Under the pieces are notes generated by a model. That model made no database searches and was not told where the DNA came from. It saw nothing but the letters and a program-made list of their open reading frames with translations. A stretch of DNA of 48,901 nt from a virus. Numbering within the stretch: position 1 is the stretch's first letter; every line of letters begins with the position of its first letter. The stretch spans positions 1 to 48,901 of IMG/VR virus record IMGVR_UViG_3300040801_000836. One strand, written 5' to 3'. A program made the position numbers and the translations under genes. Of this stretch, positions 1 through 48,901 are shown piece by piece.

Positions 1-117
1 GACTGACTTACCTTCTTTCCTTAGCCTGTTGATTCTGCGTATCACTTTGGATATGAACAGTAACATGCCTGCCCGGATACGTGGACTCCGCTCTTTCCAC
101 AGTTCAAACAGATCCCC
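1..117. repeat. 117-bp terminal overlap, identical to 48785..48901 (circular closure of the assembly)
   Basis: Base-by-base comparison of the first 117 nt with the last 117 nt shows identity. The overlap lies inside an open reading frame. Confidence 0.95.
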
Positions 118-2409
118 TTCCTCCGACTTCATATTTGCATTAGTAAGCACTGATATAGTCCTGCTCCGCAGATCTTGATTAGATACTACGGGGTTAAGTG
201 CTGTTAGTATCAGCGGTTTCTTTAGTCGTATGCTCTGAATCTTATTCGAGTACAGTACACGGTAGTCATACTGCCACCCTGTTGCAAGCACACATAAATT
301 GTTCTGTTCATCGTCTGATAGCCTGTTAAGGTTATCGAATATTGTTACGTGTCTACCCTTTAATGTCTTCGCCAGTTCCTTGTCAGCATACAGTCTACTG
401 TGTAGATCTGGTGAATCTCTTAGGTTACTCGATGTTGGATCAACCAAGTCTTTAACGAACCCCGCAGTGCTACTCTTACCACAGTTCGAAGCTCCGGTTA
501 TCTGTAGTAGCTGAGCGGTGCCTGTATTCACAACTGCTGTCGTCTGCCATGCAACAACCTCTATCAGATCCAAGTCATCAGATACCGTAGTGAATTTCCT
601 CAGTCCTTCAAGGTACTCTTCAATCAGCCAGTCTTCTTGCATCTCCCCCATTAGCCCCGGCTCAAACTCCAAAGCATCAGCGTCAACAGGGGCAACTAAC
701 GTGTTAGTTGTGTCCTTCCACAGCACAGGTGCAGTTATAGAAGGTATTACCCTAACTCCATTCTCGTCCACTACAGCAGTCTGCATCGGTTGATCGATAG
801 CACTTCCCATGTTGAAATACGTTGTGTGCTTATCATCTACCAGTTCTGTATAGCATCTGTTCTCTATCGGCGCTACTTTAAATGGGTTACGATAGTCCTC
901 CTTCCTTACTACGATAAGACGTATGACGTCCTTATCAAACCCTCTCGGCATGTTGTTCCCCATCATACCGAACAGTACCCCGTATATGTCATCCTCAATG
1001 CCATCAGCTATGGACTTGAGACTATACCCTTGATCGTGTTCAATCATGCAATACATACTACTATCAGACTTACCAATGTACCACTTGAATTTGTCTATCA
1101 CATCTTCAAGAACCAACTCAAGGTCATACTTCTCCTTGGCTGCGGTGCCTGCTGCTTTCTCTAAATCAGCTACAGATACAGTACCCCTAAGATCCCGCTT
1201 GATTATGGTCCGTATGCTTGCCCACTTTTCCGGTGCGCTTAGCTTTATATTCTGTATAGCCTCAAGACAAGGCTTCATAAATAGTACGGAAGCAGTGGCA
1301 CCTGTCTTGATTGCAGCTATCGCATCGGTTATCTCTTTGGTATCCTTATCTGCCTGCTCTCCAAACTTCTTGGCAACAGCAGTGGTCAGGTAACCCTTGA
1401 CCTTTTCTCTTGTGTAAAGATCTTTATCCGCTTGGTCACCGCGTACACCATGCTTATTGATAGCGGCCCACATCTTACTGTATACCCTGTTGATGTGGTA
1501 CACAAGATTGTCTGTTACTTCAGTGTCACCTACTTCTTGAACCAATTGAGCGCAGGCTCTATATGTAGGCTCATTTATTCCGAGTTCGGCTGAGCCTGCC
1601 ATCTCAATTGTTTTTTCCCACGACGAGCCGATAGGTATATGATTCGTGGTTCCCACACTAGCAGCAGCATAAGGATCATTCCCTAGTGCAGCAGTTGCGG
1701 TTTTAAAATGTTCCAGCAAGTCAGCCTTCCTAACATAAGGTGAAAGGTGGTCACAATGCAGGGTCAATCTAACTTTAGATAACAAGGTATCTTGAAAGTC
1801 TAGGCATATCCTTTTAGATATGTAGTCAGGCTGCACTTGCCGGAACAAACTATAATCTATTTTATATGTAGGGTTAAGCTTGTTATGCTCATAGCCCCAC
1901 TTGTGTAAATCCTCTAGTGGTACTGGTTCATCTAACAAGAAATAGATGTGTGCTCTTAATGTCTTCTCACTCCATGCACTGCTCGATAACATGCAGACGA
2001 ACTGAACATCTTTGAAAGCTGACAGTTTCATCTTGTCAACTAACATGTTAGTTACAGTCTTAGCTAAGTCCTCTTTAGTGAGGATCGAATAGCCATCTGG
2101 AACAGGCCAGCTATCCGCATCCAGCAATATTAGATTAGTCTCGTCACAGGTAAAGTTCTCTTTCTTTCTACGCGCCGGTTGTGGTAGTCCGGGTACAGGT
2201 CTGCCGTATATCCTAAAAGCTTTCTTGTCTTCACACTTTTTTAACAGTCCATATAGCTCTGCTGCACTGTTAACTGTGGTAGTAGCATGTTTGAAAAGCT
2301 TTCCTAGCTCATAGCTACTGACAACTTTAAGCTCTCCAGACTTCTTAGAAAATACTTTGGCAGTTGACGCACCTGACCATACTGGCCGCAAAATCGTAAT
2401 ATTTGACAT
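1..2409 (-). CDS. DNA primase-polymerase / SF3 (D5/P4-type) helicase fusion, N-terminal and central part. The ORF leaves the window at base 1 and resumes at 48784, about 965 codons in total.
   Basis: ATG at 2409..2407. My translation finds no stop in this minus frame down to base 1, and the ORF is missing from the track because it has no in-window stop. It is in frame with ORF 48296..48850 through the overlap (2409-66 is divisible by 3). Walker A ITGASNCGKSS lies around 472..510. LILLDADS and RAHIYFLLDE near the N-terminus resemble primase-polymerase motifs. Confidence 0.7.
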   Translation of the reverse strand, partial: MSNITILRPVWSGASTAKVFSKKSGELKVVSSYELGKLFKHATTTVNSAAELYGLLKKCEDKKAFRIYGRPVPGLPQPARRKKENFTCDETNLILLDADSWPVPDGYSILTKEDLAKTVTNMLVDKMKLSAFKDVQFVCMLSSSAWSEKTLRAHIYFLLDEPVPLEDLHKWGYEHNKLNPTYKIDYSLFRQVQPDYISKRICLDFQDTLLSKVRLTLHCDHLSPYVRKADLLEHFKTATAALGNDPYAAASVGTTNHIPIGSSWEKTIEMAGSAELGINEPTYRACAQLVQEVGDTEVTDNLVYHINRVYSKMWAAINKHGVRGDQADKDLYTREKVKGYLTTAVAKKFGEQADKDTKEITDAIAAIKTGATASVLFMKPCLEAIQNIKLSAPEKWASIRTIIKRDLRGTVSVADLEKAAGTAAKEKYDLELVLEDVIDKFKWYIGKSDSSMYCMIEHDQGYSLKSIADGIEDDIYGVLFGMMGNNMPRGFDKDVIRLIVVRKEDYRNPFKVAPIENRCYTELVDDKHTTYFNMGSAIDQPMQTAVVDENGVRVIPSITAPVLWKDTTNTLVAPVDADALEFEPGLMGEMQEDWLIEEYLEGLRKFTTVSDDLDLIEVVAWQTTAVVNTGTAQLLQITGASNCGKSSTAGFVKDLVDPTSSNLRDSPDLHSRLYADKELAKTLKGRHVTIFDNLNRLSDDEQNNLCVLATGWQYDYRVLYSNKIQSIRLKKPLILTALNPVVSNQDLRSRTISVLTNANMKSEEGDLFELWKERSPRIRAGMLLFISKVIRRINRLRKEGKSV
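694..709. repeat. Palindrome copy, 2-nt spacer (GT), intragenic
   Basis: AACTAACGTGTTAGTT, read as TNTLV in the primase-helicase ORF. Confidence 0.95.
2038..2053. repeat. Palindrome copy, 2-nt spacer (AT), intragenic
   Basis: AACTAACATGTTAGTT, read as TNMLV in the primase-helicase ORF. Confidence 0.95.
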
Positions 2410-2425
2410 GAAGAAAAGACCTTAT

Positions 2426-2440
2426 CTCTAACTGTTAGTT
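2426..2440. repeat. Degenerate palindrome copy, 1-nt spacer
   Basis: CTCTAAC-T-GTTAGTT, in the leader between promoter 2471..2499 and the primase start. Confidence 0.6.
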
Positions 2441-2470
2441 GAATCCCCCCTGTACACTGTGACAAGACTA

Positions 2471-2499
2471 ATCTTACTACGAAATTTTATTTTTGTCAA
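2471..2499 (-). promoter_or_regulatory. Sigma70-like promoter for the primase-helicase gene (TTGACA-17-TAAGAT)
   Basis: On the minus strand the -35 TTGACA is at 2499..2494 and the -10 TAAGAT at 2476..2471, with a 17-nt spacer. It has the same -10 as the promoter at 7974..8002. The -35 overlaps the TGA stop of the upstream ORF. Confidence 0.55.
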
Positions 2500-3017
2500 G
2501 CACTTTTTTCTACGTGAAATCGGCTACTTGGATGCAAAGCCTCACGAACTTTAGCATCATCTATAACGTACCTCACCTTGTACATAACCCATGGCGGCGG
2601 CTGACCTATCAGTATAGATGGTTCTCTACCTTCGACAAATGGTCCCTGTTCATCTCGGGTATTCATGCCTGACAAGATCAGTCCCGGTAATGCGAAGTCC
2701 GCAACTATACCTTCCAAGTTTACTAACCATGCGTGAAGCTCCATCGGTGGGTTAAAGTCATGTCCGTATGCACTGGTTCCTGTTATAGATACCACTCTGA
2801 CATCTCCCATAACCATAGCAAAACCCGGTAGGAATTTCCTCGCAATCCAATTCTTTTCCACGCATGATCCATACAACGACAGTCCTTTGAACTTGCTCTG
2901 GACAATACCTAACTGTACCATTGCCATGTTGCTCACGTTATCTTTGCCTATCAGTGGGTAGCGTTCGCTTCCTGTCATCCTGATACTGAGGTCCACCTGT
3001 CTGATATCTTCTTTCAC
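2496..3017 (-). CDS. Hypothetical protein (173 aa)
   Basis: Track ORF with a GTG start preceded by the strong SD AAGGAGG 7 nt upstream. It shares a GTGA overlap with the upstream gene. No recognisable motif. Confidence 0.7.
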   Translation of the reverse strand: MKEDIRQVDLSIRMTGSERYPLIGKDNVSNMAMVQLGIVQSKFKGLSLYGSCVEKNWIARKFLPGFAMVMGDVRVVSITGTSAYGHDFNPPMELHAWLVNLEGIVADFALPGLILSGMNTRDEQGPFVEGREPSILIGQPPPWVMYKVRYVIDDAKVREALHPSSRFHVEKSA

Positions 3018-3283
3018 TCGTCATCCTCCTTTACTATGCAGTCGCTCTTGATAGTCCCATCAGGCTCAATTATACAGCCGTCCGGCTTCTGCCCTTTAAT
3101 TGCTCTGGCCTTGCCAACAGTATCGTTATAAAGCTTAATCAGTTCATCTCTGGTATAAGCAAGATCTTCATAAGATCTACTGTTCAGTTCATCGAATGAT
3201 TGCCTGCTGTACCCAAGTTTCTCACGCAGCAACATGATATTACTGATAGTAGCCATCTTAACTAACTCGTTTGTCATGCTCAT
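3014..3283 (-). CDS. Hypothetical protein (89 aa)
   Basis: Track ORF with SD AAGGTG 5 nt before the ATG. It contains a degenerate palindrome copy read as TNELV. Confidence 0.7.
   Translation of the reverse strand: MSMTNELVKMATISNIMLLREKLGYSRQSFDELNSRSYEDLAYTRDELIKLYNDTVGKARAIKGQKPDGCIIEPDGTIKSDCIVKEDDE
3260..3275. repeat. Degenerate palindrome copy, 2-nt spacer, intragenic
   Basis: AACTAAC-TC-GTTTGTC, read as TNELV in ORF 3014..3283. Confidence 0.5.
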
Positions 3284-3292
3284 GTTATCACC

Positions 3293-3463
3293 TTAATAGT
3301 AGTATGGGTCGTCGCAACCCATGAGTGTTGGGTCCGCTTTACAATTTGCCTCGGCTTGTGCCTGCTCAGCGGGTGTCGGGTGTACTTCTTCCTTTGTGTC
3401 TACGATATGACCAATCAGAAAGAATATGGACATAGTCGTAACAATGATCATCTTAATAAACAT
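3293..3463 (-). CDS. Small membrane-anchored protein (56 aa, below the track threshold)
   Basis: My translation is MFIKMIIVTTMSIFFLIGHIVDTKEEV...DDPYYY. SD AAGGGAG lies upstream of the ATG at 3463, there is a hydrophobic N-terminal helix, and the ORF exactly fills the gap between two genes. Confidence 0.5.
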   Translation of the reverse strand: MFIKMIIVTTMSIFFLIGHIVDTKEEVHPTPAEQAQAEANCKADPTLMGCDDPYYY

Positions 3464-3477
3464 AGTGTCTCCCTTGT

Positions 3478-3493
3478 GGGGGCCGAAGCCCCC
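3478..3493 (-). other. GC hairpin with C(UUCG)G tetraloop in the minus-strand RNA
   Basis: The minus strand reads GGGGGC-UUCG-GCCCCC. It lies between palindrome 3497..3511 and the SD of the next gene. Confidence 0.6.
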
Positions 3494-3496
3494 GTT

Positions 3497-3511
3497 AACT
3501 AACAGTTAGTT
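3497..3511. repeat. Palindrome copy, 1-nt spacer, intergenic
   Basis: TAACTAACAGTTAGTTA. Overlaps the TAA stop of 3510..4667. Confidence 0.95.
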
Positions 3512-4667
3512 ACATGCGAATGACAGTGCCATATGGCGGATTGAACCTTTCGTTTTGTCCCCATATAACCCATACCACAGGGTAATCAGGCTCCGGTGCA
3601 AAGCGATTGCAGAATCCATCAGTCATGTAGAAAGCCATAGTAGGCTCGATATTCTCCTGCTCTATCCACTTGAAAGGTGGTCTGAAGTCAGTGCCACCAC
3701 CACCAACAGGCTTCGGTTCCCAAGGATCGGTGTTGTGTACTGTCTGCGGACCTTTAACTCTGGTATCACACCACAATACATAGGTGACCTCTGGTCTGTT
3801 CTGCTGGATGATCTCCATTGCCTCGCCTGCCATCTTTGCCAGTTCATCTTTGCCTATTGAGCATGACGTGTCCATAAAAAGCCCGAATACTCCCGGTCGC
3901 TTGCCTACCATCCCCGGCAGGATAAAGTCGCAGTCGTAGCGCCTGTCAGGGTACTGGAATGTGTAGTCATCAGCGCCCAACAGATCCTCGATAACATCAG
4001 GTAGCGCCTGCTTCCAATCCGTTTTCGATTCTGTTATCTTATCCAATCGCCGTTTCAGTCCGGCAGGCATACTGCCCATCATTCGCCCTTGCTGGATAGC
4101 TTCGATTTGCTTCTGCCTATGTTCGGCGGCGGCTTTCTTCATCTCCTGCTCAGTAGGCGGCGGCGGTGCTTCCTCACCTTTAGCCTTGGCATCATGCTCT
4201 TTCTTTTCTTGGTCTGATCCGCACTTGCCATGCTTTTTCGGGTTCCAGTCCTTATCATTAGATCGTGGCTCGTCCTCTAGCAGTTGATAGATCTCTTCCA
4301 ATGGCATACCTTTAAATCGTGGTGACCATACTGCATCCCAAGGTAGCTCAAGCCCGCAGTCAAGCAACAGATCATTAACTTCATAATCGGCGGCCTCCTG
4401 TCGTTTCTTCTGGTCAGGCAGTTTATGGATACGTGCCGGATGATCAAGGAATACATGCGCGTACTCATGCAGCACCTTAAAATACCTGTCGATAGGCGAT
4501 GTTCTCTCCATATGTACAGGGTTATATTCCATCTTGCCAGTGGTGATCTGCAACGTGGGTATAAACTCGTTTGGCTCGACCTCAGTGCTGAATACCCATC
4601 TGCTAAATAGTGGATAGTCGCCCACTATCTTTGCGCAGATCTTCTCCATTTGCTCTTGTGTAAACAT
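3510..4667 (-). CDS. VWA-domain protein with an N-terminal HExxH metallopeptidase-like domain (DUF2201/CobT-like partner of the MoxR ATPase)
   Basis: HEYAHVFLDH (HExxH) in the N-terminal half, MIDAS-like DTSCS in FMDTSCSIG, and a position immediately downstream of the AAA ATPase. Confidence 0.8.
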   Translation of the reverse strand: MFTQEQMEKICAKIVGDYPLFSRWVFSTEVEPNEFIPTLQITTGKMEYNPVHMERTSPIDRYFKVLHEYAHVFLDHPARIHKLPDQKKRQEAADYEVNDLLLDCGLELPWDAVWSPRFKGMPLEEIYQLLEDEPRSNDKDWNPKKHGKCGSDQEKKEHDAKAKGEEAPPPPTEQEMKKAAAEHRQKQIEAIQQGRMMGSMPAGLKRRLDKITESKTDWKQALPDVIEDLLGADDYTFQYPDRRYDCDFILPGMVGKRPGVFGLFMDTSCSIGKDELAKMAGEAMEIIQQNRPEVTYVLWCDTRVKGPQTVHNTDPWEPKPVGGGGTDFRPPFKWIEQENIEPTMAFYMTDGFCNRFAPEPDYPVVWVIWGQNERFNPPYGTVIRM

Positions 4668-4678
4668 AAGTCCTCCAT

Positions 4679-4694
4679 GCTCCCCGAAGGGAGC
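4679..4694 (-). other. GC hairpin with C(UUCG)G tetraloop in the minus-strand RNA
   Basis: The minus strand reads GCUCCC-UUCG-GGGAGC. It directly follows palindrome 4695..4709 and precedes SD GGAGGA. Confidence 0.6.
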
Positions 4695-4709
4695 AACTAA
4701 CAGTTAGTT
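4695..4709. repeat. Palindrome copy, 1-nt spacer, intergenic
   Basis: AACTAACAGTTAGTTA. Overlaps the stop of the AAA ATPase gene. Confidence 0.95.
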
Positions 4710-5844
4710 AATCAATATACAGATCCATGTTCGCGGCCCACCAACGTTGTGCGGAATCAGTCTCGGCAAGCGCTTTGTTGTGCTGCCTTACCAAGCGGAA
4801 GAATACCACTTGATAGGTTTTCGCCATCTTGCCAATAAACTGAAAGATCTGTTTATGGTGTATCGCCTTTCCGCTGTTAGCAAGCATACCAAGCATACCA
4901 TATTTAACGTCAAGAGCCTGATTAATAGGGTAGTCCTCTGGATCATTAATGATGTCCGCATATGGCGGCAACTTGTGTCGAATACGTTCGAAAGCGGCAT
5001 ACTGCTCGCCCCATTCAGATCCGAGATTGCCTGCGCAAACTATAGTCCGCATTTCGTTCAACTCTTTGTCGTCCTCTTTCGGCTGGCCCCATAATTGGTC
5101 GAAGCCGTAAAGGTTCTTAGATAACTTTTCCCAAAGTCTCGGGTTCGGTGACTGCTCCATACCTTTATCGGTGCGGAAGTCAGACAGTGCGCCTGCCTGC
5201 ATTTCCAAGAATAATGGAATAGTAGGGTATATGTTGTTCTCGTTTGCCCAAACACGCCAGCCCGGAAGATCTTCCATTAACTCGACAATGATAGCAAAGC
5301 GGCTCTTAACTGCTTCAAGCAGGCCAACAACACCTGACTTGTGCTCTTTTCCATTGGTCGCGGCAATGATCTTTACACAGTCTGGTAACTTGCGTCCGCA
5401 CAGTTCCCGGTCCCCGATAAGCTGCATCAGTGCTTTTTGTACAGAGTCCGGTGCTTGACCAAAATCGTCAAAGAACCAGATGGTAGGTTCTGTTGCAGTT
5501 AATATCTGGAGCATTTGCCCGAAAGGTAAGAAAGTGGCAATATCTATCCACTCTTCATCCTCGGGTTCTGGACTTTCGCCATCCAGCCCCATAAGAAGAT
5601 CTTCAAGCTCAATCTTACGTTCGACTCTCATTCTCGACTTTGCAGGATACCCTTTGATATCCTGTGGTGCATCAACAGCCGGGTGACTGATAATCAGATT
5701 GATTGCTCTTTCAAGACAGAACATTTTCGGCGTTCTGGTCTTTCCAATGCCGGGTTTACCAACTATAAGAAGTGGTTCGCCTGTTAGCATTGTAAGGTCC
5801 AGCAGTTTCCAATACTGCTCGTGATTGATCTGTTTAAGTGCCAT
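4708..5844 (-). CDS. AAA+ ATPase, MoxR/CobS-like (378 aa from the ATG at 5844)
   Basis: Walker A GKPGIGKT and Walker B IWFFDDF. I prefer the start MALKQINHEQ because SD AGAGG lies 7 nt upstream. The longer track ORF (to 5901) overlaps a small hydrophobic ORF. Confidence 0.8.
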   Translation of the reverse strand: MALKQINHEQYWKLLDLTMLTGEPLLIVGKPGIGKTRTPKMFCLERAINLIISHPAVDAPQDIKGYPAKSRMRVERKIELEDLLMGLDGESPEPEDEEWIDIATFLPFGQMLQILTATEPTIWFFDDFGQAPDSVQKALMQLIGDRELCGRKLPDCVKIIAATNGKEHKSGVVGLLEAVKSRFAIIVELMEDLPGWRVWANENNIYPTIPLFLEMQAGALSDFRTDKGMEQSPNPRLWEKLSKNLYGFDQLWGQPKEDDKELNEMRTIVCAGNLGSEWGEQYAAFERIRHKLPPYADIINDPEDYPINQALDVKYGMLGMLANSGKAIHHKQIFQFIGKMAKTYQVVFFRLVRQHNKALAETDSAQRWWAANMDLYID

Positions 5845-5860
5845 AGTGTGACCTCTATGT

Positions 5861-5941
5861 TTAGATTGATACCATTGCGGCGATGACGCACAATGCGACA
5901 ACTGCCAGCGTTATTACTGCTTTTATTATGTCAACTAACAT
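5861..5941 (-). CDS. Possible 26-aa hydrophobic micro-ORF that starts at the ATG inside a palindrome copy
   Basis: My translation is MLVDIIKAVITLAVVALCVIAAMVSI. AAGGG lies 8 nt upstream, and the ATG is the centre of AACTAACATGTTAGTT. Very short, so speculative. Confidence 0.25.
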   Translation of the reverse strand: MLVDIIKAVITLAVVALCVIAAMVSI

Positions 5942-5948
5942 GTTAGTT
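5933..5948. repeat. Palindrome copy, 2-nt spacer (AT), intergenic
   Basis: AACTAACATGTTAGTT, after the stop of 5956..6333. Confidence 0.95.
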
Positions 5949-5955
5949 ACCCTTG

Positions 5956-6333
5956 TTATGAATGATAAGAATAAGTCAGTTTGTGACCGCTGAATACAGC
6001 CCCCATGACGAATACATTGCCTTTCAAGTTTTCGAACCTTGCAAGCATATTAGCTTTCTCATCGAAGTGGATATCAAGGTTATTATAGCGGTTATATTGT
6101 GCATACCAAATAAGGTGACCTATCGCCCCCATAACAGTTTGCTCTATATTACAATCTGCTGCATACTTGAACAGATCTCTATCTTTCAAAAAGATAGCTT
6201 GTGTAATGGCCTGCCCTTTGATTGCTTTCGCGTTCTCAATAACCTTAGTTATGTCAAGGTGAATGTTGATTGTCGGCTTGAATACCACATCTAAGTCATA
6301 CGGATCGATGGCGTTCATGTTCTGCTCTTGCAT
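5956..6333 (-). CDS. Hypothetical protein (125 aa), first gene of the leftward operon
   Basis: Track ORF with SD GGAGG upstream of the ATG at 6333. Confidence 0.75.
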   Translation of the reverse strand: MQEQNMNAIDPYDLDVVFKPTINIHLDITKVIENAKAIKGQAITQAIFLKDRDLFKYAADCNIEQTVMGAIGHLIWYAQYNRYNNLDIHFDEKANMLARFENLKGNVFVMGAVFSGHKLTYSYHS

Positions 6334-6355
6334 GGTGTGACCTCCATAAAAGATT

Positions 6356-6370
6356 AACTAACTGTTAGTT
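6356..6370. repeat. Palindrome copy, 1-nt spacer, in the leader of the leftward operon
   Basis: TAACTAACTGTTAGTTA, 23 nt upstream of the ATG at 6333. Confidence 0.95.
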
Positions 6371-6416
6371 ATCCGGTAAAAGAATATATTCCGAACAACA
6401 TTAAAAAAGCAGGACT

Positions 6417-6431
6417 AACTAACTGTTAGTT
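6417..6431. repeat. Palindrome copy, 1-nt spacer, in the leader of the leftward operon
   Basis: AACTAACTGTTAGTT, about 30-45 nt downstream of the predicted start of promoter 6468..6496. Confidence 0.95.
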
Positions 6432-6467
6432 GGTCGCTGCAAATAAATCATATCATGTAAAGCACTA

Positions 6468-6496
6468 ATAATACTATACTTTTTTCCTTTTGTCAA
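6468..6496 (-). promoter_or_regulatory. Sigma70-like promoter of the leftward early/replication operon (TTGACA-17-TATTAT) with an A/T-rich upstream element
   Basis: On the minus strand the -35 TTGACA is at 6496..6491 and the -10 TATTAT at 6473..6468. An upstream AAATTATTTTTATTT tract is shared with the promoter at 7974..8002. Confidence 0.65.
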
Positions 6497-6619
6497 TAGC
6501 GCCCGCTCGCGCAAATAAAAATAATTTTATGATTACGTATAGTTAGATAGACTATATTCAAAAAGCGCTTAAACTGCGATATGCGGACCTTTTGAACATA
6601 GGCTATATAAATACACTAG

Positions 6620-6645
6620 CCCCCTGCCGCTTTCGCAACAGGGGG
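6620..6645 (-). terminator. Hairpin terminator candidate after the Ala/Lys-repeat gene
   Basis: CCCCCTG...CAGGGGG forms a 7-bp GC stem with an inner GC(GAAA)GC. On the minus strand it is followed by a U-rich GUGUAUUUAUAU tract. Confidence 0.5.
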
Positions 6646-6674
6646 CCATTCCAGCGCCTTATATCGGCTATTGT

Positions 6675-7853
6675 TTAGATATCGGCAAGAGCATCAAGTT
6701 CCTCGTTCTCTGCTTTCAATTCCTCGAGTATCGGGGCCATAGAGCGGCTGGTTTCGAGCCATGTTTTAAGGTCGGCGGCTGGCAACTTGTTAGCAATCTT
6801 TTCGATGTCTATAAGCATCTTGTTGATTTGCTTAGTTGTCAGTTCGGAAGTCTCTTTTTCATCGCCCAACTTCTTGTCGTCCTCTGCTTTTTTCTTGTCG
6901 GCGGCTTCTTTCCCGATTGCCATGTTTACGCGACCAAAGGAAGCGGCGGCGGTGTTGACATAGTGACCAATACCCTTTGTACCACTCTCTTTTTCCTGCT
7001 TATAAACTGCCTGATATCCCATAGGCTTGAACTCAGTTGTGAAAGTGCCGTCCCCGTTGTCCACTTCAACAGTGGCAGGATTGCCTTTCGCGTCCTTTCC
7101 AATCGGCCATAATCCCTCAGCCATCAGCGCCCGAGTCAATGGGACAACAGAAAAACCGTACTTCTCGCCAACGTTTTTCCACAGTTCGTGCCTTGCGCTT
7201 GCCAGTTTTTCATCACGTTCGGCGGCTGCTTTTACTTCGTCATAGGCAGGTGTTTTGCCTTCGCCCGCCGGATTTACTGGCATAACGGGGGCGGGTTTCG
7301 CGGCTTCTTCTGCTGCTTTTGCGGCTGCTTTCGCGGCGGCGTCGGCTGCTTTCTTGTCGGCTGCTGCTTTCTTGTCGGCGGCTTTCTTGTCGGCGGCTGC
7401 TTTCGCGGCTGCTGCTTTCTTGTCGGCTGCTGTTGCTGCTTTTTTCTCTGCTGCTGTTGCCATGGTATTTCCCTTGTTTGGTGTTTTGCCCTTTGGGGCT
7501 GTTTTCGCGGCAGGCTTGTCGGCTGCTGCGGCTGGTTTATTATCTGTTGTGGCAGGTTTTGCTGCTGCTGTAACTGCTGCTTTCGCGGCTTTCTCAATTA
7601 CTGCAATCTGACCAATTATAGCGGTGTCAGTTGTACCATCAAGCTTGACAACAAGCTTACTATTACCCTGCTTTATGCTGCTGTTGCTGATTACAACAGT
7701 TTTAGCAGTAAAGCGGACCTGCGTTCCTACGGGGCTTAACGCAGTATCATCTTTTACCGTCCATCCCTGTACTTTTCCTAATTTGTTCAGGGTAGTGGTA
7801 GTAGTAGCGTTCAAGTTTGCTGCCTGCTTTGCGGTGTTGTTAGTTTTTGCCAT
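6675..7853 (-). CDS. Ala/Lys-repeat protein (392 aa) with a histone H1/AlgP-like AADKKA tract between two unique domains
   Basis: Track ORF with SD AAAGGGGA. The central tract reads AAEKKAATAADKKAAAAKAAADKKAADKKAAADKKAADAAAKAAAKAA. The gene has its own promoter and terminator. Confidence 0.85.
   Translation of the reverse strand: MAKTNNTAKQAANLNATTTTTLNKLGKVQGWTVKDDTALSPVGTQVRFTAKTVVISNSSIKQGNSKLVVKLDGTTDTAIIGQIAVIEKAAKAAVTAAAKPATTDNKPAAAADKPAAKTAPKGKTPNKGNTMATAAEKKAATAADKKAAAAKAAADKKAADKKAAADKKAADAAAKAAAKAAEEAAKPAPVMPVNPAGEGKTPAYDEVKAAAERDEKLASARHELWKNVGEKYGFSVVPLTRALMAEGLWPIGKDAKGNPATVEVDNGDGTFTTEFKPMGYQAVYKQEKESGTKGIGHYVNTAAASFGRVNMAIGKEAADKKKAEDDKKLGDEKETSELTTKQINKMLIDIEKIANKLPAADLKTWLETSRSMAPILEELKAENEELDALADI
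7298..7592 (-). repeat. Coding low-complexity / imperfect tandem repeats (GCTGCTTTCTTGTCGGC-type units encoding AADKKA and KPAA)
   Basis: Repeated 15-21 nt units are visible in the sequence. They generate several spurious mirror ORFs in other frames. Confidence 0.8.
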
Positions 7854-7973
7854 GATTTTTCCCCTTTCTTCTGATTTTTCGATGTTTCCTGCCTTATGGC
7901 TGTTGTATGGGATTTATCCCCCTATGGGACCGCAATCCCCCGCCACCGCTGCGTCAGCCGCGATGGCAAGGCC

Positions 7974-8002
7974 ATCTTAACCGATTAAAATAGTATTGTC
8001 AA
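7974..8002 (-). promoter_or_regulatory. Sigma70-like promoter of the Ala/Lys-repeat gene (TTGACA-17-TAAGAT) with an A/T UP-like tract
   Basis: On the minus strand the -35 is at 8002..7997 and the -10 TAAGAT at 7979..7974. The segment 7996..8024 is nearly duplicated at 6490..6528 (TTGTCAATAG...CAAAATAAAAATAATTT). Confidence 0.6.
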
Positions 8003-8037
8003 TAGGCAAAAATAAAAATAATTTCCCCCGGTCTTGT

Positions 8038-8052
8038 AACTAACTGTTAGTT
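8038..8052. repeat. Palindrome copy, 1-nt spacer, intergenic
   Basis: TAACTAACTGTTAGTTA, 36 nt upstream of the -35 of promoter 7974..8002. Confidence 0.95.
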
Positions 8053-8060
8053 AGCCTATC

Positions 8061-8073
8061 CGATAAGTTGTTA
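8061..8073 (+). repeat. 13-nt direct repeat CGATAAGTTGTTA (second copy at 8197..8209)
   Basis: Exact match read in the sequence. Confidence 0.8.
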
Positions 8074-8114
8074 TCAATTGTAACACAGTGGTTTTATTGC
8101 TTATTTCCCTGTGT

Positions 8115-8139
8115 AGTTGTTACGATATCGCCCACGTAA
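8115..8139 (+). repeat. 25-nt direct repeat AGTTGTTACGATATcGcCCACGTAA (second copy at 8202..8226, 23/25 identical)
   Basis: Aligned by eye. Contains the TGTTAC and CCACGT boxes. Confidence 0.8.
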
Positions 8140-8196
8140 AATAATGTCCCTAATGTGTTACCTTTTGACCCACGTCGCACCTATCTTGTCAGGCAA

Positions 8197-8226
8197 CGAT
8201 AAGTTGTTACGATATTGACCACGTAA
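8197..8226 (+). repeat. Second copies of the 13-nt and 25-nt direct repeats
   Basis: The sequence CGATAAGTTGTTACGATATTGACCACGTAA combines both repeat units. Confidence 0.8.
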
Positions 8227-8274
8227 CACCACGTCAATACCGGCGGCTTGATTCGTTGCTGTTACCTAATGTTT

Positions 8275-8289
8275 AACTAACTGTTAGTT
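8275..8289. repeat. Palindrome copy, 1-nt spacer, ORF-poor region
   Basis: TAACTAACTGTTAGTT. Confidence 0.95.
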
Positions 8290-8369
8290 GTGGAATATAT
8301 ATGCTGTTTTTGTAACTGACCTTATGACTGTTGTGTTATGAAACCGGCGGCGGCTAAAAATGGGTGACA

Positions 8370-8378
8370 TGTTATAAT
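8370..8378 (+). promoter_or_regulatory. Extended -10 promoter candidate TGtTATAAT (rightward) overlapping a TGACAT box
   Basis: TG-n-TATAAT at 8370..8378. No good -35 and no downstream ORF. Confidence 0.3.
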
Positions 8379-8454
8379 TGCAATAAAACCAAGTAGATAG
8401 CTGGTATATGTCATTACATGTCATGGTGTTAAGTGTCCGTTATTGTTTGATAAA

Positions 8455-8481
8455 TGACATGTGTGACATGTGTGACATGTG
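8455..8481 (+). repeat. Tandem TGACATGTG x3 (9-nt period)
   Basis: TGACATGTGTGACATGTGTGACATGTG read directly. Confidence 0.9.
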
Positions 8482-8491
8482 GTATCTTTCT

Positions 8492-8521
8492 TTGATAGAA
8501 AAGAGAGAAAGAGAATATAAT
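8492..8521 (+). promoter_or_regulatory. Sigma70-like promoter candidate TTGATA-18-TATAAT (rightward) inside the ORF-poor region
   Basis: -35 TTGATA at 8492..8497 and -10 TATAAT at 8516..8521. TGACAT/ATGTCAT arrays flank it on both sides. Confidence 0.35.
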
Positions 8522-8576
8522 ATTTCCCTATAAGAGTTTGTCGGCGGTGCCTGCCTATGTCATTAATGTCATTGTT

Positions 8577-8595
8577 CAATGATATCACACACTTA
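8577..8595 (+). repeat. 19-nt direct repeat CAAT(G/A)ATATCACACACTTA (second copy at 8643..8661)
   Basis: 18/19 identical, 66 nt apart. Confidence 0.8.
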
Positions 8596-8727
8596 TATAT
8601 GTCACCTTTTACTTTGAAGTATGGCACCAGTTTGTCATTATCCAATAATATCACACACTTACAAATGACCAATGGAGCAACTAGGCAACGAATCAATCTG
8701 CCTGCCTGCCTGTGCTGCTGCTTTCAT

Positions 8728-8743
8728 AACTAACTTGTTAGTT
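8728..8743. repeat. Palindrome copy, 2-nt spacer (TT), ORF-poor region
   Basis: AACTAACTTGTTAGTT. Confidence 0.95.
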
Positions 8744-8800
8744 GTCCTGTCTGATTCGTAACATGGCTATATCGTGCCTGCTTATGTTACCATGTTGACA

Positions 8801-8818
8801 CCATAACGCCCGCCTGCC
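8801..8818 (+). repeat. 18-nt direct repeat CCATAACGCCCGCCTGCC (second copy at 8833..8850)
   Basis: Exact match, 32-nt period. Confidence 0.85.
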
Positions 8819-8896
8819 TGCCTTGCTACGATCCATAACGCCCGCCTGCCCGACTGAGCGCTCAATCGCCGATGTTTATCTGACCGCCACCCAGAC

Positions 8897-8921
8897 GGGG
8901 CCGGGGGGGAAAACGCGGGGG
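8897..8921 (+). other. G-run cluster with G-quadruplex potential (GGGG-CC-GGGGGGG-AAAACGC-GGGGG)
   Basis: Read directly. A C-run cluster follows at 8926..8947. Confidence 0.4.
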
Positions 8922-9026
8922 CCGCCACACCCCCACCCATGCACCCGCATAAAATTTTACCAATTTTCAAAAGTGACCCCCTAGCTGTGCGAAGAGTTAC
9001 TATACTGCACCAAAACCACACAACTT

Positions 9027-9041
9027 AACTAACAGTTAGTT
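9027..9041. repeat. Palindrome copy, 1-nt spacer, ORF-poor region
   Basis: TAACTAACAGTTAGTTA. Confidence 0.95.
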
Positions 9042-9181
9042 ATAAACTCTACATTGGCACCCTACACGACAAGTTAACTTGATTCTGTTACAATTCCAAT
9101 ACGTAACACTCTCCACGAGCGGGCGTAATGGATCGTAACAACCCTCCTATTCTACCACAATGTGACATCCGGCACCAAACC

Positions 9182-9216
9182 CCCGACCAATCAGACCCCA
9201 ATACCCGACCAATCAG
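9182..9216 (+). repeat. Two copies of CCCGACCAATCAG (9182..9194 and 9204..9216), part of a degenerate (A/T)ATCAG repeat field
   Basis: Exact 13-nt repeat with a 22-nt period. Further CAATCAG, CATCAG, TATCAG and GATATCAGC copies run up to 9447. Confidence 0.8.
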
Positions 9217-9487
9217 GCACCAACAGGCTAAAATCTAAAATTACCTATGTCTATCAAATTCGTAGATATCAGCAAAGAGCAGGCCCACGCACCCCGATAC
9301 ACCGACCCCCTACTCAATCAGGCTCAGACCTACCAAAATCGTAGCTATCAAAAGTCCATCAGACCCAAACAGACTTCAGATCCACAGGACAAAAACTATC
9401 AGGCCACACACACCTGTACAATAACTATTTTATCTAATGATATCAGCTACTTACGTTAACTGCTCGGACGATGAAAAAATAATTAGA

Positions 9488-9516
9488 TTGACTTCTAAAT
9501 TTTTTGGCTATATACT
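9488..9516 (+). promoter_or_regulatory. Sigma70-like promoter of the rightward packaging/structural block (TTGACT-17-TATACT)
   Basis: -35 at 9488..9493 and -10 at 9511..9516, with an upstream GAAAAAATAATTAG A/T tract. It lies about 65 nt upstream of the TerS start. Confidence 0.6.
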
Positions 9517-9580
9517 TAGCAAAATATGTGCCAGAACATTCGAAGAATGACTGACATGTTAACACAGGGGAGGAAAAACT

Positions 9581-10039
9581 ATGAATAACATAACCATGCA
9601 CGATCCAATGCTTACAGACATGTTGGCTGATATGTACTTTGCCGTTAATGAGGAAGAGAAGAATATCCCAACTGTTCCCGGTCTTGCTCTTGCCATTGGA
9701 TTTAACCGGACGAAAGACATCACCGACGCGCTCAAGGCTTATGAGGAAGACGCAAGCCACTACCCGCAGGCGAGCATGGAGATTCTTATCCGGTGTCTTA
9801 CAAGAATAGAGGACAACTACGTTCAGAATGGACTGAAGAGTAAATTCCCGGCAGCTCTAGTGAAGTTCTGTCTTGGGACTTACCACGACAGGCAGGAGAA
9901 AGAGCCGCCGAAGCAACTTGGGGAGTTCAACAACTTTACAATTGTCTTTGAGCAACCGAAGCAACTTGATGTTGTACAGCAACGCCAGCTACAGCAGCCA
10001 GCAGGACCAGTAATTGAATTGCAGAATGTTGCGAATTAG
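9581..10039 (+). CDS. Terminase small subunit candidate (152 aa)
   Basis: SD GGGGAGG. IPTVPGLALAIGFNRTKDITDAL resembles the HTH segment of Terminase_2-type small subunits. It is the first gene of the packaging block. Confidence 0.6.
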   Translation: MNNITMHDPMLTDMLADMYFAVNEEEKNIPTVPGLALAIGFNRTKDITDALKAYEEDASHYPQASMEILIRCLTRIEDNYVQNGLKSKFPAALVKFCLGTYHDRQEKEPPKQLGEFNNFTIVFEQPKQLDVVQQRQLQQPAGPVIELQNVAN

Positions 10040-10069
10040 CATAATTCAACAGCCAAGCTAACTAACAGT

Positions 10070-10084
10070 TAGTTGACTACAACC
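10070..10084. repeat. Palindrome copy, 1-nt spacer, intergenic
   Basis: TAACTAACAGTTAGTT, after the TerS candidate. Confidence 0.95.
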
Positions 10085-10111
10085 CATTAACCCACCAACC
10101 AAGGAGACAAC

Positions 10112-10378
10112 ATGTCAACAGCACTAACATTAACTTCAGCGTCAGTACCATCAACCACCTTCCATGCAGCAGACTCACTATCTCAAGTAAGGGTAACCGG
10201 CGTTTATGAAGGTCAGATAGAACTTCAGGAGTCGATACCCGGCGAGGACGAGTGGGACACCATATTGACTATACGGGGTACACAAGGGGTGGTCATCAAC
10301 ACACCTGACAGTGCTATGGACCTCAGAGTTAAACCACTTATTCAGTCGGGAACCGCTAAATTTTACTTTGGACCGTGA
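10112..10378 (+). CDS. Hypothetical protein (88 aa)
   Basis: Track ORF with SD AAGGAG. Confidence 0.7.
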   Translation: MSTALTLTSASVPSTTFHAADSLSQVRVTGVYEGQIELQESIPGEDEWDTILTIRGTQGVVINTPDSAMDLRVKPLIQSGTAKFYFGP

Positions 10379-12201
10379 TCATGGGACGAATAATAGCTAA
10401 GGCTTGCTCTAGAACGGAGCCGCGTGCGGCGAACAGACCCAGATCCTTACTTCCCCTGCCGAATAAGGGGGATATCCTCGCACTTTTCCGTGGATCAGAC
10501 CCAACAGGTGAATATCTAATCGATTCCCGCCCGTTGCAGGAAGGTGATACAAGGAATAACTTAAATGTCTATGGGTATACTGTTGATTGGGATGGGGCTA
10601 CCTCCAGTGTTTTGGCTTACCCGATAGTATTGACAGGCGACTTCGAGATAGAAATAGTTACTCTGCTTACTAACTATACTTCCAACAGAGCATGGCTTGG
10701 AAATTCAACAGTTGATGAGGGGATACTAAGAGTAGAAACATCTGGAATAATTAAGGTGTTTATAGATGGTTCTAGTTTCGCACTGACCTCTTTAGTAGTA
10801 CCTTTAGGCGAGTTGTTTAAGTTAACTATAGCGAGAGAGGGTGATGTCTATTCTTCCAAGTTACTAAACCTAGAGACAGACGAGTTACAGTCAAGGTCTG
10901 ATACGGTAGTAAAGGCTGACCCTACCTTTAATATCTCTGAGATAGGATGCAGATCTGATGGTACATTAGATAGATTCGATGGACAGATACACAGAGTTTC
11001 TGTTAAAGACGAGAGTAATCAGACAGTGCTTGATGTAATCCTCGAATCCGCCAAAGACTCCACCGAACCCTACGCCTACGACAGAGTAACAGGTCAGCAA
11101 GTAACATTTGATGGCTATACAGTCTCTCCGTGGAAAGCTAGGAAGTCTGGAAGTCTCTTGCTTGCTTGTGGATTCGTTGATAATGATCCTGTTAATCTAG
11201 GATACATTCCAGCATCTCTAACTAACCCGTTAGTTGATCCTTTCGGCAACGCACTGACCCATCTTCCAGGCAAGGTATATCCAGACAGTCATATAGAACT
11301 GGAAGCACCCGATAGCGCTGAGTTGCTTGCTGCTGATACTGAGAGTCAGTTGGCTGAAGAGCTTATTAAAGATCCAGGGTTCGATGGATTGGGATGGTGG
11401 CTGGAGACTGTCTCAGCAGAGATAAGCGGTGGGAAGTTAAATGTTACTGACTCTGCCACAGGGGCGCAAGGTGTTAATAAGTCTTTTGTACTAGAGGTAG
11501 GTAAGTTCTATCAGATAGGTATAGATGTTGATTATCTATCTGAGGGGAATATCAAAGTGTATTGTGGTATAGGTTCTGTTGAAACAATAGGCTTAGGACA
11601 GAACCAAACCTTTATACTTGAGTGCATAGGAGATCACGTTTTCAGGGTCTATGGCAGTGTTGGAGGTCAATCCTATACTGTAGATAATGTATCAGTACGT
11701 GAAGTCAAAGATCCAATCAACCTATGGTACGAGGACAACGAGGATAAGAATGTTGTGCTTCCTTCTGACTTAGCGAACTTATGGAACAATCCTACCGCTA
11801 CTGCTCCTGATCCTAATATAGCTACATGGGATCAAGCTACTGGTATAGGTAGGATAGTAGCCACTATTGGCGACAATACTTACCTCAGCGTTCCTGGGGT
11901 TGTTGAAATAGGGGCTACATATAGAGTCAAGTATGAGGTACTTGAGACAGATGGAGGATCTTTAGCTCTTACGACTTTAGAAGGATATGTTCTTACAGAA
12001 TCCGTAGAGATAGATCTTGTAGCTAATGACGATTACCTACAGATAAAGAGGTCTACACTCTGCGATGTTACTTTCAAGTTATCTATAACTCGTTCGTATA
12101 ACGACCAATACTTTTACGGTGAACGAGCCTTGTTGATTTTTAAAGAGCCACGCACAACAGAGAACGCAGCAAAAGCAACAACATACGTTAAACCTTTTTA
12201 G
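10375..12201 (+). CDS. Large LamG/concanavalin-like plus CBM-like repeat protein (608 aa), putative glycan-binding
   Basis: GTGA overlap with the upstream gene. The N-terminal half looks like a lectin/LamG jelly-roll, and two C-terminal segments resemble CBM4/9-type modules (my reading, not searched). Contains an in-frame palindrome (TNPLV). Confidence 0.7.
   Translation: MIMGRIIAKACSRTEPRAANRPRSLLPLPNKGDILALFRGSDPTGEYLIDSRPLQEGDTRNNLNVYGYTVDWDGATSSVLAYPIVLTGDFEIEIVTLLTNYTSNRAWLGNSTVDEGILRVETSGIIKVFIDGSSFALTSLVVPLGELFKLTIAREGDVYSSKLLNLETDELQSRSDTVVKADPTFNISEIGCRSDGTLDRFDGQIHRVSVKDESNQTVLDVILESAKDSTEPYAYDRVTGQQVTFDGYTVSPWKARKSGSLLLACGFVDNDPVNLGYIPASLTNPLVDPFGNALTHLPGKVYPDSHIELEAPDSAELLAADTESQLAEELIKDPGFDGLGWWLETVSAEISGGKLNVTDSATGAQGVNKSFVLEVGKFYQIGIDVDYLSEGNIKVYCGIGSVETIGLGQNQTFILECIGDHVFRVYGSVGGQSYTVDNVSVREVKDPINLWYEDNEDKNVVLPSDLANLWNNPTATAPDPNIATWDQATGIGRIVATIGDNTYLSVPGVVEIGATYRVKYEVLETDGGSLALTTLEGYVLTESVEIDLVANDDYLQIKRSTLCDVTFKLSITRSYNDQYFYGERALLIFKEPRTTENAAKATTYVKPF
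11220..11235. repeat. Palindrome copy, 2-nt spacer (CC), intragenic
   Basis: AACTAACCCGTTAGTT, read as TNPLV in the 608-aa ORF. Confidence 0.95.
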
Positions 12202-12215
12202 GTGTAAAAAGTAGT

Positions 12216-12230
12216 AACTAACTGTTAGTT
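12216..12230. repeat. Palindrome copy, 1-nt spacer, intergenic
   Basis: TAACTAACTGTTAGTTA, followed by SD AAGGAG. Confidence 0.95.
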
Positions 12231-12246
12231 AAACAAGGAGAGCAGA

Positions 12247-12675
12247 ATGAAAAAAGTTTTACTTGCTGTAGCCGCAACCCTGTTACTCGGTCCGTATGCA
12301 GTACAAGCGGCGGAGGATTGCTTTAGCTGGAAGTACACGCAGAATGACAATGCCACGGCTTATCGAATCTATCGTGACCCGAGCACTGACGTTCAGTTTG
12401 TGTTTCCAGACTTCGCGAAAGAAGCAGTTTGTCCAGATCCAGACAACGCAGACCGGTGTAAAGCGTGTGTTACGAAGCTTGAAGATGGGCGCAACCACAG
12501 ATTCGCAGCTACTGCCTATAACAGTGTCACAGATCAGGAATCGGATTTCAGTCAATATGTCGATGTTATGTACGATGGTGTGAAGACGGAAATGCCTCCC
12601 GTACAACAGGGTCCGACTGCACCTGAAGTTCTTCAATATTTGATTGAAGCAACAATTAAGAAGATCGTGCAATGA
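12247..12675 (+). CDS. Secreted protein with signal peptide, FN3-like (142 aa)
   Basis: SD AAGGAG. Signal peptide MKKVLLAVAATLLLGPYAVQA followed by AEDC. AYRIYR and ATAYNS strand patterns. Confidence 0.75.
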   Translation: MKKVLLAVAATLLLGPYAVQAAEDCFSWKYTQNDNATAYRIYRDPSTDVQFVFPDFAKEAVCPDPDNADRCKACVTKLEDGRNHRFAATAYNSVTDQESDFSQYVDVMYDGVKTEMPPVQQGPTAPEVLQYLIEATIKKIVQ

Positions 12676-13196
12676 GAACAGTGCTTGCGTACCTCGCTGC
12701 TGCACTCACCGCTGCCTCAGTATTTGCCGCGTTTGCTCGCGCTGAAGTTCCACCTGTTAAGCAGCCGCCGAACGCACCTTCGGGGTTGATGATCACAACT
12801 ACAGTGCAGGATAACACCCCGAACTTGCTTGATCCTGAAGGTTGGGTATTAACTTATGGCAAGCGTGAGGGTTGTACAGTAGATATTACCAGTGACAGTA
12901 TCACCATGACAAGAACAACTACTGGCTGGCCTCCATGCGGGGTCAGTCAGCAGATTCCTTCAGCCTCCGGTGAACGGTTCGTATTTACCGCCGCCGTAGC
13001 AGAGAACACGGACAAGTCAGAGGTCTACACAGACTTCGATGGCTCTATTTTCAATGAGGGTATAGGTCAAAGGACGGATATATTAACATCTAAATACCCA
13101 AAATTCACCATATGGTTGCAGACGTATACTAAAGACGCGAGTAAGTTACCGATAACAACAACATGGAGGAACATTAAGTTAAGGAGACTTGATTGA
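12672..13196 (+). CDS. Secreted protein with signal peptide (174 aa)
   Basis: ATGA overlap with the upstream gene. Signal peptide MRTVLAYLAAALTAASVFAAFARA. Confidence 0.75.
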   Translation: MRTVLAYLAAALTAASVFAAFARAEVPPVKQPPNAPSGLMITTTVQDNTPNLLDPEGWVLTYGKREGCTVDITSDSITMTRTTTGWPPCGVSQQIPSASGERFVFTAAVAENTDKSEVYTDFDGSIFNEGIGQRTDILTSKYPKFTIWLQTYTKDASKLPITTTWRNIKLRRLD

Positions 13197-13433
13197 TTGG
13201 AGGAATTGGACAGGGATTCAACACGATACACTGATAAACATGGTATAGAAATAAAACGGGGGGATACCGTTATAGATCCAGAGGGTTTCTTTGGATCTGT
13301 TGTTTTTGTAAATTGTGCTTGGAGATATGATATTAATGGGGGCCAATATCTTAACTCCAATTCCTCCCTCTTATTTAGCGACAGTAAAAAGCCGAAAGAT
13401 TTTGTCGTTATAAACAAAGAAGCCCCATTGTAA
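13197..13433 (+). CDS. Hypothetical protein (78 aa, TTG start)
   Basis: Track ORF that abuts the upstream stop. AAGGAG lies 10 nt upstream. The start is uncertain. Confidence 0.5.
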   Translation: MEELDRDSTRYTDKHGIEIKRGDTVIDPEGFFGSVVFVNCAWRYDINGGQYLNSNSSLLFSDSKKPKDFVVINKEAPL

Positions 13434-13442
13434 GGAGTGCGA

Positions 13443-13700
13443 ATGAGTACGTTGTTGATGGTTTTACAGATTATACCAGCGCTATTGGAAATCATATCTT
13501 CAGTTGAGAAGATGATCCCTGAAGGGAACAAAGGCAAGGAGAAACTTGGCATGGTCAAGGATATTGTTGCTGTTTCCTATGAAGGGGCTAATGAGATAAT
13601 GCCGCAGGTTGAGAAGATAGTTAATATTGCAGTCCACACGGCGAACAAAACCGGCGCGTTCAAGAAGCCACTGCCGCCCCCGGCCCCACCTTGTAACTAA
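13443..13700 (+). CDS. Small protein with an N-terminal hydrophobic helix (85 aa), faintly LL-H holin-like
   Basis: I prefer the ATG at 13443 (SD AAGGAG 5 nt upstream) over the track's GTG at 13437. The TAA stop lies inside palindrome 13695..13710. Confidence 0.65.
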   Translation: MSTLLMVLQIIPALLEIISSVEKMIPEGNKGKEKLGMVKDIVAVSYEGANEIMPQVEKIVNIAVHTANKTGAFKKPLPPPAPPCN

Positions 13701-13710
13701 CAGGTTAGTT
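13695..13710. repeat. Palindrome copy, 2-nt spacer (AG), at the gene junction before terL
   Basis: TAACTAACAGGTTAGTTA. Contains the upstream TAA stop, and the AGGT centre lies 9 nt before the terL ATG. Confidence 0.95.
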
Positions 13711-13714
13711 AGCC

Positions 13715-15169
13715 ATGTCAAAGCTATATAACACGCAGGAAACTGTCAAGATAGTTATTCCGTATGCGCCACGACGCTGCCAGCGAGATATCGAGAAGCG
13801 GCTGAAGCTATTCAGATTCCTCGTTGCAGTTTGCCACAGGCGTTTCGGCAAGACAGTTAACGGTGTCATATGGCTGATACAAGAAGCGCTAAGCGGCATC
13901 CCTGACTTTCGGGGCTACTACATAGCACCGAATCAGAAGCAAGCGAAGAGACTTGTTTGGTCTTATTTTAAGAAATATCTCCACAATTTTGGTGACCTCG
14001 TAACATTTAACGAGACTGAGCTTAGGATAGACTTCAACATAGGACCAAACAAGCCTTGCATTTATCTTGCAGGTTCGGAGAACATCGAGTCCCTTCGTGG
14101 TGTTTACATCGATAGAGCCGTACTTGATGAGATGGCTTCATGGGATAAAGCTGAGTACGCATTTTATGAAGTTATATATCCAGCCATGTCCGACCGTCAA
14201 GGTCGGGGATTTATCATTGGAACAGTCAAAGGACTCGACCTCTTCTATGACCTTCACTGCATGGGTAACGACAAGAAGATGTACCCCGATTGGGATACCG
14301 TCATCTTCGATGTTACGCAAACAGGTGTATTTACTGACGAGCAAATAGACGAACTCAGACGCATGATGCGGCCTGATGCTTTCGCCCGTGAGTATATGTG
14401 TGACTTCTTCGCTGAAGCACCTGACAGGCTCATATCACCACAGGTTGTAGAAGATGCAGTAGGCCGAGAAGTACCAGACCACGTAGTACGCAGCTCAGCA
14501 GAGATATGGGGATTTGACGTAGGTTACACTGGTGACCCTTCGAAGCTTGTGAAGAGGAAAGGTCCGCTTATGCGGCAGATAATCACGCTTGACAACAAGG
14601 ATAGCGTCTATCAGGCCACGTATTTAAAAGGTCAGATTGATCGATTTCACCCGAAAGCGCTGTACATTGATGCTGGATATGGCGAGGGTGTCATAGCTCA
14701 GCTTAATAATTTAGGATATGAACACCTTGTAATACCCGTATTCTTTGGTCAAGCCTCCCCTTCCCCCGGCTGCTTTAACATGAGGGCGTACATGTACCTT
14801 ATGTTCTTTAAGTGGTTGAAGTCTGGTTGTATTCCACGTAACGACAATTTAATCAAGCAACTCTCAAACGTATTGCTCGATGAATCAGATACCCACCGTC
14901 GAGTTAAGCTCAAACCCAAAAAAGAAATCAAAGCAGTTATCCGAATGTCTCCCGATGAAGCTGATGCGGGGGCTTTGACGTTTGCGGGTGGGGATATGGA
15001 TATGCTGGATATCGATGATGTTCTAAAGGACGGACTAGACACGATACCAGATAGTAGCCTGAGAGAAATATTGAAGGCATATTCACAGCCCAACTACAAC
15101 CCTGACGAGTACATGGATCAAATGTCTGGTGGGGATATACTCAGTAAGTTAGACAACGAGTTCAATTAA
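13715..15169 (+). CDS. terL: Terminase large subunit (484 aa)
   Basis: Walker A-like CHRRFGKT, Walker B AVLDEMASW, and C-terminal nuclease-type acidic motifs (FDVGYTGD, YIDAGYGEG). Confidence 0.9.
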   Translation: MSKLYNTQETVKIVIPYAPRRCQRDIEKRLKLFRFLVAVCHRRFGKTVNGVIWLIQEALSGIPDFRGYYIAPNQKQAKRLVWSYFKKYLHNFGDLVTFNETELRIDFNIGPNKPCIYLAGSENIESLRGVYIDRAVLDEMASWDKAEYAFYEVIYPAMSDRQGRGFIIGTVKGLDLFYDLHCMGNDKKMYPDWDTVIFDVTQTGVFTDEQIDELRRMMRPDAFAREYMCDFFAEAPDRLISPQVVEDAVGREVPDHVVRSSAEIWGFDVGYTGDPSKLVKRKGPLMRQIITLDNKDSVYQATYLKGQIDRFHPKALYIDAGYGEGVIAQLNNLGYEHLVIPVFFGQASPSPGCFNMRAYMYLMFFKWLKSGCIPRNDNLIKQLSNVLLDESDTHRRVKLKPKKEIKAVIRMSPDEADAGALTFAGGDMDMLDIDDVLKDGLDTIPDSSLREILKAYSQPNYNPDEYMDQMSGGDILSKLDNEFN

Positions 15170-15176
15170 TTTGTTA

Positions 15177-15205
15177 TTGACATACCTATATATTACTGGT
15201 AGGAT
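15177..15205 (+). promoter_or_regulatory. Sigma70-like promoter candidate TTGACA-17-TAGGAT after terL
   Basis: -35 at 15177..15182 and -10 at 15200..15205. Confidence 0.45.
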
Positions 15206-15216
15206 TACGACAACTT

Positions 15217-15291
15217 AGAGACTTGCCGGGTTACCCTCTGCCTCTGCCCTTGTAGGCAAGACTCCTGCCCGGATTGACCCGGTGAGTCTCT
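15217..15291 (+). ncRNA. Structured leader element: a 13-bp long-range helix enclosing about 45 nt
   Basis: AGAGACT-tg-CCGGGT (15217..15231) pairs with ACCCGG-tg-AGTCTCT (15277..15291). An inner hairpin TCTGCC/GGCA(A)GA is followed by TTTCT. Confidence 0.4.
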
Positions 15292-15304
15292 TTCTAAAAA
15301 CTTC

Positions 15305-15320
15305 AACTAACAGGTTAGTT
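15305..15320. repeat. Palindrome copy, 2-nt spacer (AG), immediately before an ATG
   Basis: AACTAACAGGTTAGTT-ATG. Confidence 0.95.
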
Positions 15321-16088
15321 ATGGCCGATACAACAGTAGACCAGATGGCGTCCGCTATTGCCGCGATGTTCGCCAAAAAGAAAACCCCGGTTACTACGAT
15401 AGAGAACGTAGATAAAATTACTACGGATGGAACCGTGCTCGTACCTTCAACGAGAACAACAAGTCCAGACCTCATGCCTGCTGTAAGGGATATGTTTAGT
15501 GATGTAGTCGCGAAAAGTGATCCTGCTGTGAAGAAGCAGGAGGACGGAACATACACAAGTCCTGAAGACCAGATCGTTTCCGAGAAGGACGAGAAAGCGG
15601 ATATCGACCCCCTTGGCGAACTGTTCAATGAAGAGACTGAACGTGTCAAGAGGGAGCAAGAGGCGGCTTTGCTTGCGCAGAAAAAAGGGATACGTGATTC
15701 GATGCTCGCTGAACGGTTGGGGTACGAGGAACAGGCTATCGATTATGTAAACAGTATGATTGCACAGGAGCAATCAAACGCCGCTTTGTTTGGTATTGAC
15801 TACAAGATGGACGATGAGATCAAGCAGAACAGGATCAATAGCTACTTCGCTACCATGTGGACAGATCAACAGGAGCAAGAACTCGGCGGTATGATAACCG
15901 AGTACGGCAAGCCTGAAGGGTTCTCTGACTTCATCGCGCAGCGTGGTTCAAACTTCTATTCTGGCCGCAATCAGGCTTCTCGAACTATGGTCAACAGATC
16001 CAGAGGCATTAAAACTCCCGAGGATTTTGAGAATATTCTTACGGGTTACATGCCGCTTGGTGGTGTAGACTCAATATTGGGGGCATGA
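15321..16088 (+). CDS. Hypothetical virion-module protein (255 aa from the ATG at 15321)
   Basis: The ATG directly follows AG-spacer palindrome 15305..15320. The track start at 15282 would read through the palindrome. Confidence 0.7.
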   Translation: MADTTVDQMASAIAAMFAKKKTPVTTIENVDKITTDGTVLVPSTRTTSPDLMPAVRDMFSDVVAKSDPAVKKQEDGTYTSPEDQIVSEKDEKADIDPLGELFNEETERVKREQEAALLAQKKGIRDSMLAERLGYEEQAIDYVNSMIAQEQSNAALFGIDYKMDDEIKQNRINSYFATMWTDQQEQELGGMITEYGKPEGFSDFIAQRGSNFYSGRNQASRTMVNRSRGIKTPEDFENILTGYMPLGGVDSILGA

Positions 16089-16089
16089 T

Positions 16090-16593
16090 ATGGCTGAAGG
16101 AGAAGGTAACTGGCTAAACGATATGCAAAATGCAGCAGCCGCAGAGAAAGAGAAGGAAGAGTTTGTGTGGACTTTGCTTACCCCTGAAGAAAAGCAAGAA
16201 GCGACGAAGACTGTTCGGGATCAATACGGGGTGAACATTGCCAGTAATAACACAGTTGATCTTGATGCGACTCTAAACGACATAAGGAGTTTGCTGGCTA
16301 AATCTAACACAACCGTTTCCGACTACTCTGCTAAAGCTATTGAGAATTTCTCCCGTGATCTTCTGGCATTAAGGGAAAGCCATCAGACATACATGGATAA
16401 ACTGGCTGAACAAACTGTTAAAGCCCCTGAAATTAATTGGGCTGAACGTACCCAAGTTCTAAAACAGAAGGCTAGGGCGGACTATATGACCGAGAACGCC
16501 GGTAAAGTTGGTAGGATGGAAACAATAATTACTTCGCCTCTTCTCGATGAAACTGATCCTGTAACAACTAAAAATATACTTGGTGGCAGTTAA
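16090..16593 (+). CDS. Hypothetical protein (167 aa)
   Basis: Track ORF, tightly coupled to both neighbours. Confidence 0.7.
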   Translation: MAEGEGNWLNDMQNAAAAEKEKEEFVWTLLTPEEKQEATKTVRDQYGVNIASNNTVDLDATLNDIRSLLAKSNTTVSDYSAKAIENFSRDLLALRESHQTYMDKLAEQTVKAPEINWAERTQVLKQKARADYMTENAGKVGRMETIITSPLLDETDPVTTKNILGGS

Positions 16594-18332
16594 TGAAGAA
16601 AACCTATGACTTGGCAACTTGCCTATCGGAATACCTGTTGTTGAAGGCTGAACGTTCAGAGTGGGAATCTGAATGGCAGGACATAAGTGATTATCTTCTT
16701 CCGGGTAGGGGGATATACAGTAATCTGTCAACTCCACGTAAGCGAACTCTAACTTCCCCAAAGACAATAAACACCGTAGGGCGTGACGCTCTTCGGGTTC
16801 TTACGTCTGGTGTACAGGGTGGGCTTACCCCTTCCAACCGACCGTGGTTGGAGTTTGAATGGAAAGACAAAAAGCTGAACGAGATACCATTCTTCAAGAA
16901 TTGGCTATATGAAGCTAAAGAAGTGTTGGTGTCTGACTTCCAGTCTACGAATTTTTACCCTGTTAACTCTGCCGCCTTGACAGAGATTGCGGGTTTTGGT
17001 ACTGGTGCCTTGTTCACTGACTCAGATGCAGGGGATAAACCCTTTCAATTTATCCTGTTGACTTCTGGTGAGTATGTCTTTTCCGTTGATTATCTTGGTA
17101 GGCCCGACAAGTTCTATCGGATTATCTTTATGACTCCACGGAATATGGCTGCAAGATTCGGAGTATCTAAGCTTTCAGCGGCAACTAACGAGTTAGTTAC
17201 GTCAAATAAGCCATTACAGGACAAGCAATTCGTAGCAGTCCTTGAGTGTATACTGCCAATCAAGTATCAGAACAAGCCTATTAAACGTATGTTCTATGAG
17301 ATTGGTTCTGGTGGTCTTGGTGCTGCTGCTCTATCTCAAGCGCTGAATAGTTCGGCAACTGCCGGAACGCAACCTTTGCAAGTGAGCGGGTTTCACGAAT
17401 TTCCTGTTTCCATCGGTAGATGGGAAACACTTGGTCAGGACATGTACGGGCTTGGCCCCGGTTCTGAAGCGCTGCCTGAGATTAAGCGACTGCAAGAGAT
17501 GGAGAAGGCGGCACGTATGGCTGTACATAAGGATATTAACCCACCGCTTAGCGCACCTGCTTATATGAAAGGTAAGCTCAACTCTCTCCCCGGTTCTAAA
17601 AACTGGTATCGTAACCCTGCTGACAAGGTAACGCCGCTGTACTCACGGCCATTTAACTATCAAGGGATAGAGGCTAAGATCGAAAAGGTAGAGATGGGTA
17701 TCAAGATGAAGTTCTTTAATGATATCTTCTTGACCTCTGCTAGAGATCCTAATGCTTCACCTATGAAAGCTGCTGAAGTGAATGTGAAAGAGGGTGAGAA
17801 ACTTCTACGCCTTGGTTCAGTAATCGAGCGTCTTGTGCCTGAGTTCTACAATCCAATCATACAACGATGCTTTCAGATTAACTTGCGCAAAGGACGATTC
17901 CCTGAGATACCAGAAGAGTATCAAGAGATGATGTCAGAGTTGATACCAACATTCACTTCCCCACTCGCACAGGCTCAGAAGCTCATCGCCGCTCGGTCTA
18001 TCGAGCAGACTATGGCATTTGCTACGAACTCTGCGGCTACGATGCCTGAGATTATGGACAAGATCGACGTAGATGCTGCTGTCGATGAGTATGCTGATGC
18101 GCATGGTACGACTAAACGTATCTTGAGAACCCCGGATCAGGTTGCCGATATTCGGAATAAGCGCTTGAAGCAACAGCAAGCAGCACAGAAGAAGCAGGAT
18201 GATATGGCGAACGCCGAGCTTGCTGCTAAAACTGGTCCTGCTGATGCTGGTATGGCTAAAACACGGGCTGAAACAGGTCAGATAATGACTGAATCACTGC
18301 TTGATCAACAGGGTCTTGGGGGCATAATGTAA
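16593..18332 (+). CDS. Portal (head-tail connector) protein, podovirus type (579 aa)
   Basis: Supported by size, by position between terminase and scaffold, and by an N-terminal pattern (ERSEWESEWQDISDYLLPGRG) like T7-type connectors. TAATG overlap. Contains an in-frame palindrome (TNELV). Confidence 0.75.
   Translation: MKKTYDLATCLSEYLLLKAERSEWESEWQDISDYLLPGRGIYSNLSTPRKRTLTSPKTINTVGRDALRVLTSGVQGGLTPSNRPWLEFEWKDKKLNEIPFFKNWLYEAKEVLVSDFQSTNFYPVNSAALTEIAGFGTGALFTDSDAGDKPFQFILLTSGEYVFSVDYLGRPDKFYRIIFMTPRNMAARFGVSKLSAATNELVTSNKPLQDKQFVAVLECILPIKYQNKPIKRMFYEIGSGGLGAAALSQALNSSATAGTQPLQVSGFHEFPVSIGRWETLGQDMYGLGPGSEALPEIKRLQEMEKAARMAVHKDINPPLSAPAYMKGKLNSLPGSKNWYRNPADKVTPLYSRPFNYQGIEAKIEKVEMGIKMKFFNDIFLTSARDPNASPMKAAEVNVKEGEKLLRLGSVIERLVPEFYNPIIQRCFQINLRKGRFPEIPEEYQEMMSELIPTFTSPLAQAQKLIAARSIEQTMAFATNSAATMPEIMDKIDVDAAVDEYADAHGTTKRILRTPDQVADIRNKRLKQQQAAQKKQDDMANAELAAKTGPADAGMAKTRAETGQIMTESLLDQQGLGGIM
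17183..17198. repeat. Palindrome copy, 2-nt spacer (GA), intragenic
   Basis: Read as TNELV in the portal ORF. Confidence 0.95.
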
Positions 18333-18670
18333 TGGACCCGATTGTTGAATATGCGACTGATACTGACAGGCTAAAGAAGGAAGACGAAGACAAACGTCGC
18401 ACCCTCGCCATATCTAGAGTACGGGACATTTTAGAAACTCAAGGATTTTCTGAGATAATAAATTTAGTTCTTGACATTTCTAATTTTAACGGTAATAATT
18501 ACTCAAATGATATCAAGGATATGGTTTACATGGAGGGGCGTAGGTCTGTTTGTTTGGATCTTCTCGGATTTTTAGAGGATTGCGACCCAACCTACTACGC
18601 TAGACTACTTTTAAAACGGGCAGAAGACGAGAGGCTAAAGAATGAGCGACGAAACAACGACGACACCTGA
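18332..18670 (+). CDS. Hypothetical protein (112 aa)
   Basis: Track ORF with a TAATG overlap with the portal gene. Confidence 0.65.
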   Translation: MDPIVEYATDTDRLKKEDEDKRRTLAISRVRDILETQGFSEIINLVLDISNFNGNNYSNDIKDMVYMEGRRSVCLDLLGFLEDCDPTYYARLLLKRAEDERLKNERRNNDDT

Positions 18671-19319
18671 TGGCACAGCAGCACCAGACGCAACGACTAC
18701 ACCCGATGCGACTGTAACTACACCGGACGCAACGACTAAACCCGATGCGACCACCACGGATGCAACTAACATGTTAGTTGGACTCCCTGAGAACCTTCGA
18801 AGTAACGAGAGACTAAAGGACGTAAAATCTTTGGAAGACTTGGCGAACCGATTGGTCAACGCTAAGTTCGCTCCAGAGATTCCTGCGCCTGATGGGTACA
18901 AGTTACCTGATGGGGTTCCTGTTGAGATAGGGCAATTTGCCCACAAGAACAACCTTAGTCAAGAGCAACTTGACAGTGTTCTGGTTGAGATGGCGAGGAT
19001 AAATGACACCAAAACAACTGGTAACCTAGCCGAATTAGCCGAAAAAGGACAGGCCAAATTGAAGGAGTGGGGTGATAACGCGCAAGAATATACAAAGCTT
19101 GCCGTCGATGCCGTTAACTACTTCGAAGAAGAAACCCCCGGCCTAAAACAGATGTTGAAAGAAACGGGATATGGAAATCACCCACAACTTCTTGAAGTCT
19201 TCCGCCAAGTAGGTGTGATGATCAAAGAGGGTGGGTTTGTCAAAGGTGAAAATTACACCCCTGCAAACAAAAAGACGCAGGCTGAACGCATGTTTCCTAC
19301 CCAAGCAAAAACAAATTAA
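18642..19319 (+). CDS. Scaffolding protein candidate (225 aa)
   Basis: Lies immediately upstream of the capsid gene. Has a T/P/D-rich N-terminus and a helical, charged remainder. Contains an in-frame palindrome (TNMLV). Confidence 0.6.
   Translation: MSDETTTTPDGTAAPDATTTPDATVTTPDATTKPDATTTDATNMLVGLPENLRSNERLKDVKSLEDLANRLVNAKFAPEIPAPDGYKLPDGVPVEIGQFAHKNNLSQEQLDSVLVEMARINDTKTTGNLAELAEKGQAKLKEWGDNAQEYTKLAVDAVNYFEEETPGLKQMLKETGYGNHPQLLEVFRQVGVMIKEGGFVKGENYTPANKKTQAERMFPTQAKTN
18764..18779. repeat. Palindrome copy, 2-nt spacer (AT), intragenic
   Basis: Read as TNMLV in the scaffold candidate, right after the T/P/D-rich N-terminus. Confidence 0.95.
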
Positions 19320-19347
19320 TCCCTAAACTCTTCAAGGAGAAACAACA

Positions 19348-20373
19348 ATGGCATTTGCACCCATGACAGGGGCAGAATACCCCAACCTAGTTAACGTCGC
19401 AAAAAGTTATGATCCAGATGGATCTATCGCTGACGTTGCTGAACTCTTGTCTCAAAGCAACCCTATCATTCAGGATATTCCGGTAATTGAGGGCAACCTT
19501 CCTACTGGTCACCGTTCGACTATTCGTGCTGATCTTCCTTCCCCGACATGGCGTAAGCTGTATCAGGGTGTTAAGCCTACCAAGTCCAAAAAGATTCAAG
19601 TTGAGGACTCTATCGGTATGTTGGAAGATTATTCTGGTGTGGATAAAGACCTTGCTGATCTTAACGGCAACACCGCTGAGTTCCGTCTTTCTGAGGACAT
19701 GGCCCACATTGAGGGTATCTCTCAGACTATGGCTACAACTCTTTTTTATGGTGATACTTCTACTAATCCAGAGCGCTTCCTTGGTCTTGCTCCACGCTAT
19801 GACGTATTGTCTATCGCCGCCACTAAACCTACCGCGCAGTCCCGCTCTGCTCAGTTGAAAAACGTTATCAGTCTGTCCGGCACTGCCAACCTTACCTCTA
19901 TGTGGCTCGTTGTTTGGGGCAAGTCTACTGTATTCGGTATCTACCCGAAAGGCTCTAAGGCTGGTCTGCTTCACGAAGATCAAGGTGAAAGCCGCTTGAG
20001 CGATAATGACGGTGGCTGGTTCCAAGGGTATGTTTCCCATTACCAGTGGAAAATGGGAATGGTTGTCAAGGATTGGAGATGTGTTGTTCGTATATGTAAC
20101 ATCGACACTTCGAAGATTGAAGACGCTACCACTCAGACTAATCTTTACACAGCAATGATTCGCGCATTACACACATTGCCACAAGGTGCCGTAGGCAACA
20201 AGGTATTCTATGCTGGTGCTGCTGTATCCACCATGCTCGACCTCGCGGCTATCAACAAGTCCAATGCTGCCCTCGGTAGTAAAGAGGTATTCGGTCAGGA
20301 ACTTACTACTTTCCGTGGTGTTCCTATTCGTCAGTGTGATGCTATACTGGAAACCGAAACTCAAATCGTGTAA
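19348..20373 (+). CDS. Major capsid protein (341 aa)
   Basis: Supported by position, size and a strong SD context TCTTCAAGGAGA that it shares with the next gene. A terminator follows two genes downstream. Confidence 0.75.
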   Translation: MAFAPMTGAEYPNLVNVAKSYDPDGSIADVAELLSQSNPIIQDIPVIEGNLPTGHRSTIRADLPSPTWRKLYQGVKPTKSKKIQVEDSIGMLEDYSGVDKDLADLNGNTAEFRLSEDMAHIEGISQTMATTLFYGDTSTNPERFLGLAPRYDVLSIAATKPTAQSRSAQLKNVISLSGTANLTSMWLVVWGKSTVFGIYPKGSKAGLLHEDQGESRLSDNDGGWFQGYVSHYQWKMGMVVKDWRCVVRICNIDTSKIEDATTQTNLYTAMIRALHTLPQGAVGNKVFYAGAAVSTMLDLAAINKSNAALGSKEVFGQELTTFRGVPIRQCDAILETETQIV

Positions 20374-20386
20374 CTAACAGTTAGTT
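20372..20386. repeat. Palindrome copy, 1-nt spacer, intergenic
   Basis: TAACTAACAGTTAGTTAA. The capsid gene's TAA stop overlaps the left arm. Confidence 0.95.
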
Positions 20387-20414
20387 AACCGTTAATCTTC
20401 AAGGAGACATATAA

Positions 20415-20762
20415 ATGATTATCGATAAAACCCTAATGATCGCAGATGGACTGGCCCACAATGGCTCTCCAACTGTAATCGATCTTCAATCTGTTGGCGC
20501 TGGAAAGGGTGAGCCTATCCGCTTGTTCGTCCAAGGGTCTTCTACCCTTGCGGGTTGCACCGGATTCGTTGTCACTGACGATGCTGACGGTGATGCAGAC
20601 GAGGCTCTTGACAGTGTAACCTGTGACCTTGCAGGAAAAACTGTTGAGTACATCGTTCCACAGCACGCTAACCGATATCTGAAGATAGACCTTATCGGCA
20701 CAACTTCTGCTGGTACGTGGTCTTGCGGCGTTGTGACTCAGCCGGTACAAAGCAACGAGTAA
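20415..20762 (+). CDS. Capsid decoration/cement protein candidate (115 aa)
   Basis: It has the same TCTTCAAGGAGA SD context as the capsid gene, a beta-rich sequence, and a strong terminator downstream. The call rests on position only. Confidence 0.45.
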   Translation: MIIDKTLMIADGLAHNGSPTVIDLQSVGAGKGEPIRLFVQGSSTLAGCTGFVVTDDADGDADEALDSVTCDLAGKTVEYIVPQHANRYLKIDLIGTTSAGTWSCGVVTQPVQSNE

Positions 20763-20796
20763 TACCTAGCACAGTTAGTCTTTGGAAGTAATCACT

Positions 20797-20826
20797 GCCC
20801 GCCCATTGTGGGCGGGTATTTTTTTT
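20797..20826 (+). terminator. Rho-independent terminator
   Basis: GCCCGCCC-ATTGT-GGGCGGGT followed by a T-run (ATTTTTTTT). Confidence 0.85.
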
Positions 20827-20849
20827 ACCTAAAATAAGAAGGTGTAGCC

Positions 20850-21332
20850 ATGAGAGTCGTGTGTGATAGGGATTGCCAAATAAGAATCAGGGGAAAGATC
20901 CACACAATAACTGCCGGGGATATAATGACTTTGGACGTTGATGAATGTCCAGAGCATTTCCACGAACTCGGAAAGCTTAAAGCAGAAGAGAATGAATCGG
21001 ATGATTTCGAGAATATAACCGATGCTGAACTCCGTGAGATGGAAGGCAATGTTGGTGCATTGAAAGATTTCCTTGAGTTAAACTACCCCGAAATAACCTT
21101 TGCCAGTAATATCGGGTGGCCTAAATTGGTAGAGCGCTACATAGAAGCGCGTGACAATCGTGTTTCTAAGGTAGACAACACAGGCAAACAGAAGAGTACA
21201 ATTGTAAGTGTCCGGCGACAGCTTGATGCCGAATCAGATAGCGATGAAGAAAAAGACAGTGACGGTGATGGCATAGCGGATAACGTTGAAGACGCACTTG
21301 ACGATATCGATGACCTTTTGAAAGGGGATTAA
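20850..21332 (+). CDS. Hypothetical acidic protein (160 aa)
   Basis: Track ORF with SD GAAGGTG. C-terminal DDIDDLLKGD. Confidence 0.7.
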   Translation: MRVVCDRDCQIRIRGKIHTITAGDIMTLDVDECPEHFHELGKLKAEENESDDFENITDAELREMEGNVGALKDFLELNYPEITFASNIGWPKLVERYIEARDNRVSKVDNTGKQKSTIVSVRRQLDAESDSDEEKDSDGDGIADNVEDALDDIDDLLKGD

Positions 21333-21335
21333 ACG

Positions 21336-21917
21336 ATGTTAAGCTCAGATATATCTATATGCAATTTTGCTCTGAGCCTCATCGGACAACGCCCTATTCG
21401 TTCGTTTGACGAAGACAACTCCCGTGCAAGGCTATGTAAGAATGTTTACACTACCTCTGTTGAAGTTGTCTTGTCGCGATTGGATTGGGCTTTTGCTCGG
21501 TGGAGGGTCACATTGCGCCAAGATCCAACAGTGGAAACGGATGAAGGGTACGGGGCTTATGCTCTCCCTGCTGATTTTATGAGCGTTATCGACGTAGCAC
21601 CTTTTCACAAGAATACCCCTTACGAACAAATGGGGAATTATCTTATAACCCCTATAGCTGAAGTTGTATCTTTGAAGTACACTCGAAGGGTAGAGGACGT
21701 ATCGAAGTTTGCCACTACTTTTAAGAACGCAGTAGCGTTACTTATGAAAGCGCAACTTGCTGGTCCGCTTGCGGGTGCTTCTCTTAAAGAGATAATGGCA
21801 CTGAACGAATCTTTCGAGTACGAGTTGTTGAACGTATCTGCGATAGATGCAAGCTCCGGTTCAAAAGAAGCGCAGGCCGATAACAGTCCAGATCTAGACA
21901 CTTTCAATAGGGTATAA
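21336..21917 (+). CDS. Head-tail adaptor / tail tubular protein A-like (193 aa)
   Basis: Size and order relative to the following 611-aa gene mirror T7 gp11/gp12. Synteny inference only. Confidence 0.45.
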   Translation: MLSSDISICNFALSLIGQRPIRSFDEDNSRARLCKNVYTTSVEVVLSRLDWAFARWRVTLRQDPTVETDEGYGAYALPADFMSVIDVAPFHKNTPYEQMGNYLITPIAEVVSLKYTRRVEDVSKFATTFKNAVALLMKAQLAGPLAGASLKEIMALNESFEYELLNVSAIDASSGSKEAQADNSPDLDTFNRV

Positions 21918-21922
21918 TAATC

Positions 21923-23758
21923 ATGGCGGTATCTCAAACAAAACACAATTTTACAGCGGGTGAAGTTTCCCCGCTTATTTTTGGGCGACAGGACTTCGAT
22001 AGGTTCAAGAACGGATGCCGCAAGATGAAAAACATGGTGTCTTTGATCCAAGGTCCAACCACAAGAAGATCCGGGTTTCAGTATATGGCCTCTCTTTCAG
22101 ATCTTGGACTTGATCCTGCTGATCCGAAAGTGAGGCTTGTTGAGTTCATATTCAATGAGATACAAGCTTATGTGCTTGTGTTCTTCAAACATACGGATGG
22201 AAGTATTAAGATGGTCGTTGCAGTAGATGATGGCCTTTTGGTGTTTCCAGACCCCGCACCTACTGAATGTCCTGCTGGTAGCGCTTGGTCGGTTACCCCC
22301 GGTGATGTGTTTATTCTCGACATGCCTACCGGGTGGGACATAGACAACTTTACATTCGCTCAGTCTGGCGATAATCTCTATTGTGCGCAAAGCACATTGA
22401 ATCCCCACGTAATAACAAGGCATGATTTTTACTGCTGGTCGGTAGATAGCTTGACATTTACTGACCAACCCTCTGATTGGAGTAACACCTATGGCTGGCC
22501 TGAGACTGTAACGTTCTTCCAACAGCGCCTTGTGTTCGGTGGTAACAAGCTACGTCGCCAGACTGTTTGGTGTTCTCGGTCTGGTGACTTCACTCATTTC
22601 GGGGAGCTTGATCCTGCTGCGTTAGTTGATGCTGATGCGGTATCTTTTACCCTTGATTCTGGCACACAGAATAAGATTCTCTGGATGCAGACTGTAAAGC
22701 AACTGCACATTGGTACTGTTGGTAATGAGTGGATAGTAACAGGGAATGGTCAGAACGCCATAACTCCATCTAGTGTTCTTACGCAGAGTCCAACCAACCA
22801 AGGCAGTCAGAAGATCCGGCCTCTTCGTGTTGGTCTTACTACTCTATTTATAGAGCAGCATGGTCGGGTAGTGAACGAATTTTCCTATGACTATAACTAT
22901 GACAGCTACAAGGCTTCTGATATAACGATACTCGCCCCGCACCTTACAGAGTATTATTCAATCGCTCGGTGGTGCTATCAGCAAACCCCTAACTCTATAG
23001 TGTGGTGTGTCCGTACCGATGGCGCACTTCTTGGTCTTACCTATCAGCGTCAGCACAATGTTGTCGCGTGGCATGTACATGATACAGATGGTGAGTTTAT
23101 TGATGTATGCTCTGTTCCCGGCCAGAATCGTGAAGATGATCTTTGGGTCATAGTAAAACGAGTTATTGAGGGTGAGGATAAATACTACCTTGAAAAGAAA
23201 GCTGAAGACTTCAAAGGAACCGAAGCCGTCGAAGGTAGGTTTCTTGATTCTTTTCTACAGTACGAAGGGGGAGAAGCGTTACTTATTGATGGCCTTGAAC
23301 ACCTTGAGGGTAAGGAAGTGTTCATCTTATCAGACGGATCTGTTCACCCCCCGCGCACCGTTGAAGACGGAAAGATTGTGCTACAAGATGTTGCAACTAA
23401 CGTGTTAGTTGGCCTCTATTACTATTCGGAGGTTAACCCGTTATTGACGGATGCTGGTACAGAGAGGACAGGAACTACCATTACCCGAATACAGAGGATA
23501 CTCGCACTTGCTCTTGAGCTTTATAGATCTCTTGGCTTCGAGGTTGGCACATACGATATTGATGGCGAGGAACAAGTCGAAGAGAAATCTTTCCGCGTAC
23601 CTTCAGACCTCACGAATACCGCACTCCCTTTGTTCACAGGGACGTACAAGGTCGATGGGTTCGAAGGAAGCAGTGACCATGCGGAGTATTTTATAAGGCA
23701 AAGGCAACCATTACCATTGACAGTCATTGGTGTGGTTAATAAACTGGAGGTAAAATAA
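21923..23758 (+). CDS. Tail nozzle / tail tubular protein B-like (611 aa)
   Basis: Synteny inference. Contains an in-frame palindrome (TNVLV). Confidence 0.45.
   Translation: MAVSQTKHNFTAGEVSPLIFGRQDFDRFKNGCRKMKNMVSLIQGPTTRRSGFQYMASLSDLGLDPADPKVRLVEFIFNEIQAYVLVFFKHTDGSIKMVVAVDDGLLVFPDPAPTECPAGSAWSVTPGDVFILDMPTGWDIDNFTFAQSGDNLYCAQSTLNPHVITRHDFYCWSVDSLTFTDQPSDWSNTYGWPETVTFFQQRLVFGGNKLRRQTVWCSRSGDFTHFGELDPAALVDADAVSFTLDSGTQNKILWMQTVKQLHIGTVGNEWIVTGNGQNAITPSSVLTQSPTNQGSQKIRPLRVGLTTLFIEQHGRVVNEFSYDYNYDSYKASDITILAPHLTEYYSIARWCYQQTPNSIVWCVRTDGALLGLTYQRQHNVVAWHVHDTDGEFIDVCSVPGQNREDDLWVIVKRVIEGEDKYYLEKKAEDFKGTEAVEGRFLDSFLQYEGGEALLIDGLEHLEGKEVFILSDGSVHPPRTVEDGKIVLQDVATNVLVGLYYYSEVNPLLTDAGTERTGTTITRIQRILALALELYRSLGFEVGTYDIDGEEQVEEKSFRVPSDLTNTALPLFTGTYKVDGFEGSSDHAEYFIRQRQPLPLTVIGVVNKLEVK
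23395..23410. repeat. Palindrome copy, 2-nt spacer (GT), intragenic
   Basis: Read as TNVLV in the 611-aa ORF. Confidence 0.95.
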
Positions 23759-24651
23759 TGGTAGCGCCGTTAATAATTGCAGCGGGGATAGCTGCTGCTA
23801 CTTCTGTAGGGACTGCGGTTTATCAGAACGCGCAGAATAAGAAGGCTGCTAATGCTCAGAAAGACATAATGATGTCTAACGCAGAAAACCAATATGCTGC
23901 GGAGACATTTAATGCGTTAAAGGATAAGTACGTTTCGGAGATGAACATACGTCTTCTTAACGCCAATCTTGATCTTGAGATTGAAACGAACAATGCCAGT
24001 ATTCTTGCCAACGCTTCACTTATCCAACAGACACAAGAGTTCAATGACTTGCTATATGAACAGGGTGTGATAGAAACTTGGACTTCTGCAAATCTTGATC
24101 TTGAATTACTCGGCTACCAAAGAGCGAGGGAAAGAGGGGCGATAATTGCTAACCAAGGAGCTTCAGGTACGGTTATAGGTGAGGGATCTAACCGAGATGT
24201 AGTGGTTGATCAGATGACACAAGAAGCTCTCGACAAGTATATCATTAAAGTAGGAGCGGATCAGAAGGTTAGAGACTTGACCAATGCTCGATTGCAGTCT
24301 AAGTATCAGGCTGACATGGAGATAAAGAAACTCGCTTATGAAGGTAGGATAGAGAATCGAAATGCGATACTCTCTACTAAGTTTGCAGTGGCAGAAGAGA
24401 AGGCAACAGCGGGAATAGACTACGTTACCAACATGGCGCTTGCTACTATGGGGTATACTGCTGATTCAGATTCAGCGGATAACATTTATGATGCTAACAA
24501 TGCTAAGTCTAAGGCTAATCTTACCGCTGGACTTATAGGCGCAGCAGGCACTATGGGTTCTGCATATTTCAATGCTAAAGCTGCTGGAACCGATACAATA
24601 TTAACGAAGCAGTTTGACGCTTCTGCTGACCACAAGGGGCAACCTAAATGA
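23758..24651 (+). CDS. Internal virion/ejection protein candidate with an N-terminal TM helix (297 aa)
   Basis: MVAPLIIAAGIAAATSVGTAVY hydrophobic start. TAATG coupling. Order resembles T7 gp14-16. Confidence 0.45.
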   Translation: MVAPLIIAAGIAAATSVGTAVYQNAQNKKAANAQKDIMMSNAENQYAAETFNALKDKYVSEMNIRLLNANLDLEIETNNASILANASLIQQTQEFNDLLYEQGVIETWTSANLDLELLGYQRARERGAIIANQGASGTVIGEGSNRDVVVDQMTQEALDKYIIKVGADQKVRDLTNARLQSKYQADMEIKKLAYEGRIENRNAILSTKFAVAEEKATAGIDYVTNMALATMGYTADSDSADNIYDANNAKSKANLTAGLIGAAGTMGSAYFNAKAAGTDTILTKQFDASADHKGQPK

Positions 24652-26663
24652 AAACGACACAAGGACAACTCGCTTCAGGCAGCATAGCAACTGGCGACGC
24701 TGGAACTTTTGCACCAAAACAAGTTAGCACCCGAAGCCCCGGTGTTAACCCTGTGCGTATAAGGTCTAATTCTAAATTAAGATCTACTAATGTCGTCCCG
24801 CAGCCTATGAATTGGGAGGCACAAGAACGGGTGGCGGACTCTATCAACAGCGCAACTAACATGTTAGTTAACTCTGCTGTTAATTATCAGGACCGTGTTG
24901 ATCAACTTGAAGCTGACGAAGCCGTACTTGCCTATCGTAAAATGACCCGTGAAGCTTTCTATGGTAGAGAAGACGAAAACGGTAGACTTGTAGATGGGTA
25001 TGCCCTCACGAAGAATAAGCAGGCACTTGATTCTTACAGTTCATACAATGCCACTGTCGATAAATACGCCGAGGAAGTATTGGCTGGTAGATCCGATTCT
25101 GTAAAGGCTAAAATGCTTCTAAGTATAAAGAGGGAGAATGAGGCTGCGCGGGACAGGGGGATTAACCATAACTATAGCCAGTTAAAATCACATGAAGAGA
25201 ATATCAGAAGACAAGGAAACCTTGACCTGTTGGCAGATATTGAGAAGAATGGTACTTCCCCGTGGAGTAACGGTGCGGTACAGGCGCATCTTGCTAAAGT
25301 TAAAGATGTGGGCCAACGACAGGCCGACGAGGAATACCTAGCTAAGAACACGCTCTTTATGACCTACAACGATGCAAGAGAACTTTCCGCTGGTGATGTG
25401 TTCAACCACAACCCCGCTCAGTCTGCTTACGAGCAGGCTAAAAAAGCATTTGAAAAGATTCGTGGTACGTTATCTGAAGAAACAGAGAGCGCCCTACAGA
25501 ACTGGCTACAGGGTAAAGAGGAAGAAGCTAAACGTGACGATGCCGCACAAAGGACAGTCAATGCTAAGCGGGAGCTGAACGAACTAACCCGCATGGCACC
25601 TGACATATTCGCTGACAGTTTCAGGAACGACGGCAATCCAGCTATCCGCAATTCTCTCGTTGCTGACTTGAGGACGAAGATGGCTGCTGTTTCTGGTGCG
25701 CCTGGAAAGATAGTCGGAATGGTCAAGGATGGCATATCTAACTACGCCACTACTAACGGTGGGGTTACCCTAGCTAACAAGAGAGATGCTGCTATCAATG
25801 CGTACAATTCTATCGTGGAAGGTGGGGGAGACTTCACCACTACGGAACTCCTTGAGTTACGAACCTATGTTATGTCGGAGCTGCCAGCTAAGATCGAGAA
25901 GCAGATGGAGCAGGTAGATAACGTTCTTATAACACAGCGAGATAGGTTGATTGCTGAAGCACAGGCTAAAGGAACATTAAAGGATCTGAAGCTTGATGAC
26001 GTACCACCACCGGGGATGACTGAAAGTGGGTTGGAGAAATTCTATAAGCAAAGAACTGTTTTAGATAACGCCCGAAAAGGTACGTTGTCTAGGTGGAGTC
26101 CAGAAGAAGTACAGGGTCGATTAGATGTATACGATGCTAAGCTTATAACAATGACCATGACTGAATCTGACATAGACAACATACGTGAAGCAACCGTTGA
26201 TGGTCTACTCCCACCGGGAACCCTTGCCAAATATGAAGAAAAGTATATGAAGCAAAAGTCCTTGAATGGGAAGAAGATGCCTTGGCAAGCAGACCCACGC
26301 TACCAAGGTGCATTAGCCGGTGTACGAAATTCAAAGCAGCAGTTAACAGGATTACCATTACCGATAAAACCTTCTACCACAAAAGAGAGTAGGTTGCTTG
26401 AGTTTGAGAAAGAGAAGAGTGCTTTTGAAATGGCCGCTGAAAAAGCAATGGCTGATGCCATCATTGACCTTGAGAGCAAGGCTCTTGATGCCTACAAGAA
26501 AGGTGTGGACTTCGATGCAACTAAGTGGTGGGAGGATTACATAACTAATGTTGTTAACAAGGGATCAAAGGTTAAGTCAAGCTTCTGGTCACAGTTAAAA
26601 GGTCAATGGTCTTTCGACATTTTTGGTAATTCTCAAGATCTAAAAAGTGGAGTGATGGAATAA
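24648..26663 (+). CDS. Internal virion/ejection protein candidate (671 aa)
   Basis: Long, helical and charged, and coupled to both neighbours. Contains an in-frame palindrome (TNMLV). Confidence 0.45.
   Translation: MKTTQGQLASGSIATGDAGTFAPKQVSTRSPGVNPVRIRSNSKLRSTNVVPQPMNWEAQERVADSINSATNMLVNSAVNYQDRVDQLEADEAVLAYRKMTREAFYGREDENGRLVDGYALTKNKQALDSYSSYNATVDKYAEEVLAGRSDSVKAKMLLSIKRENEAARDRGINHNYSQLKSHEENIRRQGNLDLLADIEKNGTSPWSNGAVQAHLAKVKDVGQRQADEEYLAKNTLFMTYNDARELSAGDVFNHNPAQSAYEQAKKAFEKIRGTLSEETESALQNWLQGKEEEAKRDDAAQRTVNAKRELNELTRMAPDIFADSFRNDGNPAIRNSLVADLRTKMAAVSGAPGKIVGMVKDGISNYATTNGGVTLANKRDAAINAYNSIVEGGGDFTTTELLELRTYVMSELPAKIEKQMEQVDNVLITQRDRLIAEAQAKGTLKDLKLDDVPPPGMTESGLEKFYKQRTVLDNARKGTLSRWSPEEVQGRLDVYDAKLITMTMTESDIDNIREATVDGLLPPGTLAKYEEKYMKQKSLNGKKMPWQADPRYQGALAGVRNSKQQLTGLPLPIKPSTTKESRLLEFEKEKSAFEMAAEKAMADAIIDLESKALDAYKKGVDFDATKWWEDYITNVVNKGSKVKSSFWSQLKGQWSFDIFGNSQDLKSGVME
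24854..24869. repeat. Palindrome copy, 2-nt spacer (AT), intragenic
   Basis: Read as TNMLV in the 671-aa ORF. Confidence 0.95.
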
Positions 26664-29600
26664 TGGCTAAAGTAACGCAGGAAGAGTACGACAGGTCTTT
26701 GGCCGAGAGTCAACAACTCGTAGCTGACATAGAGAACATGCAAGCCAATAAACCTTGGCAGGCAGGTATAGTGGACGATGACACCGAATATCCTCTCTCG
26801 CAGGCGAACGAGCCACCAAAGGATAACCTACGCAAGAGCCTGTTAGCCCCTCTCACACCGATTGAAGGAGGGGCAACTAACAAGTTAGTTAAGACCCCTC
26901 AAGCTCAGTCGCTACGGAAAGATGCACCCCCCTTCTTCGATGAAGAGGGGCTTTCGCCGTTTAGCACTACGGAGCAGCAGGAGCAGGCACCCGCTACGAC
27001 AAGGCCGGATTTCACCCCAAGGTACGAAGGACCACCAATTGACCCACGCACTAACAGACCTTTCGGTGACGTACCGGAAGAAGAGATTCAGAAGGAGATG
27101 CTTGAAGCACTCTCAGCTAAGTTATCTGTTGGTAACTTCGACATGGACGATAAGTGGGCTAGGGTGTTGGCTAAGTCTGTACCGGAGATAGCACAGCATT
27201 ACCCTAATATCCTTGAGGTAATGAATGTCCATTATCAGTACATCAAAGAAGCTATGGAAGCACACAGGCTGATGTATGAGATAACTGGACCTGATGACGA
27301 GGAAGGTATCAAGAGAGCAGTTGAGGCGAGGGATAAGTCCATGCAGACCCGCCAGCAACTACCACTTGAGTACCCTATGAATGGGATCGTACACGAGACA
27401 TTGAGAGCAATGGCTGAAACAGGTGCGAGCTTCGTAGATATAGCCAAAGATGCTGGTCCCGGTGCTGCCGTTGTTGTTGGGATGGGTGCTGTGGCTGGTG
27501 GCCTTGCGGGTGGTCTTACTGGTGCTCCTGGTCAGGGTGCGCTGTGGGGTGCCAAGACTGCTATGAAGTTTGGTGTGCCAATCAAGATGTTTGAGTCAAT
27601 GCAACGACAGGGTACTGGTGAGTTCCTGCTTGATATGATGGCACCTATTGAGGAAGGACAAGAGCCGATACCTTACGCTATAGCTAGGCCGATAGCTGAG
27701 AAGTACGCCGTTCCCTATGCCATACTCGAAACAACAGGTAAGATTGCTGAAGTTATTGCAGGCTTTGGGTTTACTGCCACGATATCGAAACGTGTTGTAG
27801 CACTCGCGGCTGAAGGTGGGACAGAGTGGGGACAGACCCTTATTCAACAGATAGGACTGTGGGCCGCTCAGAAGGAATTTGCAAGAGTCAAGAACTCTCC
27901 TTTCGATGTGAAGGTAGAGGACATACTTGATTACCATGAGGCTAAGCTTGCTGCGAGACTGGCTATTCTTGGTACGGGTGGTATCAGTATAGCTACTTCA
28001 CCTATCACAATACCGTTTGCCACTAAGCGTATGCTCACTGAGTACAATCGAAGGAAAACGTTTAATGAGATTAGGCGTGACCTCAAGAGATTGGAGGACT
28101 ACAATAAAAAGATCCTTGACGACAACAAAGATAAGCCTATCGACGATGTTACTGACGAGGCAACTAACACGTTAGTTACGGGTGAACCGATAGATCCTGC
28201 GGAGATTGGTGACGTTGCTAATGAGCCTATCCTTGCAGGCACCGACATAACAGATGATAAGATTGATGATCTCGTTGTTACTGATGATGCTGACTTGGAT
28301 GATGCCCTTGATGCCATAGATAGCGGTATTGAAGATTCCTACGATGACGTAACCGCCGCTTTCTTCACTGGTATGCGTGAGCATTTCAAGGATGAAGAAC
28401 ATGTGGGCATGGTCGAGGGGTTGATTACTGCCAGAGCGCAGGCGGAAGGGATGAGCCTTTCTCAGTACATGGAGAAGCGTGGCCTCACCTTTGAGAAAAT
28501 CAATACCGATGCTGATATGGTGGGTGCATACACCTATTTCAGTGAAGAGGGTAACACCATTATTACGGCTTTCAATAACGCTAACATCGTTGACGTTATA
28601 TCGGAGCTTGGTCATGTGTTCAGGATGGACCTTGACGAGAAGCAACAGGCCATAATGGATAAGTTCGTTGGTGTGGATATCGGATCAGAGTGGGACGGTG
28701 CAGCAAACGAGACATTCTCCCAAGGTTGGGAGCAGTACCTAGCCACAGGTGAAGCACCTTCGCATGAGCTTAAAGGTCTATTTCAAAAGCTGAACTCTTG
28801 GATAACCAAGATTTACAAGACTATCCGCAAGATGGATGTTCCTAATTTGGATATCCCGCCCGAGATGATGGAGGTGTATGATAGCTTACTCGTTAAGAAA
28901 ACTGTTGCAGACGGTAACGCCACCAGTGTTAATGATGCGAAAGCAGATAGCAAGCTCAATAAGCCAACTATCGAAGAACCACCAGAAGATATCACGACAA
29001 CAGATGATATCGAAGAACCCCCTGAAATTGGTGAAGATGACATCATCGACGAGACTCCTGAGCCTCCTACTATTGATGAAGAGGACATCGTCGAGACACC
29101 AAAGGAACCTAAGAAAAAGAAGATAGTCAAAAGGTTCAAGATCAACACTCGCGGTATATCGGGATTCGGCTCTACAACACAGAGCGAAGCAGACTACACC
29201 CCAACAGGTATGCGTGGTGAAAGGGACATTTTCGACGATATAACAGGGGATGAAAATAGCGCGGCTGATGTTGCTCAGTGGTACATTGATAATGGCGATC
29301 AAGAGCAGCAGATAATAGCTAACCGCATAATCGGCCTGTTACGAGATATACCTTTCACAGTAGTAGAGCTAAATACGCACTATGACAACAACGTACCAAC
29401 TGACATGGAGAACGCTCTTGGGTTGTATGTCCCTGACGAGCAGACTCAAAGAGCCGCTGTTTTCGTTCGTGGTAAGTCGTGGGGTGATAGAGCAGCAAGC
29501 AACGAGACACCCTTACATGAGTTGGTACACGCTGCTACTTGTATGCGAATCTACGAGGCCCGTGATTTAATTGCACAGGGAGTAGATAACACTCTTACTC

Positions 29601-32600
29601 GCAACTACATTGCCCTTGAAACATTCAGGGATCAGTTGTCTGCACTGGTGAAGTCACAGTATCAAGCAGGCGCACAGACAGGCAATCATACGATAAGTAT
29701 GGATATGCCCATATCTGGCTTTAAGAAGGATACCGAACTCATAGCCTATGGTATGACCAGTAGGAGTTTTCAAGAGTGGTTGGCTACTGTTAACATGCGT
29801 ATGATAGACGCACACGGAATGTCTAAGCCTGTTAGGGCTATAACTAAATTCGTTCGTGTCATTCGTGCTTTACTAGGTATCCCTGCAAGTGAGGAAACCG
29901 CTCTTATTCGCGTAATGCAGTTCGGTGAGATATTCATGCGAACACAGAAAGAGCATACCGCCAAACAAAAGGCCGCTTCTACTGCTAGTGGTATAAAGAA
30001 GACGGATCAAGTAGAGTGGGAAGGAGAGGCAACTAACACGTTAGTTGAAGCTGAGAAAGCGGAGAAGGCACGTAAGGAGCCAACGGCTGATGCACTTGTT
30101 GAACGTATAAAGAAAGAGCGTGAAGCAAGAGAACGCGCAATGGCCGCTTACGATGCAGCTATAGCCAGTAAGATCAAAGCAGGCACGACTGCCAAGGTTG
30201 CCGCTAGGATACAGCAGAAAGCTATGGTCCGGGCAATGAAGGCGTTGTTCGACGCTGGTGACCTACACGGTTACCGAGTTGCTAGGGACCACTTCAAGGC
30301 CATTCTTGCAAGGGAGAGAGCAAAGGCTGCGGCTGTAGCTAAGCACAAAGCCCTTCGTAAGAGTATAATGACGAAGCTCGAAAAGGGTATGCCAAGTAAG
30401 ATACACGGCAAGCTTTACGTGAAGATCAGTCCAGAGATGTCCAAGTTGTTCCGTGACGTACTGAAGGTTCTTCACCCATTGAAAACCAATAAGCAGATAC
30501 GAGAACTTTATGATATCAGAATGGGAGGACAATTCGACGCGTATGCAATGGCTAAAACGGACGCTGATTATATTATTAATACTTTTCTCGATGGGGCTGT
30601 TTCACGTAACGCATCAGGTGTCAGAATTTTGGAGAACCTTAACGAAGCGTTAGCCCTGCTACTCTCCGGTGAATCTCAGCTTTCTCCGATGATGAAGAAG
30701 AAGGCCGAGATAGACAGGATGCGTCCTGAGATAATTAACAGTATTAATGGTGGTAACGTTGTCGATTCACCACTTACGGATACTAAGCTCTTGCACGAAC
30801 AACGTAAGAAGCAGAAGACGCGGCGTGAGTATTGGGCTACGTGGACTGTAGGACACAAGAATGTCTTTGGTCTTACGGGATTGATAAAGCTTGCCACAAG
30901 CTACACCCCCGGTTCTCAGTCTGCACTGTCTAAGATGTGTAACTTCTTCGAAGCGAAACAGCGGAAGATGACTCGTATCCGCGAGGAACAGGCGAAGATA
31001 ATGGAGATGTATATCCGTTCATTTGGTCTGGATAATAAGAAGACTAAGTATGCCCTATTCAAGAAGTGGGCTGAAGACACAAAACCTGTTCACCGTATTG
31101 CTGGTGTTGATATGGGCAAAGCACAAGTGCGTCAGATATGGATGTACATGCAAGACCCAACGCTAACTAACAGGTTAGTTATGCAGTTTATGGACCCTAA
31201 AGATAGGGCTAAAGTAAAGAAAGATCTTACGGATGAAGAGATTGATGAGATAGAAGCCGCCGCCTTAGAGAACTACGATAACATTGTTAACCAAGTTAAC
31301 GAGATTCTGACCGACGAAGACAAGGCTTTTGCTCAATTGCTCATGGGATATTTCAATAGCGATGAGCAGTACGAATATGTTAATCGTGTACATAAGATTG
31401 TTGCAGGACTTGAGCTAGGCAGGATAGAGGGCTACGTTCCTATCCGTGCAGAGAACTACCTCAACATAACTGAGCAGTTGGACAGAGGGCATGAAGCATC
31501 ACAGTTCAAACATGATGACTATATCAGGAAAACCCCTCAATCAGCTAAGAGTATACGTGAACGAGCCAAGAACGCTGACAGGTTCCAGATGCGATTCGAT
31601 GGAGACATAACGCTATTCAATTCTTACACCGAAGAGATGGCACACTATGTGAACTTTGCGGAACAGGCTCAGCTTGTTAAGATTGCGATTGAGGATAAGG
31701 ATATCCGTAGGGCTATTGAAGTAGAATATGGCAGGGACGTGTACAATTCTATAGTTAGCGCCGTTGAAGATGTGCTTGCAGATGGTATACATAACCAGAA
31801 GCAGTACCCTCTAATGGATAAGTTTAGGGCTACATTTGTTCGTTCAACAATTGGAATGGCTACCAGTGTATTCTTAAAACAGCACATTTCTATAGTGCAG
31901 TATGCTCAACATATGCCTGTTTTAGATTTTACAAAGGGCATGGCCGTGTTTTGGAAAAATCCTATTGACAATTTCTCTGAAATGATGGATACTGATTTCA
32001 TCAAAAACAGAAAGAACTCAATGGACAGGGACATGAAACAGACTGCTACCTCTGCTGAGTATAAGCGGTGGCGATTGAATCCAACACTGTCTAATCTTAT
32101 AACTCTTAACGTCACTCTTGGCGATTCAAGTGCCATCATCCAAGGTGCATGGGTATACAAAGAGTATCTGAAGACACAAACCAACCCTGCAACGGGGAAG
32201 AAGTATACCAACAAGGAAGCACTGGCCGAAGCTTTCAATAAGTCTAATGCTACACAACAGTCCGGTGACATGCAGGAGTTGTCATGGACTCAGCGCGGTG
32301 GCTCTGCAATGCAGTTAATGACCATGTACTCCACTGGTCCTATACAGGCGCTACGGCAGGAGATCGAAGCAGTGAGAGACTACGCGGCGGGCAATATAAG
32401 CAAGGCGCAGTTGCTCAAGACCCTTGCTATCTACCACGTAATCGTACCTTCAATGTTCGCTATGGTGTCTGGACTTATGACCGGAAGGGAAGAGGATGAT
32501 TGGTTGAAGGCTCAGCTATTAGCGGCGGCACTTGGTCCTTTCAGCGCAATCTACGGAGTTGGTGAAGTTATCAGTAATGTCACAAGTGGGCTGCTTGGGA

Positions 32601-32836
32601 TGAGGGTGTATCCGGCTGAAGGGTTACTTTCCGATGCCATATACGGCACATATAAGTTCCTCAAAGATTGGACAACAGGCGAAGATCTATCTATTGAGGA
32701 TTGGTCTAAACTGTTCCAATCGATAATGATGTTCACGGGGCATGGAGTACCGACAACTAGAATTACCCGCGTAGGTGAGAACCTTGCTGAAGGTAACGTA
32801 ACAGGAGCGCTCTTGCAACAACGAGTTGAAGAGTAA
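26663..32836 (+). CDS. Giant virion protein (2057 aa) with an HExxH zincin motif, Gly-rich and C-terminal hydrophobic segments
   Basis: Single open frame in the track. PLHELVHAATCMRIY (HExxH), a GxxxG-rich segment GMGAVAGGLAGGLTGAPG, and acidic IEEPPE repeats. It holds four in-frame palindrome copies. The stop abuts palindrome 32835..32849. Confidence 0.8.
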   Translation: MAKVTQEEYDRSLAESQQLVADIENMQANKPWQAGIVDDDTEYPLSQANEPPKDNLRKSLLAPLTPIEGGATNKLVKTPQAQSLRKDAPPFFDEEGLSPFSTTEQQEQAPATTRPDFTPRYEGPPIDPRTNRPFGDVPEEEIQKEMLEALSAKLSVGNFDMDDKWARVLAKSVPEIAQHYPNILEVMNVHYQYIKEAMEAHRLMYEITGPDDEEGIKRAVEARDKSMQTRQQLPLEYPMNGIVHETLRAMAETGASFVDIAKDAGPGAAVVVGMGAVAGGLAGGLTGAPGQGALWGAKTAMKFGVPIKMFESMQRQGTGEFLLDMMAPIEEGQEPIPYAIARPIAEKYAVPYAILETTGKIAEVIAGFGFTATISKRVVALAAEGGTEWGQTLIQQIGLWAAQKEFARVKNSPFDVKVEDILDYHEAKLAARLAILGTGGISIATSPITIPFATKRMLTEYNRRKTFNEIRRDLKRLEDYNKKILDDNKDKPIDDVTDEATNTLVTGEPIDPAEIGDVANEPILAGTDITDDKIDDLVVTDDADLDDALDAIDSGIEDSYDDVTAAFFTGMREHFKDEEHVGMVEGLITARAQAEGMSLSQYMEKRGLTFEKINTDADMVGAYTYFSEEGNTIITAFNNANIVDVISELGHVFRMDLDEKQQAIMDKFVGVDIGSEWDGAANETFSQGWEQYLATGEAPSHELKGLFQKLNSWITKIYKTIRKMDVPNLDIPPEMMEVYDSLLVKKTVADGNATSVNDAKADSKLNKPTIEEPPEDITTTDDIEEPPEIGEDDIIDETPEPPTIDEEDIVETPKEPKKKKIVKRFKINTRGISGFGSTTQSEADYTPTGMRGERDIFDDITGDENSAADVAQWYIDNGDQEQQIIANRIIGLLRDIPFTVVELNTHYDNNVPTDMENALGLYVPDEQTQRAAVFVRGKSWGDRAASNETPLHELVHAATCMRIYEARDLIAQGVDNTLTRNYIALETFRDQLSALVKSQYQAGAQTGNHTISMDMPISGFKKDTELIAYGMTSRSFQEWLATVNMRMIDAHGMSKPVRAITKFVRVIRALLGIPASEETALIRVMQFGEIFMRTQKEHTAKQKAASTASGIKKTDQVEWEGEATNTLVEAEKAEKARKEPTADALVERIKKEREARERAMAAYDAAIASKIKAGTTAKVAARIQQKAMVRAMKALFDAGDLHGYRVARDHFKAILARERAKAAAVAKHKALRKSIMTKLEKGMPSKIHGKLYVKISPEMSKLFRDVLKVLHPLKTNKQIRELYDIRMGGQFDAYAMAKTDADYIINTFLDGAVSRNASGVRILENLNEALALLLSGESQLSPMMKKKAEIDRMRPEIINSINGGNVVDSPLTDTKLLHEQRKKQKTRREYWATWTVGHKNVFGLTGLIKLATSYTPGSQSALSKMCNFFEAKQRKMTRIREEQAKIMEMYIRSFGLDNKKTKYALFKKWAEDTKPVHRIAGVDMGKAQVRQIWMYMQDPTLTNRLVMQFMDPKDRAKVKKDLTDEEIDEIEAAALENYDNIVNQVNEILTDEDKAFAQLLMGYFNSDEQYEYVNRVHKIVAGLELGRIEGYVPIRAENYLNITEQLDRGHEASQFKHDDYIRKTPQSAKSIRERAKNADRFQMRFDGDITLFNSYTEEMAHYVNFAEQAQLVKIAIEDKDIRRAIEVEYGRDVYNSIVSAVEDVLADGIHNQKQYPLMDKFRATFVRSTIGMATSVFLKQHISIVQYAQHMPVLDFTKGMAVFWKNPIDNFSEMMDTDFIKNRKNSMDRDMKQTATSAEYKRWRLNPTLSNLITLNVTLGDSSAIIQGAWVYKEYLKTQTNPATGKKYTNKEALAEAFNKSNATQQSGDMQELSWTQRGGSAMQLMTMYSTGPIQALRQEIEAVRDYAAGNISKAQLLKTLAIYHVIVPSMFAMVSGLMTGREEDDWLKAQLLAAALGPFSAIYGVGEVISNVTSGLLGMRVYPAEGLLSDAIYGTYKFLKDWTTGEDLSIEDWSKLFQSIMMFTGHGVPTTRITRVGENLAEGNVTGALLQQRVEE
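26875..26890. repeat. Palindrome copy, 2-nt spacer (AA), intragenic
   Basis: Read as TNKLV in the giant ORF. Confidence 0.95.
28162..28177. repeat. Palindrome copy, 2-nt spacer (AC), intragenic
   Basis: Read as EATNTLV in the giant ORF. Confidence 0.95.
30031..30046. repeat. Palindrome copy, 2-nt spacer (AC), intragenic
   Basis: Read as EATNTLV in the giant ORF. Same 21-nt context as the copy at 28162. Confidence 0.95.
31165..31180. repeat. Palindrome copy, 2-nt spacer (AG), intragenic and followed by ATG
   Basis: AACTAACAGGTTAGTT-ATG, read as TNRLVM in the giant ORF. Confidence 0.95.
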
Positions 32837-32849
32837 CTAACAGTTAGTT
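32835..32849. repeat. Palindrome copy, 1-nt spacer, intergenic
   Basis: The giant ORF's TAA stop overlaps the left arm. SD AGGAG follows. Confidence 0.95.
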
Positions 32850-32865
32850 ATAGGAGAATACAAAC

Positions 32866-33981
32866 ATGACAGTTTCAGCACAGTCACCTGTTGTTACTAG
32901 GGTGTACACTGGTCCCGGCGACTACGATTTTGACTTCTTAGTTTATGATGTAGCGAACTTGGAGATGACAATCGTAGATACGTCTGGTGTTCCTCAAACA
33001 TTAACCGTAGCTAACTACTCAGCAGTTACCTTGTCTCCGAATCCCGGTGGCACCGTTACGATTACCGATGCTCTTGGTGTGTTGCCTTTAGGTACTCTGT
33101 ACATTCGTCGCACACTGGCGTACCAGCAGACTATCGATTGGATCAATAACGAAGCGTTCAACATGGAGTTGCTTGAACGTTCGCAAGATCAGATGGTTAT
33201 GATGCTACAGCAGATTGACAGTATTGTAAAGGATGCTATGCTGCTGAGTACGTGGCGGGGTACTTGGGTTACACCTGTAACCTACAACGCCAAGGATCTT
33301 GTTGTTGCACCTAATGGTAACTGGTACGCCTGCTTAGAGACACACACTTCGGATGACTTCACTGCTGACTTAGCGGCGGGTTATTGGGTACTGGCTCTTG
33401 ATCTTGCAGCGGTAACTGCACTGAGGGACGAGTGCCTTGGCTACGCAGAAGACACAGCAGCCGACCTTGTACTGACAAATGCTGATGTGGTACTTACCCA
33501 CGCAGACGTTGTTCTCACTAATGCAGATGTGGTACTTACCCACGCTGATGTTGTCCAGACTGGTCTTGACCGCGCTGCTACTGCCGCTGATTTGGTGCTG
33601 ACTAATGAAGATGTCGTTACAACTCAAGGGCTTGTTGATTCGATTGACACACCAACTATTCTCCGTAAGGATGCAGACACAGGTGCCGCAATACTTCCAC
33701 CGGGAACAACAGCACAACGTCCTTCTGTACCATCTGAAGGTATGCTCAGGTACAACACAGATCTGAAATCTTTTGAGGGTTACGCCGATGGGGTGTGGGG
33801 TACTGTTGGTGGTGGTGCTTCCGGTGCAGTCCAGAACCCTGTATTCTACGAGAACGACACTAACGTAACTGGCGACTACACCATTACTACTGGCAAGAAC
33901 GCTGTGAGTGCAGGACCGATTGAGATAGACGATGACGTAACCGTGACTGTTCCTGATGGCTCAGTCTGGACAGTGGTGTAA
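32866..33981 (+). CDS. Tail fibre protein (371 aa)
   Basis: Heptad ADVVLT(N/H) repeats. C-terminal LPPGTTAQRPSVPSEGMLRYNTDLKSFEGY is a segment widespread in phage fibres (from memory). Confidence 0.75.
   Translation: MTVSAQSPVVTRVYTGPGDYDFDFLVYDVANLEMTIVDTSGVPQTLTVANYSAVTLSPNPGGTVTITDALGVLPLGTLYIRRTLAYQQTIDWINNEAFNMELLERSQDQMVMMLQQIDSIVKDAMLLSTWRGTWVTPVTYNAKDLVVAPNGNWYACLETHTSDDFTADLAAGYWVLALDLAAVTALRDECLGYAEDTAADLVLTNADVVLTHADVVLTNADVVLTHADVVQTGLDRAATAADLVLTNEDVVTTQGLVDSIDTPTILRKDADTGAAILPPGTTAQRPSVPSEGMLRYNTDLKSFEGYADGVWGTVGGGASGAVQNPVFYENDTNVTGDYTITTGKNAVSAGPIEIDDDVTVTVPDGSVWTVV
33478..33561 (+). repeat. 4 x 21-nt tandem coding repeat (NADVVLT/HADVVLT), i.e. 2 x 42 nt
   Basis: Units at 33478..33498, 33499..33519, 33520..33540 and 33541..33561, read directly. 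Confidence 0.85.
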
Positions 33982-33994
33982 CTAACAGTTAGTT
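33980..33994. repeat. Palindrome copy, 1-nt spacer, intergenic
   Basis: TAACTAACAGTTAGTTAAGGAG. Confidence 0.95.
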
Positions 33995-34005
33995 AAGGAG
34001 ATAAT

Positions 34006-34725
34006 ATGAGTGTAACAATAGACGGTTTACTTGGTATATCCAAGGTAGCCGAAGAAGCAGATGTTGTACATGAGGGAGACTTCGGGGTAGGAGGTATATG
34101 CACAGCCAATGTAATCGACTTCAACACCTACCCTGATTCAATAGGAGTTAAAGGGCACTTACCTTACGTGGTGTCGGAGAATGGCTCAACTAATGGTCCA
34201 CCGAACGGAGGGGTATTCTTTTTCGTACAACATTTCTTTTATATCAATGGTAACTGCGTACAGATAGCATGGCCTTATTACAGCAACCAAAGCATGTGGA
34301 TCAGAAAGCGCTTTAATGAGGTGTGGACACCATGGGTCCAGCAGTATGATCAGCAGAACATACTCGGCACAGTCAGTCAGTCCGGTGGTGTACCCACAGG
34401 AGCAATCATTGAGCGGGGTGAGAATGGTAACGGGGAGTATATCAAGTTCGCAGATGGTACGATGATCTGCAAGAACGTACTATCGTACACGGCGGCCCTT
34501 GTCGCACTCGGATCTTTATATGCTAATACGGGACTTGAGCTTTGGACATTCCCGGCTGAGTTTGCTGAAAGGCCAGTTGTTACCGCCTCCGATACTGGCT
34601 CGGTGAATGTCTGGTTTCATTGTTCGGCGGCGACTGCTGATGCGGATTTGAGGGTATTCAGTTATACGGCTTCAATAACTGGTACAAGATACATTGATAT
34701 TTTGGCAGTAGGGAGGTGGTTCTAA
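34006..34725 (+). CDS. Receptor-binding/tail fibre paralogue 1 (239 aa)
   Basis: Shares ILGTVSQSGGVPTGAIIERGENGNGEYIKFADGTM and a C-terminal AVGRWF with the next two genes. Confidence 0.75.
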   Translation: MSVTIDGLLGISKVAEEADVVHEGDFGVGGICTANVIDFNTYPDSIGVKGHLPYVVSENGSTNGPPNGGVFFFVQHFFYINGNCVQIAWPYYSNQSMWIRKRFNEVWTPWVQQYDQQNILGTVSQSGGVPTGAIIERGENGNGEYIKFADGTMICKNVLSYTAALVALGSLYANTGLELWTFPAEFAERPVVTASDTGSVNVWFHCSAATADADLRVFSYTASITGTRYIDILAVGRWF

Positions 34726-35522
34726 TGAGTATGAACTTTAAGGCTGATCCCGGTGGTACATCGGGAATCATCCAGATTAACGGAGTGGATAAACTAAGCG
34801 TTAACGCCGACGGCTCAATCGTAGCACTCGATCCTGTTGTCTCCGGAGACACTACAGAGGGTCGCTTACTTCAGGTTGGTGACTTCGGGATTGGGACAAC
34901 CGCTTGTCCTACTATTGACGATGCAAACGATGCGGTACTATCTGGTGTGTACGCTGGTCCCGGTGGTACAGGGGTTAACTTCCCCGGCTCTACTAAGTAC
35001 GGTGTGTTGTTCGTAGGAACGAGAACAGGCACTATCATCATGCAGGTTGCAGTGTACAGTACGCAGATGTACAAGCGACGTTCTACCGACGGTGGGGTTA
35101 CGTGGGATGATTGGACTTTGATGTATGATCAGAAGACTATACTTGGCGCAGTCTCTCAATCTGCTGGTGTACCAACAGGAGCAATCATCGAGAGTGGTAG
35201 TAACTCGGCTGGTAGTTACACTAAGTTTGCGGATGGAACTCTATTATGCTCAGGGGTACAGTCTGGAACATCAGGGTCGTTTGCTGACATTTATTTGACC
35301 CTCCCAATCACTGCCACTGAGTACACCCACCTTACTTGTATCGAGAACGGATCTGGCGTAGGTAACAGTGGAGAGAGTGGTCAATACTTCTCTATACGTT
35401 CTACCCGCCAAATACCCTTCTCTGGGAATACAGCAATCATAAACTTGCAGGACGGTTATAAGACTAGGTTAGTATCTACAGCTTACAACCTTTCATTCTT
35501 TGCAATAGGGAGGTGGTTCTAA
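34725..35522 (+). CDS. Receptor-binding/tail fibre paralogue 2 (265 aa)
   Basis: TAATG overlap with SD GGGAGG. ILGAVSQSAGVPTGAIIESGSNSAGSYTKFADGTL and ...AIGRWF. Confidence 0.75.
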   Translation: MSMNFKADPGGTSGIIQINGVDKLSVNADGSIVALDPVVSGDTTEGRLLQVGDFGIGTTACPTIDDANDAVLSGVYAGPGGTGVNFPGSTKYGVLFVGTRTGTIIMQVAVYSTQMYKRRSTDGGVTWDDWTLMYDQKTILGAVSQSAGVPTGAIIESGSNSAGSYTKFADGTLLCSGVQSGTSGSFADIYLTLPITATEYTHLTCIENGSGVGNSGESGQYFSIRSTRQIPFSGNTAIINLQDGYKTRLVSTAYNLSFFAIGRWF

Positions 35523-36349
35523 TGAGCATCATTAAAGCAGGAAAGGTTCAAGCAGGTATCTCTTTGACTCCTGCTAATAACTTCATACTGGATGCCAGTG
35601 CGGATGATGGTACGGTAATCCTGAAGAGGGCGGATGGTACTGAGGTACTTAGTGTTGATGCAAGTGGTAATCTAATAGGGAAGGGTGTGAACCCTGTTGA
35701 TCAGACATCTAATAGACTATTGGAGTTTGGTGACTTTGGAGTGGGTTATGGTATCCCGAAATCTGGTGTAAGTTTAGATACGTTAACGATACCGGGAGTA
35801 TACACAATAGATGCAACTTGTACTAATAGACCTCCAGAAGCGCATTCTGAAGTGACGCTTCCTTTGTATGTCCATTCGAATAATGATCGTGTTATACAGA
35901 TGGCCTACCAAGGTCATAGTGAGATAGTCTCGTGGATTCGTATATACAATACAGTAAATTGGGGGAGTTGGCGTAGGGTTTTCAATCAAGGTTCTATACT
36001 CGGCGCAGTCAGTCAATCAGAAGGAGTTCCTACGGGTGCAATCATTGAGGCTGGTAGTAATGAGAAGGGGGAGTATACGAAGTTTGCTGATGGTACTTTG
36101 GTTATGATTAGTCCAACTACAGTCATCGACCTTACCGACACAAGTGTTAAGGCAGTCCCCCTTTATCCGGCCACTTTCGTCGGGACCAGACCAGCAACAT
36201 CGGTATCTTCTGGGACTTATGATGGTAAGATAAACCAATTAGCTAATGTCGGTGTTGGGAGTGGGTCCGGTGGATGGACATACCACGTCGCTGTAGCTGG
36301 GCTGGGCGAAACATCTGTAAGGTTTTTAGCAATAGGAAGGTGGTTCTAA
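35522..36349 (+). CDS. Receptor-binding/tail fibre paralogue 3 (275 aa)
   Basis: TAATG overlap with SD GGGAGG. ILGAVSQSEGVPTGAIIEAGSNEKGEYTKFADGTL and ...AIGRWF. Confidence 0.75.
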   Translation: MSIIKAGKVQAGISLTPANNFILDASADDGTVILKRADGTEVLSVDASGNLIGKGVNPVDQTSNRLLEFGDFGVGYGIPKSGVSLDTLTIPGVYTIDATCTNRPPEAHSEVTLPLYVHSNNDRVIQMAYQGHSEIVSWIRIYNTVNWGSWRRVFNQGSILGAVSQSEGVPTGAIIEAGSNEKGEYTKFADGTLVMISPTTVIDLTDTSVKAVPLYPATFVGTRPATSVSSGTYDGKINQLANVGVGSGSGGWTYHVAVAGLGETSVRFLAIGRWF

Positions 36350-36362
36350 CTAACAGTTAGTT
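36348..36362. repeat. Palindrome copy, 1-nt spacer, intergenic
   Basis: The stop of paralogue 3 overlaps the left arm. Confidence 0.95.
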
Positions 36363-36388
36363 AACAATAAACAACAAGGAGAAACAAA

Positions 36389-36697
36389 ATGATTACGATT
36401 AATTTTTCACCAGTAAGATCAGATGCCCCTGAATTAGTTGTAGAGTGGAATGATCCTATCCTAACAGTTAACGACACCCCGTTTGATATGTCGTTGCTTG
36501 AAGATGGGGACACCGCAGAGCATGAAGTTCTGAAGCAAGCCTCAAGAACAGGGGATGACTACACGGTTACAGTGTCACTGCCGCATGGCCCAAACGCCCC
36601 TGAAGAGACACGCTTCCCTGCGCCCATACTCGTAACGTCTAATGGTGTGGTGCCTGTTCCAGTGTACAACAGCCCCGAGCCAACAGAAGAAATCTAA
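36389..36697 (+). CDS. Hypothetical protein (102 aa)
   Basis: Track ORF with SD AAGGAG. Confidence 0.7.
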   Translation: MITINFSPVRSDAPELVVEWNDPILTVNDTPFDMSLLEDGDTAEHEVLKQASRTGDDYTVTVSLPHGPNAPEETRFPAPILVTSNGVVPVPVYNSPEPTEEI

Positions 36698-36723
36698 TAA
36701 CTACATAGCAAGGAGACACGCAG

Positions 36724-36975
36724 ATGAGCTGGATCAATGAGGCTAAGTTAGAGCGCAAGGCAGAAAGAGAAGCAAGGCTGGCAGAGCAGGCCGCTAAGCA
36801 GGAACGAAGGGCCGCTATTGAAGCCGCACAAGAGGCGGAAGGGCTTAAAGAACAAACTATTGAGCAGGCCACCACATACATAACCAATCAGATAGCTGGT
36901 GCTAATGATCTGGAACAACTGAAGACGCGGGTAACGCGGGTACTGACTAAGATGGTCCCGTACATTTTACAGTAA
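36724..36975 (+). CDS. Small coiled-coil protein (83 aa)
   Basis: Track ORF with SD AAGGAG and a charged helical sequence. Confidence 0.65.
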   Translation: MSWINEAKLERKAEREARLAEQAAKQERRAAIEAAQEAEGLKEQTIEQATTYITNQIAGANDLEQLKTRVTRVLTKMVPYILQ

Positions 36976-36988
36976 CTAACAGTTAGTT
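36974..36988. repeat. Palindrome copy, 1-nt spacer, intergenic
   Basis: TAACTAACAGTTAGTTAAAGGA. Confidence 0.95.
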
Positions 36989-36999
36989 AAAGGAACGTA

Positions 37000-37506
37000 A
37001 TGGTCGAAGAACGCGAGAAGAACTACGAAGAACAACACTTCTGCAATGTCAACGAGGATGGCATATGTGGTATGCACAAGGTTGAAGTTGAGCGACGTAA
37101 CACAGACCGTAACAGACTCGAAGATACAAGGAAAGATTTTAAAGACTTCAAGAGGTTGGTGTTAGGACACATATCTGATCTGTGTACTTTCAAAAACCGT
37201 ATGCTTGGACTCGGTATACTAGGGACGCTTGTTGTATTAGGTAACTACGGATGGACAACAATGATTAGAACTGAACTTCATGCAGAAATAGAGAAGGCTT
37301 CGGCTAGAATTGAAGACCATAAAGCTTCTACTGAAGTTAAGTTCGCTGCTGTTCTATTACAGGTAAGCAACAACCGTACTGATATGGCTGTGATAGCTTC
37401 TCAGTTAACAACAACTAATGAGAGATTGAGGGAGGTTATTCTACTCATTGAGAAAGACAGGAGAGAGGCACAGCAGGACAGAGCAGATAGGAACAGTAAC
37501 AAATGA
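37000..37506 (+). CDS. Single-pass membrane coiled-coil protein, lysis-cassette candidate (holin or i-spanin-like, 168 aa)
   Basis: TM helix MLGLGILGTLVVLGNYGW. ATGA overlap with the endolysin gene. Confidence 0.5.
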   Translation: MVEEREKNYEEQHFCNVNEDGICGMHKVEVERRNTDRNRLEDTRKDFKDFKRLVLGHISDLCTFKNRMLGLGILGTLVVLGNYGWTTMIRTELHAEIEKASARIEDHKASTEVKFAAVLLQVSNNRTDMAVIASQLTTTNERLREVILLIEKDRREAQQDRADRNSNK

Positions 37507-37862
37507 TAATACGGATTAGTGAATTTTTCTACCGACATGAAGTGGCTTGTAAATGTGGATGCGGTGCTGACTCGATGGATGTTGAAACCTTGCAATTGGC
37601 TGACGAGGTTCGAAGATTCAATAATAGCCCGATCACTCCAACTTCCGGACACAGATGCCTTAACCACAACCGAGCAATCGGAAGTGAAGACACCAGCCAA
37701 CACGTCAAAGCAAGGGCGTTGGATTTGCCTGTCGCAGATCCGAGGGCAGTGTACCAATATCTATGTTGGAAGTATACCGAAAGGTATGGATTTGGTCTGT
37801 ATGAATCCTTCGTGCATGTGGACTCAAGGTCTGGTCCGCCTGCGAGATGGATAACTATATAA
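37503..37862 (+). CDS. Endolysin, peptidase M15A family (zinc D-Ala-D-Ala carboxypeptidase-like, 119 aa)
   Basis: SGHRCLNHNRAIGSEDTSQHVKARALDL and FVHVDSR match the H/D/H zinc-site pattern of M15A. Confidence 0.85.
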   Translation: MIIRISEFFYRHEVACKCGCGADSMDVETLQLADEVRRFNNSPITPTSGHRCLNHNRAIGSEDTSQHVKARALDLPVADPRAVYQYLCWKYTERYGFGLYESFVHVDSRSGPPARWITI

Positions 37863-37870
37863 CTTCAACA

Positions 37871-37910
37871 ATGGCGCACTAACTAACTGTTAGTTGCGCC
37901 ATTCTTTTTA
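37871..37910. terminator. Bidirectional terminator built around a palindrome copy
   Basis: ATGGCGC-(act)-AACTAAC-T-GTTAGTT-GCGCCAT is followed by TCTTTTTA. It lies between convergent genes (endolysin stop at 37862, minus-strand gene stop at 37908). Confidence 0.6.
37881..37895. repeat. Palindrome copy, 1-nt spacer, core of the bidirectional terminator
   Basis: Flanked by the ATGGCGC / GCGCCAT arms. Confidence 0.95.
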
Positions 37911-38096
37911 CTTGAAGAGTGCGTACATGATCCAAGCTATGCAGCTTATACCAAGTGCAGGGATAAGAGCGAACACAGTCTGTAGTCCATCTCCATAGCT
38001 GCCAGTTGGTTTCTCAATAGTCAATGCCACTGCCAAGGATACAACAGTGATGGCTAAAGGTATCATCCACCCGTACACAGTTAAGTTGAATGTCAT
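37908..38096 (-). CDS. Two-TM small membrane protein (62 aa)
   Basis: Track ORF with two hydrophobic helices. Last gene of the leftward block. Confidence 0.65.
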   Translation of the reverse strand: MTFNLTVYGWMIPLAITVVSLAVALTIEKPTGSYGDGLQTVFALIPALGISCIAWIMYALFK

Positions 38097-38104
38097 ACTC
38101 CCTC

Positions 38105-38431
38105 CTAATCAGGCAGTTCACACCTGTTAACAAAATCCTCAAGCGCATACAGACACCTGCTTATCTCATCTATAGATCTGTTGATGTGTGCGAAGTATGA
38201 AGGGTACTCAGAGTAATCCCGCATTGGTACACTTTGCTCAGCCACTTCTTCAGGCTCACATACGGAAGCGAATCTACCTAGCACAGTAGCGGTTATCTTA
38301 TGCAACTCTGCTACCCTATCATCCAGCCGCACCAAGGTATTAGATCCTATGGTCTGTGGTACGGCTGACGCTCCTTCCGCTTTGGTACATTTCACATTCT
38401 CACCTACACTCATAATCCCTCTGTTGCTCAT
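38105..38431 (-). CDS. Hypothetical protein (108 aa)
   Basis: Track ORF with SD AAGGAG upstream. Confidence 0.65.
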   Translation of the reverse strand: MSNRGIMSVGENVKCTKAEGASAVPQTIGSNTLVRLDDRVAELHKITATVLGRFASVCEPEEVAEQSVPMRDYSEYPSYFAHINRSIDEISRCLYALEDFVNRCELPD

Positions 38432-38447
38432 GTTACTGTCTCCTTAT

Positions 38448-38675
38448 TTATTCTTGAACAATAACTCTTCCCATTTCAATCTTGCTCCACTTCCTGAGAA
38501 AAGTCCCTCTTAATTTATTTGCAAATCTTATCTTGCCATATACTAAGCGGCAAGCGTTTTCAGACCTACCAAGCATGTGTGCGCAGTACGTCCAGTTCCT
38601 ACCTTCCTCGATCATCTCAACTAAGTTAAGACAATCTTCAGGCAGCCATCTTCTCCCTTGGTTCTCTAATAGCAT
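38448..38675 (-). CDS. Myb/SANT-like DNA-binding protein (75 aa)
   Basis: RRWLPEDCLNLVEMIEEGRNWTYCAHMLGRSENACRLVY fits the W-x-E-D...G-x-W...GRS pattern. SD AAGGAGG. Confidence 0.6.
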   Translation of the reverse strand: MLLENQGRRWLPEDCLNLVEMIEEGRNWTYCAHMLGRSENACRLVYGKIRFANKLRGTFLRKWSKIEMGRVIVQE

Positions 38676-38687
38676 CCTGCCCTCCTT

Positions 38688-38702
38688 AACTAACGGTTAG
38701 TT
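38688..38702. repeat. Palindrome copy, 1-nt spacer (G), intergenic
   Basis: TAACTAACGGTTAGTTA, adjacent to SD AAGGAGG on the minus strand. Confidence 0.95.
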
Positions 38703-38777
38703 AGCGTAAGTAGTTGATATCATTAGACATTTCTGATATCTATCAAAACGGTAGCTCTCAACAAAAGTTAGTGTGGC

Positions 38778-39134
38778 CTATGCAATCGTACTCGGAGCTT
38801 CTAACTCTTCCTCTGAGCTATCATCCTCGTTGATATCAGCGCCCCATTCCTCATATTCAAGGCACTGTTCCTGTGTGATTCCCTTGCTGTAGGGGCGCAC
38901 ACCCCACAAGGGGCAATCAAAGATTTGACAATAGCGGGTCCGGTTGACATAGTTCTCCCGGCCATTGCAGTCGTAGCACTTAGCGTTTACGCAGATACGA
39001 AGGGAAGTTGGGTGTTCGGCAACCTTCTCCATAGGTGTCTTGTTCGGAGCTAGTCCCTGCGAAATTCGTAGCTCTCGTTGCTCAGCGGCGGCGGCTCTTG
39101 CTTTGGTCAAATGATCTTCCATAGTATTCTCCAT
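38778..39134 (-). CDS. Cys-rich zinc-binding protein (118 aa)
   Basis: CVNAKCYDCNGRENYVNRTRYCQIFDCPLW. Confidence 0.65.
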   Translation of the reverse strand: MENTMEDHLTKARAAAAEQRELRISQGLAPNKTPMEKVAEHPTSLRICVNAKCYDCNGRENYVNRTRYCQIFDCPLWGVRPYSKGITQEQCLEYEEWGADINEDDSSEEELEAPSTIA

Positions 39135-39162
39135 TTGTCTAATGATTTCAACTACTTAGCTT

Positions 39163-39178
39163 AACTAACATGTTAGTT
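39163..39178. repeat. Palindrome copy, 2-nt spacer (AT), intergenic
   Basis: Overlaps the stop of 39177..39515. Confidence 0.95.
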
Positions 39179-39515
39179 ACTTCTTCCATAACTGATCTTC
39201 GAATGACGTTGGCCCTTTGATTGAATGTATACTCTTTCGCCCCGGTTCATCATCTTTGACTTTCGGCGGCGGCTTAGTCTTCCCTTCATTTTTATCTTTG
39301 TAGTATTTCTTTTTTCGTATAGCCCGCACTGTCTCTGAAGTTATCGGCGGCAACAACCCTTTCCGCACTGCACTGTGTCTGAGCGAAGAACAGTTCTTGT
39401 TACAGTAATGTGGCCTTCTTGCATCGTCGTGAGTCTCGATTACATTCAGCCCGAACTTCCCACAGTAGCAGCAGTTGTCCCACCTGTTATATGGGTATAT
39501 CTTTTTACGTCCCAT
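39177..39515 (-). CDS. Zinc-ribbon protein, basic C-terminus (112 aa)
   Basis: CCYCGKFG...HYCNKNC. The stop overlaps palindrome 39163..39178. Confidence 0.65.
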   Translation of the reverse strand: MGRKKIYPYNRWDNCCYCGKFGLNVIETHDDARRPHYCNKNCSSLRHSAVRKGLLPPITSETVRAIRKKKYYKDKNEGKTKPPPKVKDDEPGRKSIHSIKGPTSFEDQLWKK

Positions 39516-39736
39516 TATATCGCGTATTCCTCCAACTCTTCTTTGATAACGAACCAGCTTGCCACATCTACCTCGCCGGGGAGAGTGTCAGATGGTTCAC
39601 AGACTACCTCACAAACAGACTTAGGTATCCACGGTTCTCTTCTACCCATGCGGAAGCGGTATGCTTTCGCTCTGTCTGCAAGTATCTCGTCAAAAGCCAA
39701 CGTTACGTGGTCACCATTCTCGCTCATATCAACCAA
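39515..39736 (-). CDS. Hypothetical protein (73 aa)
   Basis: Track ORF, overlap-coupled on both sides. Confidence 0.6.
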   Translation of the reverse strand: MVDMSENGDHVTLAFDEILADRAKAYRFRMGRREPWIPKSVCEVVCEPSDTLPGEVDVASWFVIKEELEEYAI

Positions 39737-40173
39737 TCTCCTTCGTACTTACCATTAATCTTCCTCATTCTTTCTGCATCCATTTCCTTCATCTGCTTGC
39801 TGGTTGGGCCGGAAGCATGTCTCTGTAGCTGAGCTATTCTGTGGCTTACATCATTCACCGCTTGTTCATAGGTCATCTCTACCCACACATGATCAAAGAT
39901 AAGTCGCCCTTTGCTGCGGGGGTTGAAGTCTATGCTATAGAAATCTCCCGGCTCCACAGCCTTCCAGCTTATTCGCATACCACGCTTGCTCTCGTTCATC
40001 GTAAACAAACGTTCTATCTCTTTACCTTGTTGTGCGTTAACTACTATAACCATGTCACCATCTTGCAGTCCGTTAACCATAAAGGTTGTGCGGCCTGTTT
40101 GTCTGGCGTTATGTATAAAGATAGCAATCATTGATTTTATACCTGTTCCGATACCGAATATGTCACCCTTCAT
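39724..40173 (-). CDS. Hypothetical protein (149 aa)
   Basis: Track ORF with SD GGGAGG. Confidence 0.7.
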   Translation of the reverse strand: MKGDIFGIGTGIKSMIAIFIHNARQTGRTTFMVNGLQDGDMVIVVNAQQGKEIERLFTMNESKRGMRISWKAVEPGDFYSIDFNPRSKGRLIFDHVWVEMTYEQAVNDVSHRIAQLQRHASGPTSKQMKEMDAERMRKINGKYEGDWLI

Positions 40174-40184
40174 GTTACCTCCCT

Positions 40185-40199
40185 AACTAACAGTTAGTT
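40185..40199. repeat. Palindrome copy, 1-nt spacer, intergenic
   Basis: Overlaps the stop of 40198..40434. SD GGGAGG follows on the minus strand. Confidence 0.95.
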
Positions 40200-40434
40200 A
40201 CTTGTTTATCTTTGTTATCGTGTAACCCATCTGGTTCAGTTCATCAGGCACCTGCATCAGTGATCTTATCTGGTGCTTGTAGGACTCCCCTAATCCTAGC
40301 AGCCTGCACACTTCTTCAACAGGCTCTATCCGTAGCGTGTTGTAGTTCGTCAGGACCACAGCAGCAATGCCCGGTGACTTGCACTTACGCTCAGCCGCCA
40401 GCTCAATTGCTCTTTTCATTTCTTGTATCTTCAT
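40198..40434 (-). CDS. Small protein, possible HTH (78 aa)
   Basis: Track ORF with an ATGA-type overlap with the SNF2 gene. The stop overlaps palindrome 40185..40199. Confidence 0.6.
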   Translation of the reverse strand: MKIQEMKRAIELAAERKCKSPGIAAVVLTNYNTLRIEPVEEVCRLLGLGESYKHQIRSLMQVPDELNQMGYTITKINK

Positions 40435-41837
40435 TTCTTCCTCATTAGTTTCTTGCGGTACTCTCTCAAGTAGTCGAGTGCTTCCGCCTGCTCGATACCT
40501 TTTGTTGTAACTATCTTCAGCATGATGTCATCGATTGTATCTCTCATGCGTAGTACGTGATTGAACACTGTTTCGTACTGACTCCCCCTCCTTCTCAGTC
40601 TGGCTATTAACTGCTCCCACATTTCCAGATCCCACGTCAGAGAGAACCACACAATATCGCAGCCACCCCCTTGCATGTTCATACCGTGGGCTAGTGATGC
40701 AGGATTCGCCATCATCAACGGAACCTTACCCGCCATCCATTCCCTGATCCACTTTGTACCTTCCTTGTCATTGGTCTTGGAGTAGATAGCAGGCACCCTA
40801 TACCCGAAGTGCTTTCTGATAATGTCTACCTCGTACTTGAAGTTGATACCTACTAACAGGTTACCTTGCACCCCTTCCATCAGTTCTTCCAACGCTTTCA
40901 GCTTCACACTATGTATGTTCAGTATACCTTCATCGGTGTAGATAAACCCACCTGACAGTTGCCGTAGCTTCTGTGTTAGTGACTGCTTGTTGTCAAGCTT
41001 CAGGGTAATCTCGTCTAGTAGTTCACTGTCACTAACGTTAGTTACCCATTTAGTTTCAAGCTCATGGTAAGTTTTCCTTGCCTTCGGCGGCAGCTCAAGG
41101 TCAATGATATTGTCCTTCACCCTTGGCAGGCCCACGCCTGTCGTGTCTTCTACCACCAGCACTAGGTCTTTGATCTTATCCAGAACTTTCTTCTTTGCCC
41201 CATGCTTAGGAACCCACAGTCTTTGATCCTTCTGTAACATGTACTCATTTCGAAACGATGTGATACCTGTACCTAGCCTATGCCCACGGTCAAGCAGATA
41301 TATCTGACTCCACAGATTAGCTATCCCATTCGGCTTGGGTGTACCTGTCATAATAAAGATGTATCTAATGTCCCGGCCTATGGCATGAGCCAGCTTCGTC
41401 CTGTTCGAGCCTGCGTTCTTTAGATATGTGGACTCGTCGGAGATAAGCAGATCATACTTAGGTGCATACTCGTCGTAGTGTTGACTCAACCACTGCAATC
41501 CCTCATAGTTTATCAAGGTGATGTCTACTTCATGCGCTTCAGTCTTCAGCTTCTCCAGTTTGTCCGCACCATGCAGAACTGTGTAAGTCAGATCTCTTGT
41601 GTGATTCCACTTCTCTATTTCATCAGGCCATGTCATCGTGGCTACCCTCTTTGGTGCCAGTACCAATGCTCTCCTTACTCTCATGTAGTTGTACATTAAT
41701 TGTTCAGCAGCAGTCAAAGCAGTAACAGTCTTACCTATTCCCATCTTAAATAATATACCACTGCGCGGATTGTCTATCATAAACTTTGCCCCCTCTTCTT
41801 GGCAGGGCAGCGGGTAGTATATCATACTGTCAAACAC
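40431..41837 (-). CDS. SNF2/DEAD-like superfamily 2 helicase (468 aa)
   Basis: Motif I KMGIGKT, motif II LISDESTYLKN, and C-terminal helicase domain motifs. Contains a zero-spacer palindrome variant. Confidence 0.85.
   Translation of the reverse strand: MFDSMIYYPLPCQEEGAKFMIDNPRSGILFKMGIGKTVTALTAAEQLMYNYMRVRRALVLAPKRVATMTWPDEIEKWNHTRDLTYTVLHGADKLEKLKTEAHEVDITLINYEGLQWLSQHYDEYAPKYDLLISDESTYLKNAGSNRTKLAHAIGRDIRYIFIMTGTPKPNGIANLWSQIYLLDRGHRLGTGITSFRNEYMLQKDQRLWVPKHGAKKKVLDKIKDLVLVVEDTTGVGLPRVKDNIIDLELPPKARKTYHELETKWVTNVSDSELLDEITLKLDNKQSLTQKLRQLSGGFIYTDEGILNIHSVKLKALEELMEGVQGNLLVGINFKYEVDIIRKHFGYRVPAIYSKTNDKEGTKWIREWMAGKVPLMMANPASLAHGMNMQGGGCDIVWFSLTWDLEMWEQLIARLRRRGSQYETVFNHVLRMRDTIDDIMLKIVTTKGIEQAEALDYLREYRKKLMRKK
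41030..41043. repeat. Variant copy with zero spacer and one arm mismatch, intragenic
   Basis: CACTAACGTTAGTT, read as VTNVS in the SNF2 ORF. Confidence 0.6.
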
Positions 41838-42226
41838 GGTGGTAGTTCAGGCATGTGGCCTGTGCTGTATACGTATGCTGCAACCTCTAGTGCTAGTTCT
41901 GTTTCCTCGAAGCTGTCGCACACCATGACCAGACACCCTAACTCCCGCCGCATAGCGTGATCAATCATCTGTGAATCAGTAGCCTTCTTGCCGGGGCGCT
42001 TGAACTCTATGAAGAAGATGAAGCCTGTTGGAAATATGCTATTCTTTGGTAGTGTTATTATCCTGTCAGGTACAGAGCGCTTTTCAGGACTGCTGAACTT
42101 CTCAAATATCCAGCCGTTTTCCTCACACCATATCTTTCCTTTGGCTTCGATGTCCTTCTCAAGTAGCTTGCGCCCTACCCTATTCTCAGTAGTGCGATGG
42201 TATATAATCCTGTCTTTGAAATTCAT
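41822..42226 (-). CDS. VRR-NUC domain nuclease (134 aa)
   Basis: VPDRIITLP...FIEFKRPGKKATDSQ matches the PD-(D/E)xK pattern of VRR-NUC. Confidence 0.75.
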   Translation of the reverse strand: MNFKDRIIYHRTTENRVGRKLLEKDIEAKGKIWCEENGWIFEKFSSPEKRSVPDRIITLPKNSIFPTGFIFFIEFKRPGKKATDSQMIDHAMRRELGCLVMVCDSFEETELALEVAAYVYSTGHMPELPPCLTV

Positions 42227-42420
42227 TATTCCTTTCTCCCACGTTTAACTATTATGTGAATGACTGCTGTCATTCTACCATCTTCCCTACCCCACGCTAT
42301 AACAGAATCTTCAGGGAAACCACCACCACGCTTAACTGCACGTTCTAATTCATCGGCGGTAAGTGTGTACTCATGCTTGATTTCATCTGTCTTACTAAGT
42401 ATAGTTGTCGCACACTGCAT
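42226..42420 (-). CDS. Hypothetical protein (64 aa)
   Basis: Track ORF with SD AAGGAG after palindrome 42432..42446. Confidence 0.6.
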   Translation of the reverse strand: MQCATTILSKTDEIKHEYTLTADELERAVKRGGGFPEDSVIAWGREDGRMTAVIHIIVKRGRKE

Positions 42421-42431
42421 GTTATCTCCTT

Positions 42432-42446
42432 AACTAACTGTTAGTT
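42432..42446. repeat. Palindrome copy, 1-nt spacer, intergenic
   Basis: The upstream stop is the TAA inside the arm. SD AAGGAG abuts the other arm. Confidence 0.95.
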
Positions 42447-42815
42447 ACTATCTTCGTCATAATCATCTATGAATCTGGCTTCGTCCAAATCAATCAGCGG
42501 TACGAAAGTCCTAGTAGCTACACATTCATACAGTACAGCGGGGCTGTTGGTCCTTATCTCTGCGTTGTATACTGCCTCCGCCTGTTCTTTGTCATTGAAC
42601 TCAGCATTGAACCGTTCACCCCCGCGAGAGATAATAACTATCCACAGGTTAGGCTTGGCACCGGGGATCTTTTCACCTAGCATTTTATGCAGGTACTCGT
42701 TGCGTTGCTTGAGTCGGACTATAAGCTCAGCCGCTTCTATCCTTGTCTCGGTGTCAACAGGTGGTGTCAGTGCGTTCTTGTATTTCAGTCGTTGTAGTAT
42801 TTCTTCTATTGTCAT
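42441..42815 (-). CDS. Hypothetical protein (124 aa)
   Basis: Track ORF. The stop TAA is the TAA inside the palindrome arm. Confidence 0.7.
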   Translation of the reverse strand: MTIEEILQRLKYKNALTPPVDTETRIEAAELIVRLKQRNEYLHKMLGEKIPGAKPNLWIVIISRGGERFNAEFNDKEQAEAVYNAEIRTNSPAVLYECVATRTFVPLIDLDEARFIDDYDEDSN

Positions 42816-42827
42816 GTTGTCTCCTTT

Positions 42828-42842
42828 AACTAACTGTTAGTT
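42828..42842. repeat. Palindrome copy, 1-nt spacer, intergenic
   Basis: The DNA polymerase stop overlaps an arm. SD AAAGGAG abuts the other arm. Confidence 0.95.
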
Positions 42843-44829
42843 ACTTCCTATAACGAAAACCTTCCCAACAATCTGCTTCGAGCGGCAGTGTCTCATACCA
42901 CGTACCTTTGTTCTGAGTTATCAGTTCCCCATACTCTCTTGTGCTGAAGTCAGGAGTATCAGGCACCAAGCTCAGCCCTTCATCATGTACTGATAGTACC
43001 AGTGGGTAGCCTGCTTCCTCTACTGCAAGGTGACCGTCAAACATTATGTCTCGGCTCGATGCTTGTACCGCAGACTGAAACAAGTTAGCACCTGTCAGTA
43101 CCCTACGTTTCCATTTGTGATTACCACCGGGGCTACTGTCTACCCACATAGCAGTAACAGACTTCTTCATCTTGCCGAAGTAAGGCATCTCTCTTATCTC
43201 AGCGAATGGAAAGCTCAGCAGTCTATCACTAGGCAGCTTCATAAACAGGTAACGTCCTTCTCGATAGAAGCCTATCGTCTTACGTGTCCCATCTACCCAC
43301 ACCATTCCAGCCCCTTCGATAGCAGTCCACGCTGCTTCTTCGAAGTTATCCCACATCTCAACCAACAACTTGCGGCCCGCTCTGAAGTCCTTGACTATCT
43401 TCTTTGCTTCCTTTGGCGTGAGGTTCATCCCGAACTTAGCGGCCATTGCCATCAGTGCTTTGTACCCACCGCCGAACCCACCAGACAGAACCGCCACCTT
43501 GCCTGCTTGTCGTTGTGCTTTGGTAACTTCTGCCAGTGCTATGTGGTACATCTGAGAAGCACTTGAAACATACGCATCGATTCCTTTCCTGTAGTTGTCA
43601 AGTATATTAAACTCCCCCGCCACCCATGCAGTGTCACGAGCCTCGATACCCTGAAGGTCACCCGATACAAACTTCAGTCCCGGTGGTGCGTATATGGTAG
43701 GGCGTATCATTATCTTAGCGGCTTTCTGTACACCACAATACAATCTCAAGAAGTCGTAGTCTCTCTCAAAGAAAGCATCAATCAGAACTTGGAACCCTTT
43801 GTCAGATTCCGATGGTAGGTTCTGTGCCTGAAAGCCTGCGCCTGCTGCTCTCCCTGTACTCGCCTTGTTGAATATAAGGTTGTTCTTGACTGTCCCATCA
43901 GGGTTGATCATTGTCTTGATCTTCGCAAACTTCGCAGTGCTGGTGTTGTTCCCCTCATTGTAAACTGTTAGTGCTTCACGTACCACACTAGGGTATTTTC
44001 GAAAGTCAACTTTAGCTAGTGTCGCGGCCTGCATGTCTGGTAGCTCTAACCCTTTACCCATTAACCACTCTTGAAACTGTGCTCTCATAGTGGGTCGGTC
44101 TATCCCTGTTAGCTTAAAGAATCTTTCGCCCAACATAATAGACTCAAGCTCTAGCCCTTCTATAACTGCATCAACCAGACCTTCATCGATAGGCAGACCC
44201 CGCTCATTCATTCGCATGAACATCATAGCAAGCTTTCTTTCTTTACCAGTAAGGTGATACGGTAGCTCAATGTACACCCCACGTTCAGCTCTTACGTCTT
44301 GCTTGTTGTACACGTATAGTCTGGCGTAGTCATCTCTGAACTCTTCTCTCTCCCTGAACTGTCCTTTTTTCTTGCCTGCTGATATGGGTTTACATAATCG
44401 TTGTATCAGTTTCTTACCCTCTTCAAGCTTCTGATCTGGTAGCTTCAAGGCATTGATAGTATCTTCCAGTGCAGCAGGCAATCCCAAGGTAAGAGCGTCA
44501 AGCATGGTGTCATGGTACTGGTCAGGGTGTGGCTCTATCCAACCTAGCTTCGGTACGCATTGGTTGTGAAAGATTGCCCTTTCGAATGACATACTGTTCC
44601 AGCCATGTACCCTTGCCCCACCTTCGATTGCCGACATTAGATCATATGGTGGTTGCTGACCTTCTATCCATAGCTTCGGTTCTTTCATCCCGAAAGCATA
44701 GGCTAAGCTTAGCACCTTGGTAGTCGGGTCGATTGAGTAGCGCCATGATCCCACGCCATTCTTCCCGGTCAAAGGTGCCGCGCTCCTTGTCTCAAAATCT
44801 AAAAATATATCGCGTGTTGATAGCTTCAT
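42841..44829 (-). CDS. Family A DNA polymerase with 3'-5' exonuclease domain (662 aa)
   Basis: Exo I DFETRS, motif A-like SGDLQGIEAR, motif B-like RQAGKVAVLSGGFGGG, motif C VHDE. Confidence 0.9.
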   Translation of the reverse strand: MKLSTRDIFLDFETRSAAPLTGKNGVGSWRYSIDPTTKVLSLAYAFGMKEPKLWIEGQQPPYDLMSAIEGGARVHGWNSMSFERAIFHNQCVPKLGWIEPHPDQYHDTMLDALTLGLPAALEDTINALKLPDQKLEEGKKLIQRLCKPISAGKKKGQFREREEFRDDYARLYVYNKQDVRAERGVYIELPYHLTGKERKLAMMFMRMNERGLPIDEGLVDAVIEGLELESIMLGERFFKLTGIDRPTMRAQFQEWLMGKGLELPDMQAATLAKVDFRKYPSVVREALTVYNEGNNTSTAKFAKIKTMINPDGTVKNNLIFNKASTGRAAGAGFQAQNLPSESDKGFQVLIDAFFERDYDFLRLYCGVQKAAKIMIRPTIYAPPGLKFVSGDLQGIEARDTAWVAGEFNILDNYRKGIDAYVSSASQMYHIALAEVTKAQRQAGKVAVLSGGFGGGYKALMAMAAKFGMNLTPKEAKKIVKDFRAGRKLLVEMWDNFEEAAWTAIEGAGMVWVDGTRKTIGFYREGRYLFMKLPSDRLLSFPFAEIREMPYFGKMKKSVTAMWVDSSPGGNHKWKRRVLTGANLFQSAVQASSRDIMFDGHLAVEEAGYPLVLSVHDEGLSLVPDTPDFSTREYGELITQNKGTWYETLPLEADCWEGFRYRK

Positions 44830-44838
44830 AACGTCCTT

Positions 44839-44853
44839 AACTAACTGTTAGTT
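44839..44853. repeat. Palindrome copy, 1-nt spacer, intergenic
   Basis: Lies just upstream of the polymerase SD AAGGA. Confidence 0.95.
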
Positions 44854-45178
44854 AGCAGTTATCTGGTCCGAGGTTATCATGTATCAGCTTTTGCTGTCGT
44901 CTGCATGTTTCCTGAAGATCAAGTATCTCAGCTTTCTTCTTCTCTATAACAGCCAAGGCTTTCAGGTACAGATCTTTGTTAGCTATCTCTTCCATTGAAT
45001 CGATAAGATTGTTAGCTGTTACGAGTGAAGTCTCAAGTTCCTCTTTGTCCTTACGCAACTGGTGGTTAGCCTCTTCCAGCACCCTACATCTCTCAATCAG
45101 TATGTTGTTCATATCGTGCGCGTTGTGCATTAACAGTTGAACTTCGTCTAACAGTTCTCTATAACTTTTATCTACCAT
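44852..45178 (-). CDS. Coiled-coil protein (108 aa from the ATG at 45178)
   Basis: SD AGGAAAGGAAG lies directly upstream of the ATG at 45178. The longer track start has no SD. Confidence 0.65.
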   Translation of the reverse strand: MVDKSYRELLDEVQLLMHNAHDMNNILIERCRVLEEANHQLRKDKEELETSLVTANNLIDSMEEIANKDLYLKALAVIEKKKAEILDLQETCRRQQKLIHDNLGPDNC

Positions 45179-45350
45179 GCTTCCTTTCCTCCAACTCAAT
45201 TGGGTACAGTGTGTCTTCATACAGTTCATAAATGCAACGGTCTGTTGCTACATAGATCTTGTCTCTGTAGTATATCATCGATACGATCTGTTCACCGAAA
45301 GGTGCGCTGGCTATACACTTCCATCCGTGTCTTACTTCGTTCTCTGCCAT
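45168..45350 (-). CDS. Hypothetical protein (60 aa from the ATG at 45350)
   Basis: SD GGGGGAAG precedes the ATG. The track start at 45362 is a GTG. Confidence 0.55.
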   Translation of the reverse strand: MAENEVRHGWKCIASAPFGEQIVSMIYYRDKIYVATDRCIYELYEDTLYPIELEERKHGR

Positions 45351-45372
45351 GTCTTCCCCCACAAAATAATAT

Positions 45373-45381
45373 ATTCTACCA
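45373..45381 (-). promoter_or_regulatory. Extended -10 promoter candidate TGgTAGAAT (leftward)
   Basis: Minus-strand reading of 45381..45373, located just after the terminator hairpin. Confidence 0.3.
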
Positions 45382-45393
45382 AGTATTAAAAAT

Positions 45394-45418
45394 CCCCCCG
45401 CCCACTATGGACGAGGGG
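45394..45418 (-). terminator. Strand-specific rho-independent terminator candidate after the SSB gene
   Basis: The minus-strand RNA reads CCCCUCG-loop-CGGGGGG (with a U.G wobble) followed by AUUUUUAAU. On the plus strand the same position is a C-A mismatch. Confidence 0.5.
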
Positions 45419-45450
45419 AGAACCTACCATGCGGCCTATATCACAGCAGG

Positions 45451-46149
45451 TTACAGTCCTTCTAACAGCGCCTCAACATCATCACCACCACCAAGACCAG
45501 CAAGAAGATCATCGTCTTCATCTTTGAATGGGTCATCACCATTGGTTACCTCTGCGTACAGTCCTGCGGCTTCGTCTTCGATAGACTGTTCAGAAGGACC
45601 ACCACCAAAGCGCTCACCCTCTTTGATCAAGGTGACTCCGTTAAGTGCTACTGCTATACCCTTCGCACGATTGGCAAAGGGATAAAAGTTTATGTCAAAG
45701 GCACACCAGTCACCTGATTCAATCATGCCTGCTTCAGTAACAGTCTGACCATGTGCTTTCAGGATTGGCCTGCCTAATTTCTCCAATTTCTTAGCGTTCA
45801 GATTGTACATTCCCTTGTACGCTTCGTACTTATCCTTGTCCTCTTCGTACTTTACATCACCGTCATTGAGTGGAAGTTGAAGGATGGCAGGTTTCTTCCC
45901 ACCCCACTTCTTCTCGACTCCAATCTTGATAGCGTCAGTGATAGCCTGTCTAATGACTTTGATTACCGAAGCTGGACAGTTCTTGTGAAAGAGTATTCCA
46001 GACTTGTAGGACTTGTTGCTGTCTGGATTGTCAGGGTCGTCTTGCTGTGCTTCCATGAGGAAAGCATAGGTTGCCCTACCCCCGAGGATTACACGGACTT
46101 GGTTCTTGTCTGTCTGTATACGTTTCGCTTTGATTTCGGATGCTTGCAT
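45451..46149 (-). CDS. Single-stranded DNA-binding protein, T7 gp2.5-like (DUF2815-type, 232 aa)
   Basis: Position between the DUF2800-like nuclease and the polymerase, an acidic C-terminal tail, and the N-terminal pattern RVILGGRATYAFLMEAQ. Assigned from memory of the family. Confidence 0.65.
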   Translation of the reverse strand: MQASEIKAKRIQTDKNQVRVILGGRATYAFLMEAQQDDPDNPDSNKSYKSGILFHKNCPASVIKVIRQAITDAIKIGVEKKWGGKKPAILQLPLNDGDVKYEEDKDKYEAYKGMYNLNAKKLEKLGRPILKAHGQTVTEAGMIESGDWCAFDINFYPFANRAKGIAVALNGVTLIKEGERFGGGPSEQSIEDEAAGLYAEVTNGDDPFKDEDDDLLAGLGGGDDVEALLEGL

Positions 46150-46177
46150 TTTCGGATTCTCCTAAGTTTTCGTTAGT

Positions 46178-46192
46178 AACTAACAGTTAGTT
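46178..46192. repeat. Palindrome copy, 1-nt spacer, intergenic, with an extra half-site
   Basis: GTTAGT-AACTAACAGTTAGTTA. Overlaps the nuclease stop. Confidence 0.95.
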
Positions 46193-47534
46193 AGAGGTCT
46201 GCGAGTAGGGCATCTAACTCGTCATCCTCTGTTGGTTCATCGAGGCTAGTCAATAAGCTATCGATGTCTTCGAACTCTCCATCAAGGAACAGTTCATCCA
46301 CTTCTTTGTCTACATTCTCCTGCTTGACAATGGCAGGACGAGGATCAGACTCAGGTACTAGAGTGTCTTTGCCCGGTTTCCATTCGGTCAACTCTTTGAA
46401 CCGTGAAAGTGTCCTCGGATTGTCTAACTTCTCTTGCTCCTTCAGCAGTTTCTCTGCTTGTGGTAAGGTGATAAGCTTCTTTGTATAGCGCTCGTCAACC
46501 TTTATTTTCTGGTTAGTAAGGAAAGTGTCGGCTGCTTCTTCATCAGTCCATGCTCTCTTTCCTTGCCCCTCTACAATCTTATAACCGGGAACAGGTGTGC
46601 CTGAATCAATAAGTGCGTGTGCTCTATCCTTGATATCGGATATAAAACCTTCCACCAACGGCACACGTTTCAACAGTCCACTCAGTTCAAGAGCCATTAC
46701 CTCTGGAGCCATCTGCGCCATAGCAGGTTTGTAACCGTCAGGTAAGTGTGTGTCGTTACTGTACAGGGCAACAAAGTTCTCCATGTCTGATACACCTTGT
46801 GCGTTGTACGCTTCGCAGTTTCTCCGGTGCTTACAATACTTCTCTACGCAATGCGAACCGGGAACAAACTCAACCTCATTCTTCAGTATCTTTAACTGAG
46901 CAGGCTGTAGTATTTCTTTGTCCCACTCAATAAGACTATCTAATGTGATAGTGGCAGTCTGTAACTGGCTGGATACTTTCGGTTGTGCTATCCCTATAAC
47001 TACATCGTCAACCATCTTCCGCAGATCAACACTCAGCTCATTCAACATGTGGTCAATGACCGCCATCGAATAAATCATAAGCTGACTGTTGTTCTCTACT
47101 GGTACGTTCACTCTGCCGAACTTGTAGTCAAATACATACAGCTTTCGCAGTCGTATATCCAACCGGACAAAGTCAACAGTACCGAAGCACTCCTTACGCC
47201 AACCATTAAACCCAACCTCAAGCTCAAGGTACTCTCTGAACTGTCTCTTATCTGATTCGTATGTGCCTTCAGTCTTCAAGAAGTTATCAATGGAGTCTGT
47301 TGCTGTGACTACTGAATCCCATTCATCAGGGTCCAGATCATCGGGGCAGACCATCTCCACTTCATCTTTCCTCACCAACTCTGCGTAAGTATGTTGCAGT
47401 GTACCTCTGGCAGCAGCAGGACCACCTTCATCGATTACACCCGAGTCAACAAATGCCTGTGGCATAGCCGAACATACCATCCACAACCCACTACCAGAAG
47501 GTGAGAGTAACTTACTATGTTTACCTTCACTCAT
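46191..47534 (-). CDS. PD-(D/E)XK nuclease, DUF2800/Cas4-RecB-like (447 aa from the ATG at 47534)
   Basis: N-terminus HSKLLSPSGSGLWMVCSAMP, central FDYKFG, and a C-terminal Cys cluster CVEKYCKHRRNC. The ATG directly follows AG-spacer palindrome 47535..47550 (minus-strand reading). Confidence 0.7.
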   Translation of the reverse strand: MSEGKHSKLLSPSGSGLWMVCSAMPQAFVDSGVIDEGGPAAARGTLQHTYAELVRKDEVEMVCPDDLDPDEWDSVVTATDSIDNFLKTEGTYESDKRQFREYLELEVGFNGWRKECFGTVDFVRLDIRLRKLYVFDYKFGRVNVPVENNSQLMIYSMAVIDHMLNELSVDLRKMVDDVVIGIAQPKVSSQLQTATITLDSLIEWDKEILQPAQLKILKNEVEFVPGSHCVEKYCKHRRNCEAYNAQGVSDMENFVALYSNDTHLPDGYKPAMAQMAPEVMALELSGLLKRVPLVEGFISDIKDRAHALIDSGTPVPGYKIVEGQGKRAWTDEEAADTFLTNQKIKVDERYTKKLITLPQAEKLLKEQEKLDNPRTLSRFKELTEWKPGKDTLVPESDPRPAIVKQENVDKEVDELFLDGEFEDIDSLLTSLDEPTEDDELDALLADL

Positions 47535-47550
47535 AACTAACCTGTTAGTT
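47535..47550. repeat. Palindrome copy, 2-nt spacer (AG on the minus strand), immediately before an ATG
   Basis: The minus strand reads AACTAACAGGTTAGTT-ATG (nuclease start at 47534). Confidence 0.95.
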
Positions 47551-47552
47551 GT

Positions 47553-47579
47553 GGCCCCCTCTAACATGCAAAGGGAGCC
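47553..47579 (-). other. Strand-specific hairpin between genes
   Basis: The minus-strand RNA reads GGCUCCCU-11 nt-AGGGGGCC (one U.G pair). It is mismatched on the plus strand. Confidence 0.4.
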
Positions 47580-47588
47580 GTTGATTAA

Positions 47589-47969
47589 TTACTTCTTGCT
47601 GGCAGCAGTTAATACTTTGATGAAGGCTTCGCGCTTTTCATCTGGAATCTCTTCCATCTTCTCAATGCCCATCTTAGCCAATGCTTTCTTGACCAGACCA
47701 ACAGCAGCGTCTTTACCTTTAGCCTTAGCCATAGCACGGAAAGCGTTCTGAACATCTTTCAGTGTGAGTTCTGGTTCTGGTTCAGGCTCGTCAAGCAGGC
47801 TGTCCATATCAGTACCGTCACCACCCATGAGAAGATCATCAACATCTTCAATCTGACCAGCGTCGATGTTGTTAACGTCAACAACTACCTCGTTACCAAG
47901 GCTGGCGAGGATGGTGAGTGCCATTGCTACGGATGCTGCATCATTTAAATCTACTGTCAATTGTGCCAT
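47589..47969 (-). CDS. Hypothetical acidic/basic bipartite protein (126 aa)
   Basis: Track ORF with SD AAGGGAG. Two internal D-x-D-x-LL motifs. Confidence 0.7.
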   Translation of the reverse strand: MAQLTVDLNDAASVAMALTILASLGNEVVVDVNNIDAGQIEDVDDLLMGGDGTDMDSLLDEPEPEPELTLKDVQNAFRAMAKAKGKDAAVGLVKKALAKMGIEKMEEIPDEKREAFIKVLTAASKK

Positions 47970-48000
47970 TGTGTTCTCCCTTGTGGGTTTTAGTTTGTGT

Positions 48001-48015
48001 AACTAACAGTTAGTT
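48001..48015. repeat. Palindrome copy, 1-nt spacer, intergenic
   Basis: GTAACTAACAGTTAGTTAC, between the HTH gene and the next gene. Confidence 0.95.
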
Positions 48016-48020
48016 ACGGT

Positions 48021-48299
48021 TTACAGTCCTGCCAAAAGATCATCAAGATCTTCCGCTTCTTCTGTCTTCTCTTCTTCCATCTCTTCAGGCTCGTCATCTC
48101 TAAGCACCATCTCATTCAAGGTGACAAGGTTACCTGAAAGTTCATTGATCCGTAATGCTACGCCGAGGGGTGCTTCCTTCTCACCACTCATAACCTTTGA
48201 CAATGCCTGTCGGGTTATGTGTATGCCCTCTTCTTCCAGTTGCTTTGCTAGTGCCGTGGCCTTCATGTTCTGTGCCTCACACCAATCGCCTATTCTCAT
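48021..48299 (-). CDS. Cro/XRE-like helix-turn-helix DNA-binding protein with an acidic tail (92 aa)
   Basis: KATALAKQLEEEGIHITRQALSKVMSG fits an HTH. C-terminal EDLDDLLAGL. Confidence 0.7.
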   Translation of the reverse strand: MRIGDWCEAQNMKATALAKQLEEEGIHITRQALSKVMSGEKEAPLGVALRINELSGNLVTLNEMVLRDDEPEEMEEEKTEEAEDLDDLLAGL

Positions 48300-48901
48300 T
48301 CTCCTGCCCTCCGTTGTAAAAGTTTTTCTGTTGGAGAAAATCTCCAGAACCTCTGACCGCTTGTTCGGGTACTATTTACCCTCCATCCTGTTATCTCGTA
48401 TACATCTTGAACACACCTTCCTAACTTCGCACCAAACTGCTTGACGTTTCGTGGTATGTCATAAGCTTCTATCTCTATGTTAACCTTGCACACTGTTACT
48501 ATTGTGCCTGCACGGTCTGATACAAACTCTTTGAAATCGCTGAACAGATCGTGTGGTATAACATTTACCACCTTCGGAACATCAAACAGTTTAGATTCGG
48601 TTATCCAAGCACAAAGCAACGCCACCCAATTGTCTTGAAGTGCTTCGCTTACTTCATCACTTATCTGTCTGGCTAACACAATCTCTTCTTGATCTTCATC
48701 TGATAACAACTCGAACCCCGGAGCTAAATTCATCCTTAACGTCGCCTCTATCTTAGCGTGTATGCCCCATAGCTTACGGTCATTGACTGACTTACCTTCT
48801 TTCCTTAGCCTGTTGATTCTGCGTATCACTTTGGATATGAACAGTAACATGCCTGCCCGGATACGTGGACTCCGCTCTTTCCACAGTTCAAACAGATCCC
48901 C
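48296..48901 (-). CDS. C-terminal part of the primase-helicase ORF (continuation of 1..2409; 48785..48901 duplicates 1..117)
   Basis: The same frame stays open through the overlap. Stop at 48296..48298. ATGA-type overlap with the HTH gene start. Confidence 0.7.
   Translation of the reverse strand, partial: GDLFELWKERSPRIRAGMLLFISKVIRRINRLRKEGKSVNDRKLWGIHAKIEATLRMNLAPGFELLSDEDQEEIVLARQISDEVSEALQDNWVALLCAWITESKLFDVPKVVNVIPHDLFSDFKEFVSDRAGTIVTVCKVNIEIEAYDIPRNVKQFGAKLGRCVQDVYEITGWRVNSTRTSGQRFWRFSPTEKLLQRRAGE

Follow-up and report, generated by a model that had tools for sequence, protein, structure and literature searches.

An uncultured tailed phage carries one short palindrome in 39 perfect copies, evenly spaced at about 1.25 kb, both between and inside its genes. 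The genome was analyzed as a single window of 48,901 nucleotides (IMG/VR record IMGVR_UViG_3300040801_000836). We propose, at roughly even chances, that the palindromes are paired operators, read as double-stranded DNA by a small phage-encoded protein, for which the best candidate is the RptR-like product of 40198-40434.

The palindrome array and its placement

A regular-expression scan for AACTAAC-N(1-2)-GTTAGTT returned the same 39 perfect copies as the earlier note; dinucleotide shuffles gave 0.01 on average and never more than 1. The coordinates listed there were all right apart from a single typing error (10070 for 10060). Its degenerate copies at 2426, 3260 and 41030 were also recovered, and no others were found in the window at up to two mismatches. 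Twenty-two copies have a 1-nt spacer, every one of them intergenic as noted before, and the remaining 17 have a 2-nt spacer (Table 1). Lone arms are nearly absent, since 39 of the 41 AACTAAC and 39 of the 43 GTTAGTT occurrences are paired, and the hexamer TAACTA lies at chance level outside the palindromes (30 observed, 26.5 expected). The 1-nt copies are actually 8+8 repeats, TAACTAAC-N-GTTAGTTA. Read from the sequence, this form closes all six frames with stop codons; the 2-nt form keeps a single frame open on each strand.

The claim that copies stand at nearly every gene junction was borne out: of the 33 junctions wide enough to be usable (14 nt or more between genes), 27 are occupied. The described order of stop codon, palindrome, Shine-Dalgarno (SD) and ATG also holds, with the upstream stop contained or abutted in 15 of the 28 intergenic copies and the next start within 37 nt in 23. 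Most sites lie away from promoters, and classical operator repression is therefore inapplicable.

After correction of gene starts, 11 copies fall within ORFs, in agreement with the earlier count, and those at 15305 and 47535 directly precede real start codons. All 11 are encoded as ACT-AAC-NNG-TTA-GTT. The proteome has 12 TNxLV peptides, and 11 of them use exactly these codons, yet TTA makes up only 14% of Leu codons. No indels accompany the gain of in-ORF sites, at which relatives have similar peptides, and these sites fill regions with no room between genes. With the intergenic copies by themselves a 12.5-kb gap would remain; the 11 in-ORF copies bring the largest gap down to 3.0 kb (P=1e-4). 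The spacing CV in the window is 0.51, compared with 0.96 under random placement. It is 0.34-0.52 in six of eight relatives tested, with 0.67 in contig A and 0.71 in L272, and most clade members tested show even spacing of 1.05-1.7 kb.

Table 1. Palindrome copies and the candidate-binder locus in the window
Feature	Coordinates	Strand	Remarks
2-nt spacer, in primase-helicase ORF (TTNTLV)	694..709	.	same codons in contigs A and B
2-nt spacer, in primase-helicase ORF (VTNMLV), lineage-specific	2038..2053	.	relatives: TVNEI(I/L)V, no indel
degenerate CTCTAAC-t-GTTAGTT, junction upstream of primase gene	2426..2440	.	
degenerate AACTAAC-tc-GTTTGTC, in ORF 3014-3283 (MTNELVK)	3260..3275	.	
1-nt spacer, intergenic, overlapping DUF2201 gene stop codon	3497..3511	.	
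1-nt spacer, intergenic, overlapping AAA gene stop codon	4695..4709	.	
2-nt spacer, intergenic	5933..5948	.	
1-nt spacer, 5' UTR, immediately ahead of SD of gene 5956-6333	6356..6370	.	
1-nt spacer, ~30-45 nt downstream of strong sigma70-like promoter (6496-6468, minus strand)	6417..6431	.	
1-nt spacer, 36 nt upstream of promoter-like site 8002-7974	8038..8052	.	
1-nt spacer, intergenic/regulatory region	8275..8289	.	
2-nt spacer, intergenic	8728..8743	.	
1-nt spacer, divergent junction of the genome's two arms	9027..9041	.	
1-nt spacer, 3' of small terminase gene; left edge of 3.6-kb insertion missing in relatives	10060..10074	.	
2-nt spacer, in 608-aa ORF (LTNPLV)	11220..11235	.	
1-nt spacer, intergenic	12216..12230	.	
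2-nt spacer (AGG), upstream stop included, large-terminase ATG 4 nt on; insertion's right edge	13695..13710	.	
2-nt spacer (AGG), abutting ATG at 15321	15305..15320	.	
2-nt spacer, in portal ORF (ATNELV)	17183..17198	.	common only to L032
2-nt spacer, in protease/scaffold ORF (ATNMLV)	18764..18779	.	same place in 7/7 relatives
1-nt spacer, abutting major capsid gene stop codon	20372..20386	.	
2-nt spacer, in tail tubular B ORF (ATNVLV)	23395..23410	.	kept in L076, L008
2-nt spacer, in 671-aa internal virion protein ORF	24854..24869	.	
2-nt spacer, in 2057-aa ORF	26875..26890	.	
2-nt spacer, in 2057-aa ORF	28162..28177	.	kept in contig B
2-nt spacer, in 2057-aa ORF	30031..30046	.	
2-nt spacer (AGG), then in-frame ATG, in 2057-aa ORF	31165..31180	.	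kept in contig B
1-nt spacer, abutting 2057-aa ORF stop codon	32835..32849	.	
1-nt spacer, abutting stop codon; SD and ATG next	33980..33994	.	
1-nt spacer, abutting stop codon	36348..36362	.	
1-nt spacer, abutting stop codon	36974..36988	.	
palindrome 37881-37895 within GC-rich arms, terminator-like hairpin, convergent junction of two arms	37871..37902	.	
1-nt spacer, intergenic	38688..38702	.	
2-nt spacer, overlapping stop codon	39163..39178	.	
1-nt spacer, overlapping stop codon of 78-aa RptR-like gene	40185..40199	.	
candidate binder, 78-aa, Pfam HTH_73 family, RptR-like fold	40198..40434	-	HMM, AF2, Foldseek
SNF2/ResIII-type ATPase gene	40431..41837	-	stop overlaps candidate-binder start by 4 nt
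degenerate, zero spacer (CACTAAC-GTTAGTT), in SNF2 ORF	41030..41043	.	
1-nt spacer, overlapping stop codon	42432..42446	.	
1-nt spacer, overlapping PolA gene stop codon	42828..42842	.	
1-nt spacer, overlapping stop codon; PolA start 9 nt on	44839..44853	.	
1-nt spacer, overlapping DUF2800 gene stop codon	46178..46192	.	
2-nt spacer, abutting true ATG (47534) of DUF2800 gene	47535..47550	.	
1-nt spacer, intergenic	48001..48015	.	

Conservation among relatives and the form of the signal

The motif or a drifted variant is present in ten related uncultured podovirus genomes. The variants are AACTAAC-N1-2, YRACTAAC-N2, TAACTARC-N-GYTAGTTA and YRACTAC-N3-5, and their common core is YRACTA-N5-7-TAGTYR. 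The sister phages searched contain no palindrome family, and a search of 185,579 species genomes of bacteria and archaea found none either. In a relative at 82% nucleotide identity, 7 of 7 sites are kept and the arms are identical at 98 of 98 nt, with two spacers changed. Comparison with the relatives places many copies at the same position across about 50% protein divergence.

The constrained Y/R flanks show no co-variation between the arms, Watson-Crick pairing being 0.32 and 0.45 against 0.49 and 0.55 expected; for the window-type flank it is 0.59 against 0.57. Of 11 sites in L272, 2 have a Watson-Crick inner pair, and hairpin stability is low, at -2 to -3.4 kcal/mol. Independent flank variation together with weak hairpins favors readout of double-stranded DNA over a hairpin. 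The suggestion that a primase or nuclease recognizes a hairpin or cruciform is thus weakened. In the most specific form of this idea, each palindrome would fold into a hairpin on the exposed, single-stranded lagging-strand template and show the phage's own fusion of AEP-type primase and SF3 helicase (window 1-2421, running on over the contig ends into 48296-48850) where to prime or where to load the helicase. Spacing would then track Okazaki-fragment length, and an inverted repeat would offer the identical signal on both strands. Okazaki fragments measure 1-2 kb, a scale matched by the even spacing with its in-ORF gap filling. The RSF1010 RepB' primase recognizes the ssiA and ssiB hairpins, and phages G4 and phiX174 use hairpin priming signals. 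The spacer/loop length, variable over 3-5 nt equivalents, also fits, as does the restriction of this primase-helicase subfamily, at 38% identity or more, to motif-bearing genomes. We nevertheless consider this reading unlikely, because the constrained flank and inner positions are non-complementary and the stems are A/T-rich. Moreover, L270 has a homologous primase-helicase (27% identity, 843 aa) without palindromes, and the closest pairs in the window, 61, 237 and 299 bp apart, are much denser than priming needs.

Recognition at the RNA level was weighed in the same way. An intercistronic mRNA hairpin, recognized by an RNA-binding protein or nuclease of the phage or its host, might punctuate polycistronic transcripts for processing, 3'-end protection or translational re-initiation between the stop and the next SD. 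The junction layout suits this, and in the ACTAC-type relatives the spacer is frequently the SD itself (ACTAC-AGGAG-GTAGT-tgaaATG). Three genomes have a terminator hairpin at the convergent junction that is capped by the palindrome, each with its own GC arms. In the window this GC-extended hairpin, as described earlier, reaches -10 kcal/mol as DNA and -16 as RNA, and its equivalents lie in contig A (L012:1017) and contig B (L067:5329). However, the 11 in-ORF copies are selected, with gap filling, at positions where mRNA cleavage or a roadblock would be harmful or pointless. Elsewhere the RNA hairpins have little stability (-2.3 to -4.5 kcal/mol), and the window-type ones do not surpass shuffles. 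The coding-strand flank mismatch is A-C rather than G-U, no G-U-compatible or compensatory patterns appear, and the single spacer base has no strand bias relative to transcription. An mRNA function is on this evidence very improbable, and the earlier note was right to doubt a pure RNA-terminator role.

A third possibility is that the repeats are recombination linkers or footprints of tiny mobile elements, supplying short homologies or nuclease/recombinase targets for cassette exchange. Five genes specific to the window form a 3.6-kb block that separates the small from the large terminase gene; its edges lie exactly at the copies at 10060 and 13695, and contigs A and B hold a single palindrome copy there. 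Deletions between palindromes have been reported in cluster O mycobacteriophages (PMC4351075). The insertion agrees with the linker role proposed earlier, but such exchange is likely only a by-product. In-ORF copies came about by substitution, many copies hold their positions across the divergence given above, and a repeat of 15-17 bp gives homologous exchange very little length to work with. Linkers predict neither even spacing nor gap filling, the motif is absent from bacterial genomes, and no transposase or RAYT-like gene was detected. It would be most surprising if this were the primary function.

The candidate binding protein

Sites for a phage-encoded symmetric DNA-binding protein are the best supported of the three roles first proposed. 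Among the three binder candidates put forward with that role, the one at 40198-40434 stands: an HMM of this 78-aa protein matches 10 of 10 motif-bearing genomes and 0 of about 81 related motif-free loci. The other two were rejected. None of the relatives was found to have the Myb-like ORF 38448-38675, and the HTH ORF 48021-48299 turned up only in contig A and one motif-free phage. Pfam HTH_73 (PF24718) is matched by 9 of 12 family members, with a best E of 1.7e-11. The family is very small: a set of 1.84 billion proteins contains about 10 cluster representatives of it. The AF2 model has a pLDDT of 96.6. Its only strong PDB match by Foldseek is RptR (9r2z), with TM 0.72-0.73 and rmsd 2.3 A over 70 of 78 residues, although an E-value of 0.065 is modest for so high a TM-score. 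At the sequence level the two proteins show no similarity. The order of the SNF2 and 78-aa genes, with their overlap, recurs in L181, L182 and L271, and the two may be translationally coupled.

RptR is a repressor, a 79-aa homodimer with the minimal site TAGCTA, which binds single sites poorly and is cooperative on two or more sites, adjacent or separated (PMC12255303). The palindrome arms TAACTA/TAGTTA resemble this hexamer at 5 of 6 positions, a likeness whose chance of coincidence we estimate at a few percent when all registers are considered. Variable spacing had been taken to imply a hairpin; the RptR precedent, with separate dimers on separate hexamers, counters this. The residue after the invariant Tyr in the putative recognition helix is K/R in 4 of 4 ACTAAC-type genomes but also K in 1 of 4 ACTAC-type genomes, and so tracks motif type imperfectly. 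The suggested link between protein and site draws on this fold similarity, on the hexamer resemblance, and on co-occurrence in one clade, effectively a single evolutionary event. Several other genes are equally clade-specific, which counts against the link: the MoxR-like AAA gene (4708-5901), the DUF2201 gene (3510-4667), a 126-aa acidic protein (47589-47969), a 392-aa protein with a Lys/Ala-rich linker (6675-7853), and the window's primase-helicase subfamily.

Proposed mechanism and precedents

We propose that each arm would present one YRACTA hexamer, TAACTA on the left and TAGTTA on the right, and that the predicted target of the 40198-40434 product is the TAACTAACAGTTAGTTA duplex. Two dimers would bind cooperatively, head to head, with hexamer centers 11-13 bp apart. 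This arrangement would explain why only paired arms are enriched, why the spacer varies by 1-2 bp, why the outer Y and R vary independently in each arm, and why invariant arms stand beside drifting spacers and flanks. Within-genome spacer variation over 2 bp is absorbed only by the two-dimer model.

The array would act at the DNA level and require coverage of the whole genome. Sites take nearly all free intergenic slots between a stop codon and the next SD. Where genes overlap or are very long, coding sequence holds the sites instead, by way of the one open frame (ACT AAC NNG TTA GTT), which keeps all but a few gaps within 2-3 kb.

The precedents named in the earlier note were well chosen; the nearest are the palindromes of cluster O mycobacteriophages and the stoperators of cluster A. 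Neither an integrase nor a prophage was detected, which leaves stoperator-like prophage silencing without a known context. By analogy with the cluster A stoperators, the most likely outcome of binding would be genome-wide transcriptional roadblocking or silencing. Alternatively, binding may nucleate a protective or organizing protein coat, or may recruit the adjacent SNF2 motor to specific sites.

Genome organization and the palindrome array

The first and last 117 bases of the window are identical, leaving a unique length of 48,784 bp. Therefore, the window is a complete contig, either circular or terminally redundant (direct terminal repeat). Its G+C content is 46%, and it carries a podovirus-type virion module and a leftward replication arm (see the table). 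The AEP-type primase and SF3 helicase domains were read from sequence motifs, not from a database match. Their gene is split by the contig ends, the right-hand ORF coding for the C-terminal part of a protein of ~965 aa whose orthologues in relatives measure 946–964 aa. The portal is ~31% identical to its best matches, in Bordetella BPP-1-like, epsilon15-like and other podoviruses. Megablast of 8 kb of the window and tblastn of the primase and of a 78-aa protein considered below found no match in GenBank phages, and thus there is no cultured relative. A related-locus search by the portal protein alone returned nothing, an exact-protein lookup of the capsid protein gave no record, and most early-arm ORFs have no annotation in Pfam, PHROGs or NCBIfam. 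The window ORFs showed neither an integrase nor a recognisable repressor domain.

Features of the window and their coordinates
Feature	Coordinates	Strand	Description
Identical ends	1-117; 48785-48901		
Primase-helicase gene	1-2421; 48296-48850	-	AEP-type primase-SF3 helicase fusion
GC-rich hairpin	3465-3496	-	gggggcttcggccccc
GC-rich hairpin	4668-4694	-	gctcccttcggggagc
Terminator of 392-aa gene	6648-6617		strong
392-aa protein	6675-7853	-	
Promoter of 392-aa gene	8002-7974		strong, sigma70-like
Inter-arm repeat cluster	8060-8240; 8360-8480; 8567-8667; 9436-9453		
Small called ORFs	8284-8696		may not be genes
Virion module	~9.6-37.9 kb	+	small and large terminase, T7-type portal, protease/scaffold, major capsid, tail tubular A and B, three internal virion proteins (one of 2057 aa), tail fibres, M15 endolysin
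Insertion between terminase genes	10075-13694		3.6 kb
In-ORF copy 31165	31165-31183		spacer AGG
Tail-fibre paralogues	34006-36349		239, 268 and 278 aa
Terminator-like copy	37871-37902		GC arms, T-run
Myb-like ORF	38448-38675		
78-aa protein	40198-40434	-	candidate binder
SNF2 gene	40431-41837	-	
HTH ORF	48021-48299		
Replication arm		leftward	also DUF2800 nuclease, Enc34-type SSB, family A DNA polymerase, VRR-NUC, SNF2 ATPase, MoxR-like AAA protein, DUF2201 protein

Several other features of this genome were observed. The three consecutive, slightly overlapping tail-fibre paralogues all match the C-terminal part of phrog_2712 and have no counterpart in the retrieved parts of two relatives, contigs A and B. 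Between the arms lies a dense cluster of other repeats, comprising two 34-nt copies of AGTTGTTACGATAT...CACGTAA with a 13-nt CGATAAGTTGTTA pair, tandem and dispersed ATGTGTGACATGT, and two 35-nt copies with AATRATATCACACACTTA inside. It could represent an origin or, alternatively, a second system of regulation. The tetramer CTAG is strongly depleted in the window, with 61 occurrences outside the palindromes versus 198 ± 14 expected from a first-order model.

The earlier note had claimed 39 perfect copies of the inverted repeat AACTAAC-N(1-2)-GTTAGTT. Our scan returned exactly 39, versus 0.01 expected in shuffles, and the listed positions are right except for one (10070, correctly 10060). Since AACTAAC occurs 41 times and GTTAGTT 43 times in the window, the arms are essentially never unpaired; single hexamers outside the palindromes are at chance level (30 observed, 26.5 expected). 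The 22 copies with a 1-nt spacer are actually 8+8 repeats, TAACTAAC-N-GTTAGTTA, and, read from the sequence, this form places stop codons in 6/6 frames. The 2-nt-spacer form leaves one open frame per strand, xxA ACT AAC NNG TTA GTT.

Both transcription arms carry copies, 28 of them intergenic and 11 inside ORFs, the latter as previously counted. The placement described at nearly all gene junctions holds as well, a copy being present at 27 of the 33 junctions where the gap measures 14 nt or more. So does the proposed order of stop codon, palindrome, Shine-Dalgarno sequence and ATG: the upstream stop codon lies within or abuts 15 of the 28 intergenic copies, and the next start follows within 37 nt in 23. 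The single-base spacer has no strand bias relative to the coding strand. Most copies are located away from promoters, and two occupy the 5' UTR that follows a strong sigma70-like promoter.

Two short GC-rich hairpins that lack T-runs each separate a palindrome copy from the Shine-Dalgarno sequence that follows; possibly, they are elements of their own, separate from the palindrome, that stabilise mRNA. In the in-ORF copy 31165, an in-frame ATG directly follows the palindrome. Contig B keeps this arrangement (AGG, then ATG 3 nt later), and copies 13695 and 15305, situated at genuine gene starts, resemble it. Copy 31165 may thus mark an internal translation start of the 2057-aa protein, yielding a C-terminal product of ~550 aa.

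Recombination at the copies, suggested earlier as linkers for module exchange, is visible in one case. A 3.6-kb insertion that separates the two terminase genes (small and large), bounded exactly by copies 10060 and 13695, contains five ORFs, including one for a 608-aa protein, without database matches; contigs A and B lack the block and have a single copy at that place. Such recombination looks like a by-product of the array.

Selection, even coverage and drift across the clade

The identical motif was found in IMG/VR, JGI, ENA and Logan contigs of 45–92% protein identity, namely contig A (IMGVR_UViG_3300037440_000064), contig B (3300037722_000182), L128 and several fragments. Drifted versions occur in more distant relatives (PolA 46–57% identical): YR-ACTAAC-N2-GTTAGT-YR in L271, TAACTA-RC-N-GY-TAGTTA in L272, and YR-ACTAC-N3-5-GTAGT-YR (the ACTAC type) in L181, L182, L183/L266 and L267. 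All variants share the core YRACTA ... TAGTYR, with 5–7 bp from ACTA to TAGT. No palindrome family was found in sister phages sharing virion genes (capsid 63–66% identical), in sisters sharing replication genes (PolA ~37% identical), or in 76 other SNF2-encoding phage loci. The palindrome-free sister contig L270 (JGI Ga0373585_0000035) is deposited at NCBI inside a Desulfobacteraceae MAG, which is a weak hint, and the only pointer, to the host range of the wider group.

The possibility of a host repeat or prophage was rejected from a scan of 185,579 bacterial and archaeal species genomes. The motif-plus-Shine-Dalgarno pattern gave 0 hits, and the 8+8 pattern gave 51 single hits, each lone and unrelated, with no match to any window protein; by estimate, this is no more than chance for a 16-base pattern in 596 Gb. 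Therefore, the motif is not a host repeat, and that collection holds no prophage copies. In the literature, the motif string returned only primers and unrelated matches, among them a Nostoc heptamer repeat that was checked and dismissed as unrelated.

Selection acts on the array at the nucleic-acid level, as illustrated by the peptide TNxLV. It occurs 12 times in the window proteome, where ~0.2 would be expected by estimate from the amino-acid composition. Eleven of the 12 are coded exactly ACT AAC NNG TTA GTT, TTA being only 14% of Leu codons, and the twelfth is the degenerate copy at 3260. Positional conservation, which the earlier note proposed to check, is also observed: one relative, 82% identical in nucleotides over 10 kb, retains 7/7 sites, with 98/98 arm positions unchanged and two spacers changed. 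Several in-ORF sites lie at the same codons in orthologues of only ~50% local protein identity; conserved codons of this kind occur in the protease/scaffold gene (7/7 relatives), tail tubular B, the primase and the 2057-aa protein. Further in-ORF sites are specific to a lineage, and there the relatives code similar peptides (ATDSIV, TVNEIIV) without an indel. Thus, in-ORF sites come about through substitutions where the position permits them, rather than through insertions.

Two further element classes were considered and rejected. REP/REPIN or MITE-like mobile palindromes do not apply because the in-ORF copies align without indels to relatives lacking them; no transposase was found in the window ORFs. 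A Chi site or DNA uptake sequence was rejected because single arms are not enriched outside pairs, and the motif is not repeated within any bacterial genome.

The distribution of copies along the genome is even. Gaps average 1,251 bp and reach at most 3,023 bp, where random placement gives 5,309 bp; the spacing CV is 0.51, compared with 0.96 at random. If only the intergenic copies existed, gaps would reach 12,463 bp, across a block of overlapping structural genes; when the 11 in-ORF copies were placed at random, the observed maximum gap was reached in 0.01% of trials. Among the relatives, mean gaps are 1.05–1.7 kb, and the CV is 0.34–0.52 in six of the eight tested, the others being contig A (0.67) and L272 (0.71). 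In ACTAC-type relatives, only about half of the junctions are occupied and in-ORF copies are proportionally more numerous. Therefore, coverage, rather than junction marking, is the common denominator, and this points to a function of the array at the DNA level.

In the ACTAC-type relatives, many of the 5-nt spacers read AGGAG, and an ATG follows 4–5 nt past the right arm (L183:2754, L183:12109, L266:9380, L266:18735 and L267:14999), so that the Shine-Dalgarno sequence lies within the palindrome. A role of the palindrome in mRNA would fit this arrangement and the order of stop codon, palindrome and Shine-Dalgarno sequence in the window. Such a role leaves the selected, gap-filling in-ORF copies unexplained.

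Probable duplex recognition and a candidate binding protein

The constrained flanks Y and R vary independently between the two arms. Their Watson–Crick complementarity is 0.32 and 0.45 in the ACTAC type, versus 0.49 and 0.55 expected, and 0.59 versus 0.57 expected in the window type. In L272, the position beside ACTA is R in each half-site and is complementary in only 2 of 11 sites. As DNA, the hairpins reach −2 to −3.4 kcal/mol, and as RNA −2.3 to −4.5 kcal/mol; those of the window type are no better than shuffles. These observations argue for each arm being read on duplex DNA. The hairpin or cruciform role suggested earlier is weakened by the missing covariation at variable positions and by the weak stems; the core arms are still complementary, as they must be when both match the consensus, and may form a short stem.

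A related explanation is that the palindrome serves as a hairpin signal for the primase-helicase, and the spacing is indeed on the Okazaki scale. This explanation is weakened by the same covariation tests and weak stems, by a homologous primase in the palindrome-free genome L270, and by sites only 61–300 bp apart. An RNA-terminator role had been judged unlikely except at one copy, and we agree: the typical copies tested reach −2.3 and −3.1 kcal/mol as RNA, and their flanks have no T-run. The exception (37871-37902) is the only copy with GC arms and a T-run, forming a terminator-like hairpin of −15.9 kcal/mol. Contigs A and B likewise have a GC-extended copy at their convergent junction, with other GC arms.

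Gene content was compared for genomes with and without the motif. An HMM built on the 78-aa protein, one of three small DNA-binding candidates named in the earlier note, matched 10/10 of the former and 0/~81 loci of the latter. The conservation of the other two, the Myb-like and HTH ORFs, does not follow the motif. Co-occurrence of gene and motif within one clade counts as a single evolutionary event. The MoxR-like AAA protein, the DUF2201 protein, a 126-aa acidic protein, the 392-aa protein and this primase subfamily are equally clade-specific, in a list that is provisional because the motif-free sisters (Ga0256914_1000302, Ga0373585_0000035 and ERZ2433807 NODE_862) were compared from incomplete genomes. 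In most motif-bearing genomes, the 78-aa gene overlaps the SNF2 stop codon, and in the window the overlap is 4 nt. No hsdM or hsdS was found, and the gene sits in the phage replication module after the SNF2/ResIII-type ATPase gene.

The 392-aa protein is an alternative DNA-binding candidate. It has a long Ala/Lys/Pro-rich, histone H1-like linker (AAKPA..., KKAAxxADKKAA repeats), is conserved in most motif-bearing relatives, and its gene has its own promoter and terminator.

The 78-aa family is tiny, with ~10 cluster representatives among 1.84 billion proteins, and a homologue search returned only the protein itself. Nine of 12 members match Pfam HTH_73 (best E 1.7e-11); a KorB-domain match was marginal and limited to one member (E 0.047). 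A single-sequence AlphaFold2 model was poor (pLDDT 67), making its fold search meaningless, and was replaced by a model built on a 12-sequence alignment (pLDDT 96.6). In Foldseek, the only convincing PDB structural neighbour of this model is RptR (9r2z), with TM 0.72–0.73, rmsd 2.3–2.4 Å over 70/78 residues, probability 1.00 and 14% identity in the structural alignment. A BFVD fold search gave nothing. PDB sequence searches with the 78-aa family and the primase also gave nothing, and 9r2z was missing from the matches (E<=10) of a profile search of PDB sequences with the family.

The RptR repressor, 79 aa long and homodimeric, recognises the 6-bp palindrome TAGCTA through its alpha-4 helices; its binding is poor at one such site and cooperative at two or more, adjacent or separated (Zhang et al. 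2025, PMC12255303; PDB 9r2z). The protein is chromosomal, and its target, through three direct repeats, is a single promoter in a Type I restriction-modification and DarTG island (PMC12255303). The 78-aa protein is similar in length and is predicted to be all-helical, and the arms contain hexamers that may be RptR-like (TAaCTA and TAGtTA). TAACTA and TAGTTA match TAGCTA at 5/6 positions (generally YRACTA), and their centres are 11–13 bp apart in the palindrome. By our estimate, this likeness has a chance of a few percent of being coincidental. In contrast to RptR, the 78-aa protein, without detectable sequence similarity to it, is phage-borne beside an SNF2 ATPase gene, and it is accompanied by 39 inverted-pair sites genome-wide instead of three direct repeats and by no Type I restriction-modification island. 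Residue 53, directly behind the invariant Tyr52 in the putative recognition helix, is K/R in 4/4 ACTAAC-type genomes, but K occurs in 1/4 of the ACTAC type too.

On the basis of this modelled fold, we propose that two dimers of the 78-aa protein may occupy each palindrome, one per arm hexamer. Binding would be cooperative on duplex pairs such as TAACTAACAGTTAGTTA and weak on single hexamers, with no hairpin needed. Such an arrangement would explain the pairing requirement and the 1–2 bp spacer variation, as well as the independent variation in the outer half of each hexamer around an invariant CTA/TAG core.

Comparison with known systems and proposed role

The precedents named in the earlier note proved apt, the cluster O mycobacteriophage palindrome being the closest and the cluster A stoperators the closest functionally explained system. 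The former, 5'-TGTTCGGNNNCCGAACA, is a 17-bp, 7+7 repeat with a 3-bp spacer in 34 copies, found in short intergenic gaps with ~10 copies inside ORFs and none in the host genome; now and then a single substitution destroys a site, and stretches between copies can be deleted (Cresawn et al. 2015, PMC4351075). Its authors proposed a dimeric DNA-binding protein and left the function unassigned (PMC4351075). Our array likewise has 7+7 repeats with invariant arms, a short spacer of variable sequence and more than 30 copies, and it does not occur in bacterial genomes. Conversely, its sequence is not TGTTCGGNNNCCGAACA, the phages are not homologous (a G+C-rich siphovirus there, a 46% G+C podovirus here), and the hosts are unrelated. 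The cluster O spacer is fixed at 3 bp, and its intergenic copies are clustered in one arm. Even spacing, codon-level gap filling, drifted sister-clade variants and a specific candidate protein are not reported in the cluster O paper.

A dispersed palindrome is also found on the IncP plasmid RK2, a ~60-kb mobile replicon, where the 13-bp KorB operator (OB) occurs at 12 places. KorB, a ParB-family CTPase clamp, is an element-encoded global regulator acting at a distance from many sites. Its operators are fewer than ours, unevenly spaced and mostly at promoters.

Cluster A stoperators are, to our knowledge, the sole experimentally explained genome-wide operator array. There are ~24–36 sites per ~50-kb genome, about one per 1.5–2 kb, mostly in short intergenic gaps of both arms, with few in ORFs. 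The phage-encoded HTH repressor, gp71 of L5, reportedly blocks elongating RNA polymerase. The sites are asymmetric, 13–14 bp long, oriented with transcription and bound by a monomer, for prophage silencing. Our array resembles them in its many sites, mainly in intergenic gaps of both arms and with some in ORFs. However, the sites here are symmetric, orientation-free inverted repeats, the window has no integrase, the 185,579 species genomes contain no prophage copy, and the candidate protein is predicted to have another fold.

With stoperators as the best-documented analogue, we infer that the effect of binding may be transcriptional roadblocking. Coat nucleation or recruitment of the adjacent SNF2 motor could be alternative effects. 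It is possible, though rather unlikely, that a lytic podovirus clade has evolved a whole-genome punctuation system, in which RptR-like operator pairs serve a genome-wide DNA transaction. Operator pairs would then be maintained in every free junction and, via codon choice, in long ORFs, so that no stretch beyond ~2–3 kb would be without one, and the array would not be meant for ordinary promoter control. The RptR-like protein would probably be co-translated with the SNF2/ResIII-type translocase, given the gene overlap, and motif and protein would co-evolve between sub-clades. The SNF2 motor might be loaded or arrested at fixed intervals, or the phage DNA might be marked or coated as self against translocating host nucleases, e.g., Type I restriction enzymes, whose systems are under RptR control in bacteria.

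Dispersed phage palindromes, such as that of cluster O, became known ten years ago, and neither a protein nor a function has been assigned to them. The new elements here are the evidence of even coverage, the series of drifted motifs and one specific candidate binder with a predicted RptR fold. Even spacing and in-ORF gap filling provide quantitative evidence of selection on genome coverage, not on promoters, and the recurring TNxLV illustrates that a nucleic-acid signal can impose a peptide on a dozen unrelated proteins. The putative RptR-fold protein and the hexamer-pair sites offer a testable protein–site pair, and the drifted motifs over ten genomes form a natural series for testing co-evolution of specificity. 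If the proposed binding is true, a compact orthogonal operator–repressor pair could serve engineering, and the RptR family, so far a defence regulator of one promoter, would come to include a phage system that acts genome-wide.

What the first reader, a model, noticed from the sequence alone, without database searches (positions are those of the whole stretch)
26663..32836. One extra base converts an all-frame stop cassette into an in-frame T-N-x-L-V linker; four such copies lie inside the 2057-codon ORF
Seen directly. With a 1-nt spacer and its usual T/A flanks (TAACTAACNGTTAGTTA[A]) the element carries stop codons in all three frames on both strands. With a 2-nt spacer exactly one frame per strand is open, and it reads Thr-Asn-x-Leu-Val. 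All 11 intragenic copies are of this type: primase 694 and 2038; 608-aa ORF 11220; portal 17183; scaffold 18764; 611-aa ORF 23395; 671-aa ORF 24854; giant ORF 26875, 28162, 30031 and 31165. Nine of the eleven are preceded by GC, giving Ala (ATNxLV). Most lie in hydrophilic or low-complexity stretches that look like interdomain linkers, for example after the T/P/D-rich scaffold N-terminus or in acidic segments of the giant ORF. I infer one of two things. Either the element is maintained inside genes under coding constraint, or large ORFs arose by fusion of neighbouring genes when a junction palindrome gained one base. The second case would make the copies fossil gene borders.
Basis: partly seen in the sequence, partly recalled or inferred. 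Interest (0 to 1): 0.7.

Follow-up and report, generated by a model that had tools for sequence, protein, structure and literature searches.

The report
Phage-wide palindrome array, translatable inside genes
A 49-kb phage genome carries one exact 14-16-base palindrome about every 1.2 kb, and where long genes leave no gap between genes the same palindrome sits inside the gene in its only translatable form (Thr-Asn-x-Leu-Val), so the four copies in the giant gene are working DNA sites rather than mostly relics of old gene borders.

Summary
The window has 22 copies of YAACTAAC-N-GTTAGTTR, 17 copies with a 2-nt spacer, and one copy with no spacer; chance expects about 0. All 11 copies deep inside genes have the 2-nt spacer and read T-N-x-L-V.

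Related phage contigs (40-75% aa identity) carry the identical palindrome. At orthologous in-frame sites the arms are 100% identical in 19 of 19 comparisons, while the flanks are 54% identical. Every TNxLV peptide is encoded by the palindrome. Selection therefore acts on the DNA, not on the peptide.

The in-gene copies fill the gaps left by the copies at gene borders. Random placement matches the observed evenness in 0 of 20,000 trials. Orthologous border sites switch between 1-nt and 2-nt spacers. The flanking Y/R positions show no pairing covariation, and the RNA hairpins are weak.

The best reading is a genome-wide array of sites for a symmetric phage-encoded DNA-binding protein whose action has a limited reach of about 3 kb or less. 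The protein was not identified.

The "fossil gene border" idea fits giant copy 1, which lies at the gene's 5' border in relatives, and perhaps copy 3. It fails for the nozzle, giant copy 4 and other copies that lie in conserved blocks.

The closest precedent is the 17-bp palindrome of Cluster O mycobacteriophages, whose function is unknown.

The parts
26663..32836 (+). 2057-codon ORF: giant virion or ejection-type multidomain protein, weakly related to polyvalent proteins. It lies downstream of the portal-capsid-nozzle module.
   Evidence: ORF list. Pfam and PHROG context of the neighbours. Distant homologues carry LPD/ART-PolyVal Pfam domains. Two shared modules, aa ~600-750 and ~1200-2050.
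26875..26890 (+). In-frame copy 1 (AACTAAC-AA-GTTAGTT), codons 72-76, T-N-K-L-V.
   Evidence: In A, B and L008 the orthologous copy lies at codons 3-11 of the gene, at the gene border. The window has 71 extra N-terminal codons.
28162..28177 (+). In-frame copy 2 (spacer AC), codons 501-505, T-N-T-L-V. An acidic low-complexity stretch follows.
   Evidence: Position conserved in A and B, arms 100% identical, flanks 65-70% identical.
30031..30046 (+). In-frame copy 3 (spacer AC), codons 1124-1128. It sits at the C-terminal edge of a window-specific insert of about 360 aa that contains an HELVH motif.
   Evidence: A and B lack both the palindrome and the insert. The insert domain occurs in 183 library proteins, mostly inside giant proteins and a few times alone.
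31165..31180 (+). In-frame copy 4 (spacer AG), codons 1502-1506, T-N-R-L-V, inside the conserved C-terminal module.
   Evidence: Conserved in A and B. It follows the QDPTL motif shared with the distant homologue P0003. A weak AF2 model places it in a short helix.
32834..32850 (.). Border copy (1-nt spacer) whose TAA is the stop codon of the giant ORF. An SD (AGGAG) and the next start follow within 17 nt.
   Evidence: The orthologous site in A and B has a 2-nt spacer.
694..709 (-). In-frame copy in the primase-helicase ORF, codon 572 (T-N-T-L-V).
   Evidence: Conserved in A and B.
2038..2053 (-). In-frame copy in the primase-helicase ORF, codon 124. A and B instead have a copy at codon ~254.
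11220..11235 (+). In-frame copy in the 608-aa ORF (codon 283). This ORF is part of a window-specific 3.6-kb insert between TerS and TerL.
17183..17198 (+). In-frame copy in the portal (codon 198), in a variable stretch.
   Evidence: Shared only with L033, with 21 identical nt. Absent in A, L002, L008, L006 and L011. Aligns next to gaps against PDB 8ck0.
18764..18779 (+). In-frame copy in the scaffold-like protein (codon 42), between the T/P/D-rich repeat N-terminus and the conserved body.
   Evidence: Present at the same place in all 8 genomes compared. The x residue varies among M, V, T, P and K.
23395..23410 (+). In-frame copy in the nozzle protein (codon 492), inside the conserved block VLVGLxFxSxVxP.
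24854..24869 (+). In-frame copy in the 671-aa protein (codon 70), with conserved residues on both sides.
41030..41043 (-). Single 0-spacer variant (CACTAAC-GTTAGTT), in frame (T-N-V-S) in the SNF2 helicase. Window-specific and next to an indel.
37873..37909 (+). Border copy embedded in a GC-rich stem followed by a T-run: a likely intrinsic terminator at the end of the + strand operon.
   Evidence: Sequence. Fold -18.1 kcal/mol, z = -6.8.
3496..48016 (.). The other members of the array. 1-nt border copies, given as ACTAAC start: 3498, 4696, 6357, 6418, 8039, 8276, 9028, 10061, 12217, 20373, 33981, 36349, 36975, 38689, 40186, 42433, 42829, 44840, 46179, 48002. 2-nt copies at borders or starts: 5934, 8729, 13696, 15306, 39164, 47536.
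   Evidence: Junction layout: 11 of 28 overlap the upstream stop codon, 19 of 28 have a gene start within 45 nt downstream, and 14 of those have an SD-like motif.

Best explanation
The four copies in the giant ORF are ordinary members of a genome-wide array of one recognition site, 5'-YAACTAAC-N(1-2)-GTTAGTTR-3'. There are 40 copies in this circular 48.9-kb ε15/T7-type podophage genome.

Shown:
- The site is kept exact by selection on the DNA itself, in genes and between genes.
- It normally sits at cistron junctions, in the order stop codon, palindrome, SD, start.
- Where long genes leave gaps of several kb, an extra copy sits inside the gene. It then uses the 2-nt-spacer form, whose one open frame per strand reads T-N-x-L-V.
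- The 1-nt and 2-nt forms replace each other at orthologous sites, so they are functionally equivalent.

Inferred:
- The site is read as duplex DNA by a symmetric (dimeric) protein encoded by this phage lineage.
- That protein acts along the whole chromosome through a process with limited reach, so a site is needed at least every 2-3 kb. Candidate processes are nucleation with spreading or bridging, or stoperator-like roadblocks to RNA polymerase.
- Because the sites are identical and lie at cassette edges, they also serve as joints for cassette and domain exchange between related phages. This is a by-product.
For: Not chance.
- 39 perfect 7+7 copies against about 0 expected, and almost no degenerate copies.

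Same element in relatives.
- Contig A has 7 copies with a 1-nt spacer and 22 with a 2-nt spacer; contig B has 5 and 22.

Selection acts on the DNA.
- Arms are 100% identical in 19 of 19 orthologous in-frame comparisons.
- Flanks are 54% identical, and third codon positions 20-75%.
- All TNxLV peptides are palindrome-encoded, against 0.24 expected. The probability of the codon choice is about 0.0025 per site.

Spacing.
- CV of the gaps is 0.50 against 0.96 for random placement (P<5e-5). The largest gap is 3023 nt against a random mean of 5217.
- With border sites fixed, random internal placement reaches the observed largest gap in 0.08% of trials and the observed CV in 0 of 20,000 trials.
- 10 of 12 internal copies lie in genes longer than 1.5 kb.

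Spacer equivalence.
- Orthologous border sites switch between 1 and 2 nt: after the capsid gene, after the giant ORF, after the VWA gene, downstream of the polymerase, and between the SSB and exonuclease genes.

Duplex and symmetric reading.
- Position -8 is Y and position +8 is R in 117 of 117 copies.
- In the 73 2-nt copies the four combinations are independent (CG 16, CA 21, TG 18, TA 18), so there is no pairing covariation.
- There is no orientation relative to transcription.
- RNA hairpins are only -2 to -5 kcal/mol.
- Solitary half-sites occur at the chance level, 11 against about 12 expected.

Lineage-specific, not a host signal.
- 51 single hits in 185,579 species genomes, none with a second copy.
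- A cultured ε15-like relative has no such array.

Cassette edges.
- A 3.6-kb insert between TerS and TerL is bounded by two copies where A and B have one.
- A has three copies where B has one.
- 9 of 28 ends of A-B homology blocks lie within 40 nt of a copy, against about 1.6 expected.

Precedents.
- Cluster O 17-bp palindromes (PMC4351075) and Cluster A stoperators (PMC6550527).
Against: - No binding protein was identified. Pfam, PHROGs and NCBIfam gave no HTH, RHH or ParB-type hit among the ORFs scanned.
- The one candidate followed up, the early K/A/P-rich 392-aa protein, is clade-specific but has no DNA-binding fold match.
- No integrase or repressor was found, so a lysogeny-type silencing role has no support.
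- Many rigid dimers do not tolerate a 1-bp change in half-site spacing; a hairpin loop would.
- Part of the evenness of spacing follows simply from sites lying at gene borders.
- One 3.0-kb gap (capsid to nozzle) is conserved although intergenic space is available within it.
- The association with cassette edges cannot be separated from the association with gene borders.
Confidence: 0.45

Rival explanations
1. Fossil gene borders. In-frame copies are former junction palindromes that gained one base and so fused neighbouring genes into large ORFs.
For: - Giant copy 1 is at the 5' border of the gene in A, B and L008, overlapping or beside the upstream stop codon. The window has 71 extra codons before it.
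- Copy 3 lies at the edge of a window-specific domain that occurs as a stand-alone 180-450-aa protein in about a dozen library entries.
- Border sites do interconvert between 1-nt and 2-nt spacers.
- The scaffold copy separates a variable repeat N-terminus from the conserved body.
Against: - The nozzle copy lies in a strand-like block conserved in homologues without the palindrome.
- Giant copy 4 is inside a module that is contiguous in 22%-identical homologues.
- The 671-aa, primase-572 and giant-2 copies have conserved residues on both sides.
- No relative has a split gene at any copy.
- A fossil would decay, yet the arms are 100% conserved at synonymous positions.
- Portal and nozzle are single-chain proteins in solved relatives.
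- The 71-aa and 360-aa segments have no separate-gene counterpart in the relatives fetched.
Confidence: 0.1
2. Recombination linkers. The identical palindromes exist mainly as short-homology joints at which the phage's exonuclease and annealing proteins swap gene cassettes and protein domains between co-infecting relatives.
For: - Cassette indels are bounded exactly by copies: the window's 10061...13696 against a single site in A and B, and A's 38965/39573/39818 against B's 27895.
- Ends of homology blocks are enriched near copies.
- Portal copies in the window and L033 share an identical 21-nt stretch although the proteins are 50% identical.
- A Cas4/RecB-like exonuclease, a gp2.5-like annealing protein and a VRR-NUC nuclease are encoded.
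- The same inference was drawn for the Cluster O repeats.
Against: - Selection for evolvability is unlikely to hold 16 bases invariant at every site, including sites inside conserved fold cores such as the nozzle and giant copy 4.
- No site-specific recombinase was found.
- 14-17 nt is short for homologous exchange.
- The association with cassette edges is confounded with gene borders.
- It does not explain why internal copies fill gaps so evenly.
Confidence: 0.2
3. Hairpin signal in single-stranded nucleic acid. The element acts as a 7-bp stem with a 3-4-nt loop. It would act either on the lagging-strand template as a priming signal for the phage primase-helicase (spacing of 1-2 kb is about the size of an Okazaki fragment), or in mRNA as the target of an RNA-binding protein or RNase at cistron junctions.
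For: - A 1-nt or 2-nt spacer is easily tolerated as a 3-nt or 4-nt loop.
- Mean spacing is 1.2 kb in the window and 1.6 kb in A, and the gaps are filled.
- A palindrome presents the same sequence on both strands.
- Junction copies lie right before the SD.
- One copy forms the tip of a real terminator.
Against: - The stems are weak, -2 to -5 kcal/mol, and not better than shuffles for in-frame copies.
- There is no covariation at the Y/R positions that would extend the stem; C·A mismatches are as common as pairs.
- Absolute sequence conservation with no compensatory variants argues for sequence recognition rather than structure.
- Cleavage or termination inside long ORFs would be harmful.
- No T-run follows, except at 37882.
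- Rfam finds nothing.
Confidence: 0.15
4. Protein-level motif. T-N-x-L-V is itself functional, for example as a protease cleavage or docking motif in virion proteins, and the DNA palindrome is secondary.
For: 9 of 11 in-frame copies are in virion-module proteins.
Against: - Codon choice is invariant (ACT AAC nnG TTA GTT) at every site in every genome.
- The same DNA occurs 28 times outside genes in the window.
- Homologues without the palindrome have other residues at the position: SSVVV, STKRLA, NDTFI.
Confidence: 0.02

Closest known systems
Cluster O mycobacteriophage 17-bp repeats (5'-TGTTCGG-NNN-CCGAACA; Corndog and relatives; PMC4351075)
   Same: - Invariant 7-bp inverted arms around a short variable spacer, with more than 30 copies per genome spread throughout.
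- Many copies are between genes and about one third are inside coding regions.
- No meaningful orientation relative to transcription.
- Indels are flanked by copies.
- Phage not obviously temperate, and the function is unknown.
   Different: - The sequence and host lineage are unrelated.
- The spacer is fixed at 3 nt there and is 1 or 2 nt here, with the length tied to whether the site can be translated.
- Here the site is built into the stop-SD junction.
- Here it is conserved across genomes only 40-75% identical in protein; the Cluster O genomes are close relatives.
- Here internal copies demonstrably fill gaps.
Stoperators of Cluster A mycobacteriophages (L5, Bxb1; PMC6550527)
   Same: 20-30 copies of one short site throughout the genome, mostly not at promoters. 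In that system they are bound by a phage protein that blocks elongating RNA polymerase.
   Different: - Stoperators are asymmetric, bound by a monomer, and oriented with transcription.
- Their motif co-varies with the repressor between subclusters.
- Those phages are temperate.
- Here the site is a palindrome with no orientation, is invariant across the clade, and no repressor or integrase was found.
Chromosome-wide palindromic site arrays for DNA-organising proteins (Noc-NBS, SlmA-SBS, MatP-matS, KorB-OB); from memory, not tested
   Same: Tens of copies of a 12-16-bp palindrome distributed over a replicon and read by a dimer that spreads, bridges or acts at a distance.
   Different: Those arrays are cellular or plasmid systems with known proteins. 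No ParB-, TetR- or RHH-type protein was detected here, and the density here (1 per 1.2 kb) is far higher.
Rickettsia palindromic elements inserted in frame in genes; from memory, not tested
   Same: A palindromic repeat that is compatible with translation and found inside unrelated protein-coding genes.
   Different: RPEs are 100-150 bp, add a peptide segment and are regarded as selfish insertions. Here 5 codons replace residues without adding length, and the sites are under strong purifying selection.
Polyvalent proteins of phages and conjugative elements (for the giant ORF itself)
   Same: - A giant protein encoded by the virion module and built of modules that recur in other giants in the same order.
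- Distant hits carry PF18798, PF18760 and PF18834.
- The aa 821-1123 domain occurs in 183 proteins, mostly of 2000-4000 aa.
   Different: No Pfam domain passes threshold in the window protein itself. Membership rests on weak similarity over two modules.

Membership tests
Phage genome-wide invariant palindromic repeats (Cluster O type) | Two invariant ~7-bp inverted arms separated by a short variable spacer | tested here: met
   39 perfect 7+7 copies and only 3 degenerate ones. The spacer sequence varies.
Phage genome-wide invariant palindromic repeats (Cluster O type) | More than 30 copies spread over the whole genome, both intergenic and within coding regions | tested here: met
   40 copies: 28 outside genes or at gene edges and 12 inside genes.
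Phage genome-wide invariant palindromic repeats (Cluster O type) | No orientation relative to transcription | tested here: met
   Central bases A/T and AC/GT occur in both transcription directions.
Phage genome-wide invariant palindromic repeats (Cluster O type) | Sequence homology or shared ancestry with the Cluster O repeat | tested here: not met
   A different sequence (AACTAAC against TGTTCGG), a different spacer length, and an unrelated phage type with an ε15-like capsid. It is the same kind of feature, not the same family.
Stoperators (Cluster A mycobacteriophages) | Asymmetric 13-14-bp site oriented with transcription | tested here: not met
   The site is a perfect palindrome with no orientation. 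Definition.
Stoperators (Cluster A mycobacteriophages) | Cognate immunity repressor and temperate life style | tested here: inconclusive
   No repressor, integrase or ParA/B was detected by Pfam, PHROGs or NCBIfam. Many small ORFs have no annotation. Distant capsid relatives are temperate Uetakevirus.
Stoperators (Cluster A mycobacteriophages) | Bound protein blocks elongating RNA polymerase | not testable with these tools
   Needs EMSA or ChIP and transcription assays.
Intrinsic terminators / REP-like stabilising hairpins | Stable G+C-rich stem, with a T-run for terminators | tested here: not met
   -2.3 to -5.5 kcal/mol, z from -0.1 to -2.1, and no T-run. The one exception is the 37882 copy, embedded in a larger GC stem followed by a T-run.
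Host genome-wide signals carried by phages (uptake sequences, Chi, REP) | The motif is over-represented in a host genome | tested here: not met
   Only 51 single matches in one genome each of 185,579 species. No fetched stretch has a second copy or a relative of the phage.
In-frame selfish palindromic insertions (RPE type) | The element adds a segment relative to homologues that lack it | tested here: not met
   No gap at the TNxLV position in the nozzle or portal alignments; the residues are replaced, not added.
Fused genes with a fossil junction | Orthologues split into two genes at the palindrome, or the copy lies at a domain boundary with no conservation across it | tested here: not met
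   There is no split orthologue in A, B or L008. Conservation spans the nozzle, giant-4, 671-aa, giant-2 and primase-572 sites. Partly met for giant copy 1, which is a border in relatives, and for copy 3, which is at the edge of an insert.
Polyvalent proteins (giant ORF) | Giant multidomain protein with recognised LPD, ART-PolyVal or peptidase domains | tested here: inconclusive
   No Pfam family passes in the window protein. Homologues at 22-35% identity over two modules carry PF18798, PF18760, PF18834 and PF18819. The HExxH-containing domain aa 821-1123 recurs in giant proteins.

The most novel reading that the evidence does not exclude
The phage chromosome carries a 'ruler'. An unidentified process with limited reach requires one exact recognition site at least every ~3 kb; candidates are nucleation and spreading or bridging of a phage DNA-binding protein, or site-specific priming. 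The requirement is strong enough that protein-coding sequence, including conserved fold segments of the nozzle and the giant ejection protein, is forced to spell T-N-x-L-V to supply the site. The choice of a 1-nt or 2-nt spacer lets one element serve either as a six-frame stop cassette at gene junctions or as a translatable pentapeptide inside genes.
Probability: 0.35. Interest if true: 0.8.

Novelty: new variant of a known kind. Interest (0 to 1): 0.6.

Why it matters
Arrays of one invariant short palindrome throughout a phage genome have been described once in detail, in Cluster O mycobacteriophages, and their function is still unknown.

This clade adds three things that make the question testable:
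- The same site is conserved across genomes whose proteins are only 40-75% identical, which gives a clean signal of selection at the nucleotide level.
- The internal copies demonstrably fill gaps, which points to a process with a reach of about 2-3 kb.
- A one-base change in the spacer converts a six-frame stop cassette into a translatable pentapeptide. This shows how a DNA signal and a protein sequence are reconciled, even inside conserved structural proteins.

There are also practical points. Gene callers and readers should not take in-frame copies for gene borders. The identical sites at cassette edges are natural joints for the mosaic exchange seen between these phages.

Tried and rejected
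- Close relatives of the giant ORF. Megablast against cultured phages found nothing. A protein-pattern scan of viral contigs with the single protein found nothing. The word-indexed protein search gave only homologues at 23% identity or less.
- Metagenome scans. The protein-pattern scan found no relative.
- A further viral-contig scan with the AC-spacer form found no new clade member. Only three full giant ORFs could therefore be compared (the window, A and B).
- Host signal. The genome scan gave chance hits only.
- Literature search for the sequence itself found nothing relevant. The φC31 conserved-inverted-repeat precedent could not be checked in the library and is left as memory only.
- tRNA and Rfam searches found nothing.
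- Binder search. Pfam, PHROGs and NCBIfam on almost all ORFs gave no DNA-binding family. PDB sequence searches of two candidates were empty. The early 392-aa K/A/P-rich protein has only 3 homologues, all in the clade. Its AF2 model has a confident N-domain, but Foldseek against the PDB gave nothing below E=1.
- AF2 of giant aa 1200-2057 with 7 distant homologues was poor (pLDDT 44.7), so it says little about linkers.
- Rejected ideas:
  - Serine or tyrosine recombinase core sites: no recombinase is encoded, and a 1-nt spacer is incompatible.
  - Primase recognition of a linear half-site: solitary half-sites occur only at the chance level.
  - Xanthomonad LexA box and similar motifs: the half-site orientation is wrong.
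  - Internal translation starts in the spacer codon: ATG or GTG is not conserved between orthologous sites.

Full report
WHAT IS THERE

The window is a complete, circular phage genome of about 48.9 kb. The primase-helicase ORF runs off position 1 and continues in frame at the other end of the window; contigs A and B have the same protein as one 964-codon ORF.

The structural module has a T7-type portal (PF12236), an ε15-type capsid protein (PF20911) and a nozzle protein. Three large proteins of 297, 671 and 2057 aa follow. Replication genes are a family A polymerase, an SNF2 helicase, a Cas4-like exonuclease, a gp2.5/Enc34-type SSB and a VRR-NUC nuclease. No RNA polymerase, integrase or repressor was recognised. 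Minus-strand early genes and plus-strand late genes diverge from a non-coding region at about 7.9-9.5 kb and converge at about 37.9 kb.

THE OBSERVATION

ACTAAC-N-GTTAGT occurs 22 times, ACTAAC-NN-GTTAGT 17 times and the 0-spacer form once. No other spacing occurs. Shuffles give 0.00 and 0.10 matches. Extended to 7+7 bases there are 39 perfect copies and only three with 1-2 mismatches.

TAACTAACNGTTAGTTA has a stop in every frame on both strands. The 2-nt form leaves one open frame per strand, reading ACT AAC NNG TTA GTT. All 11 copies deep inside genes have the 2-nt spacer. Over ten genome pieces of the clade, 0 of 44 1-nt copies but 34 of 73 2-nt copies lie at least 40 codons deep in open frames.

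Minor corrections:
- Six 2-nt copies are not deep in genes.
- A 0-spacer copy lies in frame in the helicase.
- Ala precedes the motif in 7 of 11 sense readings, not 9.
- A 1-nt copy with a C flank could in principle be read as Q-L-T-V-S, but none is.

RELATIVES

Exact-pattern scans of IMG/VR found a small clade that carries the same palindrome. It comprises contig A (47.5 kb, fully recovered), contig B (45.5 kb, mostly recovered), L008 (13.6 kb) and several fragments. Proteins are 40-75% identical to those of the window. A and B carry mostly the 2-nt form (22 each, against 7 and 5 of the 1-nt form), including at gene borders.

Orthologous border sites differ in spacer length between genomes. 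This is seen after the capsid gene, after the giant ORF, after the VWA gene, downstream of the polymerase, and between the SSB and exonuclease genes. The two forms are therefore interchangeable in function.

SELECTION IS ON THE DNA

At seven orthologous in-frame positions the 12 arm bases are identical in all 19 pairwise comparisons with the window. The positions are the scaffold in 8 genomes, the nozzle in 4, the 671-aa protein, giant copies 2 and 4 and primase codon 572 in 3 each, and the portal in 2. The 60 flanking bases are 54% identical, and third codon positions are 20-75% identical.

The x residue is free; in the scaffold it is M, V, T, P or K. All 13 TNxLV peptides of the window and all 21 in long ORFs of A and B are encoded by the palindrome. 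Amino-acid frequencies predict 0.24 such peptides, and the codon choice has a probability of about 0.0025 per site. The peptide exists because of the DNA, not the reverse.

THE SITE IS 8+8 AND IS READ SYMMETRICALLY

In 117 copies the base before AACTAAC is always a pyrimidine and the base after GTTAGTT is always a purine. In the 73 2-nt copies the four combinations occur independently (CG 16, CA 21, TG 18, TA 18), so C·A mismatches are as common as pairs. This is what two equivalent half-sites YAACTAAC on duplex DNA would give. It is not what an extended stem would give.

Further points agree with this:
- The RNA hairpins are weak, -2.3 to -5.5 kcal/mol.
- Solitary half-sites occur at the chance level.
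- There is no orientation relative to transcription.
- One copy, at 37882, forms the tip of a strong GC stem with a T-run and probably ends the late operon.

JUNCTION LAYOUT AND GAP FILLING

Of the 28 copies outside genes, 11 overlap the stop codon of the upstream gene. Nineteen have a gene start within 45 nt downstream, and 14 of those have an SD-like motif in between. Three 2-nt copies with spacer AG, which gives AGG, are followed at once or within 5 nt by ATG.

The 40 sites are far more evenly spaced than random. The CV of the gaps is 0.50 against 0.96, and the largest gap is 3023 nt against a random mean of 5217. Contig A behaves the same way. With the border sites held fixed, the largest gap would be 12.5 kb. 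Random placement of 12 internal copies in coding DNA reaches the observed largest gap in 0.08% of trials and the observed CV in none of 20,000 trials. Ten of the 12 internal copies are in genes longer than 1.5 kb. The internal copies are therefore gap fillers, and whatever reads the site needs one at least every 2-3 kb.

THE FOUR COPIES IN THE GIANT ORF

Copy 1 (codon 72). In A, B and L008 the same copy lies at codons 3-11 of the gene, for example M-T-TNTLV in B, and it overlaps or adjoins the upstream stop codon. The window has 71 extra N-terminal codons in front of it. This copy is a former border site.

Copy 2 (codon 501). It is conserved in A and B and lies before an acidic low-complexity stretch.

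Copy 3 (codon 1124). It is found only in the window. It lies at the C-terminal edge of a window-specific insert of about 360 aa that carries an HELVH motif. That domain occurs in 183 library proteins, mostly at the same relative place inside proteins of 2000-4000 aa, and about a dozen times as a stand-alone protein of 180-450 aa.

Copy 4 (codon 1502). It is conserved in A and B. It directly follows a QDPTL motif that is also present in a 22%-identical homologue, inside a module that is contiguous in distant giant proteins. A low-confidence AF2 model puts it in a short helix.

Other genes. The nozzle copy lies in the block VLVGLxFxSxVxP. That block reads SSVVVGL in L017 and AAVVHVGL in the solved nozzle 8ck1, both of which lack the palindrome. 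The portal copy lies in a variable stretch. It is shared only with L033, with 21 identical bases, although the two portals are 50% identical.

Maintenance under double constraint is right. Fossil borders fit copy 1 and possibly copy 3 and the scaffold copy, but not the others. No relative splits a gene at a copy.

CASSETTE EDGES

The window has a 3.6-kb insert between TerS and TerL. It is bounded by copies at 10061 and 13696, where A and B have one copy. A has three copies with two small cassettes where B has one. Nine of 28 ends of A-B homology blocks lie within 40 nt of a copy, against about 1.6 expected. This matches what was inferred for the Cluster O repeats. It cannot be separated from the fact that copies sit at gene borders.

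WHAT IT IS NOT

- It is not a host signal. There are 51 single hits in 185,579 species genomes and none with a second copy.
- It is not a general feature of ε15-like phages.
- It is not in Rfam and is not a tRNA.
- It is not known by its sequence in the literature.

MECHANISM

I commit to the following. The site is an operator-like target for a symmetric, phage-encoded DNA-binding protein. That protein acts along the whole chromosome with limited reach, either by spreading or bridging from nucleation sites or by stoperator-like roadblocks.

Shown: the array, its exactness, its selection at the DNA level, its symmetry, the equivalence of the two spacer forms, and the gap filling.

Inferred: duplex recognition by a dimer, and the nature of the process.

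Unknown: the protein. Family searches found no candidate. The early, clade-specific 392-aa K/A/P-rich protein gave no fold match.

Rivals are the hairpin in single-stranded DNA or RNA (priming or an RNA-level role), recombination linkers, fossil borders, and a peptide motif. They are weighed in the rival-explanations section of this report.

COMPARISON AND NOVELTY

The nearest described thing is the Cluster O mycobacteriophage 17-bp palindrome. It has invariant 7-bp arms, 34 copies, one third of them in genes, and an unknown function (PMC4351075). Stoperators are the nearest functional model but are asymmetric and oriented (PMC6550527).

New here are the dimorphic spacer tied to translatability, the integration of the site with the stop codon and SD, the deep conservation across the clade, and the quantitative evidence for gap filling. 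I rate it a new variant of a known kind, of moderate to high interest.

Noticed in passing
window 7900-9560: Stretch of about 1.6 kb with no convincing ORF between the divergent early (-) and late (+) gene blocks. It holds four palindrome copies (8039, 8276, 8729, 9028), several other direct-repeat families (35-nt x2, 34-nt x2, 23-nt x2, 22-nt x2, ATGTGTGACATGT x4) and an excess of sigma-70-like promoter matches (15 against 6.5 expected). It is probably the control region and/or the replication origin.
   Followed up: partly
window 37873-37909: A palindrome copy forms the tip of a GC-rich hairpin (GGCGCA...TGCGCC, -18.1 kcal/mol) followed by CTTTTT. This is a likely intrinsic terminator at the convergent junction of the late operon and the minus-strand genes. 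A similar extended form, ACTAACTAACTGTTAGTTG, occurs at 6414-6432.
   Followed up: partly
window 1-2421 and 48296-48901 (minus strand): The primase-helicase ORF runs off the left end of the window and continues in frame from the right end, and A and B encode it as a single 964-codon ORF. The contig is therefore a closed circular (or permuted) genome. The '184-aa ORF' at 48296-48850 is the C-terminal part of the primase-helicase.
   Followed up: partly
window 10061-13709: A 3.6-kb window-specific insert lies between the small terminase (9581-10039, HTH-like N-terminus) and the large terminase (13715). It contains an 88-aa ORF, the 608-aa ORF and two small ORFs. It is bounded by palindrome copies on both sides, where A and B have one copy followed at once by the TerL ATG.
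   Followed up: partly
window 29123-30031 (giant ORF aa 821-1123) and 28460-28910 (aa ~600-750): The giant protein has two HExxH-type regions. The window-specific domain carries HELVH and recurs in 183 library proteins. The shared module reads SELGHVFR in the window but HELGHVFR in contig B, so the first His is lost in the window.
   Followed up: partly
window 39177-39515 (minus strand): A conserved 112-aa protein has a Cys4 pattern, CxCGK-x13-RRPHYCNKNC. By eye this resembles the YacG-type (gyrase inhibitor) or FCS-type zinc finger. Pfam gives no hit even at E=10, so this rests on the sequence pattern only.
   Followed up: partly
window 6675-7853 (minus strand): The first gene downstream of the early promoter region encodes a 392-aa protein with a long Lys/Ala/Pro-rich, histone-H1-like central region between two conserved domains. 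It has only three homologues in 5.8 billion proteins, all from this clade. The AF2 N-domain is confident (pLDDT 65-86) but has no PDB fold match.
   Followed up: yes
window 18642-18764: The N-terminus of the scaffold-like protein consists of imperfect tandem repeats of (T)TTPDA. It ends exactly at the in-frame palindrome. In relatives this segment is equally low in complexity but unrelated in sequence.
   Followed up: partly
window 13696, 15306, 47536: Three 2-nt copies have spacer AG in the sense orientation, so the loop reads AGG. ATG follows at once or within 5 nt, as if the spacer supplied a minimal SD for TerL, the 15321 ORF and the exonuclease gene. In A and B the TerL ATG also abuts the palindrome, but with spacer GT or AC.
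   Followed up: no
window 41030-41043: This is the only 0-spacer variant (CACTAACGTTAGTT). It is in frame as T-N-V-S in the SNF2 helicase, in a window-specific stretch next to a 6-residue indel relative to A and B. It could be a decayed or a functional third spacing class.
   Followed up: partly
window 42841-44829: The DNA polymerase gene (2.0 kb) is the only gene longer than 1.5 kb without an internal copy. The same holds in contigs A and B, and copies flank it closely on both sides.
   Followed up: no

Follow-up and report, generated by a model that had tools for sequence, protein, structure and literature searches.

An AG-centred palindrome inside a giant phage ORF belongs to a genome-wide array of invariant palindromes

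Background

The locus studied here raises the question of whether an ATG in the interior of a very long phage gene starts a protein of its own. The window, that is, the whole stretch of 48,901 nucleotides that we analyzed, represents a novel epsilon15/BPP-1-like podophage with a circular genome of 48,784 bp. Inside its giant ORF, the 16-bp palindrome AACTAACAGGTTAGTT spans positions 31165-31180 and is directly followed by an in-frame ATG at 31181 (MQFMDPKDRAK), from which 551 codons extend to the stop at 32836. According to the original prediction, whose coordinates all proved correct, the AGGT in the centre of the palindrome acts as a miniature Shine-Dalgarno (SD) sequence, and the ATG may be either an internal translation start or the relic of a former gene start.

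The phage has no match among phage records when these are searched by megablast with the giant ORF, and its portal shares at most 33% identity with BPP-1- and epsilon15-like phages (tblastn). In the search for a host or prophage, a scan of genome contigs with the junction cassette returned one unrelated Acidobacteria match, and two metagenome scans returned nothing useful. An identical fragment is present in the JGI sample 3300040781.

Results

The palindrome at 31165 is one of 39 identical copies

The palindrome at 31165-31180 is a member of a clade-specific family with 39 copies in the window (Table 1). The form with a two-nucleotide centre, AACTAAC-NN-GTTAGTT, occurs exactly 17 times, as originally counted, compared to 0 expected from shuffled sequences; that census was nevertheless incomplete, as it missed 22 sister copies with a one-nucleotide centre. 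None of the 39 copies has a mismatch in the arms, only one near-copy is detectable when up to two mismatches are allowed, and the six isolated half-sites correspond to the chance level. Centres of 3-5 nt do not occur in the window. The consensus extends to the flanks (Y-AACTAAC-N(1 or 2)-GTTAGTT-R), with a pyrimidine at -1 and a purine at +1 in 95 out of 95 copies from the window and its two complete relatives, A and B. These two positions do not co-vary, and the combination C...A is found in about 21% of copies, near the expectation for independence. The copies are also evenly spaced, at about one per 1.25 kb (spacing CV 0.51, compared to 0.97 for random placement, P-value < 5e-5), and the largest gap between them is 3.0 kb (P-value = 0.003). 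It is the array itself that is unusual in this genome, rather than the AGG and ATG at 31165.

Overall, 28 copies lie at gene junctions or in intergenic regions and 11 are intragenic. At junctions the left arm often holds the stop codon of the upstream gene and the next SD adjoins the right arm: among the 22 15-bp copies, 13 include the stop codon of the upstream gene and 8 have an SD 0-2 nt after them. Intragenic copies are exclusively of the 16-bp form and are always read in the single open frame xxA ACT AAC NNG TTA GTT, which encodes T-N-x-L-V. In the portal, nozzle and gp15-like genes they replaced existing residues and added none. Long genes take palindromes in their interior where junction space is lacking.

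The same array is detectable in relatives A and B, with 27 and 29 copies and spacing CVs of 0.52 and 0.60, respectively. When 17 orthologous pairs of copies from the window and B were compared, the 14 arm bases were 100% identical, versus 41% identity in the flanking 30 nt on either side, and the element had switched between the 15- and 16-bp forms in 6 of the 17 pairs.

Table 1. Palindrome copies and linked features in the window (a dot marks copies listed with no strand)
Feature	Position	Strand	Context
Flagged 16-bp copy, AG centre	31165..31180	+	Inside giant ORF, codons 1501-1506, L-T-N-R-L-V; orthologous copies in A (AG centre) and B (CG centre)
In-frame ATG, Met1507, directly after flagged palindrome	31181..31183	+	
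Giant ORF, 2057 aa, internal-virion/ejection-protein position	26663..32836	+	Four palindromes within, fifth at end
16-bp copy, AG centre	13695..13710	+	Left arm holds TAA of upstream ORF (13437-13700); terL ATG 13715
16-bp copy, AG centre, adjoining ATG 15321	15305..15320	+	Gene is first cistron after promoter-like TTGACA-17-TAGGAT, 15175-15205
16-bp copy, AG centre, adjoining exonuclease (DUF2800) ATG 47534	47535..47550	-	
16-bp copy	694..709	.	Inside 966-aa primase-helicase-like ORF (- strand, wraps origin)
16-bp copy, AT centre	2038..2053	.	Inside 966-aa primase-helicase-like ORF
15-bp junction copy	3497..3511	.	Arm overlaps upstream stop codon
15-bp junction copy	4695..4709	.	AAA ATPase / VWA genes
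16-bp junction copy	5933..5948	.	Upstream of AAA ATPase gene
15-bp junction copy	6356..6370	.	
15-bp intergenic copy	6417..6431	.	
15-bp copy	8038..8052	.	Non-coding control region
15-bp copy	8275..8289	.	Control region
16-bp copy	8728..8743	.	Control region; adjoining - strand ATG opens only 22 codons
15-bp copy	9027..9041	.	Divergent control region
15-bp copy	10060..10074	.	After terS; left border of window-specific 3.6-kb insert
16-bp copy	11220..11235	.	Inside 608-aa ORFan
15-bp junction copy	12216..12230	.	
16-bp copy	17183..17198	.	Inside portal gene (T-N-E-L-V); missing in A and B, present in L018
16-bp copy	18764..18779	.	Inside scaffold/protease-like gene; kept in all relatives
15-bp junction copy	20372..20386	.	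Overlaps capsid gene stop codon
16-bp copy	23395..23410	.	Inside nozzle gene
16-bp copy	24854..24869	.	Inside 671-aa gp15-like gene
16-bp copy	26875..26890	.	Giant ORF codons 71-76; orthologous copy in A, B is gp15-like/giant gene junction
16-bp copy	28162..28177	.	Inside giant ORF; kept in A and B
16-bp copy	30031..30046	.	Inside giant ORF, right edge of window-specific 355-aa insertion
15-bp junction copy	32835..32849	.	Overlaps giant ORF stop codon
15-bp junction copy	33980..33994	.	Stop codon within arm, then AAGGAG directly
15-bp junction copy	36348..36362	.	
15-bp junction copy	36974..36988	.	
15-bp copy	37881..37895	.	Tip of long GC-rich hairpin at +/- operon convergence
15-bp junction copy	38688..38702	.	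Upstream of 75-aa Myb-like ORF
16-bp junction copy	39163..39178	.	
15-bp junction copy	40185..40199	.	
15-bp junction copy	42432..42446	.	
15-bp junction copy	42828..42842	.	
15-bp junction copy	44839..44853	.	Upstream of DNA polymerase gene
15-bp junction copy	46178..46192	.	
15-bp junction copy	48001..48015	.	

The site at 31165 lies within ancestral coding sequence

We aligned the codons of the giant ORF at the 31165 site with those of A, B and L176, a distant homologue that has no palindrome at this position. The window reads AGG-TTA-GTT-ATG, A reads AGG-TTA-GTT-AAC-ATG, B reads CGG-TTA-GTT-AAT-CAG and L176 reads CGG-CTA-AAG-AAC-ATG. The residue aligned with Met1507 is Asn in all three homologues, and the ATG is not conserved as a start; in B the centre codon is CGG and no ATG follows for at least 9 codons. 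Since the palindrome-less homologue has L-T-K-R-L-K, the arginine at the site is ancestral, and since its coding sequence runs unbroken through the site (L-T-K-R-L-K-N-M), the palindrome arose inside a pre-existing coding motif. The AGG is thus an ancestral arginine codon and the following ATG a lineage-specific methionine. Starting from the ancestral L-T-K-R-L-K, the 31165 copy formed by substitutions in place, inside a motif that the giant virion protein shares with the homologues we examined.

An internal start at 31181, with a C-terminal product of 551 aa, is very improbable. It draws on the in-frame ATG that adjoins an AG-centred copy just as at two real gene starts, and on relative A, which also has AG and an ATG one codon later. 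In addition, the core that is conserved most widely within the C-terminal module (from about profile positions 125-165 onward in distant matches) lies downstream of Met1507, and a clade-specific insertion of about 26 aa, which A and B have in common with the window, starts immediately behind the site. Against it, the methionine is specific to the window, while AGG or CGG is conserved as arginine, AGG being the commonest arginine codon in the giant ORF. The only signal resembling a ribosome-binding site before the ATG is a weak AGGU, whose SD pairing amounts to only -3.2 kcal/mol. An ATG could also follow an intragenic copy by chance: Met makes up 3.8% of codons, which gives a probability of 0.35 that ATG comes directly after one or more of the 11 intragenic copies. 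Three other intragenic copies have an in-frame ATG as well, as a result of their AT centre.

Homologues of the C-terminal module point in the same direction. A profile search retrieved 2489 of them. We aligned eight short or stand-alone ones, in which the site falls within the motif ...M-x-x-Q-D-P-[ST]-L-x-x-x-[LF]; this conserved motif (W/Y-M-x-x-Q-D-P-S/T-L) would be missing from a product that began at 1507. The N-termini of P0007, P0045, P0052, P0091, P0106 and P0148 lie 28-100 residues upstream of the site; P0013, whose N-terminus is only 12 residues upstream, appears to be a truncated call. None of the aligned stand-alone homologues begins at the site.

These alignments bear equally on the idea that 31181 is a relic, left where two genes fused at the palindrome, which is extremely improbable. 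The copy at 26875 offers a precedent, as it lies inside the giant ORF of the window and corresponds to the junction between the gp15-like and giant genes in A and B. The homologous ORF of L176 is moreover spread over two frames; its frame switch, however, occurs in the range of 28-100 residues upstream of the 31165 site rather than at it, the stand-alone homologues likewise start upstream, and the palindrome-less sequence codes straight through. The comparison with relatives proposed originally, namely whether they split the giant ORF at the orthologous position, gave a negative answer, since the ORF is unbroken in both A (1671 aa) and B (1672 aa). BLASTP detects no similarity between the window giant protein and those of L173 and L174, and for this reason the split of the latter into 1172 and 573 aa is uninformative.

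From these comparisons we infer that 31181 is neither a translation start nor a relic gene boundary. The 31165 site is probably an intragenic copy of the palindrome family like the others, and, with the claim of an internal start failing, there is no new gene product to annotate at 31181.

The AG centre at genuine gene starts

The other part of the original prediction concerned the AG centre in general. Among the 17 copies with a two-nucleotide centre, the coding strand reads AG in exactly four, at 13695, 15305 and 31165 on the plus strand and at 47535 on the minus strand, and three of these sit at genuine gene starts with no other SD within 30 nt. The ATGs at 15321 and 47534 adjoin their palindromes, while the terL ATG at 13715 follows 4 nt after. 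In-frame upstream alternatives exist for 15321 and 47534 (GTG 15282 and ATG 47567, respectively), yet the orthologues identify the palindrome-adjoining ATG as the real start in both cases. An ATG within 0-4 nt is found after 4 of 4 AG-centred copies and 1 of 13 with other centres (one-sided Fisher test, P-value = 5/2380 = 0.002, for a pattern picked post hoc). The single exception, at 8728, opens a mere 22-codon ORF.

The AG centre could act as a minimal SD (AGGU) for terL, the 15321 gene and the exonuclease, which is a real possibility, if not one to count on, and is compatible with our overall explanation. AGGU lies 5 nt before the ATGs at 15321 and 47534 and 9 nt before that of terL; functional SD sites pair with the 16S 3' end over at least 4 nt and lie about 5-10 nt before the start codon. 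In L067, the closest relative fragment, the 15321 orthologue likewise has an AG centre and an adjoining ATG. The best anti-SD pairing at the three starts (CAGGTT) is nevertheless weak, its -3.2 kcal/mol comparing with about -7 to -12 kcal/mol for most genes of this genome, and the purine core is not conserved at orthologous starts. For terL the centre is AC in A and L057 and GT in B, all adjoining the ATG, and T in L094, where a 15-bp copy lies 3 nt off; at the 15321 orthologue L094 has G, in an adjoining 15-bp copy. The exonuclease copy has an AG centre also in A and B, where it is followed by a separate strong SD (AGGGAGG); the AG therefore predates the abutment of the ATG. Furthermore, AG-centred intragenic copies in the gp15-like gene of A and B are followed by GAC or GAT, not by ATG. 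Taken as a mini-SD, then, AGGT has a plausible weak role at three starts of this genome that does not extend to the element in general. At these starts it may be a weak SD, which would represent a local adaptation of the lineage, not the function of the element.

It had also been proposed that pairing of the arms presents the AGG in an RNA loop. The folding energy of such a hairpin, -2.3 to -3.1 kcal/mol, makes it very weak, and the MFE folds of the 13695 and 15305 sites lack it. We rejected a hairpin that bridges a distant SD to the ATG, in the style of T4 gene 38, as a G-rich upstream tract is present only at 47535 and the other sites are C/T-rich.

What may read the array

As the likeliest of the readings, we tentatively consider the array to be a set of putative sites for a sequence-specific, probably phage-encoded DNA-binding protein. 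It would recognise a pair of inverted half-sites of 8 bp each (YAACTAAC) and would act throughout the genome as a transcriptional roadblock, regulator or genome organiser, in the way that Cluster A stoperators have been shown to act and Cluster O palindromes have been predicted to. The flank rule without co-variation and the weak RNA hairpin argue for readout of half-sites. The spacing of half-sites, 1 or 2 bp and switching at orthologous positions, argues against a classical dimeric operator and is easier to reconcile with the loop of a hairpin or with a binder of great flexibility. Candidates among the conserved proteins give only sub-threshold HTH or Zn-ribbon signals: they comprise a 92-aa Cro-like, a 78-aa HTH_73-like, a 112-aa Zn-ribbon-like and a Lys/Ala-rich 392-aa protein. 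The Cro-like protein was set aside after structure prediction (AlphaFold pLDDT 70), its top Foldseek matches being YdaS/CI/EspR-type HTH proteins, none of them significant (E > 0.8).

The half-site GTTAGTT-R (8 bp) fits exactly the type II binding site of plant and eukaryotic MYB proteins, GKTWGTTR (PMC6054068), which we regard as a lead only. A 75-aa ORF (38448-38675) has a sub-threshold match to a Myb repeat (Pfam E = 6e-4); it was rejected as the binder, as it has no homologue in A and B, which use the same palindrome. Pfam and PHROGs searches of about 50 ORFs identified no integrase, repressor or ParAB. Given that neither integrase nor repressor was found, silencing of the stoperator type would here lack its lysogeny context. 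ParB/KorB-type loading sites, for which a spacing of 1-2 kb is attractive, were discarded, as no ParB-like domain was found in these ORFs.

A different reading takes the element as an RNA hairpin, an intercistronic punctuation, processing or insulating signal that a specific factor binds or cuts at its 3' edge, and we judge it unlikely. SD-proximal or leaderless 5' ends would result, which would explain the ATGs that adjoin palindromes at exactly 0 nt with no SD in several genes and genomes. Orthologous sites can have a centre of either 1 or 2 nt, as would be the case for a loop, the upstream stop codons and SDs are integrated with the 15-bp copies as described above, and one copy forms the tip of a convergent terminator hairpin. 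The low folding energy speaks against this reading, as do the lack of 3-5-nt centres, which are better for hairpins, and the constraint on the unpaired flanks, with its 21% of C...A. Cleavage would also be harmful at the 11 copies inside essential genes, and copies are denser in the non-coding control region. A stable RNA hairpin or intrinsic terminator, which calls for a stable GC-rich stem and a U tract behind it, was rejected on folding energy, and the element lacks a U tract as well. The one exception is the copy at 37881, which forms part of a larger hairpin (-22.7 kcal/mol) with a T run. A search for Rfam families and tRNAs gave no match.

The palindrome could also function as single-stranded DNA, as a hairpin that primes or loads the AEP-primase/SF3-helicase at Okazaki spacing, or mainly as a recombination joint for gene cassettes; we consider this rather improbable. 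The even spacing disregards where genes begin and end, and the site reads the same on either strand. The replication module, including the 966-aa primase-helicase-like protein, is kept alongside the palindrome in the window, A and B, and the phage encodes an exonuclease and an ssDNA-annealing/binding protein. Moreover, two copies bracket the window-specific 3.6-kb insert where A and B have one, and copies border small-ORF cassettes that differ between the window and B. Neither idea, however, requires a precise register with stop codons and SDs, and a benefit for recombination alone fails to explain the strict purifying selection on intragenic copies. For recombination of the annealing type, moreover, 15-17 bp is at the low end.

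Further identities were tried and rejected. A promoter for a phage RNA polymerase was discarded, as RNAP catalytic motifs occur in no frame, and a one-armed -10-like promoter element because the palindrome needs both of its arms and half-sites on their own show no enrichment. Integron attC sites have RYYYAAC...GTTRRRY cores and L boxes, fold over 57 bp or more, and go with an integrase. The arms of the palindrome fit the core consensus at 6 of 7 positions each, but the element is 15-16 bp long, its arms are 1-2 bp apart, and the ORF searches revealed no recombinase gene. A serine-recombinase crossover site was likewise rejected on size and spacer, with no recombinase present, and tyrosine recombinases need spacers of 6-8 bp.

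Discussion

The window offers a very clean case of a rarely described phenomenon, in which a clade keeps dozens of identical palindromes at even intervals. The strength of selection is apparent from the 14 bases that stay invariant amid divergent flanks and from T-N-x-L-V forced into conserved structural proteins. The array also adds experimental handles, namely the 1- or 2-bp centre, the Y/R flanks without co-variation and the integration with stop codons and SDs, so that models of a duplex-binding protein and of a hairpin are directly testable. Besides, it provides a natural case of ATG-initiated genes with essentially no SD. A doubtful but far-reaching reading is that the palindrome is a new genome-wide punctuation signal, a short RNA or ssDNA hairpin read by a dedicated phage factor. 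If this were true, in RNA it would set the ends of cistrons and make SD-proximal or leaderless 5' ends, and in ssDNA it would prime the lagging strand at Okazaki-size intervals; the coding sequences of portal, nozzle and ejection proteins would have been rewritten to install a signal every 1-2 kb or so.

The closest known analogue, although not a homologue, comes from Cluster O mycobacteriophages, whose 17-bp palindrome reads 5'-TGTTCGGNNNCCGAACA (Cresawn et al. 2015, PMC4351075). There, 34 invariant 7-3-7 palindromes, one third of them intragenic, have an unknown function, and binding of a dimeric protein is predicted (PMC4351075). Both systems have more than 30 copies per genome, with invariant 7-bp inverted arms and a variable centre, and in both the copies are found genome-wide, many of them between genes or close to gene 5' ends and roughly one third in coding regions. 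Neither phage is obviously temperate. Unlike the Cluster O repeat, with its fixed 3-bp spacing and TGTTCGG arm, the window element has 7-1-7 and 7-2-7 forms and an AACTAAC arm of unrelated sequence, and the two systems differ in host and in the type of phage, an epsilon15/BPP-1-like podophage instead of an actinobacteriophage siphovirus. Only the window copies are evenly spaced, with stop codons in the arms and integration with stop/SD junctions. With the function of the Cluster O repeat unknown since 2015, the array described here represents a second, unrelated system.

The nearest match to the idea of a built-in SD is the SAS/ESAS of Cluster K phages, a conserved repeat 3-7 bp upstream of many starts (Pope et al. 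2011, PMC3203893), for which a role in translation initiation or as a binding site was proposed (PMC3203893). As in the window, the upstream stop codon sometimes lies inside the repeat. SAS is, however, an asymmetric 13-bp sequence in one orientation, with a full AGGAG, confined to non-structural genes and essentially never intragenic. The window element, in contrast, is palindromic, lacks AGGAG, resembles an SD only through the accidental AG centre, and is intragenic in 11 of 39 copies.

Cluster A stoperators (L5 gp71 sites) and the CIRs of phiC31 resemble the window array in having many conserved copies dispersed within and between genes, about one per 2 kb, and they bind repressors. The phiC31 CIRs are conserved inverted repeats spread through a temperate phage genome and bound by its repressor. 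Stoperators, unlike the window palindromes, are asymmetric and oriented with transcription. Phages with stoperators or CIRs are temperate and have an identified repressor, whereas in the roughly 50 window ORFs searched no repressor, integrase or partition system was found.

Census and placement of the palindrome

The palindrome AACTAAC-NN-GTTAGTT occurs in 17 copies in the window, against 0 expected. Allowing a variable centre returned 22 more exact copies, all with a 1-nt centre, for a total of 39; no centre lengths other than 1 or 2 nt were found in the window. When 2 mismatches were tolerated, just one additional sequence appeared, and isolated half-sites occur at chance frequency. The whole palindrome is therefore the unit, present entirely or not at all.

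All 22 copies of the 15-bp form (1-nt centre) are intergenic or lie in non-coding DNA of this genome. In 13 of them the stop codon of the upstream gene falls within or overlaps the left arm, as (T)AA or AAC-TAA, and in 8 an AAGGAG-type Shine-Dalgarno (SD) sequence starts 0-2 nt past the right arm. The 11 copies inside long ORFs are without exception of the 16-bp form (2-nt centre), and are hosted by the giant ORF (four), the primase-like ORF (two), a 608-aa ORFan and the portal, scaffold-like, nozzle and gp15-like genes. They are always read as xxA ACT AAC NNG TTA GTT, encoding T-N-x-L-V, which is the sole open frame. As read from the sequence, T-AACTAAC-N-GTTAGTT-A stops all three frames on both strands; since the 16-bp form leaves one frame open, it is the only form found within genes.

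The copies are far more evenly spaced than random points (CV 0.51 versus 0.97, P < 5e-5), and the biggest gap between them is 3.0 kb, compared to a mean of 5.3 kb under random placement (P = 0.003). Stretches of overlapping genes with no junction space are filled by intragenic copies, and density is higher in a 1.4-kb non-coding control region.

Gene content and relatives

A 117-bp direct repeat is found at both ends (window 1-117 and 48785-48901), and this terminal overlap shows the window to be a circular assembly of 48,784 bp. Its head genes encode a T7-type head-tail connector, an epsilon15-type (GP7) major capsid protein and a nozzle protein. The replication module, on the minus strand, comprises a DUF2800 exonuclease, an Enc34/gp2.5-like ssDNA-binding protein, a family A DNA polymerase, an SNF2 helicase, a VRR-NUC nuclease and a 966-aa primase-helicase-like ORF with no Pfam match. 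Residues 893-1087 of the giant ORF resemble Ralstonia phage internal virion proteins with a transglycosylase or endolysin domain; no nucleotide-level match to this ORF was found. There is no close sequenced isolate, the best portal identity being at most 33%.

Genes of the window referred to in the text and candidate palindrome-binding proteins
Feature	Coordinates	Strand	Remark
Terminase large subunit (terL)	13715-15169		
gp15-like protein, 671 aa			
Giant ORF, 2057 aa	26663-32836	+	internal-virion/ejection-protein position
Primase-helicase-like ORF, 966 aa	2409 through origin to 48296	-	hhhDxD and Walker A motifs, by eye
Cro/XRE-like protein, 92 aa	48021-48299		candidate binder; adjoins primase gene
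HTH_73-like protein, 78 aa	40198-40434		candidate binder
Zn-ribbon-like protein, 112 aa	39177-39515		candidate binder
Lys/Ala-rich protein, 392 aa	6675-7853	-	candidate binder
173-aa protein	2496-3017		candidate binder

A scan of IMG/VR for the palindrome yielded contigs A (45,510 bp, 27 copies) and B (47,487 bp, 29 copies), both of them complete relatives, together with several fragments of about 63-72% nucleotide identity. No recurrent palindrome of any kind occurs in phages with capsids 36-65% identical: the capsid relatives at 60-65% identity among contigs L117-L127 and L163 have zero copies. The exception is one fragment (L189, 61% capsid identity), which retains two.

Across 17 orthologous pairs between the window and B identity is complete over the 14 arm bases but 41% over the ±30-nt flanks; in 6 of the 17 pairs the form switches between 15 and 16 bp. 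Alignment with palindrome-less homologues indicates that intragenic copies are replaced residues and not insertions. At the palindrome, Y-T-H-V-V-V-G becomes A-T-N-V-L-V-G in the nozzle protein, and S-T-K-K-A-V becomes A-T-N-E-L-V in the portal, where the copy is restricted to the window and one fragment. Strong selection therefore acts on the palindrome at the nucleic-acid level, and further copies are still arising.

The copy at 31165-31180 and the adjacent ATG

The in-frame ATG at 31181 directly follows an AG-centred copy (31165-31180) within the giant ORF, and was originally predicted to be either an internal start, with a product that we confirm to be 551 aa, or the relic of a gene start. 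When we looked in the relatives for a split of the giant ORF at this site, we found the orthologous palindrome traversed by an uninterrupted ORF in both A (1671 aa) and B (1672 aa). From the centre on, the codons read AGG TTA GTT ATG CAG TTT in the window, AGG TTA GTT AAC ATG TTT in A and CGG TTA GTT AAT CAG TTT in B. They read CGG CTA AAG AAC ATG GGC in fragment L176, which is 37% identical and palindrome-less, and where the whole site is L-T-K-R-L-K-N-M. On the basis of L176 and the codon alignment, the arginine at the centre is ancestral, and AG is one way of encoding it; AGG is the commonest arginine codon of the giant ORF. Compared with A, B and L176, methionine at +1 is found in the window only.

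A profile search with the C-terminal module of the giant protein against 1.84 billion representative proteins returned 2489 homologues, nearly all at the C-terminus of proteins of 1.4-5.7 kaa. Eight short or stand-alone homologues, retrieved and aligned, place the site inside a conserved motif, [RK]-x-x-[WY]-M-x-x-Q-D-P-[ST]-L-x-x-x-[LF]. The N-termini of the stand-alone homologues lie 28-100 residues upstream of the site, and L176 switches frame some 85-125 codons ahead of the palindrome position. Translation from Met1507 (ATG 31181) would yield a product without the conserved motif. With methionine at 3.8% of codons, an ATG would directly follow one or more of 11 intragenic copies with a probability of 0.35; three other intragenic copies also contain an in-frame ATG, merely from an AT centre. 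The continuity of the ORF in A and B, the window-only methionine, the lost motif and this chance level all speak against an internal start, and we conclude from these comparisons that ATG 31181 is probably an ordinary codon.

Two further observations concern this region. In L176 (1747-1870) the homologue of the giant protein is spread over two overlapping frames, ORFs 2-1870 and 1867-3264, which reflects either a genuine split of the gene or else a frameshift or an error of sequencing. Immediately past the palindrome, the window, A and B have in common an inserted stretch of about 26 aa (MQFMDPKDRAKVKKDLTDEEIDEIEAAA..., window 31181-31260, aa 1507-1533), which every more distant homologue of the C-terminal module lacks.

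The AG centre at gene starts

The original prediction also regarded the AG centre, which gives AGGT, as a mini-SD. All that it described is present in the sequence, and four copies indeed have AG on the coding strand. Besides the one in the giant ORF, two abut ATG 15321 and ATG 47534, the latter of the exonuclease gene, and the third precedes the terL ATG by 4 nt; these three starts have no other SD. Their best anti-SD pairing is -3.2 kcal/mol, compared to about -7 to -12 kcal/mol for the AAGGAG-type SDs of most genes here. Among the 17 16-bp copies, an AG centre and an adjacent ATG are associated (Fisher p≈0.002).

This association is real, but the abutting starts of the relatives do without AGG. 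At terL the ATG lies at +0 after an AC centre in A and in fragment L057 and after a GT centre in B, and at +3 after a 15-bp copy with centre T in fragment L094. In L094 the orthologue of the 15321 gene starts at +0 after a 15-bp copy with centre G. Only the closest fragment, L067, shares AG with the ATG at +0. The exonuclease gene of A and B also has the AG centre, followed there by AGGGAGG-N7-ATG; the window leader has lost those 14 nt, so that AG is older than the abutment at this gene. In the gp15-like gene of A and B, intragenic AG-centred copies are followed by no start. It is conceivable, at somewhat less than even chance, that the AG centre helps initiation in the window's lineage; it is, however, neither needed for abutting starts nor the reason for the existence of the element.

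A promoter-like site, TTGACA-17-TAGGAT with TGn, lies at 15175-15205 just past the terL stop and is conserved in A (L172 about 2940-2975). With this putative promoter, the structural operon would open with the 15321 gene, whose leader would be about 108 nt long and lacks a canonical SD. A C/T-rich tract lies directly 5' of the terL palindrome in three genomes (window 13673-13694; L172 1423-1439; contig B), and in A it includes an anti-SD-like CCTCC.

Other repeats, cassettes and junctions

The palindrome at 37881 forms the apex of a long, GC-rich hairpin (AATGGCGC...GCGCCATT, 37870-37905; -22.7 kcal/mol, both strands), with a T run behind it. Plus- and minus-strand operons converge at exactly this point, and the structure looks like a bidirectional terminator. 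The control region 7854-9580, which probably contains the early promoter/operator and the origin, holds four palindromes, a strong sigma70-like promoter (9488-9516) and the repeat families AATGATATCACACACTTA (three copies), CCATAACGCCCGCCTGCC (two), CCCGACCAATCAG (two) and ATGxGTGACATGT (four). ORF 38778-39134 is flanked on both sides (38696-38729 and 39136-39169) by a 34-nt inverted module made up of a palindrome arm and AGCGTAAGTAGTTGATATCATTAGACA, and a related module in the regulatory region of A and B adjoins a palindrome beside TTGACA (L172 866; L109 8829).

Between terS and terL lies a 3.6-kb window-specific block (10075-13694), with palindrome 10060 on one side and palindrome 13695 on the other; A and B carry just one palindrome at this place. 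The block's 608-aa ORFan has no homologue and no family match. Palindrome-bounded small-ORF cassettes differ between the window (5933-6431) and B at one slot. Residues 756-1110 of the giant protein (28928-29992), a stretch of 355 residues missing from A and B, include the transglycosylase-like segment (aa 893-1087); their right edge coincides with palindrome 30031. In A and B the orthologue of palindrome 26875 is the junction of the gp15-like and giant genes: the stop AAC-TAA lies in the left arm (L172 14764-14784), and the giant ATG, 5 nt upstream, reads through the palindrome. The window ORF starts 70 codons further upstream, and GAAGGAGG just 5' of palindrome 26875 (26861-26890) may be a relic of this junction.

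What reads the array

In the three complete genomes, all 95 copies have a pyrimidine at -1 and a purine at +1. They show no covariation (C...A makes up about 21% of copies, close to what independence predicts), and hence each 8-bp half-site YAACTAAC is under its own constraint, with no selection for an eighth base pair. An RNA hairpin or processing signal would tolerate just such a 1- or 2-nt centre in its loop; the free hairpin is nevertheless marginal (-2.3 to -3.1 kcal/mol), and the 3-5-nt centres that would stabilise it never occur in the window. We rank this explanation second and consider it improbable. The half-site constraint, the weak hairpin, the absence of 3-5-nt centres and the density in the control region favour, tentatively and in first place, an array of sites for a predicted sequence-specific protein reading duplex half-sites, although rigid dimers seldom accept sites whose centre can be either 1 or 2 bp. 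An ssDNA priming signal or a recombination joint, taken together, ranks third and is less probable still.

Five candidate binders of such an array are conserved in the window, A and B, all with family signals below threshold. In the 392-aa protein, which has no family match, a long low-complexity segment rich in Lys and Ala (AADKKAA repeats) is similar to histone-H1-like DNA-binding tails. A 75-aa ORF (38448-38675, minus strand), preceded by the strongest SD in the genome, gives a sub-threshold Pfam hit to one Myb/SANT-like repeat (E = 6e-4), and GKTWGTTR, the type II motif of plant MYB proteins (PMC6054068), is matched by the half-site GTTAGTTR. We rejected this ORF as the reader, as it is missing from A and B.

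Comparison with known systems

The closest described system is the palindrome of Cluster O mycobacteriophages, 17 bp long with a 7-3-7 structure and of unknown function, whose 34 copies are invariant and in one third of cases lie within genes (PMC4351075). The Start-Associated Sequences of Cluster K resemble the mini-SD idea; they lack symmetry, include an AGGAG and occur at gene starts alone (PMC3203893), and because of these features the window's array does not belong with them. Stoperators and phiC31 CIRs are analogues in mechanism only. The array differs from such elements in sequence, host range, variable centre, even spacing and integration with stop codons and ribosome-binding sites.
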